From an uncultured Gemmatimonadaceae bacterium (lineage in GTDB: Bacteria; Gemmatimonadota; Gemmatimonadetes; Gemmatimonadales; Gemmatimonadaceae), in assembly GCA_963829055.1 (NCBI GenBank), contig CAWHHI010000011.1, forward strand, positions 320,001 through 384,000: a stretch of 64,000 nt of DNA, given 5' to 3'. This document shows, piece after piece, positions 1 to 64,000 of this stretch. Both the position numbers and the translations under genes were made by a program. The notes beneath the pieces were generated by a model that did no database searches, was not told the DNA's origin, and worked only from the letters and a program-made list of their open reading frames with translations. The stretch's first letter is position 1. Every line of letters starts with the position of its first letter.

Positions 1-27
1 AATGACATGCCTCCGCTCGCAATGACA
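1..27. repeat. Tandem right ends of the TGTCAT..CGAGCG REP/MITE-like repeat family, truncated at the window edge
   Basis: AATGACA at 1-7 and CGCTCGCAATGACA at 14-27 match the tandem CGCTCGGAATGACA ends at 32004-32034. Confidence 0.6.
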
Positions 28-148
28 CCAGCGGGCGGATACGGGGACTGAAACCTGATGACTCATACTGAGCGACTGGCACACTTGGTACTCGGCAGGC
101 CGCCGCCGGATGCCCTGTTCCACCTTGACGTGGAAATGGAGAACTGCG

Positions 149-796
149 CTAGCCTCGCCCGGAGGACTTGAGGTGGGCTGCCGCCGCCTCCGTCCGATTG
201 CTCACTTTCAGCTTCATGTAGATGTTCTGCAGATGAAACTTCACCGTGTTCTCACTCACGCGAAGTTTCGTCGCGATCACGGCGTTCGTCGCGCCCTCGG
301 CCACGAGGTCGAGCACCGCGCGCTCGCGCGTCGTTAGGTCCGCGCCCGGCGGCCCAGGATTCCGCCCCAGCAGCCATCGCTTCGCGGCACTCGGGAACAC
401 CAGCTGTCCATGGTACACCTGACGGATCGACTCGATCGTCTGCCGCGGCGGCTCCGTCTTGAGCGCGTAGCCATCCGCGCCTCCCTCGAGCGCTGCGCGC
501 ATCATCGCGCCATCGCTGTACCCCGTCAGCACCAGCACGCGCACCGGAATTCCCTCGGCGCGAATGCGCGCGAGACATGCCAGCCCTCCGGTCGTGCCCA
601 TGTCGAGATCCATCGCGACCACGTGCGGATGGTGGCGTCGGATCTCCGTCAGCAACTGTTCACCGTTCGTCGCGGTGGCGACGACCAGGAAATCCGGCTC
701 CGCCTGCAGCAGCGCGCGCAGCCCCTCCAGCACGAGCGCGTGATCGTCCGCCAGCGCGATCCGAATTCGAGCGTCCCGTCGCTCCGCTTCGATCAC
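149..796 (-). CDS. NarL/LuxR-family response regulator (REC + LuxR HTH)
   Basis: REC motifs LADDH, MDLDM and LKT; LuxR HTH LTTRERAVLDLVAEGATNAVIA..VSENTVKFHLQNIYMKL. Confidence 0.93.
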   Translation of the reverse strand: MIEAERRDARIRIALADDHALVLEGLRALLQAEPDFLVVATATNGEQLLTEIRRHHPHVVAMDLDMGTTGGLACLARIRAEGIPVRVLVLTGYSDGAMMRAALEGGADGYALKTEPPRQTIESIRQVYHGQLVFPSAAKRWLLGRNPGPPGADLTTRERAVLDLVAEGATNAVIATKLRVSENTVKFHLQNIYMKLKVSNRTEAAAAHLKSSGRG

Positions 797-1473
797 CCCG
801 CCGGTACCTCTGCCACGACCACCGTACCCCCGCCGAGTGTGCTCTCGATACGGAGTCGACCGCCGACCATAGCAATGCGGTCGTGCATGCCGCGCAAGCC
901 GAACCGATCACCGCTCGGCTCGCGGGAAGGGTCGAATCCCGACCCGTCATCACGGACCTCGAGGCGCAGCCAGTTCTCATCATCTCGCGTGATGGCGAAG
1001 AGCTGAATCACCACGCTGCGCGCACCACCATGCCGGTACGCGTTCGAGAGCGCCTCCTGCAGCACACGATAGACAGCGATCTTCGAGGCCACGCCGATCG
1101 TCGGCACCGGTTCGGCGAACGCGACCGAGACTTCGGTGTCCGTCACCGCTTCGTGCTGCAGCACCAGGCCCTCGACGAGCGGGCGCAGGTCGCGCGTCTC
1201 GAACCCGGGGGCCCGCAGCGTCCCGAGCGACGAGCGGATCTCGTCGAGCGCAGACTCGAGCAGTCGCCGCGCGCGCGTCAGGCGGTCGAGCGCACGCTCG
1301 CGCGCCTCGCCGACCTCGAGGACGTGACCGAGCAGGTCCAGCTGCAACAGCGCGGCGTAGACGTACTGCACAGGCCCGTCATGGATGTCGAGCAGAATGC
1401 GCTGCTGCTCGCGCTCGGCAAGCTGCAGGATGCGGCGCGGTGCGTCGTCGCGCATCGGGTCCGCACTGGTCAC
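793..1473 (-). CDS. Histidine kinase of HisKA_3/DegS-NarX type with no sensor or TM domain
   Basis: H-box RILLDIHDGPVQ, N-box YRVLQEALSNAYRH, G-boxes DDGSGF and FGLRGM; the stop overlaps the RR start. The start is probably GTG 1473 or ATG 1455; the ORF-track extension to 1680 overlaps the upstream gene. Confidence 0.85.
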   Translation of the reverse strand: MTSADPMRDDAPRRILQLAEREQQRILLDIHDGPVQYVYAALLQLDLLGHVLEVGEARERALDRLTRARRLLESALDEIRSSLGTLRAPGFETRDLRPLVEGLVLQHEAVTDTEVSVAFAEPVPTIGVASKIAVYRVLQEALSNAYRHGGARSVVIQLFAITRDDENWLRLEVRDDGSGFDPSREPSGDRFGLRGMHDRIAMVGGRLRIESTLGGGTVVVAEVPAG

Positions 1474-1486
1474 CGGGCCACGATGC

Positions 1487-1753
1487 CTAACGGTGCCAGC
1501 GCTGGGCGAGGAGCCAGAGATGGAGCACGAGCGCAGCCAGCAACGGCACCGCCAACAGGACGATCGATGCGCCTGCCATCGCCCATCGCACCGCCACGAG
1601 TAAGGCGATGCCCGCTCCCAGAAAGGCCGCAAGCTCGCGCAGCGCGACGCCACGCCCGGTAGCGGCGCGGAGCGCGGCAAGGATCGCCGCCTCCGCTACC
1701 GTCGCACCGAGCACCCAGTCGATGAGCCACAGACCCTGGCCTCCGTCCACCAC
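1487..1753 (-). CDS. Small membrane protein (88 aa, about 3 TM), resembling a hypothetical found in proteobacterial photosynthesis clusters
   Basis: Hydrophobic ORF with upstream GAGGT RBS; motifs TGRGV and C-terminal HLWLLAQRW; the family resemblance is from memory. Confidence 0.7.
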   Translation of the reverse strand: MVDGGQGLWLIDWVLGATVAEAAILAALRAATGRGVALRELAAFLGAGIALLVAVRWAMAGASIVLLAVPLLAALVLHLWLLAQRWHR

Positions 1754-1841
1754 GACGTCACCTCGACTGGAGGTAGAGCTGCCAGCCCGCGGGCGTTCGC
1801 AACACTTCCCATCCCCTCACACGCACACGGACTGGCATCGA

Positions 1842-3041
1842 TCACCGAGGCGGGCGACGCCCGCTACTATCCACCGTTCGAGCCGTAGAGTCGGCGGCCG
1901 GCGCGGGAGCCAGCGGAGTCACGGTGACCGGGCTCGGCGTCCCGGGTACCGTCGTACCTAACGCCTGCGCAATCCCCGGCCTCGGCGCCGGTCGGGACAG
2001 CGGCACCAGCGGTGCAGCGCGCGGCGATCGATCCGTGGGAATCGAGTCGGCGGCACGCAGGTCGATCTGGCCCGCGTGCGTCGTGTCGCTCGGCAGCAGC
2101 GCTTCCCATGGGCCCGCATGGCCCCACAATGCGGGGTAATCCTTCACCATCGCGGCGCCATAGAGCGGTTTGTAGACGCCCTGGTGGCACGTGAGACACT
2201 GGAGCTTCGGCGGGTCGCCTAACGGGCCCCGGCGGGCGACGGGGAACGTCGTCCCCAGTGGCGTCAGGTAGGTCGAGTTCAGCTCGCGCACCATGCGCAG
2301 TCCGTACAACGCCGTCACGCGGGCCGGCGGTGCGTTCTGCCACGTCTCCCACGAACGACTGTTGTGGCAGAACGTGCAGTTCACGCCAAGCGAGCGCGAC
2401 ATGCCGATCATGAGCCCGTACGTGTTCTCGGCCTGCTTGATCGACGACCGGTTCGCCGCGGTTGGCGTCACCGTGTACGACTGCACGCGGACATTGGAGC
2501 GATCCAGGTACGCACGCAGGTACTGGTTCTCGTCCGTGTAGTGCCAGATGCCGACCGGCACTGGTGCACCGCGGTGACACGTGTAGCACGTGACACCGGT
2601 CTGCCCGACGTGCGCGCGCCAGTTCGTGTTGACGTTCCGCGTCATCTGCAGCATGCGCCGCGCGACGACCTTCGTGTACAGTGAGTCGGACGCGAAGTTG
2701 GTGAGCACGTGGCAGTACGCGCAGTTGCCGGCATTACCCCCGACCCACTGCGACATTGCAGTCATGGTCCGCGTGAACTCGGCCGCGCTGACGTCGGTGA
2801 GCACCTGCACGTTTTGCCACTGGGCAGGCACGGACGGGCCGGCCGGCGGCAGAGGCGCAGGCGCGCGGTTGAGGGCGACCGTTTTCCGGAGCTCGGAGTT
2901 GTCGTAGTTCGCTTCCTCGCCAACGCCACGGTAGCCGACCTGCACGGTTGTCTTGCCGCCGCCCTCGCAGGCGATGGCCCCGATCACGAGCAGACTGACG
3001 GCGACGAGCTGCCACCAGCGATTGCTCCGCGCTGGCGTCAT
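1842..3041 (-). CDS. pufC: Photosynthetic reaction-centre tetraheme cytochrome c subunit (lipoprotein) with a ~94-aa C-terminal tail
   Basis: Four CxxCH motifs (CAYCH, CYTCH, CTFCH, CLTCH); [21 protein letters not shown]; lipobox AIAC; ATGA overlap with the pufM stop. Confidence 0.96.
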
Positions 3042-4271
3042 GGTCGCCTCCGCGTGGTGTCGCGCCGATTCGCCGAGTCCGGCCTGGTCGCGGCACCGCC
3101 GGGTAGCGTGACCGCGGGATTTGCCTGGCTCGCCGGCGGCAGGGCCGCGGGTGTTGTGTTAGGCACGCCGGGGACGATGCCGCGTGGCTCGTCACGGGCG
3201 GGCGTCGGGAATGGCGTTCCCGGAGCAGACTGGCTCGGTGTCGGGGCCGTCAGCCTGAGCCCGGTGCCGGGGAATGTGTCCGGCGGTGCGCCCTGGTAGA
3301 CGCCTCGGAGATCCTCGACCTTCTGCGGCGTGACGATGAAATGCGCGGGATACTCCGGCGCGATGCCGTGCTTCACACCCCACAGATACCAGTTGTCGAC
3401 GGCTGTGCCGGTGAGCAGAATGCCGATACCACCAGTGAACGTGGTGAGAAACGCGAACCACCACGCCCACCGGTGAATGGACTCCATGGTGGCGTTCCAC
3501 CCCATTGTCCAGCGCCAGAACAGCATCGACCGCTCGGTCGCTGTGCCGCGATCCGTGATCTGCTCGATCTCACGCTCCGCGCCCAGGCGGCTCGCCGCGA
3601 GGATCGTCGCGCCGTGCATCGCGAACAGCAGCGTCGATCCATAGAGGAACGCGATCGACAGCATGTGGAACGGATTGTAGAACAGGTTCCCGTAGCGAAT
3701 CGAGAACGCGGCCGTCCAGTCGAGGTGCGGGAAGATGCCGAACGGCACCGCCTCGCCCCAGCTGCCCATGAGCAGCGGACGGATGAAGCCTAACGATAGG
3801 TAGAGGAAGATCGCCGACGCGAACGCCCACGGCGAGATGCAGTCCCAGCCCAAGCGATCGTGCACGGCGGTAGATGCGCACCCACCAGAGCAGGATCGAC
3901 GCGGTGAGGAAGAAGCCGGCCATGAGCCACCATCCGCCCTGATTGAGCGGCGGGATGTGCAGGCCGTACCCCGGCGGCGGCGGCTCGAGCGCGAGCCACG
4001 GCAGGCGGCGAATGAACTCGATGGGGCTCCACCCCACGGACGCCCACATGTTGAGCCCGATGATCTCGATCGCGATGAATCCGCAGATGAGCGACGCGAT
4101 GCCCGTCCGCCCGAGATAGATCGGTCCCACCTGCGCGTCACCGATCTTCCCCAGCCAGTAGCTGAAGCTCGGCGACCACTGCCGGATCCACGATGACTGG
4201 TCGATCGGCACACCCCAGTCGGGCGCCGTTCGGACCTGCACTTTCGTGAACAGATTCTGGTATTCCGCCAT
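3038..4271 (-). CDS. pufM: Reaction-centre M subunit, ~410 aa, with one +1 indel near 3832 (probable sequencing error) and a ~100-aa C-terminal extension
   Basis: [24 protein letters not shown] in one frame continues as [57 protein letters not shown] in the next. Confidence 0.96.
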
Positions 4272-4281
4272 GACCGCCTCG

Positions 4282-5106
4282 CTAGCGCCAGATGGGGAGG
4301 TTCAACCACCAGTTCCACCACTCGGGCCATCCGCGCGTCCACAGCGGACCGCTCACCACGATGCAGAGCGCGCTGAAGATTCCGGCCCCGAGTGCGAGCG
4401 CCAATCCGAGGCGATGGATGCCGACTGCGCCGATCGAGTACCCGAGCACGTCGCGAAAGAACGTGTTCTCGTGCTCGCTGGTTTTCACCGGCTCACCCTT
4501 CTTCGGATTCACCATCGACAGGATGAGTGAGCCGTGCATGCTGAGCGCGAGCGTCGTCGTGAAGAACAGCGTCACGGCGATCATGTGCAGCGGGTTGTAA
4601 TGAAAATGCAGATACTGGTACCCGACGTTGGAAACCCAATCGAGATGGCTGAGAATCCCGTACGGGAACCCGTGACCCCATGCGCCGAGCAGCAGCGGGC
4701 GGATCACGACGAGCGTGACGTACGCGAAGATCGCGACGCTGTAGGCGACCGGGACGTGATAGCCCATGCCCAGCTTGCGAGCGATCTCCGCCTGGCGTAG
4801 CGCCCACGACACGAACGCCCCGATCGCGGAGAACGTGATGAGCTGCCACAGCCCGCCTTCGCGAAGCGGCGCGAGCCCGAGCCCATACTTGAGGTCCGGG
4901 GGCGAGATGTTGATGCGCCAGATATTCCACGTCGGTCCGAGGGCAGCCGCCCAGACACATAACGCGGTGCCGAGCACGGCGAAGAAGATGGTCGTGACGC
5001 CGAAGAAGCCGACGTAGAACGGACCGATCCAGAAGTCGAACAGGTCTCCACCGACGAGCGTCCCGCCACGGACGCGGTACTTCGATTCGAAACTGAGCAT
5101 CGCCAT
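4282..5106 (-). CDS. pufL: Reaction-centre L subunit
   Basis: [62 protein letters not shown]. Confidence 0.98.
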
Positions 5107-5133
5107 GGGCCGGTTCTCCTCCCCACAGATGAA

Positions 5134-5155
5134 GACTCGCGACGACGAGTCGCGA
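5134..5155. promoter_or_regulatory. Possible pufA-pufL intercistronic stem-loop (mRNA stability element)
   Basis: Overlapping inverted repeats GACTCG-N6-CGAGTC and TCGCGAC-N5-GTCGCGA in the ~120-bp spacer; position matches the Rhodobacter puf hairpin, but the stems are short. Confidence 0.3.
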
Positions 5156-5226
5156 CGGTCCGTTCGCTCGGGGTGAGGGCCGGCGGCCCCATGAGCGGCG
5201 CCACCGTTCCCCCTCCCGACGTTGCC

Positions 5227-5415
5227 CTAACGACTACCCGGCGGAAGCGGCGACATGTCCGCCGCCGCCGTGCCGGAGCGGCGCCCGGCGTCGAGCCAGT
5301 TGAACCGGTCGGTGCTGAGCAGGATGAAGTGGATCACGAGCGCGAGCACGAACAGGAACGTGAACAACGCGATCAGCGTCCGCCGCGGATCGAAGAGCAT
5401 CCAGATGCGATACAT
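5227..5415 (-). CDS. pufA: LH1 alpha polypeptide
   Basis: [29 protein letters not shown] with the BChl-ligating His; C-terminal MSPLPPG. Confidence 0.96.
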
Positions 5416-5424
5416 GGGAGTCTC

Positions 5425-5652
5425 CTAGCGCGTGGCGTTCGTGGCGGGAGCGGTCTGCGCCGCTACCGGATAGCCTGCCACACCCGGAATCCACGGCCGC
5501 CACTGCCACACCAGCCAGTGTGCAACCACGGCGATGAGCGTGAACACGATGAAGCTGGTCACGAAGACACGGTGGAACCCCCGCGCCTCGTCTTCGCTGA
5601 GGCCCGACGCTGAAGACGGCGGGCGAGCCGTCGGTGAAACGCCTGTGGACAT
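5425..5652 (-). CDS. pufB: LH1 beta polypeptide with N- and C-terminal extensions
   Basis: SGLSEDEARGFH..IAVVAHWLVWQWRPW; strong RBS AGGAGGAG. Confidence 0.95.
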   Translation of the reverse strand: MSTGVSPTARPPSSASGLSEDEARGFHRVFVTSFIVFTLIAVVAHWLVWQWRPWIPGVAGYPVAAQTAPATNATR

Positions 5653-5751
5653 AGCTCCTCCTGTTAGGTTGCGGGTGCTACACGTGCCGCGTGCCGAGCG
5701 CGCGGCGGGTTCGGCGGCGCACCCCGACCGCGCCGCACACTCGAGAGATCA

Positions 5752-6633
5752 ATGACCGAACAGCGACTGGCCTGGACCGAATGGCGCGACCGCTGGCCTA
5801 ACGCGGCCCACAGTCGGTTCGTCGAGGCCGGCGGCGTCCGCTGGCATGTCCAGGTCGCCGGGGCCGGACCACCAGCCCTGCTGCTGCACGGCGCCGGTGG
5901 CGCCACGCATTCGTGGGCCGACCTGCTGCCTCGGCTCGCGACGCGGTTTACCGTCATCGCACCGGATCTGCCTGGCCACGCCTTCAGCAGCGCGCCGTCT
6001 GATCCGTCGCGGCTGTCGCTCGGCGGCATGGCCGGGGACGTTGCCGCGCTGCTCGCCATGCTCGGCCTGTCGCCACGTGTCCTGATCGGCCACTCGGCCG
6101 GCGCCGCGATCTTGCTCCGCATCGTCGCGGATGGCACCGTCGCGCCCGACATCATCGTCGGTTTCAACGCCGCCCTTGCGGCACCGACCGCCGCGGCCGA
6201 CGCAGCCCTGTTGCCGGCCGTGCGCTTCATCGCGCGAACGGCAGGTGTGGCACGCGTCATCAGCACGATCGCACGGTTCGACGGCGTCGCCGATTCACTG
6301 TTGCAGTCGACGGGCACGTCACTCCCGGCCGAGCAGAGATTACGGTACAGGGCGCTCGCACAGTCGCCCGCCCACGTCCAGGCCGTGTTCACGATGTTCG
6401 CGAACTGGGACGTCAGCGCACTCACGCGCGCGATCGCATCCATCACCACGCCTACGACGTTCGCCAGCGCGCCTAACGATCCGTGGGTCCCACCCAGGCA
6501 GACCGAGCGCGTGGCCGCGACCATGCCGGCAGCGCGGTGTGTCGCGTTGCCGCCAGCCGGCCATCTGGCACACGAAGTGGAGCCCGCCGCGGCCATGGAT
6601 GTCGTCCTCGGCGCGATCGACCGACCTACGTAG
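5752..6633 (+). CDS. bchO: Alpha/beta-hydrolase BchO (Mg-chelatase accessory family)
   Basis: WPNAAHSRFVEAGGVRWHVQ, LLLHGAGGATHSW, GHSAG, GHLAHE; located inside the photosynthesis cluster. Confidence 0.85.
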   Translation: MTEQRLAWTEWRDRWPNAAHSRFVEAGGVRWHVQVAGAGPPALLLHGAGGATHSWADLLPRLATRFTVIAPDLPGHAFSSAPSDPSRLSLGGMAGDVAALLAMLGLSPRVLIGHSAGAAILLRIVADGTVAPDIIVGFNAALAAPTAAADAALLPAVRFIARTAGVARVISTIARFDGVADSLLQSTGTSLPAEQRLRYRALAQSPAHVQAVFTMFANWDVSALTRAIASITTPTTFASAPNDPWVPPRQTERVAATMPAARCVALPPAGHLAHEVEPAAAMDVVLGAIDRPT

Positions 6634-6654
6634 CCGCTCACGCGCGTCACAGCG

Positions 6655-8106
6655 TCAGGCATGCGCGCCTGCCAGCGCGCCGCGCGCGCGTTCGACGTAC
6701 GACGTGGTCACGAGCTCGGCGCCTTCGCGCCGGGCGTCGCGCTCTGCCTTGTCTCGCAGCCGCTTGGCCGCCGAGATCCGAGCCACGAACGGCTCCGCCG
6801 CGACGAGCTCATCGAGCCGGTTCTGTGCTGCGTCGTCCCAGGGGAGCGAGGCACCCTTCGCCGGCGTCGGATCGATCTTGTCCAGGTCGGTGCCTAACGG
6901 GATGATGTTGAACAGGACATCGAACAGCGCGTTGCAGATCTCCTGGACGACGTACGTCGCGCCAGCGTAGCCCATGAACGGCGTGCCCGTATGCCGTCGA
7001 ATGGCCGCGCCCGGGAACGACGCCGGGATGTAAATCGACCGGCCACCGGCCTCGGCCAGATACATCCGCTCGTTGTAGCTGCCGAACACCACCATCGCCG
7101 GCTTCTCGCGCAGCATCGTGCGCACTGCCGCGTTGTCCGGCTTCACGCCGGCGCGACGCGACACCGAGAACGTACAGGGCAAGCCGAGCTCGTCCTCGAG
7201 GAAGTGACGGAGCCCGCGCGCATACGTCTCACCCGCAACGACGGCGAAGCTGGCCGTCGGGAAGAAGTCCTGCGTGACACTGCGCCAGAGATCCCACAAC
7301 GGCTTCACCGTCGTGTGCTTCTCGCGCTCGATGAATGGCTCGGGGTCGACCCCCACCAGCGAGCCTAACGTGCGCAGGAACTCGGTGGTCGAGAACAACC
7401 CGATGGGCGCCTGGAGATACGGCACCTCCAACCCTTCGCAGAGCTGGCGGCCGAACTCTCGATACATGCAGACGTTCACGTCGGCGTCCACGAGCCGCGG
7501 GATATCGGCGAGATGGCTGCCGAGCGGGAACACCATGTTGATCTCGCAGCCCACCCCCTCCACGAGCCGCCGTACCTCCGCCACATTGCTCGGCATGTTG
7601 AACGTGCCGTAGATGGGCCCGATGATGTTCACGCGCGGCTTCGAGCCCGGTGCGCGCTCCTTCGGCTTCGGGCGCACGCCTTTCTTGAGGCCGTACTCCG
7701 TCCACAGCCAGAACATTGCGCGGTTCGCGGCCTGCCACTGATCCTCGTCGATCGTGCGCGGGAGGAACCGCACGAGGTTCGATCCCTCGGGTGTCACGCC
7801 ACCACCAATCATCTCGGCGATGCTGCCCGTGACGACAACCGCCGGCTCGTCGGGATCGAGCGTCGCACCCGCACGCCGCATCGCCTTCTCGGTTCCGTCC
7901 ATCGCGAGGTTGTCCTCGGACAAACCGGTCACGACGATCGGCAACTCGTGAGGCGGCAAGCCGTCAGTGTAGTGGAGCACCGCCGTCACCGGCAGGTTCT
8001 CGCACCCGACAGGGCCATCGATCACGACCTGAAGTCCCTTGAGCGCCGTGAACACGTACACGGCGCCCCAGTAGCCTCCGGCCCGATCGTGGTCGAGCAC
8101 TAGCAT
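6655..8106 (-). CDS. bchZ: Chlorophyllide a reductase subunit Z
   Basis: [46 protein letters not shown]-terminal PCP_red-like [10 protein letters not shown]. Confidence 0.97.
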
Positions 8107-8125
8107 GACACGCTCATCGCGACGC

Positions 8126-9673
8126 TCATATCATCTGCTCGGCTTTGACCTTCTTCCGTTGCGCATCCATGTGACGCCGGAACCGCTCCTTCACTTCGGG
8201 CCGCTCCTTTGGCGCTTCCGCAAAGCCGTATCCCGCGGCGACGCCCGTTCCGACGCCGGCGAAGAACTCGCGCATGCGAGCCATCCGATCGCGGCCCGCC
8301 ACGGCGCCGTTCACCGTTGCGGCCAGCGAGCCGGCGCCCGCGGGACCGAACAGCGGTCGCGCCGATACGACGTTCGTGAAGTACACGGAGGGAATCGCGC
8401 GCTCCTTCGCCGCCTGCACGACCGGCGTCGTGCCGATCGCCAGATCGGGCGCGTACTCGCCTAACGCCGCGAGATCCTGTTCGAGCGACGCCCGGAATTG
8501 CACCTGCACGCCGCGCGCTGCGAGCCACTCGCGGTCGACGTCACTCCACGGCGTTCGCGGGCAGGCCGTTCCGACGTAGCGCACGTCCGCCCCGGCCTCG
8601 ATCAGCAGCCGCGCCACGATCAGCTCACTGCCCTCGTAGCCGGACAGGGTGATGCGCGCCGTGATCGGATTCTTCGCGAGCGTCGCGGCGATGGCCGGCA
8701 GCACCCGCGCTTTCGCCGCATCGATGCGATCGTCGGCGACGCCGGCCGCACGACCCACCGCCTCGAGCCAGCCAGCTGTGCCCTCGACGCCGACGGGCGC
8801 TGAGCCGACGACAGTACGCCCGGCTGCGTGCAGCTCTCGCACCGACGCGGTGTAGAACGGATGCACGGCAGCCGCCACCTCGCAGTCCAGCGCCGCGTAC
8901 AGGTCACGCCATTCGCGCGTCGGGACACTCGGGCCCGCGGCCAGGCCCATTGGCTCGAGCATCATTCCGAGCCCCACGGGGTCCGCGGGAAAGAGCTCAC
9001 CGAGGAACGTCACCGTCGGACGCTCCGACACGCCGCCACGCGGAGCCGCGACCGGCCCCTGCTCCGCTTCGAGCCGCGCGTACCGCAGCATGGCGCCGGA
9101 GAGAACGTCCTTCGCTTCCGCGTGCGTCGGCACACCGAACCCCGGCACATCGATCCCGATGATCCTGACGCCGTTGATCTGCTTCGGGAGGAGCTGCAAC
9201 GGAACACCGGACGCTGTCGGCACGCACAGGTTCGTCACGATGATCGCGTCGTACTGCGCCGGATCGGCGAGTGCGTAAACAGCGTCGCGAATGTCCTCGA
9301 ACAGCTTGCCCGTGACGAGCGTTTCGGAGTTGAACGGGACGTACCCGACCGTGCGTCGCGCGCCGTAGAAGTGTGACGTGAACGTCAGGCCGTACACACA
9401 GCACGCCGAGCCCGAGAGCACCGTCGCCGTTCGCCGCATGCGAAGACCGACGCGCAGCGAGCCGAACGCCGGGCACATGGACTGCGGCTGGTCGTGCGGC
9501 CCCTTCGGGTAGTCGCGCGCGAAGCCGTCCAGCAGCTCGGTCTTGCCCGACGCCATCGCCGCTGCCGTCATTCGCTCGGCCCCGGCGTGACAGCCAGCCA
9601 CGTTAGGCGTCGCCCCCGTGGGCTGCTCGGGCGCGACGTCCATCAGCGGCAGCGGCGTGGCGCTACGCGGCAT
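8126..9673 (-). CDS. bchY: Chlorophyllide a reductase subunit Y
   Basis: [43 protein letters not shown]. Confidence 0.97.
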
Positions 9674-10672
9674 CGTACACGACCTCGAGTGTTGGCCGTG
9701 AAGTGTCGCGCTTGCCCGTCATGTCGAACGTCGTCGCAGGCTCGAGCACCACGCCTCGCCCAACCGCATCGCCCTTGAATAGACCGAGCAGGTCGTCGTG
9801 GGTGAGCGGGTTCGGACGAAGCGGTGGCGCGGTCGCGACGTTGGCCGCGAGCATCTCGAACATCGGCGCCCCACTCGTCCGCCCGGACGGCCGACGATCT
9901 CGTAGTTCGCGCTTTTGCGTCGGATGTCGTCGTGCGCTGGAATCGCCGACAACACCGGTATGCCGGCCCGCTCCGCGAACGCCTGCGCTTCGCCGGTGCC
10001 ATCGTCCTTGTTGATCACGAGGCCCGCGACGCCCACGTTCCCGCCAAGCTTTCGGAAATACTCGACGGCCGAGCACACGTTGTTCGCGACGTACAGCGAC
10101 TGCAGGTCGTTGCTGCCGACGACGATGACCTTCTGGCACATGTCGCGCGCGATCGGCAGGCCGAAGCCGCCACAGACGACGTCGCCGAGGAAGTCGAGCA
10201 GCACGAAGTCGAAGCCCCACTCGTGAAAGCCAAGCTTCTCCAGCAGCTCGAACCCGTGGATGATGCCGCGGCCACCGCATCCGCGACCGACTTCCGGGCC
10301 GCCGAGCTCCATCGCGAACACGCCGTCGCGCTTGAAGCACACGTCGCCGATCTGTACGTCCTCGCCGGCGAGCTTCTTCTTCGACGACGTCTCGATGATG
10401 GTCGGACACGCACGGCCGCCGAACAGCAGCGACGTCGTGTCACTCTTCGGATCGCATCCGATGAGCAGCACCTTCTTGCCCTGCTGCGCCATCATGTACG
10501 ACAGGTTCGCGAGCGTGAAGCTCTTTCCGATTCCACCTTTGCCGTAGATCGCGATGATCTGCGTCTCTTTGGTGGCCGGAGCGGTGTGCACCGGATCGGG
10601 CTCCGTCGCCGCTTCTGCCGCGACTGACCTCCGGAGCGTGACCATCGCCGTGTTCGGGCCGCCGTCGATCAT
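9663..10672 (-). CDS. bchX: Chlorophyllide a reductase iron protein X (NifH-like), frameshift near 9875
   Basis: YGKGGIGKS, GGPEVGRGCGGRG, DFLGDVVCGGF; the C-terminus [10 protein letters not shown] is in another frame; ATGA overlap with the bchC stop. Confidence 0.95.
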
Positions 10673-11607
10673 GCGCACTGCCTCCAGTCCAGAATCATTT
10701 TCACGCATGCCGAGTCTTCGAATGCAGTCGCGTAGGCGACGTCGGCGGCGCGCGCGTCAACGCGGTGAGTGACGAGTCCGTCCAGGGACAGCGCGCCCGA
10801 GGTGACGAGATCGCGCACCGCTGCCATGTCCGCTGGCTGCCATTCGGCGGCGACGCGCAGACGCGCGCTCCGCATGAAGGCCGGCGGAAACTCGAACGAC
10901 ACGGGCGCTGCGTAGAACGCCGCGAGCACGAGCTCGCCGCGCGGCGCGAGGCGCGTGATGAGCGTGTCGATGAGCGAGGGGTCACCACTCACGTCACAGA
11001 TGCAGCGGTAGTCCCGACGTGGATCGCTGTCGGCATTGGCGACCGCGTAGCCGCGAGCGTCGAAGTGTCGTGCAGGATTCGATTCCCAGACGAGGGGCGG
11101 CGGTGCACCTAACGCGACGACGACGCGGGCAATCAGGCGGCCAAGTGCGCCGTGTCCGACGACGAGCTCGGGTGGTGTTGCTCCGTCGATGATCGCGTGA
11201 TACGCCGTGGCCGCGAGCGCGAAGAGTGCCGCTGTCTCACCGAGGGTCTCGGGCACCGCGATTGTTCGCGCTCCCGGTACGATCAACCGCGACGCCGTTC
11301 CACCGAAGAGGCAGCGCGCGTCCGTGAAGCACCGCGCGCCTGGCACGAACACCATGTCGCCCGCTTCACGCCCCGACTCGGCTCCAGCCTCGCTGATGCG
11401 CCCGACGGACTCGTAGCCGGGAACGAGCGGGTAGCCCATTCCGGGGAACGCGGGCATCGCGCCGGTCCAGAGTAGCCGTTCGGTCCCGGTGCTCACGCCA
11501 CTCCACTGCACGTCCACTACGACGTCGGCCGGGGTTGGCCGCGTCAGTGCGAGAGGTCGCACCGCGAGTGCACGAGGACGGTCGAAGACGACCGCGGTGG
11601 AGTTCAC
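10669..11607 (-). CDS. bchC: 3-hydroxyethyl bacteriochlorophyllide a dehydrogenase
   Basis: SGVSTGTERLLWTG, FPGMGYPLVPGYESVG, CVKMILDWR; directly upstream of bchX. Confidence 0.96.
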   Translation of the reverse strand: MNSTAVVFDRPRALAVRPLALTRPTPADVVVDVQWSGVSTGTERLLWTGAMPAFPGMGYPLVPGYESVGRISEAGAESGREAGDMVFVPGARCFTDARCLFGGTASRLIVPGARTIAVPETLGETAALFALAATAYHAIIDGATPPELVVGHGALGRLIARVVVALGAPPPLVWESNPARHFDARGYAVANADSDPRRDYRCICDVSGDPSLIDTLITRLAPRGELVLAAFYAAPVSFEFPPAFMRSARLRVAAEWQPADMAAVRDLVTSGALSLDGLVTHRVDARAADVAYATAFEDSACVKMILDWRQCA

Positions 11608-11641
11608 TTCCTGTTGCCTCCGGTCGGAAGGGTCAGGCGAG

Positions 11642-11685
11642 TGTCAATGTATATGTACACAAAAAATAGTCAATATAAGTTTACA
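11642..11685. promoter_or_regulatory. Tandem PpsR/CrtJ operator overlapping the bchC promoter
   Basis: TGT-CAATGTATATGT-ACA (11642-11659), 8-bp gap, AGT-CAATATAAGTTT-ACA (11668-11685); AT-rich island; sigma70-like TTGACT-N16-TACATT on the - strand. Confidence 0.88.
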
Positions 11686-11723
11686 GTAGACCACGACTGC
11701 GTCCGCTGGCGAACCCCTGGGAA

Positions 11724-12891
11724 TCACGCGATACCCACGACCACCCCGGCATGCACCGGGTATCGCGTACGCACGACGCGCGAGCGGCTGAAGCCGGCCT
11801 CTCGCAGCAACGATCGGAGCTCCTCGACCGTTCGCGCTCGGCCGCCACCCATGGCCGCGAGGTAGAAACCGAAATACACGTCACCCACCGCCCGCGCCCC
11901 ACGCACGCCGGCGAGCGCCTCCGCGATGATCACGCGACCGCCTGGCCGAAGGCTCGCGCGAACGCGGGCAAGTAGCGGCCGCACGGCATTGTCACTGTGA
12001 TCGAGCAGCACGCGCACCAGTGTGACCACATTGGCGCCAGAGGGAATCGCATTCTATATGAAAGTCCCCTCCCTCGAGCGTGACTCGGTCCGCGATTCCC
12101 ATCCGCGCGAGCCGTGTCTGCGCGCGCGCCACGACGGACGGCAGGTCGAACAACGTGAGGCGAACCGACGGATGGCGCGCCGCGACCGCGGCGACGAACG
12201 CGCCCTCGCCGCCGCCAACGTCGAGCAGCGACTGGCATCCATCGAGCGAGCAGACGTCGAGGACCTCCTCGGCGATCGGCTCGACGGTCGCGGTCATCAA
12301 CGCGCTGTACGGCGCGACCTCGTCATGCGGCAGCGAGTCGGGATGCGCCGACGACGCGTACGCGAAGAATCGCGAGATCGCCGTATCTCTACCGCGGTCG
12401 CCGCGCAGCACGGCGAGCGGATCAGTGAGCGTCGCGTAGAGGAGTCGATTGTGCTCGATCATCCGCGTGAGCCCGGGATTCGCGAGCAGTGGTCCACCGA
12501 GCGGACCGAGCCCGAATCGCCCAGCCGAGCGTCCTTGCAGAAGCCCGAGCGCCTCGGCGGCGCGCAGCAGTCGCCATACGCCTTCGATCGGCATCGACGT
12601 CGCGACAGCGATGTCCGCCGGCGCCAGGGGGCCGTGCGCCAGGAGCGTGAAGAGGTCGAGCCGAACACACGCATCGAGCGTCTGCGTGTACACAAACCCG
12701 GCACAGAGGTCGAACGCGGCCCGCGACCGTCGACGCGCGATGGCGCGAGTCAGCGGAAACGCGCCGGCCCAGCGCTGGAATGCCGGTGAGCGGACGAGCG
12801 CATCGCGAGCAGCGAGAATGCGATCTCGCAGCGTCAGACTTTCGGCGGCCCGCATACGTGCGGGCGTGAGCACGGTGTCCGCGATCGTCAT
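11724..12891 (-). CDS. crtF: Hydroxyneurosporene/demethylspheroidene O-methyltransferase, +1 indel near 12053
   Basis: FQRWAGAFPLTR..AFDLCAGFVYTQ, LLDVGGGEGAF, DVYFGFYLAAMGGGRAR; upstream of bchC as in canonical clusters. Confidence 0.9.
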
Positions 12892-12923
12892 CGGTCAGGC
12901 GATGATACGGCCCGCCGGTGATA

Positions 12924-12967
12924 TGTCAAGCTTCGTTTACTGTTTTTCGTGTACGCATATTGCGACA
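12924..12967. promoter_or_regulatory. Tandem PpsR/CrtJ operator in the crtF/bchI divergent promoter
   Basis: TGT-CAAGCTTCGTTT-ACT (12924-12941), 8-bp gap, TGT-ACGCATATTGCG-ACA (12950-12967). Confidence 0.85.
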
Positions 12968-13012
12968 CACCGGTCATTGTCGTACCGTACGGCGTCGCCC
13001 ACCAAGGATCCT

Positions 13013-14041
13013 GTGCGCCACGTCTATCCGTTCTCCGCGATCGTCGGACAGGATGAGATGAAGGCGGCCCTCCTCGCCGCCGCCGTGGATCCGACCATCG
13101 GCGGCGTCCTGATCCTGGGCGAGCGCGGCACCGGGAAGTCGACCGCGGTGCGCGCGCTGGCGGCGCTGCTTCCGGCGATCTCCGTCGTCACGGGATGTCG
13201 TTTCGGCTGCGACCCGACCGCGAACGGTTCGCGATGCGATGAGTGTCACGCGCGCATCGCCGGCGGCGAACGGCTGACTCGCCGCCCCGCCGCCATCCCG
13301 GTCGTGGACCTCCCGCTCGGTGCCACGGAGGATCGCGTCGTCGGCGCACTCGATCTGGAGCGCGCGCTCAGCCGCGGCGAGCGCGCCTTCGAGCCCGGGT
13401 TGCTGGCGCGCGCGCATCGCGGCTTCCTGTACGTCGACGAGGTGAACCTGCTCGAGGATCATCTCGTCGACCTGCTGCTCGATGTCGCGGCGACCGGCGA
13501 GAACGTCGTCGAGCGCGATGGGCTGAGTCTCCGGCATCCAGCGCGCTTCGTCCTCGTCGGTAGCGGGAATCCCGAAGAAGGCGAGTTGCGCCCGCAGCTG
13601 CTGGATCGCTTTGGCCTTGCCGTTACGGTCGGCACGCCCACGAACCTCGCCGAGCGCGTCGAGATCGTTAGGCGTCGCGACGAGTACGACCGCGACGCCG
13701 CCGCCTTCGCCCAGCGATGGACGCGCGCCGAGGCGTCGCTGCGTCGCCGCATCCAGCGCGCGCGGGCGCTCGTTACACGAGTCGAGGTCCCTGACGCCGT
13801 GATGCAGAAAGCAGCGGAGCTCTGCGCGAGACTGCAGACCGACGGCCTGCGTGGCGAGCTGACACTGTTGCGGGTCATGCGGGCGCTGGCGGCGCTCGAC
13901 GCAGTCACCGTGGTTACCACGGATCATCTCCGGCGCGTCGCCACGATGGCGCTCGGTCATCGACTGCGCCGCGACCCGCTCGACGAGACCCGGGCGACCG
14001 CGCGCGTCGACCGCGCCGTCGCCGAGATGCAGCGTGCCTAA
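13013..14041 (+). CDS. bchI: Magnesium chelatase ATPase subunit I
   Basis: YPFSAIVGQDEMK, Walker A GERGTGKST, LPLGATEDRVVG, YVDEVNLL, GNPEEGELRPQLLDRFG; GTG start after AAGGA. Confidence 0.95.
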   Translation: MRHVYPFSAIVGQDEMKAALLAAAVDPTIGGVLILGERGTGKSTAVRALAALLPAISVVTGCRFGCDPTANGSRCDECHARIAGGERLTRRPAAIPVVDLPLGATEDRVVGALDLERALSRGERAFEPGLLARAHRGFLYVDEVNLLEDHLVDLLLDVAATGENVVERDGLSLRHPARFVLVGSGNPEEGELRPQLLDRFGLAVTVGTPTNLAERVEIVRRRDEYDRDAAAFAQRWTRAEASLRRRIQRARALVTRVEVPDAVMQKAAELCARLQTDGLRGELTLLRVMRALAALDAVTVVTTDHLRRVATMALGHRLRRDPLDETRATARVDRAVAEMQRA

Positions 14042-15866
14042 CGCTTCACCGGTCGCCACGGCAACGAGCGCGTCGGACACGATCGAGGATACGGGCCTCG
14101 CCGATTCGACGCTCGTCACCTCGCTGCTCGCCGTGGACCCACACCTGGGCGGCGCAGTACTCCGCGTCGGGGATCAGGACGCCTGCCGGTGGTGGCTCGA
14201 GCGATTGCATGGCCAACGGGGCCTCGCGTCGCCGGTGAGACGCGTTCCCATCGGCATCTCGGACGACCGGCTCATCGGCGGTATCGATCTCGCTGCATCA
14301 CTGGCCGCGCGACGACGCGTCGCCGCTCGCGGACTGCTCGCGCAGGCCGACGGGGGCACGCTCGTCGTCCCGTTCGCCGATCGCGTGAACGCGGCCACGG
14401 TATGGCACATCGCCGCTGCGGTCGATACGAGCCTCGTATCCGTGGAGCGTGATGGGATCACCGCCCGTGATGATGCCGCGGTCGTCGTAATCGCGCTCAT
14501 CTCGCCCGATCGCGATGCCGACGACGAACCGCGCGTGCACGACTCGTGGCGCGAGCGGCTGGCCTTCGACGTCCGCATCGAGCGGACGACATTGGACGCG
14601 CCGCCGCCCGCCTCGGCTATCGCGCTCGCACAGGCGCGCCTGCCGACGGTCGTACATGACGCGGACGCGATCATGGCCGTCTGTCGCGCCGCGCTGGTGC
14701 TCGGAGTGCAGTCGGTGCGGGCATCGGTCCTCGCGCTGCGCGCGGCACGAGCCCACGCAGCGCTCGCCGGCAGACGCGATGTGACGGCGTCGGACCTGAT
14801 GGTCGCCGCGCGGCTGGTGCTCGCCCCTCGCGCGCAGCCACACGAGACGCTCGAGTCGTCCACATCGTCGACACCAGGCGACAACGGCTCGCCTAACGAG
14901 CAGCCGCCAGCATCATCGCGGGAGCCGGGCGACGCGGCGTCCTCGCAGCAAGAGAGCGCGCCGTCGTCCTTGACCGACATCGTCGTGGCCGCTGCCCGTG
15001 CGTCGATTCCGGCAGACCTCCTCACCCGAACCGCGCGGGGCGCCGCAGCCAAAGCGCGTCGCGCTGGCCGGAGCGGCGCCGATCACGCGTCGGCACAACG
15101 CGGACGACAGATCGGCGTGCGACGCGGGGAGCTGCGGTCTGGTCGCCTCGACATCGTGGCGACGCTACAGGCAGCGGCTCCGTGGCAGCGCCTGCGCGGC
15201 ACGTCACGCCGTGACGGCAATGGGCGCGACGGCAATGGGCCGGACAACCTCGCGATCACGAAGGATGACTTCCGCCTGCGCCGCTTTCGCCATCGCGCCG
15301 CTACCACGACGGTGTTCGTGGTCGACGCATCTGGGTCATCAGCGCGGGCGCGGCTGGCAGAGGCGAAAGGCGCCGTCGAGCTGCTGCTCGCCGCGAGCTA
15401 CGCAAGGCGCGACCGTGTGAGCCTCATCGCGTTCGGCGGCAGAGCCGCGCGCTGCGTGCTCCCGCCGACGCGCGCGCTCGCGAGAGCGCGCCGCGAGTTG
15501 GCGAGCCTTGCCGCAGGCGGCGGAACACCGCTCGCGAATGGTCTCGACCTCGCGCGCGAGGCAGCAGCCGCCGCTACCGCAACGGGCGACGACGCGCTCA
15601 TTGTCGTGCTCACCGATGGCGGCGCGAACATCGCCCGCGACGGTGCCGCAGGTCGCGAGCGGGCCATGCGCGATGCGCTCGACTCGGCGCGCCGCCTGCG
15701 CGCGCTCGGCGCGGACGCGCTGGTGATCGATTGTGCGGTCCGTCCGAGCACCGCCGCTCGCGAGATCGCGTTGGCCATGGGCGCCCGACATGCGTGGCTT
15801 CCGCGCGCGGACGCCCGCGCGGTGCACGGCATCGTGAGCGCAGCACGACGGCAGCCCGCACCGTGA
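14034..15866 (+). CDS. bchD: Magnesium chelatase subunit D
   Basis: Degenerate AAA domain (DDRLIGGIDL), Pro/Ser linker, ATLQAAAPWQ, vWA MIDAS motif VDASGS, GGGTPLA. Confidence 0.92.
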   Translation: MPNASPVATATSASDTIEDTGLADSTLVTSLLAVDPHLGGAVLRVGDQDACRWWLERLHGQRGLASPVRRVPIGISDDRLIGGIDLAASLAARRRVAARGLLAQADGGTLVVPFADRVNAATVWHIAAAVDTSLVSVERDGITARDDAAVVVIALISPDRDADDEPRVHDSWRERLAFDVRIERTTLDAPPPASAIALAQARLPTVVHDADAIMAVCRAALVLGVQSVRASVLALRAARAHAALAGRRDVTASDLMVAARLVLAPRAQPHETLESSTSSTPGDNGSPNEQPPASSREPGDAASSQQESAPSSLTDIVVAAARASIPADLLTRTARGAAAKARRAGRSGADHASAQRGRQIGVRRGELRSGRLDIVATLQAAAPWQRLRGTSRRDGNGRDGNGPDNLAITKDDFRLRRFRHRAATTTVFVVDASGSSARARLAEAKGAVELLLAASYARRDRVSLIAFGGRAARCVLPPTRALARARRELASLAAGGGTPLANGLDLAREAAAAATATGDDALIVVLTDGGANIARDGAAGRERAMRDALDSARRLRALGADALVIDCAVRPSTAAREIALAMGARHAWLPRADARAVHGIVSAARRQPAP

Positions 15867-15873
15867 CGACATC

Positions 15874-16686
15874 ATGAGTATGGGTGTCACGCCGGTGCCG
15901 CACAGCACCAACCGCGTCGACCGCGCCGCGCGGCGCGGTGGTGCAATCGGCGTGACGTTGGTGGTCGTGTTCTGGTGGCTCACGACCGGCGTGCTGCTCG
16001 CGGCGCAGCGCAGCGACGCGACTCGCGTGCTGGCACTCGTTGCAACGTCGGTACTCGCGATTGTCGGCGGGTACTGGATCGCGGGTGCGCGGACGGACAG
16101 TACGCCGGCAGGCGTGACGCGGTCTTTCTTTGGTGGTGCCATGCTGTGGTTCTGGGTCGCCGCAACGTTGTATGGCGGCTGGATCGTCGGCGTGAGCGTG
16201 CCTGCACCCGCCGGTGACATCTCCCGCCTCGCGCTCGCGAGTCAGGCAATCGCCGCCACGATCTACAACGACGTCCTCGGCCTCATCGTCATTGCCGTTG
16301 CCTTCGTGCTGTCGCGCGGCGGCACCACGCATACGGGCGCGTGGACGGTCGTGACATTCTGGTCTGCGCATCAGATCGCGAAGCTGAACGTGTTTGCGGG
16401 CGTCGCGCACGCGGGGAGCGAGTACCTGCCTCCCTATCTCGATCATTTGCGGCGCTACTTCGGACCGGAAGTCAACTCGCCGCTCCTCGGCCTGTCGATC
16501 ATGGTGATGGCAGCGGCCGCCGTTGCTCTCGTCCTCCGAGCCAGGCGCGACGGACGGCCAGCCGCGCGCCGACAGTCCCTCCTGCTCGCGGCGTTAATTG
16601 CGCTCGCGCTGCTCGAGCACGTGCTGCTGGGAATCGGCACCGGGGGCGCACTCTGGACGATGTTCGTCGTGCGTGGGCGGGTTTGA
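15874..16686 (+). CDS. puhE: PuhE/DUF3623 photosynthetic-complex assembly membrane protein
   Basis: FWWLTTG, AKLNVFAGV..EYLPPYLDHLRRYF, LALLEH motifs; multiple TM segments. Confidence 0.8.
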   Translation: MSMGVTPVPHSTNRVDRAARRGGAIGVTLVVVFWWLTTGVLLAAQRSDATRVLALVATSVLAIVGGYWIAGARTDSTPAGVTRSFFGGAMLWFWVAATLYGGWIVGVSVPAPAGDISRLALASQAIAATIYNDVLGLIVIAVAFVLSRGGTTHTGAWTVVTFWSAHQIAKLNVFAGVAHAGSEYLPPYLDHLRRYFGPEVNSPLLGLSIMVMAAAAVALVLRARRDGRPAARRQSLLLAALIALALLEHVLLGIGTGGALWTMFVVRGRV

Positions 16687-16789
16687 CCTGCTTCCCGCAG
16701 CCGGGCAGACAATCCGTGCTTGACATCAATGCGTCGTGGCGGGAACATGGCACCGTCGCCGTACGGATTCACCCAGGGGTAACGCCACC

Positions 16790-18991
16790 ATGAACGCACC
16801 GTCGGAGCATCCTGCGTTCGGCTCAGCTGATCTGTCGAACTGCGAGCGTGAGCTGATTCACCTCGCCGGTTCAATTCAGCCGAGTGGTGCGCTGCTTGTC
16901 GTTCGCGAACCCGATTTCACGGTCGTTCAGGCGAGCGAGAACGCGCCAACGATTCTCGGTCTCAGCATTCCGACGCTGGTCGGAACATCGTTGGACGCCC
17001 TGGACAGCGATCTCGCGAAACAGGTGCGGACGCTATCGCAATCGGCCTTACTCGGCATGCCGAGTCCGTTGCGGTGCTACATCGCGACAGTCTCCGGCCG
17101 TCGTCAGTTCGACGTCGCGATCCATCGAGCCGGCCACGCTGGCATCGTGATCGAGCTCGAGCCGAGAGAGATACAGGCGGACGGGTCTGATCGGAACGCG
17201 GTGGGGCTCGCGCGCACGCTCACGGGAATGATCGCCGACATCGGCTCCGCGCCGACGATCGACACGCTCTGCGATGCCGTCGTGACGCACTTCCGGACGC
17301 TCGCTGGCTACGATCGCGTGATGGTCTACAAGTTCGACGAGGACGGTCACGGCGAGGTCGTTGCCGAAGCGCGCGACCCGCGTTTCGAGCCGTTCCTCGG
17401 CCTCCACTATCCGGCGTCGGACATCCCGCAGCGCGCACGCGACCTGTACATGCGGAATCGCGTGCGCGTGCTCGTGGACGTCTACTACCGCCCCGTGCCG
17501 GTCGAGCCGCGCATCTCGCCCGTGACGGGCGACGAGCTCGATATGTCGCAGTGCCATCTGCGGAGCATGTCCCCGCTGCACCTGCAGTACCTGCAGAACA
17601 TGGGCGTCACGGGGACACTCGTCGCCTCGCTCGTTAGGCAGGGGCGACTCTGGGGCTTGGTGGCGTGCCATCACTACGAGCCCAAGGTCGTTCCGTACGA
17701 CCTCCGGGCCGCGTGCGAGCTGCTCGCCGAAGTCGTGTCCACACGCATCTCTGCGCTCGAGAACTACGCGCAGGCACACGCCGAGCTGCTGGTGCGAAAG
17801 CTGGAGCGACGTCTCATCGATGCCACCGCGACAACCGGTGACTGGCGACTGGCGTTGTTCAATCAGCCGCAGACGCTGCTCCGAGCCGTCGAGGCCACGG
17901 GCGCCGCGTTGTTCCACGAAGGCGAGGTGCTCACCGCGGGTGAGACGCCAACGGTGGAAGAGGTGCGCGCGGTGTGCGAGTGGCTCTCGAAAGAATCCAC
18001 CGAGCCGCTGTTCTTCTGTTCGTCCATCGCACGGTTGAATCCGGATTTCGCATCGCTCTCCGCGACGGCCAGCGGCATTCTCGCCGTCGCGCTCGCACCG
18101 AGTGATGGCGAATACCTCATCTGGTTCCGCCGTGAGCAACCTCGGTCCGTCACCTGGGCAGGAAATCCGAACAAGCCGTTCGTCGTCGGGAATCATCCGC
18201 GCGACCTTTCGCCGCGGAGGTCGTTTGCGGCGTGGAGTGAGCTGGTTCGTGACACGGCGCGGCCGTGGTCCACGTCGGAGCTCGCGACGGCGAGCGCGAT
18301 TCGCTCATCGCTCGTTGATCTCGTGCTGCAGATCCGGTCGGTGCGCGTTCTCATCGTCGAACGGCAGGCAGCGCGGGCCCGCACCGCGGTGGAGACCGCG
18401 CCCGAGCCTGTAGTGATCGCCGGCGCCGACGGGCGCATCATGCTCGCCAACCAGGCGTTCAACAACCTGTTCACGCGGCCCAAGGGTCATGTCACCACGC
18501 TCGCTGACCTTCCGGCGCTGTTCGCGGAACCTGACCGCGTGCGTGGCGTGCTGCAGCGCCTGCGTGAAGATGGACAGCCATGGCGCGGCGAGCTGACCCT
18601 GGCGAAGACCGTCAGTCGTGGCGCACAGCTCGCGCTGCGCGCCGATCCCGTGCCGACCGCGAACGCAGAAATGCTCGGCTTCGTGCTGATCTTCACTGAT
18701 CGCTCGGAGCGCCGGGAGGCGGAGGCCACGCGCCGTCGTCTCGAGCACACGCCGGCCGACAGCTACCGATCACCACTCGGCGGAGTGGCCGCGGCCGCCA
18801 TGGACGACTACGATCATCTCGTCGCGGCGATCCTCGGCAACGCGAGCGCCGCGGTACTGGAGATTACGGAGTCCACCACCGATACGCCCATCGGGAATCT
18901 GATCCGGGAAGTCGAATCGGCGGCCCGCCGCGCGACGGACCTCGGCGAGCAGATCCTGAATTATTCGGCGCGGCCGGTCGGCAAGAACTGA
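16790..18991 (+). CDS. bphP: Bacteriophytochrome of RpBphP1/BrBphP1 architecture (PAS-GAF-PHY-PAS-helical output, no kinase)
   Basis: PAFGSADLSNCERELIHLAGSIQP with the biliverdin-binding Cys; PASDIP, HLQYL, WAGNP, PRRSF; C-terminal PAS/PAC and no HATPase; ~733 aa. Confidence 0.93.
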   Translation: MNAPSEHPAFGSADLSNCERELIHLAGSIQPSGALLVVREPDFTVVQASENAPTILGLSIPTLVGTSLDALDSDLAKQVRTLSQSALLGMPSPLRCYIATVSGRRQFDVAIHRAGHAGIVIELEPREIQADGSDRNAVGLARTLTGMIADIGSAPTIDTLCDAVVTHFRTLAGYDRVMVYKFDEDGHGEVVAEARDPRFEPFLGLHYPASDIPQRARDLYMRNRVRVLVDVYYRPVPVEPRISPVTGDELDMSQCHLRSMSPLHLQYLQNMGVTGTLVASLVRQGRLWGLVACHHYEPKVVPYDLRAACELLAEVVSTRISALENYAQAHAELLVRKLERRLIDATATTGDWRLALFNQPQTLLRAVEATGAALFHEGEVLTAGETPTVEEVRAVCEWLSKESTEPLFFCSSIARLNPDFASLSATASGILAVALAPSDGEYLIWFRREQPRSVTWAGNPNKPFVVGNHPRDLSPRRSFAAWSELVRDTARPWSTSELATASAIRSSLVDLVLQIRSVRVLIVERQAARARTAVETAPEPVVIAGADGRIMLANQAFNNLFTRPKGHVTTLADLPALFAEPDRVRGVLQRLREDGQPWRGELTLAKTVSRGAQLALRADPVPTANAEMLGFVLIFTDRSERREAEATRRRLEHTPADSYRSPLGGVAAAAMDDYDHLVAAILGNASAAVLEITESTTDTPIGNLIREVESAARRATDLGEQILNYSARPVGKN

Positions 18992-19009
18992 CGCGGCGTT
19001 AGGCCTGGG

Positions 19010-20338
19010 TCACCCCGCGCCGGAGGCCCGCTCGAATGCACGCATCACGGCGGCGCGTGTCTCTTCGATGACGTCCGCGTCGTGCGCGGTCGACACGAAG
19101 GCGGCCTCGAACTGCGACGGGGCGAGGTACACGCCTTCCTCCAATAGCGCGTGGAAGAGCCGAGCGTATCGCGCTGTGTCGGCGCGGGATGCCGACGTGT
19201 AGTCGCTGACCGGATGCTCGGAGAGAAAGAATCCCCACATGCCGCCGAGCGCCGACGTCTGCACGACGATGCCGGCCCGCGTCGCCGCGTCGCGCACTGC
19301 CGCGGTCAGCGCTTCGCTCGCCCGATTCAGGTGGTCGTAGGCCCGGCTCTGTTTCAGCTCGCGGAGCGTCGCAATCCCTGCGGCCATCGCGAGCGGATTG
19401 CCTGAAAGCGTACCGGCCTGATACACGGTACCCGCGGGCGCGACGTGCGACATGAGCTCGCGGCTTCCTCCATATGCGGCTGCGGGCAGGCCTCCGCCGA
19501 TCACCTTGCCCAGGCACGTGAGATCCGGTCGCACATCGAACAGATTCTGCGCACCACCCCAGGCAACGCGAAAGCCGGTCATCACCTCGTCGAATACGAG
19601 CAGTGCGCCGGATTCCGTGGCGATGTCGCGGAGCGCCTGGAGGAATCCGGGCGCCGGCAACACCATCCCCATGTTCCCTGCGACCGGTTCGACGACGATG
19701 GCTGCGATCTTATCGGGGTAGCGCTCGACGAGATCACGTACGGCGTCGGCGCTATTGTACGGCGCCACGAGTGTGTCGGCCGTCGTCGACGCCGTGACGC
19801 CCGGGCTGTCCGGCAGGCCTAACGACGCGACGCCGGACCCCGCCTGCACGAGAAACGAATCGGCGTGCCCATGGTAGCAGCCAGCGAACTTGATGACCTT
19901 GGACCGGCCGGTCGCGGCGCGCGCGAGGCGGATCGCACTCATTGCCGCCTCCGTGCCTGACGAGACGAAGCGCACCATCTCGATCGACGGAATCGCGTCC
20001 ACGATCAGCGTCGCAAGCTCCAGCTCCAGTGCCGTCGGCGCGCCGTACGACGTGCCGACGACGGCCTGTCGCGTGATGGCCTCGACGACCGCCGGATGGG
20101 CGTGTCCGAGGATCAGCGCGCCCCACGACATCACGTAATCCGCGTACTCGTTGCCGTCGGCATCGACGATGAAAGCCCCGGCACCCGCGCGAATGAAGCG
20201 AGGCGATCCGCCCACGGCACGAAATGCGCGCACGGGGCTGCTCACACCGCCCGGCATAACGTGGCGCGCTTCGGCGAATAATCGCTCGGACACTTCGATG
20301 GAGCGCACGCCGGAGCGTAGCTCGGGTGCGATCGTCAC
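19010..20338 (-). CDS. hemL: Glutamate-1-semialdehyde 2,1-aminomutase
   Basis: MPGGVSSPVRAF, FAGCYHGHAD, FDEVMTGFR, PLP Lys in LGKVIGGGLP, YQAGTLSGNP; GTGA overlap with the hemB stop. Confidence 0.96.
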   Translation of the reverse strand: MTIAPELRSGVRSIEVSERLFAEARHVMPGGVSSPVRAFRAVGGSPRFIRAGAGAFIVDADGNEYADYVMSWGALILGHAHPAVVEAITRQAVVGTSYGAPTALELELATLIVDAIPSIEMVRFVSSGTEAAMSAIRLARAATGRSKVIKFAGCYHGHADSFLVQAGSGVASLGLPDSPGVTASTTADTLVAPYNSADAVRDLVERYPDKIAAIVVEPVAGNMGMVLPAPGFLQALRDIATESGALLVFDEVMTGFRVAWGGAQNLFDVRPDLTCLGKVIGGGLPAAAYGGSRELMSHVAPAGTVYQAGTLSGNPLAMAAGIATLRELKQSRAYDHLNRASEALTAAVRDAATRAGIVVQTSALGGMWGFFLSEHPVSDYTSASRADTARYARLFHALLEEGVYLAPSQFEAAFVSTAHDADVIEETRAAVMRAFERASGAG

Positions 20339-21378
20339 TGGTCCTCCCGAAGCCAACGCGCGGCTGTCGTGGCGTAATAGGTCAGAATCAGGTCGGCGCC
20401 GGCTCGGCGAATGGCAACGAGAGACTCGAGTGCTGCGCGTCGCTCATCGATCCAGCCACGCTCGGCGGCGGCCTTCAGCATCGCGTACTCGCCACTCACC
20501 TGATACGCCGCGATGGGAACGTCGAGGCGTGCGCGTGCGTCTGCGATGATGTCCAGGTAGCACCCGGCGGGTTTCACCATGATCATGTCCGCGCCTTCGC
20601 GCACATCGATCAGCATCTCGCGCATGGCTTCGCGACGGTTGCGAGAGTCCATCTGGTACCCGCGTCGGTCGCCGAACGATGGCGCGGACGCGACCGCCTC
20701 GCGGAACGGACCGTAGAACGCCGATGCGTATTTCGCGGCGTACGACAGGATGCTGACGTCGTGGTGACCGGCGGCATCGAGCGCCTGACGGATCGCGGTC
20801 ACCTGACCATCCATCATCGCGCTCGGAGCAACGACGTTGGCGCCGGCGTCGGCGTACGTGACGGCGGCACTCGCGAGCCGTTCGAGCGTCGCATCGTTGG
20901 CCACGTCATCACCAGCAACGATTCCGCAGTGCCCGTGATCCGTGTACTCGCAGAGACACACGTCCGCCGCGATCACGAGATCGGGAACGGCGCGTCGCAT
21001 TGCAGCAATGGCTCGTGGTACTGGCCCGCGTGGATCTGACGCGCTGCTTCCGACGGCGTCCTTGGTAGCCGGGAGTCCGAACAGAATCACCGACCGAACG
21101 CCGCTCGTGCGGACCCCCTCCGCCACGCTGTCCGCGTGCGACACCGGCCAGCGATGCTGGCCCGGCAGTGCATCCAGCGGTTGTGGCTCGCCGTTCGCGT
21201 CGACGATGAACAGCGGCTGCATGAGTTGCGATGCGGAAAGCGCCGTCTCCGCCACCATCTCGCGAAGTCCGGCCGACGCCCGCAGTCGACGCGGCCGTAC
21301 CACTGGCCGAGTCGGTACCGCCGTTAGGCTGTCGAGGGCGCTATCGCGCGGGATCGGCGAAGTGGTCGGCGAGAACAT
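20335..21378 (-). CDS. hemB: Porphobilinogen synthase, Zn-type
   Basis: RPRRLR, Zn-binding DVCLCEYTDHGHCG, PSAMMDG, YASAFYGPFREA, MVKP, AYQVSGEY. Confidence 0.96.
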   Translation of the reverse strand: MFSPTTSPIPRDSALDSLTAVPTRPVVRPRRLRASAGLREMVAETALSASQLMQPLFIVDANGEPQPLDALPGQHRWPVSHADSVAEGVRTSGVRSVILFGLPATKDAVGSSASDPRGPVPRAIAAMRRAVPDLVIAADVCLCEYTDHGHCGIVAGDDVANDATLERLASAAVTYADAGANVVAPSAMMDGQVTAIRQALDAAGHHDVSILSYAAKYASAFYGPFREAVASAPSFGDRRGYQMDSRNRREAMREMLIDVREGADMIMVKPAGCYLDIIADARARLDVPIAAYQVSGEYAMLKAAAERGWIDERRAALESLVAIRRAGADLILTYYATTAARWLREDQ

Positions 21379-21421
21379 TGAGCAGCCCCTCGAGGTTGTG
21401 ATGGGTGGCCACGGCGGCGAC

Positions 21422-22432
21422 TCAGCCGCGCTCGTGACCACATGCCGCGCTGGGCCGGCCGAGTAGGCGAGCACCGCCCTCCGACAACAGGGATTCGGCC
21501 AGTGACCTGCCTAACGCCTCAGGGTTATCGACGGGGCCGGTGACCGACGCACGCACCGACGCGCCATCGATCGACCCAATGAATCCCTGCAACCGGATGT
21601 TGGGGCACACGCCCGCATGCACCTCGGCGTACGCCGCAACCGGCACGCTGCATCCGCCCCCGACCAGCGCGAGGAACGCGCGTTCCGCGATCACGGCCGT
21701 TTTCGTCGCCGCGTCGTTCAGCGACGCGATCATGAGCCAGGTGTCGGGATCCGCCGCGCGCGTTTCGAGCGCCAGCGCCCCCTGCCCGACTGACGGCAGC
21801 ATCTCTTCCGGCGAGAACACGTACGTCGCGCGATGCGACAGACCGAGTCGTGAGAGCCCCGCGGCGGCGAGCACGATCGCGTCGAACTCGCCGTCATCCA
21901 GCTTTCGCAGGCGCGTGTCTACGTTCCCGCGCATGCTCTCGAGCACGAGATCGGGGCGCAGCGCGCGGAGCTGTGCGATGCGCCGTGGGCTGCTCGTGCC
22001 GACGCGCGCGCCACGTGGTAACTCGTCGAGGCCGCCAAAGCGCGAGATCAGCACGTCATGCGGGTCGGCCCGGGGCGGGAAGACCGGCAATGCCATATCC
22101 GGCGGCAGGTCTGACGGCAGGTCCTTGGCGCTGTGCACCGCGAGGTCGATCCGCCGGTCGCGCAACGCCTGCTCGATCTCGGCCACGAACAACCCTTTCC
22201 CATCGATGGCCGCGAGAGGGCGATCGATAATGAGGTCGCCTTTGGTCGTGATCCGTTCCCGGGCGACCTGCACCCCCGGATTCGCGGCGATGATCGCCGC
22301 TTCGATGAGCGTCGTCTGCGCGAGCGCGAGCAGACTTCCTCGTGTGCCGATCGTCAGAGTGGCGGGCGTCGCGACGGGTCGCGGGGCTCCCGCGTCGGCG
22401 GTGCGGTTGGCGGCGGTAAGCGCAGTCCCCAG
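21422..22432 (-). CDS. hemC: Hydroxymethylbilane synthase (start uncertain)
   Basis: IGTRGSLLALAQ, GKGLF, AVHSAKD, GTSSPRR, RGNVDTRL, GGCSVPV; a possible CTG start at 22432 follows GGAGG. Confidence 0.93.
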   Translation of the reverse strand: MGTALTAANRTADAGAPRPVATPATLTIGTRGSLLALAQTTLIEAAIIAANPGVQVARERITTKGDLIIDRPLAAIDGKGLFVAEIEQALRDRRIDLAVHSAKDLPSDLPPDMALPVFPPRADPHDVLISRFGGLDELPRGARVGTSSPRRIAQLRALRPDLVLESMRGNVDTRLRKLDDGEFDAIVLAAAGLSRLGLSHRATYVFSPEEMLPSVGQGALALETRAADPDTWLMIASLNDAATKTAVIAERAFLALVGGGCSVPVAAYAEVHAGVCPNIRLQGFIGSIDGASVRASVTGPVDNPEALGRSLAESLLSEGGARLLGRPSAACGHERG

Positions 22433-22504
22433 ACGACCCTCCGGATAGCGAGCTCGGAGCTCTGGCCCTGTCGAGGATAGCCGTTTGGCGCCATCTCGAC
22501 GGTG

Positions 22505-22548
22505 AGTACTGTCGCCGCTACACCAGAATATGTCAAGCCTGATTGACA
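22505..22548. promoter_or_regulatory. Tandem PpsR/CrtJ operator upstream of hemC-hemB-hemL
   Basis: AGT-ACTGTCGCCGCT-ACA (22505-22522), 8-bp gap, TGTCAA-GCCTGA-TTGACA (22531-22548). Confidence 0.82.
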
Positions 22549-22591
22549 CTCTATTGCGGTATACTTCCGCCGGCTTCCCTCACACCATTCG

Positions 22592-23071
22592 ATGCCAACA
22601 CACTCCGCGGGCGATCGGCCGCGCAACGCTCGACACTCCGCGCGGAGCACCGACTCGCGACTGGATCTGCCGACCGGCAGACGGGTGCTCGCCATCGCGA
22701 GCCGCGTCCTCCGACTTCGCTGTCCGCACTGCGGCGGCGGTCACGTCCTCACGCGGCGCGTCGCCGTCCGAGACCGCTGCCTCGGGTGCGGCCTCCAATT
22801 TCGTCGCAGCGACGACAACTACTTCTCGGGCGCGATGTTCTTCGGCCTGTTGATCGGCGAGACCATCTTCGCGCTCAGCCTGCTCGGGACAATCGTCGTA
22901 TCGTGGCCCGACGTTCCGTGGGACGCCATCACGTACATCGCGCCGGTTGGCATGATCGTCGTGATGCTGCTGCTGATTCCCGTGTCGAAGGTCGTGTGGC
23001 TCGGCGTCGATCTGCTGGTGCGACCCGCGACGCCGGCAGAGTTGAGCTCCCCCGGCATCGCGGATCGTTAG
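22592..23071 (+). CDS. DUF983-like protein (Zn-ribbon CxxC..CxxC plus two TM helices)
   Basis: RCPHCGGG..RCLGCG followed by hydrophobic segments and PVSKVVWL. Confidence 0.7.
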   Translation: MPTHSAGDRPRNARHSARSTDSRLDLPTGRRVLAIASRVLRLRCPHCGGGHVLTRRVAVRDRCLGCGLQFRRSDDNYFSGAMFFGLLIGETIFALSLLGTIVVSWPDVPWDAITYIAPVGMIVVMLLLIPVSKVVWLGVDLLVRPATPAELSSPGIADR

Positions 23072-23084
23072 GCCGAATCGCGGA

Positions 23085-25274
23085 TCACGGCGCCGTTCCG
23101 GGGTTGTACCGCTTCACCGTCTGCGCCTCGATGTCGGCGGGTGTGAACGCGACGCGCTTCATCTCGCCGCGCGCGAACATCTCCGCCTGATCGCTGTGGA
23201 ACGGCGAGTCCTCGCGCGAGCTTTCGCCGTAGGCGAGCACAGAATACGCGCGCGGAATCTCCTTCCCGAACTCGATCGCCAGAACCCATCCGTCGCCGCC
23301 GATGGCGGAGCGCTTCCCATCCGGATTCGTGGCGAAGTTGAGCACGCGGAAGCAGCCTAACGCGCCGCTGCATCCGCCCACCGGCACGTCGACCTTGCCC
23401 ATTCGCACGCGATGCACGTCGCCCCATGCGATGCCCGGGTCGCCGTACTGCTTCGTCGTCTCGGCAACCGCCTGAGCGAACGCGCGCGCCGCGCGCGCTG
23501 GATCCTTGAGTCCCCGCGGCGTCATGAACGGCTTCGCCGGTGTCCAGGGCTCAGCGTACAGGGAGTCGACAATTCCGCCCTGCGTGTAGAGACGCCACCA
23601 GTTCTCGAAGAGGACGGCGCCCTTACTCGTCGGGCCCGCGGCATTGTCCCACTTCGCCAGCATGTCGGCTGCGCTCGTCACCGATGCGTCTGGATTCGAT
23701 GCTCGCACCGCCGCGATGAGATCGGGCTTCACGCGATCGGCCAACAGCATCCGGTACGAGTGCTTGAGCGCGATCACGTCCTCGAGGCTGAGCTTCTGCT
23801 GCGGATCGATCAGCGTCAGGGCCATCTGCGTGCGCAGGCCGAGCCTGGGCTCCGGGAAGTTCGCCGGATACTTCGACCGGTCGAGCACCTGACGCAGATT
23901 CGTGTGATATGGCGGATCGTTCGAGTTCTGCACGTACCCGCCCTTGGGATTCAACAGCTGCGGCAGCGAATCGAAATCGACATAACGCGTCCATACGTCC
24001 GACGTCCGGCGCGCGGGAATGGCCGCGGTGTCGCCACCGCTCGGATGCGGCAGCGATGGGATCGACGCGTTCCAGACGTAGTAGATGTTCCCGGCACGAT
24101 CGGCGTAGGTGAAGTTCGAGTTGAAGCGCGAGCGAATCCGCATCGCATCCTTCCACTCCGCGAGCGACTTCGCCCGCATCATGTGCAGGAACTGCTCGCC
24201 GCCGCGGTAGTCCCCTTCGTCCGCGCCGCGGAACACGTAGATCTTGCCGCCGTCGCGCCAGATCACGGGGCCCAACGGTGTGCGCCACGTCTCCCGCGTT
24301 TCCGTCGAGAGCCCGTTGCCGTTCTTGTACGTGACGGTGGTGAGCTCGCGCTGGAGCGGCAACGACGTCCCGTCGAACAGGTAGTGGTCCGCGCGCGCCG
24401 GATCGACGTCGAGCGCGTAGATCTCGTCGAGATCCGGCGCGTTGTTCGTGGTCGACCAGCCGAGGTCCTTGTTGAATCCGCCGACCACGCCGAACGGTCC
24501 GCCGATCCGGAAGTCGCCGTAGAAGTCCATGACGCCGGGAACCGTGATATGGCCTTCGTAGTAGCCGGAGCTCCAGGCGAGGTGCGGATTCCGCAGCAGA
24601 ATGGCGCGGCCGGACTTCGTGCGGCTCGGCGCGAACGCCCACGCGTTCGACCCCTCTTCGATCGGATCGACGCCTTCGTTCGACGGCTCCGGGCTGGCCG
24701 CAGCCGGTCCAGCTCTGCGATTCGTGTTCGTCGCTGGCGCGACGCGAGCGAGGAATCGTCGCGCACTCGCCTGCGACGCCGACGTGACGTCACGCGCCGC
24801 CACGTCGTAGCCGGTGAAGCTCGGCGTGAACCCAGCTGGAAACTCCTGAGGGTGCAGCTCAATGTATCGATTTACCCCAGCCGCGAACCCCTCGTACACG
24901 TCGCGCGTCGGCTGCTCCAGGCGGGCGTAATTCTCCACCGCCAGCGCGTATTCGCGCTGAGCGCCGAAGTCGCCATCCATACTGTCGCGCCCGAACCAGC
25001 GGCCCATCTCGCCGCGCGCGCGCAGCAGCCCCATTGCCACACGTGCGCCGTAGTCCTCGAGCTGCACGTAGCCCAGCGCGTACGCCGCCGCCGCGAGATT
25101 CTCGGCCTTGATGTGGGGCACACCGTGCGTGGTGCGTCGAATCTCGACCTGTCGCGCGTAATCCGGCACCGCCGGTGTGGTCTGCGCGGCTGCACCCACG
25201 GCGGTGGTGAGCAGAAACGCGGCAGTAAAGGCTGAAACGAGCGGTGTGATGATGTGAGATCGCGTAGCGGTCAC
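23085..25274 (-). CDS. Penicillin acylase / AHL-acylase family Ntn-hydrolase, secreted
   Basis: IRRTTHGVPHIKA; Ser nucleophile in GSNAWA; LLRNPHLAW, NFTYAD, QNSND; signal peptide; start inferred. Confidence 0.9.
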   Translation of the reverse strand: MTATRSHIITPLVSAFTAAFLLTTAVGAAAQTTPAVPDYARQVEIRRTTHGVPHIKAENLAAAAYALGYVQLEDYGARVAMGLLRARGEMGRWFGRDSMDGDFGAQREYALAVENYARLEQPTRDVYEGFAAGVNRYIELHPQEFPAGFTPSFTGYDVAARDVTSASQASARRFLARVAPATNTNRRAGPAAASPEPSNEGVDPIEEGSNAWAFAPSRTKSGRAILLRNPHLAWSSGYYEGHITVPGVMDFYGDFRIGGPFGVVGGFNKDLGWSTTNNAPDLDEIYALDVDPARADHYLFDGTSLPLQRELTTVTYKNGNGLSTETRETWRTPLGPVIWRDGGKIYVFRGADEGDYRGGEQFLHMMRAKSLAEWKDAMRIRSRFNSNFTYADRAGNIYYVWNASIPSLPHPSGGDTAAIPARRTSDVWTRYVDFDSLPQLLNPKGGYVQNSNDPPYHTNLRQVLDRSKYPANFPEPRLGLRTQMALTLIDPQQKLSLEDVIALKHSYRMLLADRVKPDLIAAVRASNPDASVTSAADMLAKWDNAAGPTSKGAVLFENWWRLYTQGGIVDSLYAEPWTPAKPFMTPRGLKDPARAARAFAQAVAETTKQYGDPGIAWGDVHRVRMGKVDVPVGGCSGALGCFRVLNFATNPDGKRSAIGGDGWVLAIEFGKEIPRAYSVLAYGESSREDSPFHSDQAEMFARGEMKRVAFTPADIEAQTVKRYNPGTAP

Positions 25275-25536
25275 GAGCCAGTGGCTCCTTCGAGGCGAAA
25301 TGGGTACCGGGATAGCGCGGGGACGAGGCATTCGTCCGGACATTCTACGCGCGCTCGCTGGTGGATGCTGACATCCATGGCGCGACTCAGCGGTGTGTGA
25401 CGAAACGATCATGGTTCGGATATGGCGTCGAGCCGGCCGCCGTGTACTATTGCGGGTTGTTACAAAGCCGGTGTTTTCGCGTCGGCTCAGGGCGTCACCG
25501 CCCCTTCCAAGTACTCTCCTTTCGAGAGAGGTGTCA

Positions 25537-28500
25537 ATGAGGACGTGTCAAGTTGTCCGCACACTCGTACAAGCCGCGTTCCTAGGAACGCTCGCGTCCG
25601 GATTCGCGGTCGCGCAAACCCCACAAACGGGCACGATCACCGGCCGCGTCACGGACGCGGCGACTGGTCAGCCAGTGTCTGCCGCTCAGGTAGGCATCGT
25701 CGGTACGAACGCCGGCACGCAGGCCACCAGCGAGGGCGTATACACACTTCGCGGCGTGAACGCGGGGACGGTGCAGATTCGCGTGCTCCGAGTTGGCTAC
25801 GCCGAAGTAAAGCAGACCGTCACGGTCGCGGGTGGTCAAACCGTTACCGCCAACGTGCAGATGCGCGGCGTCGTCGCCACGTTAGCGCCGGTCGTCACGA
25901 CTGCCACCGGTGAACAGCGCCGAGTGGAAGTCGGTAACGCCATCGCGCAGGTGGACGCCGCCAAGCTCGTCGAGACGTCGCCCGTGTCGAACATGGGCGA
26001 TCTGCTCACGGCGCGCGCACCTGGCGTCATGGTCATTGGCGGAACACAGACGGGCGCGGGGACGCGCGTTCGTGTGCGCGGTACGAGCTCGCTGTCGCTC
26101 ACGAACAACCCGATCTACGTCATCGACGGCGTCAGGGTCGAGGGCACAACCGGATCGTCCACACTCGACGTTGGTGGATCGACGCCGTCTCGTGTCGGCG
26201 ATCTCAACCCGGAAGAGATCGAGAACATCGAGATCGTCCGTGGTCCCTCCGCCTCCACGCTGTATGGCACCGACGCCGCGAACGGCGTCATCGTGATCAC
26301 GACCAAGCGCGGCATCGCCGGCAAGACGCAGTGGACGTACTACACTGAACAGTCCGCGATCCAGGACCGGAACAACTATCCCGACCGCCTTCTGGGGCTG
26401 GCGCACCGGCACAACCTCCGCCACGACGTCCAGTCCGTCGAACACCGTCCAGTGCTTCCTGAGCCAGGTCTCCGCTGGCGTCTGCAAGCAGGACAGTGTG
26501 ACGACGTACAACCTCACGGACGACAAGGAGTCGACGCCGTTTGGCATTGGCTACCGGCAGCAGCATGGTCTGCAGCTTCGCGGCGGCACCGATTTCATTC
26601 GGTACTTCGCCCACGGCGAGTACGAGGACGAGGACGGCGTCTCGAAAGTGCCTGACTTCGAGGACCGCTACATGCCAGCGCACGCGCGCTCGCTGTCGCC
26701 GATCCAGCGCAGCCCGAACCATCTGACCAAGATGACGGCGCGGACGAACCTGAACATCACACTCGCGCGTAACGCCGACCTGGCGATCAACGCCGGCTAC
26801 ATCTCGCAGGATCTGCGGCTGAACGAGAGCGACGACTCCGGCACGCTCGGCATCGCGGCCAACACGTACGGCGGCCCCGGGTTCAAGTACAACACGACGG
26901 CCGCGGGCGACACGCTGTACGGATGGCGGCAGTTCACGCCACGCGACATCTACCAGCAGACGTCGAACCAGGGCATCGAGCGCCTCATCACGTCGGCGAA
27001 CGCGAACTGGCGGCCGGCTGAATGGCTGGCGGTGCGCGGGAACATGGGCCTCGACTACATCAACCGCACGGACACGCAGATCTGTCGCTTCCAGAACTGC
27101 CCGGACGTCAGCACGACTCGTCAGGGCTTCAAGATCGACAACCGCAGCAACTTCTTCATCTACACGCTGGACGCGGCCGCGACTGCGACGCGCCGACTCG
27201 GCGCGTCGGTCGAGTCGAAGACCACGGCCGGCATCCAGGCCTACCGCAATTACTTCGATCGCAACGGCGCGAGCGGCACCATCCTCGCTCCGGGTGCGAC
27301 CACGATCTCGGGCGCAGGCACGAAAGCCGCCGACGAATCCACGACCGAGAGCCGCACACTTGGCGGGTATCTCGAGGAGAATCTCGCTCTGCACGACCGC
27401 CTGTTCATCACGGGCGCGATTCGCTCCGACAAGAACAGCGCGTTCGGTGCCGACTTCAAGCGAGTCTACTATCCGAAAGCCGCTGTTTCGTGGGTCGTCT
27501 CGGACGAGTCATTCTTCCCGAAGGCGAACTTCCTCAATCAGCTTCGCCTGCGCACGGCGTACGGTGCCTCGGGCGTACAGCCCGGCACCACGGACGCCGC
27601 ACAGTTCTACACCTCCACGACGGGACGCGGCGAGAGCGGCGATTTCACTGGCGTCGTTTTCAGTTCGGTCGGCAACCGTGAGCTCAAGCCGGAACGGTCC
27701 ACGGAAGCGGAGTTCGGCATCGACGGTACGTTCTGGAACGGTCGCCTCTCGACCGAGCTCACGTACTACGCCAAGTCCTCGAAGGACGCGCTCGTACAGC
27801 GCATCCTCCCGCCATCGCTCGGCACTGGCGCCACGTCACGCTTCGAGAACCTCGGCGAAGTCACGAACAAGGGCATCGAAGCGCTCATCAACGCGCGCAT
27901 CATCCAGAGCAACCAGTTCGGCTGGGACGTCACGCTGAACGGGTCGTCGAACGCGAACAAGCTCGTCACGTTAGGCGGTGTACCCTCCATCGTCACGTCG
28001 TCCACGCTGCAGCAGCGCGAGGGCTACCCGCTCAACGGCTGGTGGTCGCGTAAGCTGCTCGGCTACGAGGACAAGAACGGTGACGGCATCATCACCAACA
28101 CGGGCTGCGCCGCGCTCCAGAAGGACAACACCGCGCAGTGCGAGATTTCTGTCTCGGACACGACGATGTTCCTCGGCTATTCGTCGCCGAGGGCCGAAGC
28201 CGCGATCACCAACGGCTTCGATCTGTTGAACCGCCGCCTCCGCGTGAGCGCGCTGATCGACTACAAGGGCGGTCACAAGAATGTACAACAACACGGAGCG
28301 CATTCGCTGCGCGAGCCGCTTCAACTGCTCGGGACTCATCAGCCCGGATGCGAGTGAGTTCCAGCAGGCCCGCACCGTGATGGTCCGTGAGCACGCGAGC
28401 AGGTCGGTCGGCGGCTTCATCGAGCCCGGCGACTTCGTCCGCTTCCGCGAGCTGTCGGTCTCGTACACCGCACCGGAGTCGTTCGCCTCGCGCTACATCC

Positions 28501-28670
28501 GCGCGCGCAGCCTGGTTGTCTCGGGAGCGGTTCGCAACATCGGCACAGTCTGGACGAAGTACACTGGCGTTGACCCGGAAGCGTTCGGCACGACCGGTGA
28601 CGCCCCGTCGGAGTTCCAGGCCTTCGCGCCGCCGACGTACTTCTCCTTCCGTCTCAACCTTGGCTTCTGA
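25537..28670 (+). CDS. SusC/RagA-family TonB-dependent transporter, frameshifts near 26385 and 28275
   Basis: N-terminal carboxypeptidase-regulatory domain; plug NPIYVIDGV..LNPEEIENIEIVRGPSASTLYGTDAANGVIVITTKRG; LKPERSTE; C-terminal LNLGF. Confidence 0.9.
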
Positions 28671-28673
28671 GGA

Positions 28674-30086
28674 ATGGACCTCCGAATGAACACATATACC
28701 ACCTTCGTCTCGGGCTGGACCCGACGCACGAGCGCGTTCATCGCGCTCGCTGCGCTGTCTCTAGTCGGGTGCAAGTCGCCGGACGAATTTCTCTCGGTCA
28801 CCGACCCTGACATCATCAACCCCGCCGACGTGCAGTCCGCCGCTGGCGCGGACGCCGTGCGGCTGGGCGCTCTCGCCCGACTGAATAGCTCGACCAGCGG
28901 ACCGGTGACGTCGACCGGCGGCGAAAGCTTGTTCCTGCTCGGCGGCCTGTTCTCCGACGAGTACAACAACGGCGACTCGTTCATCGCGCGTCAGGAGGTC
29001 GATCAGCGCATCATCACGATCCAGAACAACTTCCTCACCGACGCGAATCGCGCGATGCATCGGGCGCGCCTGGCCGCGCAGCAGGCCATCGGACTCGAGA
29101 AGCAGTACAACCCCACGGCGCCCGCGGCGAACATCGCCGAGATGTACTTCGTTCAGGCGTACATCGAGACGATGATGGCCGAGCACTACTGCAATGGCCT
29201 GATCTTCAGCACGGTCGTCGACGGCGTCGAGAAGTACGGTCAGCCGATCACGACGCAGGAGGCGTTCGCAATCGCGCTCGCACACGCCGATTCTGGTCTC
29301 GCGCTCATCACCGGCACGACGGCGCAGGACGTCAAGATCAAAGGCGTGCTGCAGGTGACGAAGGGTCGTATCCTGATGAACCTCAACCGCTATGCGGACG
29401 CTGCCACAGCTGTCGCGGGGGTTGCGACGTCGCTGCAGTATCAGGAGCTCCACACGGCGACCACGAGCCAGCAGAATCAGATGTGGTCGTTCAACGTGAG
29501 CAACCGACGCTACAGCGTGAGCACGGGCGAGGGCACGAACGGTCTCAACTTCGCCACGGCTAACGATCCGCGACTGCCGGTTTGCCTCGGCGGCGATGCG
29601 GCATGCCGGGCGATCGGCGTGACGCTCGCGACTCGCGACGACCTAACGAGTCCGATCTACGTCCAGCGGCTGTGGACGACGAACGCGAGTCCGGTGACGA
29701 TCGTGAGTGGTATCGAGGCACGCATGATCGAAGCGGAAGCACAGCTCAAGGCGGGACAGCCCGCGGCGGCGCTCGCGACGCTCAACGCGGCTCGCGCGAC
29801 GGTGACGGGACTCACCCCACTCACCGATCCCGGAACCGACGCCGCTCGCGTCGACCAGATCTTCCGTGAGCGGGCGTTCTGGATGTTCTCCACCGGTCAC
29901 CGCACCGGTGACCTGCGGCGCCTCATCCGCCAGTACGGCCGTGCCGCGAACTCGGTCTTCCCGACGGGTGGCTGGCACAAGGGCGGGAACTACGGTGGCG
30001 ACGTCACGCTTCCGGTCCCGCAGGCGGAGCAGAACAACCCGAACCTGCCGTCGTCGGCAACGACCTGTATCGATCGGGTCGCCTAA
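28674..30086 (+). CDS. SusD/RagB-like lipoprotein
   Basis: Lipobox LVGC; EARMIEAEA, RERAFW..GHRTGDLRR, PVPQAEQNNPN; follows SusC. Confidence 0.85.
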   Translation: MDLRMNTYTTFVSGWTRRTSAFIALAALSLVGCKSPDEFLSVTDPDIINPADVQSAAGADAVRLGALARLNSSTSGPVTSTGGESLFLLGGLFSDEYNNGDSFIARQEVDQRIITIQNNFLTDANRAMHRARLAAQQAIGLEKQYNPTAPAANIAEMYFVQAYIETMMAEHYCNGLIFSTVVDGVEKYGQPITTQEAFAIALAHADSGLALITGTTAQDVKIKGVLQVTKGRILMNLNRYADAATAVAGVATSLQYQELHTATTSQQNQMWSFNVSNRRYSVSTGEGTNGLNFATANDPRLPVCLGGDAACRAIGVTLATRDDLTSPIYVQRLWTTNASPVTIVSGIEARMIEAEAQLKAGQPAAALATLNAARATVTGLTPLTDPGTDAARVDQIFRERAFWMFSTGHRTGDLRRLIRQYGRAANSVFPTGGWHKGGNYGGDVTLPVPQAEQNNPNLPSSATTCIDRVA

Positions 30087-30107
30087 CGTTCTGGTCGGTA
30101 AGGCTGC

Positions 30108-30150
30108 ATGCAAAACCGCCGGCGACACGAAGTCGCCGGCGGTTTTGCAT
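30108..30150. terminator. Bidirectional intrinsic terminator
   Basis: Perfect 19-bp inverted repeat ATGCAAAACCGCCGGCGAC-ACGAA-GTCGCCGGCGGTTTTGCAT between convergent genes. Confidence 0.85.
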
Positions 30151-30153
30151 TGG

Positions 30154-30308
30154 TGTCATCCCGAGCGCCAGCGTAATGTCATCCCGAGCGCCAGCGAGGG
30201 ATCTTCTGTGAAGTCACTCGTAGCCAGACCGGCTACGATGACGTCAGCGAGTCCCGAACTGCGGCGCTGCGCTCCTGAGCGCAGGCTCTGACGCTGCTCG
30301 GGATGACA
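30154..30308. repeat. REP/MITE-like element
   Basis: TGTCATCCCGAGCGCCAGCG twice (30154, 30177) and inverted end CTCGGGATGACA ending at 30308. Confidence 0.8.
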
Positions 30309-30349
30309 CGCGAGCTGCCCTTCTCTGTTCCCGGTTCCCCGTTCCCGCC

Positions 30350-31235
30350 TTACGGTGCCTCGTTCGGCTCTCCCGCCTGCGCAATGAGCGCTGGTAGCGC
30401 GCTCGACTCGACGCCGTGCTTCACCGACTCGAGCGATAGCGTGAGCGTGAACTTCGAGAACTTCGCCTTCACCTGCACCGGATACCTGCTCGCGTCGTCC
30501 GTGAACCACACCTGGGCCTGACCGTCGTCCGAGAAGATGCCGCTCGTGCGAATCGTCGGTCGGATAACCGTCGTCGCGAACGTGCCCGCACCGACCGTGA
30601 CCGTATCACGACGAAGACCCGTCAGTACCACCGGATTCTTGTCAGGCCGGAAGTAGCGGTTGTCGCTGCGCGTCTCACCGACGTTCACGCCCGCGGTGCG
30701 AACGGCGTAGATGAACGAGCCATCGTCCAACGGGTTCGTCACGCTCGCGTGCACCGAGTCGCCCTGCTTCTGGTACTCGGCGCGCTCGGGGTAGATCTCG
30801 TACGACGTCGTCGCTGTGATACCGGCCCTCCGAGATCTGCTGGCGATGACGCAGCGACGCGAGCGTCTCGACGTCGATCCAGCTCTCGTATCGGTCGTGC
30901 ACGCGGAACAACGGCACGCCGCCGTCCACGCTGAACACGACGTGATACGCCGGACGCCCGCGGACGACCTCGATGCCGTCCACGCGCATGCGTGCGGTGC
31001 CCGCATGAATTCCGCTGAACGTCGCGCGATACGTGAGCTCTTCACCCACGGCGTACGGAACGGACGCAACAGAAATGGTCTGGCCTGCAGCCTGAACGAC
31101 ACGCAGCTGCGGCTGCTGTGCGCCAGCGGCCGCTGATGCCGAGGCCACAACGCCTAACGCCATCACGACGAGGCCGGCGCTCGCGCGCGCCGCGTGTCCC
31201 AGTCGCTGATTGATTCGCTCGTAGATCCTTCGCAT
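30350..31235 (-). CDS. DUF3108-like secreted beta-sheet protein, frameshift near 30815
   Basis: PYAVGEELTY, FRVHDRYESWID, PLDDGSFIYAVR, VTVGAGTF, VWFTDD. Confidence 0.7.
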
Positions 31236-31384
31236 CGCCCCGCTCCGTCGAGCCGCTCCGTCTTCTCCACTGCGCCACGCGTCAGTACGCCGCGCGGTCG
31301 CCGTCCGGATTGTCGAACGGTTCGTCTGAGAAACGTGCATGACAGTGACTTTCATATCTGAAGTATTACCTTAAAACAAAAGCG

Positions 31385-31805
31385 CTACTTCAACGAGCTC
31401 AGCACCTTCGCAAGCGCCAGTCGCTCAGTCGGCCCCAACGATTCGGCGAACGCAGCCTCGACCTCAGCTACGACTGCCGCTCCAGCAGCCGCCTTTTCCT
31501 CACCCAACGGCGTCAGAATCGCCCGCTTGCTGCGCCTGTCCGATGGATCGTCAGTGCGCCGCACCAGGCCGTCAGCCTCGAGCCGGTCGATGAGTGTCGT
31601 CATGTTCGATGCGACACATCTCCTGCTCCTCTGCGAGCAGCCTCAGCGGTATCGGTTCCTGCGCGTTAGCCAGCTGCGACAGCACGTAATACTTGGCCGC
31701 CGAGAGTCCGACACCCTTCAATGCGTCCTCGAGCCGAGCGTACTGGGCGCGGCCTGCCTGGAGCAGCATGAAGAAAATCGGGTCCTTGTTATCTGGATTA
31801 TTCAC
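31385..31805 (-). CDS. MarR-family transcriptional regulator, frameshift near 31615
   Basis: GLSAAKYYVL..PLRLLAE joined to MTTLIDRLEADGLVRRTDDPSDRRS. Confidence 0.8.
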
Positions 31806-31851
31806 ATGTGCATTATCGCTCGCCGTTCGAATTGACGCAAGCCCCGGCCGT

Positions 31852-32034
31852 TGTCATTCCGAGCGGAGCCGCGAAGCCGTGTCATTCCGAGCGGAGCGCC
31901 GCGAGGCGCGGAGTCGAGGAATCCCTGGTGTCCGCGGTAGAGGGCGTCGCTACCCTGCAAGCCAAGGACCCTCATGCGATCGCCTTCGGCGACTCGCTTC
32001 GCTCGCTCGGAATGACAAGCCGCTCGGAATGACA
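31852..32034. repeat. REP/MITE-like element with doubled ends
   Basis: TGTCATTCCGAGCGGAGC at 31852 and 31880; CGCTCGGAATGACA ending at 32017 and 32034. Confidence 0.85.
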
Positions 32035-32044
32035 GCACGGCCTG

Positions 32045-32976
32045 TCAGTCTCGGCTCACCGTCCGCGCAGGCCGCTCGTTCACCGTGAGCTGAAAGACGT
32101 CGGGCCGGGCGTAGTGGCCGACGACGTCGAGGTCGAGCTTGCCGCGGACGATGTCGTCGAGGTCGATGTCGGCCGTGAGGATGGCTTCCTCGTCGTAGAC
32201 AGGACCAGCGATCAGCGCGCCTAACGGGTTCACGATGCAGCTGCCGCCGGCGTCACGATCGCGCCCGGATCGCTCGGTGAGCTCGCCGGGATAGTCGGTC
32301 GGATAGTCACTGCGTCGAGCGAACTGGTTGCTGCTCAGCACGAAACAGCGCCCTTCGACGCGCGATGTGCTGCATGCTCGCCACCCAACTCGCGCGGCTG
32401 TCGGCCGTCGGCGCGAGATAGAGTTGCACGCCCTTGGCGTACAACGCCGTGCGGTAGAGCGGCATGTAATTCTCCCAGCAGATCGCCGCGCCGATCCTCC
32501 CGACGTCCGTATCGAACACGGGCATGGTGCTGCCGTCGCCCTGCCCCCAGACGAGCCGCTCGCTCGCGGTCGGCATCGAGCTTGCGATGTTTCCCGAGGT
32601 AGTCGCCGTTAGGCGCGAAGAAGAGCACCGTGCAGTAGAGTGTCCCGCCCTCCCGTTCGATGACGCCGATGACGAGGTGTGTCTCGCTCTCGCGGGCAAT
32701 GTCCGCGAGTACGTCGACCGTGGGGCCAGGGACGTCCACGCTCGACTCCCAGTACCGGCGGTACCACTCGCGTCCTTCGGCCGTGCGATTCCCGATGACG
32801 GCGCCGAACGTCATGCCGCGCGGATACGCGCTGACGAACGCTTCCGGGAACACGACAAGCCTGGCGCCCTTCCCCGCGGCATCGTGCGTGAGTGATCGCA
32901 CCTTGGAGAGCGTGCACTCGCGATCGAAAGCGACGGGCGCTGCCTGCACGACAGCGACGCGGACGGTAGTCGTCAT
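32045..32976 (-). CDS. Nitrilase (carbon-nitrogen hydrolase), frameshifts near 32577 and 32360
   Basis: Catalytic triad motifs [19 protein letters not shown]-terminal [11 protein letters not shown]. Confidence 0.88.
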
Positions 32977-33054
32977 TGACGGGTCTCGATGAGCAAGTCG
33001 GCTTCGCGACGGGCACTGGGGCGGGGTGCGGTACAAGAAAACCCGATCATCGCT

Positions 33055-33513
33055 TCACCTGACGAGTTGCACGACGGTCGATCCGACGCGGTCCCGCAGG
33101 CTCGCGGAGTACTCGGTCTGCTCTCTTCGCTTCACGCTGTCCGGTTGCAGGCGAACGCCGGCAGCCGTGAGTGCATCGCCAAGCGCGCGGAGCTGCGTCG
33201 AGTCGCGTAGCATGAAAACGCGCATGTGCGTCCACGGCACGGTCGTGTCGGACGCCATATAGGTCGTCACCGACAGGAATGCGCCGGCGCGTCGAGCCTC
33301 GTTATCGATGGGCTCCGCGTGCTCGCGGATGTAGCGCGTGTACTCCTCGAGCTTTCCGGGCTTTGCGCGCCAGAAGTAGATCTGCGCCAGCGTGGTCGTG
33401 CTATCCGCGCGGTCCGCGACGACGGCAGGGTTGTACGCTTGCGGGCCGCCCGCCGTCGCGCAACCGAGCAACACAGACGCCAGCAGGAACGCCGTGCGGC
33501 GTGGGCAAACCAT
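33055..33513 (-). CDS. Hypothetical lipoprotein, possibly NIPSNAP/ABM-like fold
   Basis: Lipobox LLGC; GGAGGA RBS; WRAKPGKLEEY motif. Confidence 0.6.
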   Translation of the reverse strand: MVCPRRTAFLLASVLLGCATAGGPQAYNPAVVADRADSTTTLAQIYFWRAKPGKLEEYTRYIREHAEPIDNEARRAGAFLSVTTYMASDTTVPWTHMRVFMLRDSTQLRALGDALTAAGVRLQPDSVKRREQTEYSASLRDRVGSTVVQLVR

Positions 33514-33773
33514 GGATTCCTCCGAGATCGTGGTCGACCCGACGAGAATGCCGGCGACCGCGACCGAGCGCCAGACCCTCCGCGTACCGATCGCGACCCG
33601 GACTGAGAGGTTTACCGCAGCTGCCTAACGGCCACCACAATGGGCGCGACGGGGTAGCACCGTGATGAACCTGTGACGTCCTGCCGTGACTTCGCACGTC
33701 ACTGCCGCCCGACTCGTGGGCAGCGCGGATGACGGAACTCGTGGGTCTGGGCGGGTCCGCTAGGCCACGCGTC

Positions 33774-34751
33774 TCATCGAGCAACGGCTGAACGAAGCGT
33801 GGCGGTCGAGGCATGGAGTGCCGCCTGAGTCGTAGCGGCAAGCATGCGGTATGCGCACGTAGGCCGTAATTCGCCTCTCCCCAATGCAGTACGTTGCGTC
33901 ATTGCCAGCACAGCGGTGCTGGCGGAGGACAACTCGCTCCCTCCGATCGACGTACAGGACGGCACCTTGCTTGGCAGCTTCACATCGGAAATGAACGCGC
34001 TCTGCTCGAGGAGGGCGCGATCGGCCGTCGTTAGGTATGTGTTGGGGTACGTCGTGTAGCCGAACCACATGAGCGCGTACGTGGGGCAGTCGGGTGACCC
34101 CGCCTCGCACGCCGCTGGATGTGGAAGTCCGAGCGCATGGCCAAGCTCATGTCCGAGCCCGCCCACCCATCGGCAGGGTCCCTGATACGCCTCCACCGCG
34201 CCCGTGCAGGTGTTGATCGTCGGCTCGCCTGCGAGGCCGCGAAGGTCGTTGGCGGGAAGCAGAGCGACGCTCGCTGCACCGCCCGTCGCCTGCCCGCATG
34301 CCGGCGCGGCGTCGATGTAGAAGATCCATATGTCGTCCGGGTCGTAAAAGCTCCCACCAGTCAACGCGAAGCCGTCGGCTGTTGCATTGAACCAAAACCA
34401 GAGCGACTGGTCCGTGCCCACCACTGGAGTCGTCGCGTACCAGCTCGCCTCGTGCTCTGTTTGATAAACTGCGACGGTGGGGCTCGCCAAGGTGAACGTC
34501 TCGCCAGTTCCTAGCGCCGTGCTGTACCACGCCTGGAGGTTCACGGCGGCATCGCGAAGGTTTTGAACATAGTCGCCCTGCACCCGGACGCCGGCCGGGA
34601 CCAGGTAGACGATATGTACCTTGGGCGTACTCGTGCGAGTCTTCTCTCCGACCGGCCGCAATGCAGTACTGGAGGTCGTCGGTCCTGTAGCTTGGTCGGA
34701 ACACCCGAAGAGGGCGACGGCGAGCGCGGCACCACAAGCGGACTTGCGCAT
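33774..34751 (-). CDS. Metzincin-type zinc metalloprotease lipoprotein
   Basis: Lipobox LFGC; HELGHALGLPH (HExxHxxGxxH) and Met-turn ALMW. Confidence 0.75.
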   Translation of the reverse strand: MRKSACGAALAVALFGCSDQATGPTTSSTALRPVGEKTRTSTPKVHIVYLVPAGVRVQGDYVQNLRDAAVNLQAWYSTALGTGETFTLASPTVAVYQTEHEASWYATTPVVGTDQSLWFWFNATADGFALTGGSFYDPDDIWIFYIDAAPACGQATGGAASVALLPANDLRGLAGEPTINTCTGAVEAYQGPCRWVGGLGHELGHALGLPHPAACEAGSPDCPTYALMWFGYTTYPNTYLTTADRALLEQSAFISDVKLPSKVPSCTSIGGSELSSASTAVLAMTQRTALGRGELRPTCAYRMLAATTQAALHASTATLRSAVAR

Positions 34752-35031
34752 ACGGAGCTCACGATTAGGGGCCGCTAATATAAAATGCCGACCCGATACG
34801 ACAAGAGCTAGGCGAACGCCAGTACTCGTTAGGGTATGAAGACGTGCTCCCGCGTTCCCAACGACGAGCGCTTCCAGGCATTGCCGACGCTCGGTTGGCT
34901 CGCCGTCCAAGATTCTGTTCACTTACAATTCGATGCAACGATCGGGTAGGCGAGCCCGTGCGCGCACGCGTCGTCCCGACGACGCGGATTCATCCGACGT
35001 CGATGCCCGAGCGAGTTACGAAGGTGGAGCT

Positions 35032-37813
35032 ATGAAGAAGCGAACGAGAATCATTGCCATCATCGGGACGGTACTCATCGTCCCGCTCGTTGCCCTCGCC
35101 ATTCTGCCGTTCGTCTTCCGCGACCGGATCATCGCGCGCGTGAAGGCCGAGGCGAATTCAGCGATCGAAGCGCGCGTGAATTGGCGGGACGCAGGGCCTG
35201 TCCATCTTCCGTGACTTCCCGAATCTGACGCTGCGACTCGACGATCTCAGCGTCGCGGGAACGCGGCGTTTCGCCGGAGACACGCTCGCCAAAGTGGGGC
35301 GGCTTCAAGTAGTCCTCGATCTCGGCAGCGTGCTGCGGAACGCCCGAGGTGGCGGGCCGATCGTCGTGCGCTCCATCGCGCTCGAACGACCGGTGCTCGC
35401 GCTCCGGGTGCTCGAGGATGGCACCGCGAACTGGGACATTACGAAACCGACGACCGGTGAACAGAAAGCCTCTCGTCCGCTCGCGGTCACCCTCCGCAGC
35501 CTCGACATCAGCAACGCAACGGTCTCGCTAAGCGATCAGAAGGCAGAGCTGTTCGCGACGGTGAACGGCTACCGCCAATCACTCTCCGGCGACTTCGCGA
35601 AGGATCTGTTCACCATCGTGACGCGTGCGCACGCCGATTCGGTGTCGCTCCGCTTCGCCGGGATCCCATACCTCAACCGTGTCGCCCTCGATGTGACCGC
35701 GGACGTCGCTGCGGATATGCGGACGAAGAAGTTCACGTTTGGGAAGAACGAGGTTCGACTCAACGACCTGCGGCTCGGCTTCTCGGGTTCCACGGTTCTC
35801 GCCGATGACCGCACCACGCTGGACATGGCGTTCAGCGCACCAAGCACGAACTTCCGCAGCATTCTGTCGCTGGTGCCGGCGATCTACCTGCACGATTTCC
35901 AGACAATAAAGACGTCCGGCGCCGTCGCGGTCTCCGGTAACATTAAGGGTGACTACGGGAAGCAGGCGTTCCCCTCGTTCGCGGTGAACGCGAAGGTCAC
36001 GAACGGTGCGTTCCAGTATCCCGACCTTCCGCTCCCGGCGCGCGACATCGCCCTCGAGCTCGCGATCCGAAATCCCGGCGGCAACGTGGACAGCACGCTG
36101 GTGCAGCTCGACCGCTTCCACGCGAGGATCGGGAGCCAGCCCATCGATGGCGCGCTCGTGCTCAGGACGCCAGTCTCCGATCCGGATGTCGATCTCCGCC
36201 TAACGGGGAAGCTCGACCTCGCAGACGTGCGCAAGACAGTGAAGCTCACCGGCGTCGACGAGCTCACCGGACAGATCGGCGCCGACGTCGCCGTGCGAAC
36301 CCGCATGTCGTACGTCGACCGCAAGCAGTATGACCGGATCGCGGCGCGCGGCACCATTGACGTTCGCAATCTCGCGCTCAAGAGTGCGGACCTGCCGCAT
36401 CCGCTTGCCATCACGCAGGCGTCACTCCAGCTCACTCCACAGCGCGCGGAGCTCAAGTCATTCGCCGGCACGATCGGCAGCAGCGACATGCGGCTGTCCG
36501 GCTATCTCGAGAACCTGCTCCCGTTCGCGCTGCGCGGCGACCCGCTGCGCGGCAGCGCCACGTTCGCCAGTCAACACTTCGACCTCAACGAATGGCAGTC
36601 GGACGACAGCCTGAAGGTCATCGAGGTGCCGGCGAACATCGACTTCGCGCTTCAGGCGACGGTCGCGGAGCTGTTGTACGGCAAGCTCACAATGACGAAC
36701 GCGCGCGGCGGGCTCCGCGTGAAGGACCAGCGGGCCACGCTGGAGAATTTCTCGATGAACACGCTCGGCGGACAGATCGGCGTGAGCGGCTTCTATGAGA
36801 CCACCGATGTGACGAAGCCGAAGTTCGATGTCGACCTCGCGATGAAGGAGGTAGACATTCCGACCGCGGCGGCGAGCCTGACGACTGTCCAGTTGTTGGC
36901 GCCAGTAGCTCGCTTCGCACGCGGCAACGTCTCGACCGATCTCAAACTGAGCGGCTTGCTCGGCAAGGACATGCTGCCGCTGTTCAACGTGCTGGATGGC
37001 CGGGGCTCGCTCCGAACATCCGAGCTGATGATTCAAGGGCTGCCGATTCTGATCAAAGTGGCCGACGCGCTCAAAATCGAACGACTGCGAAGCCCGACGC
37101 TCGATGCCGTGCGAGCCTCCATACGGATCCAGAACGGTCGGCTGAACGTGAATCCGTTCGACGTGAAGATCGGCCAGTCCTCGATGCGAGTAGAAGGGTC
37201 GAACGGCATCGATCAGTCGCTCGACTACACCCTGCACCTTCGCGTTCCCCGGTCCGAGCTTGGAGCGGACGCGAACCGAGTCGTCGCGGGCCTCATCTCG
37301 CGGGCGGGCAAGACCGGGCTGGATCTACAGGCGGCCGAAGTCGTCAATCTCGACGTCAAGGTCGGCGGTACCCTAACGAGTCCCACGATCCAGACGAACC
37401 TCGGTGACGTCGTGGCATCGGCCGGCGAGAGCGTAAAGCAGGCGGCGCAGAAGGAGATCGCCGAGCGGGTGGATTCCCTGAAGCAGCGCGCCGACTCGGC
37501 TACGGACGAGGCGCGAAAGAAAGCGCAGGCGGAGGCCGAACGTCTGATCGCCGACGCAGAGCAGCAGGCCGCGCAAATCCGCGCCGAGGCGCAACGTGTT
37601 GCAGACGGCGTTAGGCGCGAGGCGGCCGCGAGGGCGGACACGCTCGTCGCGCGAACAACGAACCCGCTCGCGCAAGCCGCTGCCCGTGTCGCGGCCACCC
37701 GAATGAAGAAGGAAGCCAACGATAGGGCGGACGGGATCCTCCGAGAGGCCGACAAGAAGGCCGCCGACCTCGTCGCCGAGGCGAGGAGGAAGGCGGCCAG
37801 CATCAGCGGGTAG
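35032..37813 (+). CDS. AsmA-family bridge-like lipid transport protein, frameshift near 35200
   Basis: N-terminal TM anchor; DGTANWDI; long beta-rich body; C-terminal helical A/E/K/R repeats. Confidence 0.8.
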
Positions 37814-37851
37814 ACGTCGCGTTCGTTCTCGCGTTAGGCCGATGCGAAACG

Positions 37852-38289
37852 CTACGTCGCGCTCGCGCAGTTGAACATCCACCGGATCCCGAACTTGTCG
37901 ACGAGGATACCGAAGTACGCGCCCCAGAACATCGCCTGGAGGGGCATGTCGACCTTCCCACCCTTGGCGAGCGCGGCGAACAGCGTATCCGTCTCCGCGC
38001 GCGTGTCCGGCTCGAGGTTGATCGTGACCGTGTTCCCCTCTGTCAGCGTGAAGCCCATCGACTCGGGGGCATCGGTGCCCATCAGCACGTGGCCGGCCAG
38101 GATCGGCAGCTCGATGTGCATCACGAGGTTCTTATCTGATTCCGCCAGCGGCGGCTGACCAGGTTGCGCCGGGATGTCGCCGAACCGCATGATCGGGCCG
38201 CCGAACTCGGTGCCGAACACCGAGCGGTAGAAATTGAATGCGTCCTCGGTGGAGCGTGCGAAGTTGAGGTAGGTGCTGACGCGGGCCAT
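37852..38289 (-). CDS. VOC/PhnB-family protein
   Basis: TYLNF..AFNFYRSVFG, VMHIEL, MFWGAYFGILVDKFGIRWM. Confidence 0.88.
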   Translation of the reverse strand: MARVSTYLNFARSTEDAFNFYRSVFGTEFGGPIMRFGDIPAQPGQPPLAESDKNLVMHIELPILAGHVLMGTDAPESMGFTLTEGNTVTINLEPDTRAETDTLFAALAKGGKVDMPLQAMFWGAYFGILVDKFGIRWMFNCASAT

Positions 38290-38392
38290 GTGTGCCTCGA
38301 TGTATGTCGGTTTTGCCGGGAAGCTCCCGGGCGCAGTCGCGTGTCTTCACAGACGTCGAGTGAGCCGGCGTACAATCGACATGCACGCAGCA

Positions 38393-38854
38393 CTATGGCT
38401 CGTCGCCGCTCGGCCCGTAAATCTGGGGAACGGTCGATCCCATTGGCCGCAGGTACGTCGAGATCTGGCCGCGGTGATGAACGATGTCGAACAGGAAGCT
38501 CCACGCCATCTGTGAGGCAGACCGCTGGTGGCCGAAGAACTCGAGCGTGCCGTCCCATCGCTCGACGGGGAGTGCGTTCCAGCGCTCCGTCATTCCGGCG
38601 CTCTGCGTCTCGTAGGCACTGACGATTTCCTTCATCGTCGCCGGCACTGGCGGCGGGTCCCACGCAGCCTTCCCGGTCTCGAGCGCCTCGATGATCATCT
38701 TCTCCTCGCAGAAGATCTGCCACGCGATGTCGCGCGCCGTGCGCGACTTCGGGTCGGGGCGGTAGTCCGAGCCCTCCGGAATTCTCGCGAGCACCTTGCG
38801 GGTCGTGAGCGCCTCGTCCGTCCAGAACTTCGTGAAGAGTGATTTCTCGTCCAC
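38393..38854 (-). CDS. DinB-family protein
   Basis: YRPDPKSRT, HHRGQISTYLR..VPQIYGPS. Confidence 0.85.
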   Translation of the reverse strand: MDEKSLFTKFWTDEALTTRKVLARIPEGSDYRPDPKSRTARDIAWQIFCEEKMIIEALETGKAAWDPPPVPATMKEIVSAYETQSAGMTERWNALPVERWDGTLEFFGHQRSASQMAWSFLFDIVHHRGQISTYLRPMGSTVPQIYGPSGDEP

Positions 38855-38908
38855 GGGTTCTCCTCTCGAGAAGGTTGGATGCGGAACATACTCTGCCCGC
38901 GCCGAGCC

Positions 38909-39838
38909 TCACCCCAATGCCAGCGACTGGTGCGCGGAGATCCCGGCCGTCACTCCGTCCGCGGACGCCCACGTCGCGTTGTGCGGTACACGCGCGGCGT
39001 CTCCGGCGGCATACACGCCAGGTACCGTTGTCAACTTCATCGCGTCCGTGCGGATCACTGGACCGAACGGACCGTCGTCGAACTCACAGCCGAGCTGCTC
39101 GGCAAGCGGACTCGCCATGCGCGTTCGCGAGGCGGTGAAGAGCGCGTCCAGGCCAACGAGCTGATCGCCGTCCGCGCCAGTCACACGGACGCCGGCGAGC
39201 GTTAGGCCATCTCCCATGACAGCGGTAACCGGCCGCGCGTCGATGCGTACACCGCGAGCCGCGAGCGCATCCAGTTGCGCCGCGTCGAGGTCGAAGGTGC
39301 CACCCGTAAACAACGTGACGTCCGCGCTCCAGTCAGGGAGCAACAGGGCCTGACGGATGCTGTGCTCCGATACGGCGAGCACACCGAGCCGTCCATCGGA
39401 CACCTCGTAGCCATGGCAGTACGGGCAATGGAGGACGCTCCTCCCCCAACGCTCACGAAGCCCCGGGATGTCGGGCAGGTCATCGATAATGCCAGTCGCG
39501 AGCACGAGCCGCTTCGCGCGCGCGGTCCTGCCCGATGCAAGCGCGACGTCGAACAGGGCGTTAGGCGTCGCCGCAATCGCCGACGCCTGCATGGCTTCGT
39601 CGGCTCGAAACTCGACCGTCGGGTAGGCGAGGACCTGCGCACGGGCGGTTTCCAGGATCTCCGCCGGCGTGCGCCCATCCTGTCCGAGAAAGCCATGGGA
39701 CGCATGCGCGAACCGGTTGCGCGGCAACCCGGCGTCGACGACGAGGACCCGCCGGCGCGCCCGGCCCAACTGCATCGCGGCCGAGAGTCCGGCGAAGCTC
39801 CCACCGACTACAACGGCTTCGTATGTGTCACTCGGCAT
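38909..39838 (-). CDS. TrxB-like NAD(P)/FAD-dependent oxidoreductase
   Basis: VVGGSFAGLSAA, LATG, HCPYCHGYE, TTVPGVYAAGD. Confidence 0.9.
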   Translation of the reverse strand: MPSDTYEAVVVGGSFAGLSAAMQLGRARRRVLVVDAGLPRNRFAHASHGFLGQDGRTPAEILETARAQVLAYPTVEFRADEAMQASAIAATPNALFDVALASGRTARAKRLVLATGIIDDLPDIPGLRERWGRSVLHCPYCHGYEVSDGRLGVLAVSEHSIRQALLLPDWSADVTLFTGGTFDLDAAQLDALAARGVRIDARPVTAVMGDGLTLAGVRVTGADGDQLVGLDALFTASRTRMASPLAEQLGCEFDDGPFGPVIRTDAMKLTTVPGVYAAGDAARVPHNATWASADGVTAGISAHQSLALG

Positions 39839-39907
39839 ATGAAGGGTTTGGCGAGGCTTTTTCGATCTCCATGATGGTCGCTCTCACACCGCTCACCCAC
39901 GCATCCA

Positions 39908-40522
39908 ATGACACACTCGTCTTTTCGTGCCCTCCGTGCAACTGTCGCCCTTGCTCTCCCCTTGCTCGTCGGGTGCGACGCGTCGGCTGCTGACAATCCG
40001 AGCGGTCCGCCAACCGTTCGATCAGTGGCGTCGTCAGGCGAGCCGAGCGCAGCGCGCAACGGCGTGGTGTCTCCGCAGCAGCAGGACGTCATCGACGCGC
40101 TCGAGGCGTACGAGACAGCCATCGTCGCCTCGGACACCGTCACGCTGAAGCAGATCTGGTCCGAGGACTACACGTTCATCAATCCGCAGGGCGGTCTGGT
40201 GACTCGCGCCGAGCGCCTGGCCAATCTCGCGTCCGGCGCGACGAACGTCGTCGAGGGCGTGAACCAGCGCGAAATCGTGGTCCCGCCGTACACGCTGCTC
40301 CTCCAGCCCGCGATGCGTGGAGGCACGCGGGTACGCGAGCCGCAGCCGCTGTCAGCTGCGCGCGATCGGGTGCAAAGCGAGCTGACAGCGTTCCACGCGG
40401 GAATCAAGCGGCTCGTGAACCCTCACCGGTATCCGGTCGGACTCGAGCGCGGGCTCCATGAGCGGAGAACCGCGCTGGTGTTGGCAGCGCGCGGCGAGGT
40501 GTCCGAACCGGACGGGCCGTAG
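39908..40522 (+). pseudogene. Chimeric ORF: truncated DUF4440/NTF2-like lipoprotein fused in frame to what looks like a nicotinate phosphoribosyltransferase C-terminus
   Basis: Lipobox LVGC and DYTFINPQGGLVTRAERL up to ~40282, then [29 protein letters not shown], a PncB-like tail recognised from memory. Confidence 0.6.
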
Positions 40523-40546
40523 CGAGCGAGAACGCTACCGGCCCCG

Positions 40547-42242
<1,696 letters not shown>

Positions 42243-42246
42243 GTTC

Positions 42247-42278
42247 TGGGGACTGGGGATTCGGGACTGGGGACTCGG
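42247..42278. repeat. Heptamer tandem repeat T(G/C)GGGA(C/T) x4
   Basis: TGGGGAC TGGGGAT TCGGGAC TGGGGAC, immediately upstream of the ettA start. Confidence 0.7.
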
Positions 42279-42401
42279 CCGACCGCGACCGGGGGCCCTG
42301 GCGGGAGCGGAAATGTAAGCGCCGAGGGTGGGCAGTCCCTAGCCCCGCACCTGCGGACCGGTGACCCGTATTGGCTGAAGACGCTTACGTATGGAGGCGC
42401 C

Positions 42402-42881
42402 ATGAGCGCGATTCGACGCTGTATCGTCCTGTCATTCCTGCCCGTGCTGTTGCTGGCCTGCACTCGCCGTCCTGCGGCGGACCACGCGGCCGTGACGGAC
42501 ACCGTGCGTCCGGATGCCTCGGTCTCTGCTCCGGAGCTCATCAACACGTACTGGAAGCTCACGTCGCTCGCGGACACGCCGGTCACCGCCACCGACAACA
42601 AGAGCGAGCCGCACATGGTCCTCAAGCCGGACCCGAAACAGGTAAACGGCTCGGGTGGATGCAACCGATTCTTCGGCAGCTACCAGACGAGTGGCAACGC
42701 GCTCTCGTTCGCCGGCATCGGATCGACGAGGATGGCTTGCCCGAGCGGCATGGATACCGAAGGGGCGTTCCTCTCGGCACTGGGTCGAGCCGCGACCTGG
42801 CGCGTCAGCGGCCAACAGCTCGAGCTGAGCGACTCTACGGGCGCGGTGCTGGCGCGGTTCGAGGCCCGGGCGACGAAGTAG
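42402..42881 (+). CDS. META-domain (HslJ-like) lipoprotein
   Basis: Lipobox LLAC; LINTYWKL, GSGGCNRFFGSY, STRMAC; GGAGG RBS. Confidence 0.88.
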   Translation: MSAIRRCIVLSFLPVLLLACTRRPAADHAAVTDTVRPDASVSAPELINTYWKLTSLADTPVTATDNKSEPHMVLKPDPKQVNGSGGCNRFFGSYQTSGNALSFAGIGSTRMACPSGMDTEGAFLSALGRAATWRVSGQQLELSDSTGAVLARFEARATK

Positions 42882-42903
42882 CCGGTCGTTGATAGGGTCC
42901 GGC

Positions 42904-43519
42904 TCACGGCTTCTTCTTCGGCGGCGGCTTGACCCGGCCCTTCGCGTCGAGGTTCTCGAAGCCGCCTCGGATCTTTCGCACGTAGCCCAGTGTCTCGCGG
43001 TACCGCCAGCGCGGCACGTTAGGCGCGACGGTCTCCACGCTGCTCCACGCACGCCGGTCGAGGGAGTGTTGCGACACAGGCGCGCTGCGCGTTCATGATC
43101 GTCCCCTCGCCGGCGTTGTAGCTCGCGAACATGAACTCCTTGCGATCGACGTCGATGGAGTCGCGCTCCCAACGGCGCCACAATCCACGGTCGTGCATGA
43201 TACCGGCCGCAATGTTCCACTCCGGGTCGTCGATGGATCCAAACGTGGACGACCGCGACGTGATTTCCTTGTACGTGGACGGCATGAGTTGCATGAGGCC
43301 ACGCGCGCCAACCCAGCTGCGCGCGTTAGGGTTCATCTCGCTCTCGGCCATCGCCTGCGCCTTGAACAGGCGCCAATCGTACCCGACGCCGAAATACCGC
43401 TTGCTGTACTTGCGGAACGTGTCGTCGTACCGGTCGGCGTCGCGCTTCGTCTGCGCGACGACAGGCGTGGGAGGAATGGCACACAGCACGACAAGGCCGG
43501 CGACGAGACGATGGATCAA
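42904..43519 (-). CDS. Secreted SLT-domain lytic transglycosylase, frameshift near 43070
   Basis: DWRLFKAQAMAES, GARGLMQLMP, ASYNAG; RETLGYV in another frame. Confidence 0.82.
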
Positions 43520-43719
43520 TTCAGCGCCCCGCCGATGATGATCGCGACGCCGAGGAACAGTGCGGCGATGAAGATCGCGACGGCGACGTTGCCGTTCTTG
43601 AGCTCCGCCTGGAAGTCGACAGATGGCGTGAGGAGGTCGATCAGGCGATACGCACCGAACATCAGCACAACGCCAAGACCGGCATACAGGAAATTCAGGC
43701 CGATGACACGCCATTCCAT
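43516..43719 (-). CDS. DUF350 small membrane protein
   Basis: DLLTP..FQAELKNGNVAVAI pattern with two TM helices. Confidence 0.8.
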   Translation of the reverse strand: MEWRVIGLNFLYAGLGVVLMFGAYRLIDLLTPSVDFQAELKNGNVAVAIFIAALFLGVAIIIGGALN

Positions 43720-43824
43720 GCTGCGGCTCCGAGCTACGGGGTAAGGACAACGCCGTCGGCCATCGGCTATCAGCGACCCGCTGCTACCAGCTGGTCGCCG
43801 TGGCCAGGAGATGACGACTGACGC

Positions 43825-44606
43825 CTAATGATGGTCGCCCCAGACGTCGGTATCAAACACGTTGGCGTGCACCATCCAGTTGAAGACCACCGGCAGGAAG
43901 CGGCCGTTCACGGCATCGCAGGCGTCCTGGGTCGCGACAGGGCTCATCGGCCCGAACACCGGCTTCCCGTCGCTGACCTCGAGCCATCGTACCTGCTGCG
44001 TGAGTCGCGGGACACACATGTTCGTGTGGAGGTGCCACCGGGCAATCCCGAGGGGAACGCGTGCGTCGAGCTCCTCGGGCGACGCATCCTTGGGCGCCGT
44101 GTACATCGCGCCGACGAGGCTGAACGATCCGTCCGCGTGCTTCCGGTAGAGCAGCGAGGATGGCCTCGCGACGTCGAAGACGAAATGCTCGCGAACGGCT
44201 GCGCCGCAGGCTCGTGAAGTGGTACACGTCCTGGGGCACGTTAGGCGCGAACATGCGGTACCCCTCGCGCTCGGCGACGTGCACGTCCTTGTACTTCTGC
44301 GAGCGCGGCGCGGGCGTCGACGACGATCTGCGCGGCGCGGGCGGAGTCCGCGGCGCTCGCCGCGCGCTCGGGCGACATGCGCATGTGCGGATTCGCCTTC
44401 ATCACGCCGCTCATCGCGTCGTTGACGGCGTGGCCCGGATCGGAGGCGTCCGCGCCTCTGGTCGGTGTCCGCGACCCCGACGTTGGCGACGGCGTAGATG
44501 TGTGGCGATGCTCGCCGGATTGCCCGGCCGCCGTTCCGGACGTGAGAACGGCGGAAAGCATGACGACAGCGAGGCACTCGATCGAGCGCCGGCAGAACGG
44601 GGCCAT
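43825..44606 (-). CDS. Conserved hypothetical secreted protein, frameshifted
   Basis: Signal peptide; LVGAMYTAP..LDARVPLGIARWHLHTNMC..WMVH. Confidence 0.6.
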
Positions 44607-44691
44607 TGACGCTCCCATGCAGGATCTGGAATCACTACCCGCCCGGCCTGCGATCTGTTTCGGGCAGAATGTCGGTGACGGATATCCAGCG

Positions 44692-44719
44692 GCCATCAGC
44701 CATCAGCCATCGGCCATCA
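44692..44719. repeat. Heptamer tandem repeat GCCATCA x4
   Basis: GCCATCA GCCATCA GCCATCG GCCATCA. Confidence 0.8.
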
Positions 44720-44773
44720 GCTAAAAACGACTAGCACCAGCGCGAGCGAGCAGCCACGGTTCCCCAGTCCCAG

Positions 44774-44837
44774 TCCCGATTCCCGATTCCCGATTCCCGA
44801 TCTCCCGATTCCCGATTCCCGATTCCCGATTCCCGAT
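44774..44837. repeat. Heptamer tandem repeat TCCCGAT x9
   Basis: Nine exact units with one extra C at 44802; abuts the CHRD gene stop. Confidence 0.95.
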
Positions 44838-45775
44838 CACGGCAATACAGACACCGGTTCGATCTGCGCGCGGATCTCGCCGCCGGGATTGGCCTCTGTG
44901 TGCACGTTCACGTACGTGCGGCCAGTCCTCATGAGCGTCAACAATGAGTCGAGGCTGATTCCGGGGATCTGAATGTTCGTCGACGTGAAGCTTCCGCTGG
45001 CGAGGGTGCCGGTGATGGGGCCCGTCGGCGGCGTGGCGCTGAACAGGGGGACCACGATCGGCCCCGCGGAGTCTGCGACGCCGGCATGAATGTGCGCCAT
45101 GGTCGCGCCGGTGAGCCCGGCAACCGAGATGTTGTACTTCACGCTACCGTCACTCCTCACCTCGAACGTCGCCGTCCCGGTCGCCGTCGACAACACCGGT
45201 GTCGGCCGCTCCTTTGCGCCACTGAGCGCGCTGGCCGCGAATAACTCGTTGGGTGCGGCTTGTCCGTTCGAGGTGAGTTGACCGCGTATTAGACCTGTAG
45301 GATACGCCCTCGTGTGAATATCGATATAGGCGGCGCCAACGCTCATGAGCGTCGCGAGCGAGTCGAAACTCACACCACCACCTACCTCCGATTCCGACAC
45401 CGAGCCACTCGCGATAACCCCGGGGGACAGCGCGGTGTCCGACGCGTTGGTGAACAGCGTGACGAGCACCGGGCCGCTCGAGACCGCGGCTCCACCGAGA
45501 TGGATGTGCGCGGCAATGGCCGACCCGAGATTTACTGACGTGATTGCGTAGGCGAGCGTTCTCAGGTTCGAGCCGATCTCAGCCTCGCGAATCCTCACAT
45601 CAGCGGTGGCTGTTACAGTCGTGGTGACTGGTACGGGGCGAACGCTCGCTCCCGAGAGAGCGGCGCTGAACCGATCGACATTGCTCTTTCCGAGCCCGAG
45701 CGTGTTGTCCTCATTACACGCAACAAGGAATGGGAGGACGAGAACAGCGACCGCGACAAGACGGGTGCTACTCAT
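44837..45775 (-). CDS. Tandem CHRD-domain lipoprotein
   Basis: Lipobox LVAC; two repeats of LSGA..P, AHIH, YxxxHT..P.G.IR.Q. Confidence 0.88.
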   Translation of the reverse strand: MSSTRLVAVAVLVLPFLVACNEDNTLGLGKSNVDRFSAALSGASVRPVPVTTTVTATADVRIREAEIGSNLRTLAYAITSVNLGSAIAAHIHLGGAAVSSGPVLVTLFTNASDTALSPGVIASGSVSESEVGGGVSFDSLATLMSVGAAYIDIHTRAYPTGLIRGQLTSNGQAAPNELFAASALSGAKERPTPVLSTATGTATFEVRSDGSVKYNISVAGLTGATMAHIHAGVADSAGPIVVPLFSATPPTGPITGTLASGSFTSTNIQIPGISLDSLLTLMRTGRTYVNVHTEANPGGEIRAQIEPVSVLP

Positions 45776-45919
45776 CTGATGAGACTCCGGCACAGTTTCA
45801 CTTCCGTGGATTGCGTGGGACACATGGTCAGCAAGAATCGCGCAGACTGATGCGTTACCAGCGCATGCGCGGCACTTCGTTCCGTATCGCGCTCGCGCTC
45901 AATAGCTTTCGCAACCGTA

Positions 45920-46637
45920 ATGGACTTCTCAAATATCGCCAGCACACTGTCTGGCCGCCCACTCGTCGCACTGCCGCTGTTGTTCGCCGCCGGAGTGCTG
46001 ACCAGCCTCACGCCGTGCATCTACCCGATGATCCCGATCACCGCGGCGATCGTCGGTGGCCACAGCGCGACCGAGACGCGGACCGGCCCGCTGGCGGCCT
46101 CTGCTATTATCGCTAACATACGCGTTCGGCCTCGCCATCGTCTACTCGGCGCTGGGACTTTTCGCCGGCCTCACGGGTACACTCTTCGGCACCATCAGCA
46201 CGAACCCATGGCTGTACTTTGCCATGGCGAACCTGGTGGCGTTCGCCGGACTGGCGATGCTCGACGTCATTCCGGTACGCATCCCGTCGTCGCTGATGCA
46301 ACGCGCATCGACGGCAGGCACGGGAGGCCGGTTCTCGGGCGCGTTGGTCATGGGCGGGATGTCGGGGCTCGTGGCGGCCCCGTGCTCCGCACCCGTGATG
46401 GCGGCGGTGCTCACGTGGGTCACCACGACAAAGAGTGCGTGGCTCGGGTTTGCGTACCTGTTCGCGTTCTCGCTCGGGATGTGTGCGTTGCTCGTCGCCG
46501 TCGGAGTGTCGAGCGGCACGGTGAGTCGATTGCCGCGGGCGGGAATCTGGATGGTTCGCGTGAAGCAGGTGTTCGCGTTCGTGCTGCTCGGCGTCGCTGA
46601 GTACTACCTGATCAAAATGGGACAGTTGCTCATATGA
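45920..46637 (+). CDS. ccdA: CcdA/DsbD-type cytochrome c biogenesis membrane protein, frameshift near 46090
   Basis: GVLTSLTPCIYPMIP and GLVAAPCSAPV redox Cys motifs; LPRAGIWM. Confidence 0.85.
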
Positions 46638-47227
46638 GCTATCAGTTATCGGCAATCAGCCAGCGGCAAAGCAGAAGCCTGAGCATCGCGACCCTCGCGA
46701 CCATCGCGGCGGCCCTCGTCGCGATAGCACTGAGCCCGGCGCTTTCCGTTCCCGGTTCCCCGTTCCCGGTTCGCGCCCTTCAGGCGCAGGAGACCGGACT
46801 GCCCGTGGGGACCAAGGCTCCCGTGTCGACGATCGTGCAGACGCTGGACGGCAAGCAGTTCGACCTCGGACAGTACGTCGGCAAGACGCCAGTGCTGCTC
46901 GAGTTCTGGGCGACGTGGTGCCCGAACTGCAAAGAGCTCGAGCCGACCATGGATCTGGTGGCGAAGAAGTACGCCGGCAAGATGAAGTTCGTCGCTGTCG
47001 CCGTCTCGGTGAACCAGTCGCCCGAGCGCGTGAAGCTGTACGCGGAGAAGCACGCACTGCCGCTCGAGGTCTACTTCGACACGAAGGGGAACGCCGCGGA
47101 CGCGTACGACGCCGCGGCGACGTCCTACATCGTCGTCCTGAACAAGGCCGGCACGGTGGTCTACACGGGGCTCGGTGGGACGCAGAACCTCGAAGCCGCG
47201 GTCAAGAAGGGGCTCGGCGGCGGCTCA
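46634..47227 (+). CDS. TlpA-family thioredoxin; 3' end uncertain, the stop is probably lost to an indel near 47215
   Basis: LEFWATWCPNCK; N-terminal TM; overlaps the ccdA stop. The ORF-track read-through to 47395 overlaps the opposite gene. Confidence 0.8.
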
Positions 47228-47726
47228 GATGCTCTTCGCGACGGCGCCCTCGCGCTTCGTGAACAGCAGCGTCTGGCGCCGCCCGCCGATGGATGTCTGC
47301 ACGATGTTCACCTGGTCATCGTAGCGGTCGAACAGCACGCGATTCGTCAGGCGTGCGCCGCTGACGGTTCGCAGCGCCGGCGCGCGCAAGCGTGACCCAC
47401 ACCAGGTCTTCCGTCCGCCGGACATTCGTCACGACGAGCGCGGCAGATCGCCCGGCCGCGTCCGTCAGCCCTACGGTTCGCGCCAGGTATCGTGCTGCCG
47501 CCGAGTCCGACGGCGTGGGAACCGGAGCCCGTACCGTGCGCGTGTGCCCAGCAATCGCGGCCGAGAAGTCGTCGACGAACGCGCGGAGGACGATCTGCAC
47601 ACCGCCGTCCGGTGCGACCGTCACCTCGGTGAGCGTGGTGTGGAGCGGATGCGAGTAGGCTCGCGGCGCGAGAACGCCAAGCGCTGTCAGACCCGCCAAC
47701 GTCAGAATCACCCATCGCCACATCAT
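47225..47726 (-). CDS. DUF6702-like secreted protein, frameshift near 47385
   Basis: Signal peptide then HPLHTTLTEV..RAFVDDF; NRVLFDRYDDQVNIV in the second frame. Confidence 0.7.
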
Positions 47727-47792
47727 ACTCGACCTAACGAGTGCAGTCGCGTGGAGTGATGTCGACCCGCCGGGGCGACCATGGACGCGTCA

Positions 47793-48409
47793 CTACCATG
47801 GGAAGCGCTCCAGCATCCAGCGCGCCGCGACAGACATCACGAGCGACTGAGACGCCGAGCGTGCGGAGTCGTACCGCGCGCTCGGGCATGCCGCGCCACG
47901 ACGCAGACGACGCAACGGTGATCACGCGATCGAGCGCGACGAACGACAGGAACGCGATCGCGATCACGATCAACTGACCGGCCTCGAGGCCGAGATTGAA
48001 GCCCGAGGAGCGGAATGGCAAGTCGATCGACGAACAGGCTGCGCAGGTAGTTGGCGAAACCGGCGCCGTGCACGAGACCAAAGACCGCCGCGAACACGGG
48101 ACGATACCGGCGACCCCAGATCGCTGTCGAGCGATCGCGCACGATCAGGTTCTCGAGGGCCGTCGCGACGATCGTCACGGGAATCAGGAATTCGATGATC
48201 GCCGATGGCATCACCAGCGCGCCGGTCACCGCCAGGGCGAGCGTGATCGAGTGCCCGACCGTGAACGCGGTGACCACCTTGACGCACTCGCGCCAGTCGC
48301 GGAAGCGGTAGATCGCCGCGAGCGCGAGCAGGAACAGGATGTGATCGGCGCCTCGCGGGTCAGTGATGTGCCGAAAGCCGAGTGTGGCGAATGCAATAAG
48401 CTCAGACAC
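47793..48409 (-). CDS. HupE/UreJ-family (HupE_UreJ_2) membrane protein, frameshifted
   Basis: DHILFLLAL, FTVGHSITL, FGLVHGAGFA, FNLGLEAGQ. Confidence 0.85.
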
Positions 48410-49746
48410 CGGGCTTCCCTCCCGCCGCGACGACCGGCTCGTCGTGAAGCCCGACGCCTAACGCCCGAAGCGTGCGCTCGGCGATCGGCCCCTGGGTCGG
48501 ACTGAAGCGGGCATTGAGCTGAATCGTGCGAGCGAGCATCGAGCGCGCGGTCACCGAGTCGCCGGCGGCGAGGGCGATCATGCCGCTGTGATAGAACAGG
48601 GATGGCGTCCTCGGTGCCCTGCGACAACGCGGCCGCCGCTGCTCGACGCGCCTCCGCGATGTGACCGGACTTGTACGAGGCCCACGCGAGCAGATCGTAG
48701 CCGTACACGTCGCGTCGTCCCACGATGTCCCTCCGCGCCTCGCGCAGGACGCGGGCGACGTCGCGGTCGTGGTCGAGCAGGAACAGTCCCCACGCGCGGT
48801 GAATTGCCCCCGGTTGGCTGAGCGCGCTCACGGCCATCGCGTCCGCGAACGACCGCGCCTGTGCGGTGTCGCCGAGGGCGGAGTAGGCGTCGCTCATGGT
48901 GCCTAACGTTGCCGGGTCGAGCTGCACGGCGATCGCCCGCGCGCCGTAGTCCACCGCCCTGGTCCAATCCGCCCTCGCCGCGGACAATCGAGCGAGACCA
49001 CCGAGCGCGCGGTAGTCGGTTGGCAGCGCGACGAGCGCCCGCTGGAACGCGGAGTCGGCGGCATCGAGCTGCCCACCTCGCAGGTAGAGCTCGCCCAAGC
49101 GGTAGTGGAACCACGCCAGTTGCTCGCGTGGCGCGTCGCTCACTCTGGCCAGCCGCGTCGCCGACTGCCGCAGGATTGCCCGTGCCTTCTCGAGACGCCC
49201 GGTCACCTCCGACCAGCGCGCGAGTCGAGCGGCGATCGATGGCTTGTCGGCGTCGTCTTTCACAGCGGCGAAGTGTCGATCCGCGTTCGCGTAGTCGCCG
49301 ACCTCGAGCTCGACTTCGGCGAGCAAGGCGGTGTGGCTCGCATCGGTCGTGTCCGTCGCGTAGAGCTGTCGCGCGACGCGCAGCGCTTCCGCGAAGTCGT
49401 GCTTCGCGAGCAGTGCGGACGTGAGCAGGACGAACGTGGCGGAGTTGTGGGACTCGCGCAGGTCGAGCGATGCGCGAGCGAGAACGGCCGCGCGCTCGTA
49501 GTCCGGGTAGCTACCGGTTTCGCGCGCACGCTGGAGGTACAGCCCGGCCAACCGTGACCGGTCCGCGGCGCTCAGAGTGTCCTCCGCGATGCGGCGCTCG
49601 TAGAAGTCGATATCGAGCGATCGGATCTCGGATTCGGATCGCGGCGCCGCGGATGGTGTCGCCGTTACCCGGTGTGGTCGGGCAAGCGTGAGCCCCCCAA
49701 CGATCGCTGCGCCGGCCGCGAGCGCGGCCCAGGCGGTACGCCCCAT
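48402..49746 (-). CDS. Membrane-anchored tetratricopeptide-repeat protein, frameshift near 48600
   Basis: N-terminal TM; repeated TPR helices (LGELYLRGGQLDAA, YDLLAWASYKSG). Confidence 0.8.
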
Positions 49747-49835
49747 GATTCCTCCACGTCAGTCGGTGCGGGGCGAGCGATTGGCTCGCCACGTGGAGGT
49801 ACGTCGGGCGCGGCGGATCGGATTGGGGATGGGAT

Positions 49836-50097
49836 TGTCATCCCGAGCGTCGGCGAGAGTACTCTTGGATCCCTCACGTACCCGATCCTCCGAGCCGACA
49901 AGAACAAAGCGAAACGGCAACAGCAAGAGACAGGATTGCCAGGATTGGCAGGATTAACGGGATGTCTCACGGACGGACGCGATCCGCCAGCCGGCAATCC
50001 TGTCAATCCTGCGAATCCTGTCTGTCGTTGTTTTGTAGCTGCAGGTCCCGGCTACAATCAAGTTCGAGAAGGTCCCTCGCTGGCGCTCGGGATGACA
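49836..50097. repeat. REP/MITE-like element with a nested CAGGATT/AATCCTG inverted array
   Basis: TGTCATCCCGAGCG at 49836 and CGCTCGGGATGACA ending at 50097; inside, CAGGATT x3 and AATCCTG x3 in inverted orientation. Confidence 0.85.
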
Positions 50098-51578
50098 GGC
50101 GCTGCCGCCCCTCTTGGTGACATAGCGTCGAGGACCTCGCTGCCCACGGCGAGCAGCCCCTCCACCATCGCTCGAATGTGCGCCGGCGTCGATCGCGGGT
50201 TCATCATCGTCACGCGCAGGACTCGGCGGCCCTCGAGCAGCGTAGACGTGATCCAGCCGGCGCCCGATCGGTTGTACCGGTCGCGAATCTCGCGGTTGAT
50301 CGCGTCAGCGTGCTCGTCATCCGACGTCGCCTGCCGCCCACGTAGCGGAAGCAGAGGATGTTCGACTCGGGCGCGTGAAGGACCTCGAACTCCGGGTGCG
50401 TCGAGAGCTCGTCGCGGACCGCGACTGCCAGATCGCACAGGTGATCGTGCAGACGCCGCGATGCCGCGACGCCCGAGTCGCTGGAGCACCACCCACAGCT
50501 TGAGCACATCGGCGCGTCGCGAGCACTGGAAGCTGCGAACGCCCTGGTCCCGAACGCGCGTCGCGTCACCGTCACCGTGGAAGAGGTACGGCGCGCGCTG
50601 GAGCGAACGCCGCCTGCAGCTGGCGCTCGTCGCGCACGAGCAGCATGCCGGCCGGAAGCGGCAGCAGCATCATCTTGTGCGGGTCCCACGCGATCGACCG
50701 CGCACGCTCGATGCCGCGCACGCGATGTCGATGACGTTCGGACAGCAGCGCGGTCGCGCCATGCGCGCCATCGATGTGCAGCCAGATGTCGCGCTCCTCG
50801 CACAGGCGCCCGATGGCGTCGATGTCATCGAACGCGCCGGTTGCCGTGTGTCCCGCGGTCGCGACGACTGCCATCACCGGCGTGTCTGACGTCCGCGCAG
50901 ACGATCGAGCTCGCGCTCGAGTGCGCGAACGTCCATGCGGTAGCTCGACCGACGGAATGATCGACCACGCTTCGCATCCCGAGACCGAGCTCGAGCGACG
51001 GCGCGCGTGACCGCGTAGTGCGTGTGCTCGCCGCAGAGCACGACTGGCTTCGGGTCGCCGACGCCATTCGTCCATGCGTCGGGCAGCGCGGCCGCGCGCG
51101 CCGCCAGCAGCGCGGAGAATGTCGCTTCGGTTCCGCCCGACGTGAACGTCCCACCACTGCCCGCGGGGTAGCCGACCGCGTCGCACATCCAGCGGACGAC
51201 GCGGTGCTCGACCGACGTGAGCGTGGGCGACATCTCCTCCACGGCCACGGACTGGTTCAGCGCGGAGATGACGGCGTCCGTCCAGACGGCGGTCGGCAGC
51301 GGAAACGACACCTGGTGCCCCATGTACATCGGGTGCGCGAGCCGGTTCGCGTCGGCCAGGATCTCGCGTTCGCATCCGCGCGACGATCGTCGGCCAGCGG
51401 ACGGTCCGTCCTCCGGCAGCGGCTCATCGAATCGCGCGGTCGATCTCGTTAGGCGGACGCCCGGCGACACCGGACCTTCGCCGCGGCGTGTGGTCTCGAA
51501 GTATGTCGTCGCGAGCGCCGATCAGCTGCGCCGCGCCTTCCGCCGTGGCATCGGCTCGAGCGTCGCGCATCACATCAT
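50058..51578 (-). CDS. Group II PLP-dependent decarboxylase, many indels
   Basis: HPMYMGHQ, FTSGGTEA, WLHIDGAHG, PLP Lys in AWDPHKMM, NILCFR, LRVTMMNP. Confidence 0.85.
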
Positions 51579-51598
51579 CGATCATTGGATTCCTGCAT

Positions 51599-52149
51599 TC
51601 ACTCGTGAAGTAGACTGCCCGTGAGCGGCAGCGTGAGAAGATGGCGCGCCGGTTGTGGGTCGTTGCTCAGCGAACATTCGATCTGCGTCACCTCGACCGG
51701 GCCATCGACGCGAAACGACAGCAGCGAGCGCCGTTCGCTCGGCGCGACGAGCTGGCGGTAGAAGCTCAGCGTGATGTGCGGCGTGAACGCGAAGCGCGGA
51801 GGCGATACGTCAGCCCACTTTGCTCGATCCGTTCGTGCAGCTCACGCAGCGGCCCGTACGGGCGTAGCGGCAGCACGATGATCTCCGTCTGCATGAACCG
51901 AACGGGAGCGCCCGAGCTCGAGCGTGAGCGGCGGCGTGGACGCGGCAATCGGCCCGAGAGCAGCCGCGAGATCGCGCACCGTCGTCGTTGGAGCGATCGG
52001 ACCCGCGCCGGATGACCCGATGATCGTGATGTGCGGCGGCAGAGGCGCGCGAGCTTCGGATCGAAGCGCGCCTGGACCTGGCGAATCCAGCTCGGCGAGC
52101 GACGTCTGGATTGGCGCGATGACATAGATACCCGTCCCCGGCTCGCCAT
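51599..52149 (-). CDS. 2H-phosphoesterase / 2'-5' RNA ligase-like protein, many indels
   Basis: Two HxT motifs (PPHITII, TPHITLSF) on the - strand in different frames. Confidence 0.6.
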
Positions 52150-52247
52150 CGTCGGGGCGGTTTCGCCGGGGACCCGCCTGGCTTTCCCTTCACCGTCTGC
52201 TCGGTGCCATGGCTCGGTAATATCGACGTCGGAACGGCCGGACCGCC

Positions 52248-53292
52248 ATGCTCGCCTTGGCGCAGCTGGCCGTCGACGGCATCATTCCGGCCGTGACTAC
52301 GACCATCGATGCGTCGGCCGCCGTGCGCCGCGCGAATGAATTTCCATCGCTCGCACTCGGCGAGTTCCCGTCGCCGATCGAGGAAGCTCAAGCGGCTTCG
52401 CTCGGCGCTCGGCTCCGGGCGCGCGCATTTTCGCGAAGCGTGACGACGCGATCTCGTTCGGCTTCGGCGGCAACAAGGTTCGAAAGCTTGCCGATCGTCG
52501 CGGCGCAGGCGATCGCTGATGGCGCCGACGCGCTGATCACGGTCGGCGGCGTCCAGTCGAATCACGCGCGCGCGACCGCGGCGACGGCCGCCAAGCTCGG
52601 GCTGCGCTGCCATCTCGATCGCGAACGGAGCGCCGCCCGACAGACTCACGGGAAACGCGTTGCTCGACTGCGCTGCTCGGCGCCGAGGTCGAGTACGTGG
52701 CCGCGCGGACGGATCGCGTGCCGGCGATGCGGCGAGCGGCGGAGCGCATGCGCGCCGCGGGCGGGCATCCGGTCGAGATTCCGCTCGGTGCGTCGACACC
52801 CGACGGGCGCGATCGGATTCGTGCGCGCGGTCGGCGAGATGCTCGCAGCAGGGCGTGCGTCCGGACGTGATCGTGCACGCGACGTCGTCGGGCGGTACGC
52901 AGGCGGGGCTCGTGGCGGGGTGCGCGCTACACGGCCTCTCGACGCGCGTCATCGGCGTGAGCGCGGACGATCCGGCGGCCGACGTCGAGCATCAGGTTCG
53001 CTCGATCATCGCGGGAATGGAAGCGCCTCTCGGCTCTCCACTCGCGGACATCGCGCGCGACGTGCCGATCGAGGTCGACGACACGTTCGTCGGCGACGGC
53101 TATGGCGTGCCGACGCCGGCGTCGATCGAGGCGCAGCGGCTCGCGGCACGGACCGAGGCTTTGTTCGTGGACCACACGTACACGGCGAAGGCGCTTCGCG
53201 GCCCTCGATCGTGCGTACGCGACGGGCGGATGCCTAACGATGCAACGGTGTTGTTCTGGCACACGGGCGGGCAGGTCGGACTGTTCGCGTAA
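52248..53292 (+). CDS. D-cysteine desulfhydrase / ACC deaminase family PLP enzyme, many indels, start uncertain
   Basis: FGGNKVRK, VQSNHARATA, SSGGTQAG, DHTYTAKA, LFWHTGG. Confidence 0.82.
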
Positions 53293-53365
53293 CCGTCAGC
53301 GTGTGATCGCGCGCGGGAGCCGGCGCAGCGGGCAGATGAGGGAGCTTGTCGAGCATCATTGTGGT

Positions 53366-53419
53366 CGGACCGGCTACGATGACATCACAGAAGATCCCTC
53401 GCTGCCGCTCGGGATGACA
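53366..53419. repeat. Right half of the REP/MITE-like element
   Basis: GACCGGCTACGATGAC shared with the 30.2-kb copy, then GATCCCTCGCTGCCGCTCGGGATGACA. Confidence 0.7.
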
Positions 53420-53484
53420 GAGGCACCCAGCGTCACCCAGCCACCAGCACGACCACCCAGCCACCAGCGCTGTTCGTCGTCTCG

Positions 53485-54198
53485 CTACCAGCTTCCGCGT
53501 TCGCCGGCAGCCGCAACCACCGTTGCCAGTCGCTCGGCCGCGTTTCGCCAGTTCGTTTCCACCGCTGCCTGCGCGCCCGGCGCGTTGCCGCCACGAATCG
53601 TCTTGACGATCGCGCGGTGCTCAGCGACGGAACGGTGGAGCTCGGCCGTCGAGCATGCTCACGTACAGACGCTCGTAGCGCTCCGCCTGCGGCTTCACCG
53701 TCGCGTGAAGCGCGAGCACGCGCGGACCGGCAGCCTTCATGTAGCCGCGATGGAATCGCTCGTCGAGCTCGAAGATGCGAGCGTGATCGGGGCGCGCCGC
53801 GGCGGCCGCCGCGCGCGAACGCGTCGTTGATCTCGGTCAGCTGCGGCCGCGACCGCCGAACGCTCGGGCGCGGGAGCCTAACGCGGCCTGCGAAACGCGG
53901 CCAGTCCCTCCAGGGCACCGACGAGCAGGAACAGCTCGCGCGCGTCCTCGCTCGTGAGCGGTGCCACCGTGGGCCGCGTCTGCTGGAGCGTCGGCGAGTC
54001 GACGACGTACCCTTCCTGCTGCAGTCGCTGCAGCGCACCGCGCACCGGCGTGCGACTCACGCCCGAGCCGTGTCGGCGACCTCCGTCTCGACGATGCGCG
54101 TGCCCGGGCGCGAGCCGGCCGTCGATGATCAGCGCGCGCAACCGCTCGTACACTTCCTGCGGTCGGGCGCGCTTGCGCGGGGTGGCCGGTGTGCTCAT
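53485..54198 (-). CDS. GntR/FadR-family regulator (FCD domain), indels
   Basis: VYERLRALIIDGRLAPG, GVSRTPVRGALQRLQQEG, LVGALEGLAA. Confidence 0.85.
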
Positions 54199-54210
54199 TA
54201 TTTGTATCGG

Positions 54211-54226
54211 AATTTGTATACAAATT
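54211..54226. promoter_or_regulatory. Palindromic GntR/FadR-type operator in the divergent promoter
   Basis: Perfect 16-bp palindrome AATTTGTATACAAATT, preceded by a second TTTGTAT half-site. Confidence 0.8.
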
Positions 54227-54282
54227 TCGCCTATTTACCAACCGCCCGACCCGCAGTGCAAGAGTCTTCGCTCGCCCACGCC

Positions 54283-55121
54283 GTGACGTCGGAGCCGACG
54301 GCATCGTTCTCCGCCCGCTCACCATCGCATCGCCGAGTACGACGAGGCCGTCACGCTCCAGGACGAGATCTGGGGCGCGGGGTTCAGCGACCGCGTGCCG
54401 GCATCCATCCTCCGCGTCGGCCAGAAGGTCGGCGGCGTCACCGCCGCTGCGTTCGACGCCGAACGGTCGCATGCTCGGTTTCGTGTTCGGGCTCACCGGC
54501 GTGCGCGACGGTCGTCTGGTCCACTGGTCCGACATGCTCGCCGTCCGCGAGGATGCGCGCGGCAAGCAGCTCGGCGAGAGACTCAAGCATTACCAGCGCG
54601 AGGTCGTGCGCGCCGTCGGCGTGCGAGACGATGTTCTGGACGTTCGATCCGCTCGTCGCGCGGAACGCACACTTCAACCTGAATCGACTCGGCGCGCGCA
54701 TCGCCGAGTACATCCCGAACTTCTACGGCTCGAACACCGGCAGCATCCTGCACGGCGCACTGCCCACAGACCGCTTCGTCGCCGAATGGGAGATCACGCC
54801 CGCGGGTCGCGAACCGGCCGAACGCGGCCAGCGCGACCGCGAACGCCGCCGACGACATCGCGCGAACCACGGTCGTCGAGAACGGACGAGTCCGCGGCGA
54901 TCGATCCACTGCCGACGCGGCGACGGTGCCGGTGCCCATCCCACGCGACATCGAGCCCTGCTCGCTCCGAGCCGGACACGGCACTCGCGTGGCGCCTCGC
55001 GACGCGCGAGGCCATCATGCACTATCTCGCGCTCGGCTATCGGTGACCGCGTTCCACCGTGGCATCGAGCACGAGCTACCCGCCTACGAACTCACGCACT
55101 CCCCTTCCCGACCACGCATGA
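54283..55121 (+). CDS. GNAT acyltransferase, putative D-amino acid N-succinyltransferase, indels
   Basis: LGFVFG..HWSDMLAV, WTFDPLVARNAHFNLNRLGA, PNFYG, LPTDRFVAEW; upstream of NSAR/OSBS. Confidence 0.75.
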
Positions 55122-56248
55122 TCACTCTCAGCAAGATCCGACTGCGCGAGATTCGTCTCCCGCTTCAAGGAGCCGTTTCGCATCTCGTCCGGCGTCATCT
55201 CCGATCGTCGCATCCTGCTGCTCGAGCTGACCGACGTGAACGGCGTCACGGCGTGGAGCGAGTGCGTCGCCGGCGAGTCGCCGAACTACACGCCCGAGAC
55301 GATCGACACGGCGTGGATCGCGATCACGAAGTGGGTCGCGCCGCGCGTGCTCGGCACGGCGTTCGCAGCAGCCGGGCGACGTCCACGCCGCGCTGGACAA
55401 GGACTTCCGCGGCCACAACATGGCGAAGGCCGGCGTCGAGATGGGCATCTGGGGGCTCGCCGCCGACGGCGGCGGGACTGCCGCTCTGCCGGATGCATCG
55501 GCGGCACCCGCACGTCCATCGCCACCGGCATCTCGCTCGGCATCGAGAAGTCCCCGGCAGCGCTCGTCGCCAAGGCGCGCGCCGCGGTCGCCGGAGGGCT
55601 ATCGCAAGGTCAAGATCAAGATCATGCCGGGATCCGACGTCGAGTTCGTGCGCGCGGCGCGCGAGGAGCTCGGGCCGTCGGCGCCGCTCATGGCCGACGC
55701 GAACAACGCCTACACGCTCGACGACATCGATCAGCTCGCGGAGCTCGACACGCTCGACCTGATGATGATCGAGCAGCCGCTCGCCTGGGACGACATCGTT
55801 CGCCACGCGCGAGCTGCAGCAGCGCCTCGAGACGCCGGTCTGTCTCGACGAGTCGATCACGTCGCTCGACCGCGCGATCGACATGCACACGTTAGGCAGC
55901 GGCCGCATCATCAACATCAAGCCGGGCCGCGTCGGCGGCTTCGGACCGTCCATCGCCATTCACGACTTCTGCGAGCAGCACGGGATTCCGGTCTGGTGCG
56001 GCGGCATGTTCGAGAGCGGCGTCGGCCGCGCGTACAATGTCGCGCTCGCGTCGCTCCCCAACTTCACCAAGCCTGGCGACGTGTCGCCGAGCGCGCGCTA
56101 CTGGGAGCGCGACATCGTGACGCCGGAGTGGACGATGGACGCGCGGGAATGGTCAAGGTGCCGCTCGATCGCCCCGGGATCGGCGTCGACCGTCGACGTC
56201 GATCGCGTGGACAATCTGACGGTACGCAGCGACGTGATCTGGACGTGA
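55118..56248 (+). CDS. menC: NSAR/OSBS enolase-superfamily enzyme (N-succinylamino acid racemase / o-succinylbenzoate synthase), indels
   Basis: [59 protein letters not shown]. Confidence 0.85.
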
Positions 56249-56295
56249 GTAACTCGTGTCGGTGCTGCTCCCTGCCCTGCGGTCGCTGTTCACGT

Positions 56296-57471
56296 GATGC
56301 CGACGTCACAGCGTCCTCGTCGAGCTGCGGCGCGATCTTCATCGAGCACCCGAGCTGTCGTGGAAGGAGCAGCGGACCGCGGCCCGGCTCGCCGAAGTCG
56401 TCACCGCGCTCGGCGCGGTCGAGCGTTCACGCGCGTCGCCGGCACGGGCGTCGTCGCGCGGTTCGCCGGCCGCGACCGCTCGCGCGCCGATCGTCGCCGT
56501 TCGCGGCGACATCGACGCGCTGCCGATCGAGGAGGCGACGGGACTCCCGTTCGCGTCCACGTCGCCCGGCGTCATGCACGCGTGCGGCCACGACATTCAC
56601 AGCACGTGGGCGATCGGCGCCGCGCTGCTGCTCGCGCGCAATCCGGCCGCCGGCGACGTGCTCGTCGTGCTGCAGCCGGCCGAGGAAGTTGGGCGAAGGC
56701 GCGAAGGCCATTCTCGACACCGGCGCGCTCGACGACGTGAAGGCCATCTTCGGCGGACACGTCGATCGTCGGTTCGCGGTCGGACAGGTCGTCGCGGACG
56801 CGGGACCGCTCGCCGCATCCGCCGACACGTTCGAGATCGAGCTGATCGGCAAAGGAGCACACGGTGCGCGGCCGCACGAATCCGCCGATCCCATCGTCGG
56901 CGCGGCGGCGCTCATCTCGGCGCTGCAGACCATCGTCGCTCGACGCATCGATCCGGCCGCCGCGGCCGTCGTGACGGTTGGCTCCATTCATTCGGGGACG
57001 GCGTCCGAACATCATCCCCGAGCGCGCCGTGCTCACCGGCACGCTCCGCGCGACCACTCCGGAAACGCGAGCGGCGATCGGCAACGAAGTGCGACGCATC
57101 GCCGAGTCCGTGGCGGAGGCGTATCGTCTCACGGCGCGCGCCACGGTGCACCTCGGCACGCCACCCATCGTGAACCCGCCTCGCGCGTCGCAGTGGGCGC
57201 GTCAGGCAGCGGCGGCGGTGCTCGGCGACGCCGCGGTCGTGCCGTTCGGCCTCACGAACATGGGCGGCGAGGACTTCGCGTTCTACCTCGAGCGCATCCC
57301 GGGGTGCTTCATGCGCGATCGGCGCGCGCGAGGAAGGCGGCGAGCGTACTCGCCGCGCACTCGCCGCGGTTCACCGCGGCGGAGGAGAGCATCTTCGTGG
57401 GCGCCGCCGTGCTCGCGGAATCGGCGCGCGTCGCGTCAGCGACGCTGCAGGCGGAGCGCGGCGGCGCCTAA
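56296..57471 (+). CDS. M20D amidohydrolase, putative L-desuccinylase, indels
   Basis: RGDIDALPI, MHACGHD, QPAEE, GAHGARPH, GGEDFAFY, HSPRF. Confidence 0.85.
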   Translation, partial: DADVTASSSSCGAIFIEHPSCRGRSSGPRPGSPKSSPRSARSSVHARRRHGRRRAVRRPRPLARRSSPFAATSTRCRSRRRRDSRSRPRRPASCTRAATTFTARGRSAPRCCSRAIRPPATCSSCCSRPRKLGEGAKAILDTGALDDVKAIFGGHVDRRFAVGQVVADAGPLAASADTFEIELIGKGAHGARPHESADPIVGAAALISALQTIVARRIDPAAAAVVTVGSIHSGTASEHHPRARRAHRHAPRDHSGNASGDRQRSATHRRVRGGGVSSHGARHGAPRHATHREPASRVAVGASGSGGGARRRRGRAVRPHEHGRRGLRVLPRAHPGVLHARSARARKAASVLAAHSPRFTAAEESIFVGAAVLAESARVASATLQAERGGA

Positions 57472-57499
57472 CGCGCCGGCCGCCAGCGCGCGGCGTCTC

Positions 57500-60260
57500 G
57501 CCGCACGGCGTCGAGCAGCGCCTGCGGAAGGACCAGGTTCACCGGCTTCCCGCCACCTGTTCCGGTAACCTCGACGGAATACGCGCCTGTCTTCGCGAAG
57601 TCGTCCAGGCGGAATACGCAGCAGGCGCTCGTCACGGACCGGGCGCTTCTTGTCCTGGTAGTCCTTCGGATTCACCACGCCGACGAACCGCGCCGAGTCG
57701 AGCGCGATGATCTGCTGGCCGTCACGAACCAGCTCGCGCCGAGCGGATGTCGCTCTTGTCCGACTTGGAGTCGCTGAGCTCAGGGAACCGCTTGTACCGA
57801 AGTTCCGGGAACACCATCGGGCACGACGCTCAGCACGATGACCGGACGCCGCTCGCTGATGGTCGGCCGGAAGCCCGACCACGCCTGGATCGGATCCATC
57901 AGCTCGTACGGATACTTGTTGAGCTGGAACGGCGAATCCCAGTAGGCCTTCGTGCGAGCGATCGTCGAGTCCCGCCAGGCGATGACAGGCGGCGTCATCG
58001 ACCAGCACGCGATAGCCCTGTCCACCGGCACGGTACGGCGCGAGGTCGAACGTGTCCTTGCGGCTCGCCTCACGAAGGGCGTCGGCCGGATACGCGGGCG
58101 ACGGCCACGCCGGAAGCAGCGTCGCGCTCGGCGCCGTGAATCCGTCACGGCCGACGCGCGTCTTCGCGGCACGAACCGCGGCGTCGATGGCCGACGCCAT
58201 CGCGAACGTCGATTGCCCGCCCTTCTGCGTGGCGAGCGCGATCGACCGACGATCGCCGCCGAGACGATCGGACGACCCGCGTCGGCACGCGTGACGCTGA
58301 GCGCCGGCCGCGCCTTGCCATCGTCGCCTGCCTTGGCGGTGCCTCGGCGCGACAGCGGACCGGCGAGCACCGAGCCTAACGCGAGCGACCGAGTCGCCAC
58401 TCTTGACCGCCGATTCACCGCCGACGGCGAGCACGCGGTAGCCCGACCACGGCTGCAGGGCGACGGCGAGCACCGCCACTCCCGCGGTCCGCGATCAGCC
58501 GATGCGACGCGACCACGAAGGCGAGTCGATGCCGTCGATCTGCACGTCGACGAGGCTGTCCCTCGGCACGAGCGACGTCGACGTGACGATGAACCCCGCG
58601 CCGCTCGCCGTGTCAGCGAGGAAGCCAGTGCCGCGCCCCTCCGATGACAACACGCCGACGACGCCGTTCCGCATGCGCGTGACGGCGGAGTCGAGGGCCA
58701 ACCCACCGGTCGGAGTGGCAGGTGCAGCGGCAGGGGTCGAATCCGATGACCGGCGCGGCCACGGGCACAGGCGCCGCAACGGCAGTGTCGGTCTTCGGCC
58801 GGGCGCTGTCCACGGCAACTGGCGGGGCGATCGCGACCGGTTCGGCCGTCGTCGGCTTCGAATCTCCTGGTCTGAGGACGAACGCCGCTCCAGCAATGGC
58901 GACGACCGCGCCGCCAATGACCAGTGGAAGGCGGCTCTTCGACTTGCGCTTCGTGGTCGCGACGGGCATCGCGAGCGTCGACTCGTCGCTGTACGCGCCA
59001 CCCGACCCGGTGGCGGCGCCCACGGCGCCCGTCGGCGTATCCGTCGCGCTCGTGAAACGCGCGCCGGCACCCGACAGAACGGGGATGGACTCGGGAGGGC
59101 TGCTCGCCCGACGGCGAGACCGCGACGGCGGAACCCTCCTCGGACCACTCGACATCAGCAGCGGTCGCGTCGGATGGCGTATTCGTGCCGCCGCCGATCG
59201 TGACATCCATGGTCGGCACGCCACGCGCGGGCGTGAAGACGCGCGGCGGAGTCAATCGCCGCGAGGCGATGGCGCTGAGGTAGTGCTCCTCGGTCGTCGT
59301 GACCGGAAGCTCGGCCACCGCTTCGGTGAAGTCGCGCGCGAAATCCAGCACGTCCGCGTAGCGCTGTGCCGGATCGGCGGCAAGTGCCTTGTCGAACACC
59401 GCCTGCAGCGAAGCGGGCCACGCGACGTCCGCCTTCACCAGCGACAGGCGACGCGGCGGCTGCGTGAGACGAGCGAGCAGGTGGTCGGTCGTCGTCCCGG
59501 AACCGAACGCGTGGGTTCCGGTGAGCACGTGGTAGCCGACGAGCGCGAGCGAGTAGATGTCGGTCCGCGCGTCGAGCACGTCGCCGGCAAACTGCTCGGG
59601 GCTCATGTACTCGGGCGTTCCGACCGCGATCCCGGTGGACGTGAGCTGCTGCGATTCCTTGGACATCACGCGCGCGATGCCGAAGTCCACGATCTTCACG
59701 TGGTCGGTGCCGGCGCGCGACTTCGCGATCATGATGTTGTCCGGCTTCAGATCGCGGTGCAGGATGCCGAGGCCGTGCGCGGCGCTGAGCGCGTCCGCGG
59801 TCTGGGAGATGATGTCCGCCGCGCGAACCGGGATGAGCGAGCTTTCCTGCTCGAGGGTCCGCGACAGTGACTCGCCGTCGATGAACTCCATCGCGAGGTA
59901 GATCAGCCCATTGGCGGTCTCGCCGAAGTCGTAGACGGCGCAGACGTTCGGGTGCGAGATCTGGCTCGCGTTCTCCGCTTCGCGGTTGAATCGGACGACC
60001 GCGACCGGGTCGCTCATGAGCTGCGGGCGCATGACTTTGACGGCGCACCGCCGCTTCATGCGGACGTGTTCCGCCAGGAAGACCTGACCCATGCCGCCGT
60101 CGCCAAGCTTCGAGACGACCCGATACCGGTCCGCGATGATCGACCCGACGAGATCCGTCGAGTTCTGCGCCTGAATCAGGGCGGCGCCATCGAGGAAGCA
60201 GAACATGTGGTCTGCCTCGTAGCGCGTGCCGCACTGCGGACAGACTTTTTCGCTCGGCAC
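57500..60260 (-). CDS. Hanks-type Ser/Thr kinase with N-terminal Zn-ribbon, TM and a degenerate trypsin-like extracellular region; 3' end uncertain
   Basis: CPQC..CFLDG, LGDGGMG, AVKV, HRDLKPDN, DFGIAR, GTPEYMSPE; TM LVIGGAVVAIAGAAFVL and GTGFL in other frames. Confidence 0.85.
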
Positions 60261-60554
60261 GAAAGCTCCCCCGGGCTCTATCACAACGACGTCGCTGTGC
60301 GCACGTCAGCACCCCTCCGGGAACAGTATTGCCCGTCGGGGTCGTTACGACGCTCAATGTAGGGTTGAACGGCGACCGGTCAACCTCCCACGTCGAGCAC
60401 TCCTGTCTCGACTTTCCTGATCGGCGGAAGTCACGAATCAGGCAGCGAGTCAGAAACGACCGGCCCGTGAGAAACGAGCGTTGGTACGCAGGCGTCATCC
60501 TGGGGCGCACGCATTTCGCGACGGCGCCTTCCCGACACCAGTTCATACTCGCTC

Positions 60555-62297
60555 ATGCCCCCTCGATCGCGCGCGGCGCTCTACATCGCGATCCTTGCAC
60601 TGGCGGTTGCCGCGTCGGCGACGAGCGTCGCGAACGGCTTCGCGCTCGACGATGTCCCGTTGGTGGCCGACAATGCGACCATCCATACGCTGCACGGGTG
60701 GTGGGGGCTGTTCACAAGGCCGTACTGGCCACCGCAATACGGGGCGTCGCTTTACCGGCCGTTCGTGATGCTGGGTTTCGCCGTGCAGTGGGCCGTCGGC
60801 AACGGATCGCCATTTGTTTTTCATCTGACGAGCATCGCGCTGTACGCGCTGGCGAGCGCGCTCGTCCTGGCGCTCTTTCTCCTTCTTCTGCCGCCGGCGC
60901 CAGCACTGATCGCCGCCGCACTGTTCGCCGTGCACCCGGTTCACGTAGAGGCGGTGGCGAATGTCGTTGGACAGACCGAGCTCGTGGCCGCGGTCGCTGC
61001 GCTCGGAGCGGCAATACTCTACGTGCGCCGCCGCCGGTCCGGCACGCTCGGTCCTCGTTCCGTCGTGCTCATCGCGATGCTGTTTGCGATCGCCTGCCTC
61101 TCGAAGGAGAGCGGGGTTCTTCTGCCCGCCGTCCTCGTGGCGTTGGAATTGTTCGCGGTGGCGCAGGACGGAGACAGCTGGCGTGACCGCCTGCGACGGC
61201 GCGTGGGGGCCCTCGCACCGCTCTTCATCACGCTCGCGCGTGGTCGGCGCGAGCTACCTCGTCGCCCGCACCCTGGTTGACGGTGACGTCCTTGGCGAAA
61301 AGGACGTCGTGCCGCTTCACGGGTTCGAGCCGGCTGTGGATGATGCTCGCGGTCGCGCCGCACTGGGTCCGGCTGCTGGCCTGGCCGGCCCACCTCTCCG
61401 CCGACTACAGCCCACAGGAGATCCCCGTCCCGTCTGGCGTCGGCGCCGAGATCATCCTGGGGGCGCTCGTCATCGGCACGGCGTCGCCTGGTGTTTCTGG
61501 CGTTAGGCAGGACCGACGAGGCGCAACGCGACGAGCGGTCCGTCGCGCGACTCGGATTCGCGTGGGCTGCGATCGGCATCCTGCCTGTCAGCAACCTGTT
61601 CTCGGTCATGGTCCTTGGCGAGCGCACGCTGCTTACGCCGAGCATCGGCGCGATGCTGCTGGTCGGCGCCGCGACATCGGCACTCTGGCGTCGCTCGCGC
61701 GGACAGCCTCACGGTGCGCTGATGCGTGGCGGACTCATGACGGTTGCGGCATCGCTTGTCGTGGTGGGGGCGATCAGGAGCCGCGATCGACAGCGCGTGT
61801 GGCATACCAGCGCGACGCTCGTCGCGCAGACGATCGTGGACGCCCCGCGGAGCTATCGAGCGCAGTTCTTCTACGGTCAACTGATGTTCGACCAAGGCAA
61901 GCGCGCCGAGGGGGAGCGTCATCTGCGTCTCGCGATCGCGCTCAACCCGACGCCCGCCGATGTCTCGCCGCTCAACTACCTCGCGACGGAGTACCGAGAC
62001 GCGGGGATGTGCCCGCAGGCGTTGCCGCTGTACGAGCGCGCGCTCGCGAACGACGCCGAGCGGCCGGACGTTCGCTACGGGCTCGCGGCGTGTCTGCTCG
62101 CTGTCGGTCGCGTCGACGACGCACGACGGCTCGCCCGTGACGGGGTACGGCGCGGCGACCTCAAGGCGCTGTTCCTCGACCTGATCGCGCGAAGCGACAG
62201 CGTCCCTCCGCACGCCCCAGCCCTCGCAGTAGCGGCCGGTCCCCAGCTGGCACTCACGGCGTCCACCGCGCCGTTGACAAAGCGGCTGCGCGAGTGA
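60555..62297 (+). CDS. TMTC/DUF1736-like GT-C membrane glycosyltransferase with C-terminal TPRs, frameshifts near 61240 and 61490
   Basis: FALDD, LYRP, HPVHVEAVANVVGQTEL, SKE, LSADYS, GERTLL; TPR tail. Confidence 0.78.
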
Positions 62298-62316
62298 ACT
62301 CTACCTATGTAGAGTT
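62297..62316. promoter_or_regulatory. Palindromic operator upstream of PadR, probably autoregulatory
   Basis: AACTCTAC-CTAT-GTAGAGTT perfect 8-bp inverted repeat; TTGACA at 62274-62279. Confidence 0.7.
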
Positions 62317-62340
62317 TTACATAGCCACCTCGGAGCCTAC

Positions 62341-62670
62341 GTGCCACGCGCGCCTCGCCTCACGCTTCCCACCGCCATGGTGCTGATGGCGGTCTCTCGA
62401 AATTATCGCTACGGGTTCGACATCTCCGACGCGACAGGATTGCCGAGCGGCACCGTGTATCCGGTGCTCCGCCGGCTCGAGGAGGCGGGTCTGCTGCGCT
62501 CGCGTTGGGAGGCGGTGGAGTCCGCGCGCGCCGAACAGCGTCCGCCGCGGCGCTACTACACGGTCACCGCGTCAGGCGGTCAAGCCGTTCGCGACGCGAT
62601 CGATCGATATCCGACGCTCGAGCGCGCGCTCGACCGTCCAGCGTCGTCACCCGAGCCGCGTCCGGCGTGA
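62341..62670 (+). CDS. PadR-family transcriptional regulator
   Basis: YGFDISDATGLPSGTVYPVLRRLEEAG..WE..RPPRRYY. Confidence 0.9.
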   Translation: MPRAPRLTLPTAMVLMAVSRNYRYGFDISDATGLPSGTVYPVLRRLEEAGLLRSRWEAVESARAEQRPPRRYYTVTASGGQAVRDAIDRYPTLERALDRPASSPEPRPA

Positions 62671-64000
62671 AGTCTCTCGTCGATGGATCAGGGGCAGCCG
62701 CCAGGCGCGGGCATTGTCGCGGCGTGCGCGCGACTCGTCCCACCGGATCGACGCGCCGACTGGCAGGCGGAATGGCTCGGCGAGCTGTCGTACGCGTGGA
62801 GCGTGCGGCTGCAAGCGGGCGACGTCTCACCGACCGCGCGCGCGTCGCTCGTGCATGCGGGCGCTGGGTGCGGTCTCCGATGCGATCTGGTTTCGACGCC
62901 ACTATGGAGGCGACTCGATGTTCTCTCAGGATCTGCGCTATGCGTTGCGCACGTTGTATCGGTGGCCGGGGTTCACGGCAGTGGTGGTGCTGACGCTGGC
63001 GTTAGGCATCGGCGCCAACGCCGCCATCTTCAGTGTCGTCAACGCGGTGTTGCTGCGTCCCCTGCCCTACAGCGCGCCCGACCGGCTCGTATTCGTGCTC
63101 GGAACGCCCACGGATGGCGATTCGGCGAAGGTCGGAGCGTCCAGCTCATACCCCGATTACGTGGACATCCGTGACCGTGCGCGATCGTTCAGCCAGCTGG
63201 CGGCGACGTCGGTGCGGCAGACGACCGTTACGGGGAAGTCGTTCGAGCCGGCGATCGTATCCGGCGCGCCGGTGACGGCGAACCTGTTCCCGATGCTCGG
63301 TGTCGCCCCAGCGCTGGGGCGCTCGTTTCTGACGGAGGAAGACAAGCCGGGCGCGCCAGGCGTCGTCATCGTGAGCGACGGATTCTGGCGGCAACGACTG
63401 AACGCCAACCCTAACGTGATCGGCTCGGCGTTGTCGGTGAACGGCACACCGGCGACCATTGTCGGGGTCATGCCGCCGCGGTTCGACTTCCCCGGCGCTG
63501 CCGCGCTGTGGTATCCCGCCGCCGCACCTAACGATCCGCAATACACGCGGACAGCACTCGTTCACGATCGTCGGACGGCTGGCGGCCGGCGCGACGATCG
63601 CGAGCGCGACTCGCGAGGTCGCGGGGATCGCGCGGCAGCTCGAGACGGAGTATCCCGGACTGAACGCGAAGCGTGGCGCCCGCGTGCAGGGGATGACCGA
63701 GGCGATCGTCGGTGATGTGCGGCCGGCGCTGCTGGTGCTGCTGGGGTCCGTCGGACTCGTGCTTGCTGATCGTGTGCGTGAACGTCGCGAATCTGTTCCT
63801 CGCTCGGGCCACCGCGCGCACCCGTGAGGTGGCGGTGCGCACCGCGCTCGGCGCGGGACGAGGTCGGCTCGCTCGCCAGTTCCTCACCGAGAGCTGTGGT
63901 GGTCACGGCAATCGGCAGCACGCTGGGACTGGCGGTGGCGTACTGGGGGAGCAAGCTGCTGGTCTCCAAGGCGCCGCGCTCGATTCCGCGCGCCAGCGAG
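62667..64000 (+). CDS. ADOP/MacB-type duplicated ABC permease, indels, truncated at the window end
   Basis: [58 protein letters not shown]; follows PadR. Confidence 0.9.

What the first reader, a model, noticed from the sequence alone, without database searches (positions are those of the whole stretch)
332..63533. Highly iterated non-palindromic heptamer CCTAACG/CGTTAGG, about 1 per 1.2 kb, embedded in genes through rare codons
Seen: a manual scan found at least 54 exact copies. CCTAACG (32) starts at 1486, 1957, 2218, 3789, 5226, 5797, 6472, 6893, 7364, 8460, 11108, 14037, 14892, 19818, 21510, 23356, 29642, 30082, 31153, 32220, 33624, 36199, 37372, 47733, 48457, 48902, 53233, 53877, 57467, 58375, 63410 and 63527. 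CGTTAGG (22) starts at 332, 9601, 13666, 17632, 18997, 21322, 23066, 27969, 32607, 34029, 34827, 37609, 37832, 39200, 39559, 43017, 43324, 44239, 51447, 55890, 61501 and 63000. Most extend to GCCTAACG. A zero-order estimate at ~68% GC gives about 7 copies, and TA-containing words are otherwise scarce here. In conserved proteins it is realised in different frames with codons atypical for a GC-rich genome: TTA-GGC (Leu-Gly) in pufM and susC, GTT-AGG (Val-Arg) in bchI and bphP, CCT-AAC (Pro-Asn) in bchO. It also supplies the stop codon of the 88-aa gene, pufA, bchI, the DUF983 gene, susD and the M20 gene. Inference: this looks like a genome-wide motif under selection or molecular drive, comparable to cyanobacterial HIP1, Neisseria/Haemophilus DNA-uptake sequences or Chi. 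It matches none of them that I know, and it has no strong strand polarity. It could mark an undescribed DNA-uptake, methylation or chromosome-organising protein system.
Basis: partly seen in the sequence, partly recalled or inferred. Interest (0 to 1): 0.85.

Follow-up and report, generated by a model that had tools for sequence, protein, structure and literature searches.

The report
Genome-wide DNA word GCCTAACG in Gemmatimonadaceae
This soil bacterium has written one eight-letter DNA word, identical to the core site of its order's integron gene cassettes, about 6,400 times through genes and spacers against its own codon habits, much as Neisseria and Haemophilus carry "self tags" for DNA uptake, but what reads the word is unknown.

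Summary
In the whole 7.78-Mb genome CCTAACG/CGTTAGG occurs 6,391 times, once per 1.2 kb. It is the top 7-mer under Markov orders 1-3 and is 12-fold over a synonymous-codon shuffle.

The word is (G)CCTAACG. It lies equally on both strands, in all four open reading frames, in stop codons and between genes, with no polarity to GC skew or transcription.

It takes 61% of all Pro-Asn-[AVDEG] sites and doubles that tripeptide. One-letter variants stay near expectation.

Sites turn over between genera. Four foreign segments lack the word. It is patchy across genera: one of four sampled genomes of a rich genus lacks it.

In word-poor relatives the word is the attC core of integron cassettes, but integrase presence does not track richness.

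I found no common DNA methylase family, no Vsr and no rich-specific pilin.

The best reading, at modest confidence, is a DUS/USS-like self tag kept by a fixation bias. The reader protein is unknown.

This scan has already reported the same word on other Gemmatimonadaceae DNA. My paper searches found no published description.

The parts
332..338 (-). 7-mer copy; GAC-CTA-ACG (D-L-T) in response-regulator ORF 152-907(-)
1486..1492 (+). 8-mer copy; ACC-GTT-AGG (T-V-R) in histidine-kinase ORF 796-1695(-)
1957..1963 (+). 7-mer copy; GCG-TTA-GGT (A-L-G) in reaction-centre cytochrome c ORF 1845-3158(-)
2218..2224 (+). 8-mer copy; CCG-TTA-GGC (P-L-G) in reaction-centre cytochrome c ORF
3789..3795 (+). 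8-mer copy; ATC-GTT-AGG (I-V-R) in Photo_RC ORF 3573-4301(-)
5226..5232 (+). 7-mer copy; supplies the TAG stop (5227-5229, - strand) of LHC antenna gene 5230-5415(-)
5797..5803 (+). 8-mer copy; GCG-TTA-GGC in ORF 5667-6707(-)
6472..6478 (+). 8-mer copy; TCG-TTA-GGC in ORF 5667-6707(-)
6893..6899 (+). 8-mer copy; CCG-TTA-GGC in Oxidored_nitro/PCP_red ORF 6658-8130(-)
7364..7370 (+). 8-mer copy; ACG-TTA-GGC in ORF 6658-8130(-)
8460..8466 (+). 8-mer copy; GCG-TTA-GGC in Oxidored_nitro ORF 8129-9718(-)
9601..9607 (-). 8-mer copy; CCT-AAC-GTG (P-N-V) in ORF 8129-9718(-)
11108..11114 (+). 7-mer copy; GCG-TTA-GGT in ORF 10672-11643(-)
13666..13672 (-). 8-mer copy; ATC-GTT-AGG in Mg-chelatase (BchI-like) ORF 12440-14038(+)
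14037..14043 (+). 8-mer copy; gives the TAA stop (14039-14041) of the BchI-like ORF and reads CCT-AAC-GCT in the overlapping VWA (BchD-like) ORF 13863-15863(+)
14892..14898 (+). 8-mer copy; CCT-AAC-GAG in BchD-like ORF
17632..17638 (-). 8-mer copy; CTC-GTT-AGG in bacteriophytochrome ORF 16724-18988(+)
18997..19003 (-). 8-mer copy between convergent ORFs (no ORF called)
19818..19824 (+). 8-mer copy; TCG-TTA-GGC in aminotransferase ORF 19013-20443(-)
21322..21328 (-). 8-mer copy; GCC-GTT-AGG in ORF 20939-21463(+)
21510..21516 (+). 8-mer copy; CCT-AAC-GCC in ORF 21438-22445(+)
23066..23072 (-). 8-mer copy; supplies the TAG stop (23069-23071) of DUF983 ORF 22547-23068(+)
23356..23362 (+). 8-mer copy; GCG-TTA-GGC in penicillin-amidase ORF 23088-25547(-)
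27969..27975 (-). 8-mer copy; ACG-TTA-GGC in TonB-dependent receptor ORF 26297-28354(+)
29642..29648 (+). 7-mer copy; GAC-CTA-ACG in ORF 28671-30083(+)
30082..30088 (+). 8-mer copy; supplies the TAA stop (30084-30086) of ORF 28671-30083(+)
31153..31159 (+). 8-mer copy at the edge of ORF 30353-31153(-); no frame assigned
32220..32226 (+). 8-mer copy; CCG-TTA-GGC in ORF 32048-32608(-)
32607..32613 (-). 8-mer copy at an ORF edge; no frame assigned
33624..33630 (+). 8-mer copy at an ORF edge; no frame assigned
34029..34035 (-). 7-mer copy; GTC-GTT-AGG in ORF 33829-34056(+)
34827..34833 (-). 7-mer copy; no ORF called
36199..36205 (+). 8-mer copy; CGC-CTA-ACG in AsmA-like ORF 35180-37810(+)
37372..37378 (+). 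7-mer copy; ACC-CTA-ACG in ORF 35180-37810(+)
37609..37615 (-). 8-mer copy; GGC-GTT-AGG in ORF 35180-37810(+)
37832..37838 (-). 8-mer copy between ORFs
39200..39206 (-). 8-mer copy; GGC-CTA-ACG in ORF 38912-39883(-)
39559..39565 (-). 8-mer copy; CCT-AAC-GCC in ORF 38912-39883(-)
43017..43023 (-). 8-mer copy; CCT-AAC-GTG in ORF 42907-43092(-)
43324..43330 (-). 7-mer copy; GCG-TTA-GGG in ORF 43122-43535(+)
44239..44245 (-). 8-mer copy; supplies the TAA stop (44241-44243, - strand) of ORF 44244-44702(-)
47733..47739 (+). 7-mer copy; supplies the TAG stop (47734-47736, - strand) of ORF 47737-48144(-)
48457..48463 (+). 8-mer copy; GGC-GTT-AGG in TPR ORF 48229-49758(-)
48902..48908 (+). 8-mer copy; ACG-TTA-GGC in TPR ORF 48229-49758(-)
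51447..51453 (-). 8-mer copy; CTC-GTT-AGG in ORF 51172-51621(+)
53233..53239 (+). 8-mer copy; CCT-AAC-GAT in PALP ORF 52537-53289(+)
53877..53883 (+). 8-mer copy; supplies the TAG stop (53878-53880, - strand) of GntR-like ORF 53881-54198(-)
55890..55896 (-). 8-mer copy; ACG-TTA-GGC in ORF 55769-56245(+)
57467..57473 (+). 8-mer copy; CCT-AAC-GCG in ORF 56975-57565(+)
58375..58381 (+). 8-mer copy; GCG-TTA-GGC in protein-kinase ORF 57783-60305(-)
61501..61507 (-). 8-mer copy; GCG-TTA-GGC in TPR ORF 61344-62294(+)
63000..63006 (-). 8-mer copy; GCG-TTA-GGC in MacB-like ORF 62387-63712(+)
63410..63416 (+). 7-mer copy; CCT-AAC-GTG in ORF 62387-63712(+)
63527..63533 (+). 7-mer copy; CCT-AAC-GAT in ORF 62387-63712(+)

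Best explanation
(G)CCTAACG is a lineage-specific 'self' DNA word. It arises in place by ordinary point substitutions. It is then kept by a fixation bias that acts on the exact double-stranded word, whatever its strand, reading frame or coding status.

The bias is about 17- to 100-fold in odds. That is enough to override codon preference and to change amino acids. Density matters and position does not.

The most likely source of the bias is sequence-biased DNA uptake followed by homologous recombination, as with the DUS of Neisseriaceae and the USS of Pasteurellaceae. Alleles that carry the word would then be passed between cells more often.

Shown here: the size, uniformity and specificity of the bias, the turnover of sites, the effect on the proteome, the patchy distribution among genera, and the presence of a basic competence gene set. 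Inferred only: that uptake is the process, and what protein reads the word.
For: Scale:
- There are 6,391 copies, and the word is the top 7-mer under Markov orders 1-3.
- The octamer is 40-160 times over a masked Markov model.
- The heptamer is 12 times over a synonymous-codon shuffle.

Independence of strand, frame and coding status:
- In called genes the sense strand reads CCTAACG 2,011 times and CGTTAGG 2,142 times. All four stop-free frames are used (1,202, 790, 1,607 and 528 copies).
- Density is 0.72 per kb in ORFs and 0.78 per kb outside them.
- 281 of 847 TAA stops and 222 of 1,746 TAG stops lie in the word.
- Correlation with GC skew is r = -0.16 over 117 windows of 50 kb. Adjacent copies share orientation in 51.7% of cases.

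Strength:
- 1,216 of 1,995 P-N-[AVDEG] sites and 1,613 of 5,895 [TAPS]-L-G sites carry the word.
- The odds boost is 17-103 fold in the four frames.
- 57% of all TTA codons lie in the word.

Proteome effect like that reported for uptake sequences:
- The tripeptide P-N-[AVDEG] is 1.96 times expectation, against 1.19 for the reversed order.
- The abstract of PMC2817400 reports that uptake sequences roughly doubled their tripeptides.
- P-N copies mostly sit where a word-poor relative has other residues: 5 of about 24 are P-N there.

Spacing is more even than Poisson: 408 gaps under 200 bp against 977 expected.

Turnover and maintenance:
- Against a word-rich genome of another genus, 72 sites are in this genome only, 46 in the other only and 7 shared, over 135.8 kb of aligned orthologues.
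- In 57.7 kb of 80-98.5% identical duplicates, the word is kept in both copies at 38 of 57 places. About 41% would be expected from control 7-mers. The differences are single steps such as CCG-AAC versus CCT-AAC.

Distribution:
- Four segments of 16-50 kb lack the word. They carry second, 46-67% identical copies of housekeeping genes.
- All 7 genomes of this genus are rich, and so are members of several other genera of the family. Most of the 401 phylum genomes have few copies. One genome of a rich genus has 66 copies and no replacement word in a 294-kb sample.

Competence genes: ComEC, a secretin, a ComEA-type HHH domain and pilin-like genes are present.
Against: - No competence gene distinguishes word-rich from word-poor genomes. 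ComEC, secretin, ComEA and pilins occur in both, and no pilin is specific to rich genomes in the loci compared.
- I found no paper that holds both 'Gemmatimon...' and 'uptake sequence'.
- The word is 7-8 letters. DUS and USS cores are longer (9-12 letters, recalled).
- Core one-letter variants are not enriched. The abstract of PMC1939737 describes a gradual over-representation of mismatched forms for uptake sequences.
- No pairing into inverted repeats is seen.
- The identity with the integron core site points to a different kind of reader.
Confidence: 0.4

Rival explanations
1. The word is read by integron machinery. GCCTAAC/GTTAGGC is the R-box (core site) of the attC sites of this order's integrons. 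The integron integrase, or a protein derived from it, would bind the genomic copies, and the copies would be kept for a recombination or cassette-capture role.
For: - In word-poor relatives the few copies sit in same-strand arrays about 550 bp apart. They are the first box of roughly 100-bp attC sites of the form GCCTAACG...TGTTAGGC.
- The word fits the published consensus RYYYAAC / GTTRRRY (passage in PMC3053210).
- This genome has an integrase gene at contig C20:208041-208958, scoring 265.7 bits against a cut-off of 265. It also has attC-like sites whose two arms both carry the 8-mer.
- An exact 8-letter match by chance is unlikely.
Against: - Integrase presence does not track richness. A word-poor genome of a rich genus has 2 copies over the cut-off plus one just below it. 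A rich genome of that genus has none. Another rich genome has the gene in three frames.
- Genomic copies have no attC-like partner arm or flank.
- Genomic insertion sites of integron integrases need only GWT (passages in bioRxiv 10.1101/2022.09.11.507474).
- No word lies at the two joints of foreign segments that I could map.
Confidence: 0.13
2. The word is a self tag for a nuclease, repair or defence system. A DNA-scanning enzyme would be tamed or redirected by the word, as RecBCD is by Chi, so own DNA is spared or repaired while word-free DNA is not.
For: - The word is dense, fairly evenly spaced, present on both strands and missing from foreign segments.
- Only the exact word is boosted, as expected for a specific recognition protein.
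Against: - There is no polarity with GC skew, whereas Chi and KOPS are polar (their polarity is recalled).
- The 40- to 160-fold enrichment is far above what I recall for Chi.
- No candidate system was identified.
Confidence: 0.15
3. The word is a methylation-linked motif of the HIP1 type. A DNA methyltransferase would modify it, and selection or repair tied to that modification would keep it abundant.
For: HIP-type words in cyanobacteria have been linked to methyltransferases (recalled; the paper was not read here). The word ends in CG and contains adenines that could be modified.
Against: - This genome has no six-frame match to PF01555, PF02384 or PF00145. The genome is 86% complete.
- The only D12-class methylase lies in two frames. 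It is also found in word-poor genomes and was not found in a rich one.
- No Vsr was found in 5 genomes.
- The word is not palindromic.
Confidence: 0.08
4. The word is a binding site of a nucleoid-associated or chromosome-organising protein. Many weak sites would be kept by selection for compaction or segregation.
For: The density is uniform over all 20 contigs at 0.64-1.09 per kb. Spacing is even. Rich genomes tend to be large, 4.0-7.8 Mb.
Against: Individual positions are not conserved between genera. There is no regional pattern. No candidate protein was identified. Close relatives do without the word.
Confidence: 0.1
5. The word comes from mutation or repair bias alone. A context-specific repair or polymerase error pathway would create it without any function.
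For: Copies arise by single substitutions. The precursor GCCCAACG is mildly depleted, at 0.61-0.70 of expectation.
Against: Most one-letter precursors are not depleted. L-G copies need two changes (CTG or CTC to TTA) yet show the largest boost. No Vsr was found. The short-range deficit of neighbouring copies is not expected from a mutational process.
Confidence: 0.08

Closest known systems
DNA uptake sequences: DUS of Neisseriaceae and USS of Pasteurellaceae
   Same: - A short non-palindromic word about once per kb, on both strands, in coding and non-coding DNA.
- It is written against codon habits and doubles the tripeptides it encodes.
- It sits at poorly conserved residues and is missing from foreign DNA.
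- It is specific to a lineage.
(abstracts of PMC2817400 and PMC1939737)
   Different: - It occurs in another phylum and is another word of only 7-8 letters.
- There is no enrichment of mismatched forms at core positions.
- There are no inverted pairs or flanking AT tracts.
- Uptake bias is untested and no receptor candidate was found.
- The same word is used in several genera and in two further families, with no dialects seen.
HIP1 (GCGATCGC) of cyanobacteria
   Same: An eight-letter word at about one per kb through genes in every frame, with patchy abundance among lineages and an unresolved reader (HIP1 features recalled).
   Different: HIP1 is a palindrome and has been tied to methyltransferases (recalled). 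This word is asymmetric, and the common methyltransferase families were not found in this genome.
Integron attC core sites (R'' RYYYAAC / R' GTTRRRY)
   Same: The letters are identical. GCCTAAC(G) is the R'' box and GTTAGGC the R' box of attC sites in relatives and in this genome (consensus from PMC3053210).
   Different: The about 6,400 genomic copies are single boxes inside ordinary genes. They have no partner arm, palindrome or cassette, and integrase presence does not track their abundance.
Chi and KOPS/AIMS words
   Same: Over-represented short asymmetric words read by DNA-processing enzymes.
   Different: Those words are skewed with replication direction and only modestly enriched (recalled). 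This word shows no polarity and a 40- to 160-fold excess.

Membership tests
DUS/USS (DNA uptake enhancing sequences) | Hyper-abundant short word, about one per kb, on both strands, lineage-specific | tested here: met
   6,391 copies in 7.78 Mb, split 3,154 / 3,237 between strands. The word is rich in a few genera only, out of 401 phylum genomes sampled.
DUS/USS (DNA uptake enhancing sequences) | DNA carrying the word is taken up preferentially by competent cells | not testable with these tools
   This needs an uptake or transformation assay in a cultured word-rich strain.
DUS/USS (DNA uptake enhancing sequences) | Competence machinery present | tested here: inconclusive
   ComEC, secretin, a ComEA-type domain and pilins are present, but equally so in word-poor relatives. 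No pilin specific to rich genomes was found.
DUS/USS (DNA uptake enhancing sequences) | Graded over-representation of mismatched forms | tested here: not met
   Core one-letter variants lie at about 0.4-3 times expectation across the three Markov orders tested. Only the edge variants (ACCTAACG, GCCTAACA) and GCATAACG are strongly enriched, and GCCTGACG about 2-fold. The comparison is with the abstract of PMC1939737.
DUS/USS (DNA uptake enhancing sequences) | Encoded tripeptides enriched; copies at poorly conserved residues | tested here: met
   P-N-[AVDEG] is at 1.96 times expectation. P-N copies mostly face other residues in a word-poor relative.
HIP1-type iterated palindromes | Palindromic word | tested here: not met
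   CCTAACG and its complement CGTTAGG differ.
HIP1-type iterated palindromes | Cognate DNA methyltransferase in the genome | tested here: not met
   No match to PF01555, PF02384 or PF00145. The D12 methylase does not track richness. Other methylase families were not searched.
Chi / KOPS (polar words) | Strand bias that follows the replication direction | tested here: not met
   r = -0.16 with GC skew over 117 windows. Windows with positive skew hold 914 + and 993 - copies; windows with negative skew hold 1,353 + and 1,376 -. The origin and terminus were not mapped in this draft.
Integron attC site | R'' and R' boxes flanking an imperfect palindrome of 57-141 bp, in arrays next to intI | tested here: not met
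   Only 41 GCCTAAC...GTTAGGC pairs 35-140 bp apart occur in the whole genome. Only about 7 of them are attC-like, and all are on contig C20. Flanks of the genomic copies carry no information.
Dispersed repeats (REP, MITE) | Conserved sequence beyond the core word | tested here: not met
   Information content beyond positions -2 to +9 is at most 0.05 bit, apart from codon periodicity.

The most novel reading that the evidence does not exclude
The word was not chosen at random. Some reader in these genera, most simply the DNA-uptake machinery, is tuned to the core site that every integron gene cassette of the order carries. The cell's own chromosome and the community's cassette pool would then share one tag. 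Natural transformation would feed cassettes preferentially to the integron, and saturation of the genome with the word would be the by-product of that uptake bias.
Probability: 0.12. Interest if true: 0.95.

Novelty: new variant of a known kind. Interest (0 to 1): 0.8.

Why it matters
Sequence-specific self tags in bacterial genomes are known in detail from only two families (Neisseriaceae and Pasteurellaceae), plus the unexplained HIP1 of cyanobacteria.

A third case would give an independent system for asking how such words arise and what reads them. It lies in a widespread soil phylum, it is strong enough to recode 61% of one tripeptide context, and it is switched on and off between close relatives.

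Its identity with the integron core site raises a testable link between DNA uptake and cassette capture.

On the practical side, the word is a sharp marker of own versus foreign DNA. In this assembly it exposes four segments that do not belong to the lineage.

Tried and rejected
- **Maximal-order Markov ranking.** It does not flag the word, because its own sub-words absorb the signal. Lower orders and a masked model were used instead.
- **Chi/KOPS reading.** Rejected for lack of polarity.
- **Longer repeat or mobile element.** Rejected because the flanks are uninformative.
- **Methylase search.** PF01555, PF02384 and PF00145 gave nothing. The D12 methylase does not track richness.
- **Vsr.** Not found in 5 genomes.
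- **Competence genes as discriminators.** ComEC, secretin and ComEA occur in rich and poor genomes alike.
- **Pilin comparison.** Five pilin-like ORFs of this genome and 41 from four relatives were compared. None is specific to rich genomes. The regex missed two weak hits in the C12 cluster, so this is not exhaustive.
- **Integrase as the driver.** Its presence does not track richness.
- **Truncated integrase remnant.** A piece of about 105 codons at C4:2862-3170 looks like a decayed gene, not a stand-alone reader.
- **Dialects.** A 294-kb sample of the word-poor genome of a rich genus has no other hyper-abundant dispersed word. Samples of three other genomes show the same word. The sample of a fourth, 41 kb, was too small to tell.
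- **Joints of two foreign segments.** No word lies at the joint.
- **Orthologues of window 1-20000 by DNA search.** In four genomes of the same genus and one of another genus, only one gene matched, at 69-72% identity. The photosynthesis cluster was not found in them at that sensitivity.
- **Population variants from public runs.** Only 40 of 283 differences were shown, none of them in a word. That is too few for a test.
- **Short-gap deficit in the second rich genome.** 14 gaps observed against 16.4 expected, which is uninformative at that density.
- **Literature.** No relevant paper holds the word; the single hit is a review on chemokine expression in ovarian cancer. No paper holds both 'Gemmatimon...' and 'uptake sequence'.

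Full report
**Observation**

The 100 dinucleotide-preserving shuffles gave a mean of 2.71 and a maximum of 6. Forty-two of the 54 copies extend to GCCTAACG.

The window is G000:C11:320001-384000, in a draft genome of 7.78 Mb, 20 contigs and 66.7% G+C.

Genome-wide the heptamer occurs 3,154 + 3,237 = 6,391 times, once per 1.2 kb. The octamer occurs 5,004 times. It is the top-ranked 7-mer under Markov orders 1, 2 and 3, at 9-26 times expectation.

A maximal-order Markov model does not flag it, because its own sub-words carry the signal. Seventy-one percent of all CTAA tetramers lie inside the word. A Markov model trained with the word masked expects 30-125 octamers.

Shuffling synonymous codons within each of my 6,804 provisional gene calls gives 317-374 copies in 10 runs. 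Coding sequence actually holds 4,158.

The one untested point is loss after short-read polishing. Here, contigs of four other public runs from four studies cover the first 20 kb. None of their 40 listed differences falls in a copy of the word. Several contigs span copies with all of their differences accounted for elsewhere, or with none. The library type of those runs is not on record, and 243 further differences were not shown.

**Anatomy**

Position -1 is G in 78% of copies and A in 13%. Position +7 disfavours G. Beyond that the flanks show only codon periodicity.

Within my gene calls the word is read four ways:
- CCT-AAC-G (Pro-Asn), 1,202 times
- C-CTA-ACG (Leu-Thr), 790 times
- CG-TTA-GG (Leu-Gly), 1,607 times
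- C-GTT-AGG (Val-Arg), 528 times

The two frames that contain a stop are almost empty (19 and 7 copies). A further 454 copies straddle gene ends.

A third of all TAA stops (281 of 847) and 13% of TAG stops (222 of 1,746) are supplied by the word. In the window seven copies do so, among them the stops of the LHC antenna gene, the BchI-like gene and the DUF983 gene.

Density is the same inside ORFs (0.72 per kb) and outside them (0.78 per kb). It is similar on all 20 contigs, at 0.64-1.09 per kb.

The sense strand of called genes reads CCTAACG 2,011 times and CGTTAGG 2,142 times. Orientation does not follow GC skew: r = -0.16 over 117 windows of 50 kb. It does not follow gene strand either. Neighbouring copies share orientation in 51.7% of cases.

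Gaps shorter than 200 bp are under-represented, 408 against 977 expected from an exponential. Gaps of 400-1,600 bp are in excess. This holds for all four orientation pairs.

**Strength and specificity**

Of all places where the protein sequence allows the word synonymously, these fractions carry it:
- 61% of P-N-[AVDEG] sites (1,216 of 1,995)
- 27% of [TAPS]-L-G sites (1,613 of 5,895)
- 8% of x-L-T sites
- 4% of x-V-R sites

Measured against codon usage outside the word, these are odds boosts of 26, 103, 17 and 33 fold. The boost is thus a DNA-level pressure of broadly similar size in every frame.

Fifty-seven percent of all TTA codons lie in the word.

The pressure reaches the proteome. P-N-[AVDEG] is at 1.96 times expectation against 1.19 for the reversed order. 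[SPTA]-L-G is at 1.21 against 0.96.

One-letter variants at core positions lie near expectation. Only the edge variants and GCATAACG are strongly enriched. These are ACCTAACG (827 copies), CCCTAACG, GCCTAACA (435 copies) and GCATAACG (583 copies). GCCTGACG is about 2-fold over. That pattern is what mutation-selection balance gives if only the exact word is favoured. This last step is my inference.

**Evolution**

The segments compared here are 57.7 kb of 80-98.5% identical duplicates, mostly strain overlaps at contig ends. In them the word is kept in both copies at 38 places and in one copy at 19. Control 7-mers are identical 57.8% of the time, so about 41% 'both' would be expected, against 67% observed. 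The differences are single steps such as CCGAACG versus CCTAACG.

Over longer times the positions turn over. I compared this genome with 400 kb of a word-rich genome of another genus, G300. There were 140 orthologues, 135.8 kb aligned and 70% amino-acid identity. Seventy-two copies are in this genome only, 46 in G300 only and 7 are shared.

Against a word-poor family member, G008 (62 orthologues), 55 copies are in this genome only and none is shared. L-G copies sit on conserved Leu-Gly pairs, 15 of about 21. There the relative uses CTG or CTC. P-N copies mostly face other residues, with 5 of about 24 being P-N.

Copies therefore arise in place by substitution, sometimes at the cost of an amino-acid change. 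Individual positions are dispensable.

**Distribution**

The octamer is abundant in all 7 genomes of this genus (2,501-5,112 copies) and in genus g9 (6,360 copies in 5.1 Mb). Among 401 genomes sampled from the phylum:
- Rich: three of four genomes of g40 (3,479-4,141 copies), g43 (4,469) and g37 (1,100-1,966).
- Intermediate (about 340-1,060 copies): several more genera of the family, one genus of a second family and one genome of a third family.
- Rare: everywhere else, including all other classes.

The fourth g40 genome, G289, has 66 copies. A 294-kb sample of it shows 2 copies and no replacement word.

Samples of G014, G207 and G115 show the same word at the top of the ranking. In G300 the G at position -1 is nearly invariant, 184 of 185 copies. 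The tallies include four unpublished genomes (G013, G079, G118, G199), all word-poor.

**Word-free segments**

Four stretches of 16-50 kb lack the word, and three of them are at contig ends. They encode ordinary housekeeping proteins, among them FtsK, DAHP synthase, chorismate synthase, FolD, leucyl aminopeptidase and isocitrate lyase. Each of these has a second copy elsewhere in the genome at only 46-67% identity.

Two of the borders lie where another contig carries a 92-93% identical version of the flank. No word lies at those joints. The segments are therefore foreign, either assembly chimeras or large transfers. I cannot tell which.

**Integron link**

In word-poor relatives the few copies lie in same-strand arrays about 550 bp apart. 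They are the first box of roughly 100-bp attC sites of the form GCCTAACG...TGTTAGGC.

This fits the published attC consensus, RYYYAAC inverse core and GTTRRRY core (passage in PMC3053210). Integrons are reported from Gemmatimonadota (passage in PMC8618304).

This genome has an integron integrase gene at C20:208041-208958, scoring 265.7 bits against a cut-off of 265. It also has a truncated remnant at C4:2862-3170 and a handful of attC-like sites at C20:119-205 kb whose two arms both carry the 8-mer.

Integrase genes over the cut-off occur in 18 of 31 relatives irrespective of richness. The word-poor G289 has two over the cut-off plus one just below. The rich G397 has none, and the rich G014 has the gene in three frames.

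Genomic insertion sites of integron integrases need only GWT (passages in bioRxiv 10.1101/2022.09.11.507474).

A 2025 paper reports that natural transformation drives cassette shuffling in chromosomal integrons (PMC12614218). I saw only its search listing and the start of its abstract.

**Search for a reader**

- No six-frame match to PF01555, PF02384 or PF00145 in this genome, which is 86% complete.
- A D12-class methylase lies in two frames. It is also present in word-poor genomes and was not found in the rich G014.
- No Vsr in 5 genomes.
- ComEC, a secretin and a ComEA-type domain occur in rich and poor genomes alike.
- Pilin-like genes occur in all five genomes searched (7-17 hits each). 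No pilin is specific to the rich ones among 46 compared.

**Verdict**

The phenomenon is real and very strong. It works like the uptake sequences of Neisseriaceae and Pasteurellaceae in nearly every sequence-level respect I could test. That includes the doubling of encoded tripeptides reported for those systems (abstract of PMC2817400).

It differs in the lack of enriched mismatched forms (abstract of PMC1939737), in its shortness, and in its identity with the integron core.

I put about 0.4 on biased uptake as the mechanism. The rest is spread over a nuclease or repair self tag, an integron-related reader, a nucleoid protein, methylation and pure mutation bias.

I found no published description.

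Earlier agents of this scan reported the same word, and in three cases the integron identity, on other Gemmatimonadaceae genomes. I reached the integron identity, before reading those notes. They are not independent evidence.

Noticed in passing
G000 contigs C6:5440-55038, C11:1-44055 (outside the window), C6:591808-623330, C4:804932-820718: Four word-free segments carry second copies of normally single-copy housekeeping genes, only 46-67% identical to the other copy. Among them are FtsK, FolD, chorismate synthase and DAHP synthase. Three segments lie at contig ends, so they are probably assembly chimeras or large foreign insertions.
   Followed up: partly
G000 contig ends, e.g. C15:48133-54768 vs C2:706-7344, C11:42440-47069 vs C8:435101-439730: About 64 kb of the assembly is present twice at 80-99% identity, mostly at contig ends. 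The bin therefore seems to mix two related strains in places.
   Followed up: partly
G000 C4:804940-805292 and at least 27 other near-full copies: A MITE-like dispersed repeat of about 350 bp, with terminal inverted repeats of about 26 bp (ATCGCGCCGGGGCCGGTGGGAACTAC...). The 28 near-full-length copies hold only 2 copies of the word inside them.
   Followed up: partly
G000 C20:208041-208958(-) and C20:119250-205191; C4:2862-3170(-): An integron integrase gene scoring just over the family cut-off, with a few widely spaced attC-like sites to one side. A truncated integrase remnant lies on another contig.
   Followed up: partly
window 1845-16683: The photosynthesis gene cluster carries the word at the genome's normal density. 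It includes the reaction-centre cytochrome, two Photo_RC genes, an LHC antenna gene, NifH-like and nitrogenase-like reductase subunits, and BchI/BchD-like genes. A DNA search did not find the cluster in four genomes of the same genus and one of another genus.
   Followed up: partly
G000 C8:360651-361147, C8:134909-135647; window 3573-4301: Several genes match their families in two or three reading frames or only in part: a secretin, a D12 methylase and one Photo_RC gene. My gene calls cover only 75-79% of the genome. The assembly probably carries many frameshift errors.
   Followed up: no
L021-L040 (G289 sample): Words around AGAAAGCAG / CTGCTTTCT occur 35-66 times in 294 kb, against 3-13 expected. 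They were not examined further.
   Followed up: no
L001-L006 (G021, G019, G029): Large chromosomal integron cassette arrays in word-poor relatives. One G021 contig has at least 26 same-strand cassettes in 24 kb, each about 500-650 bp.
   Followed up: partly
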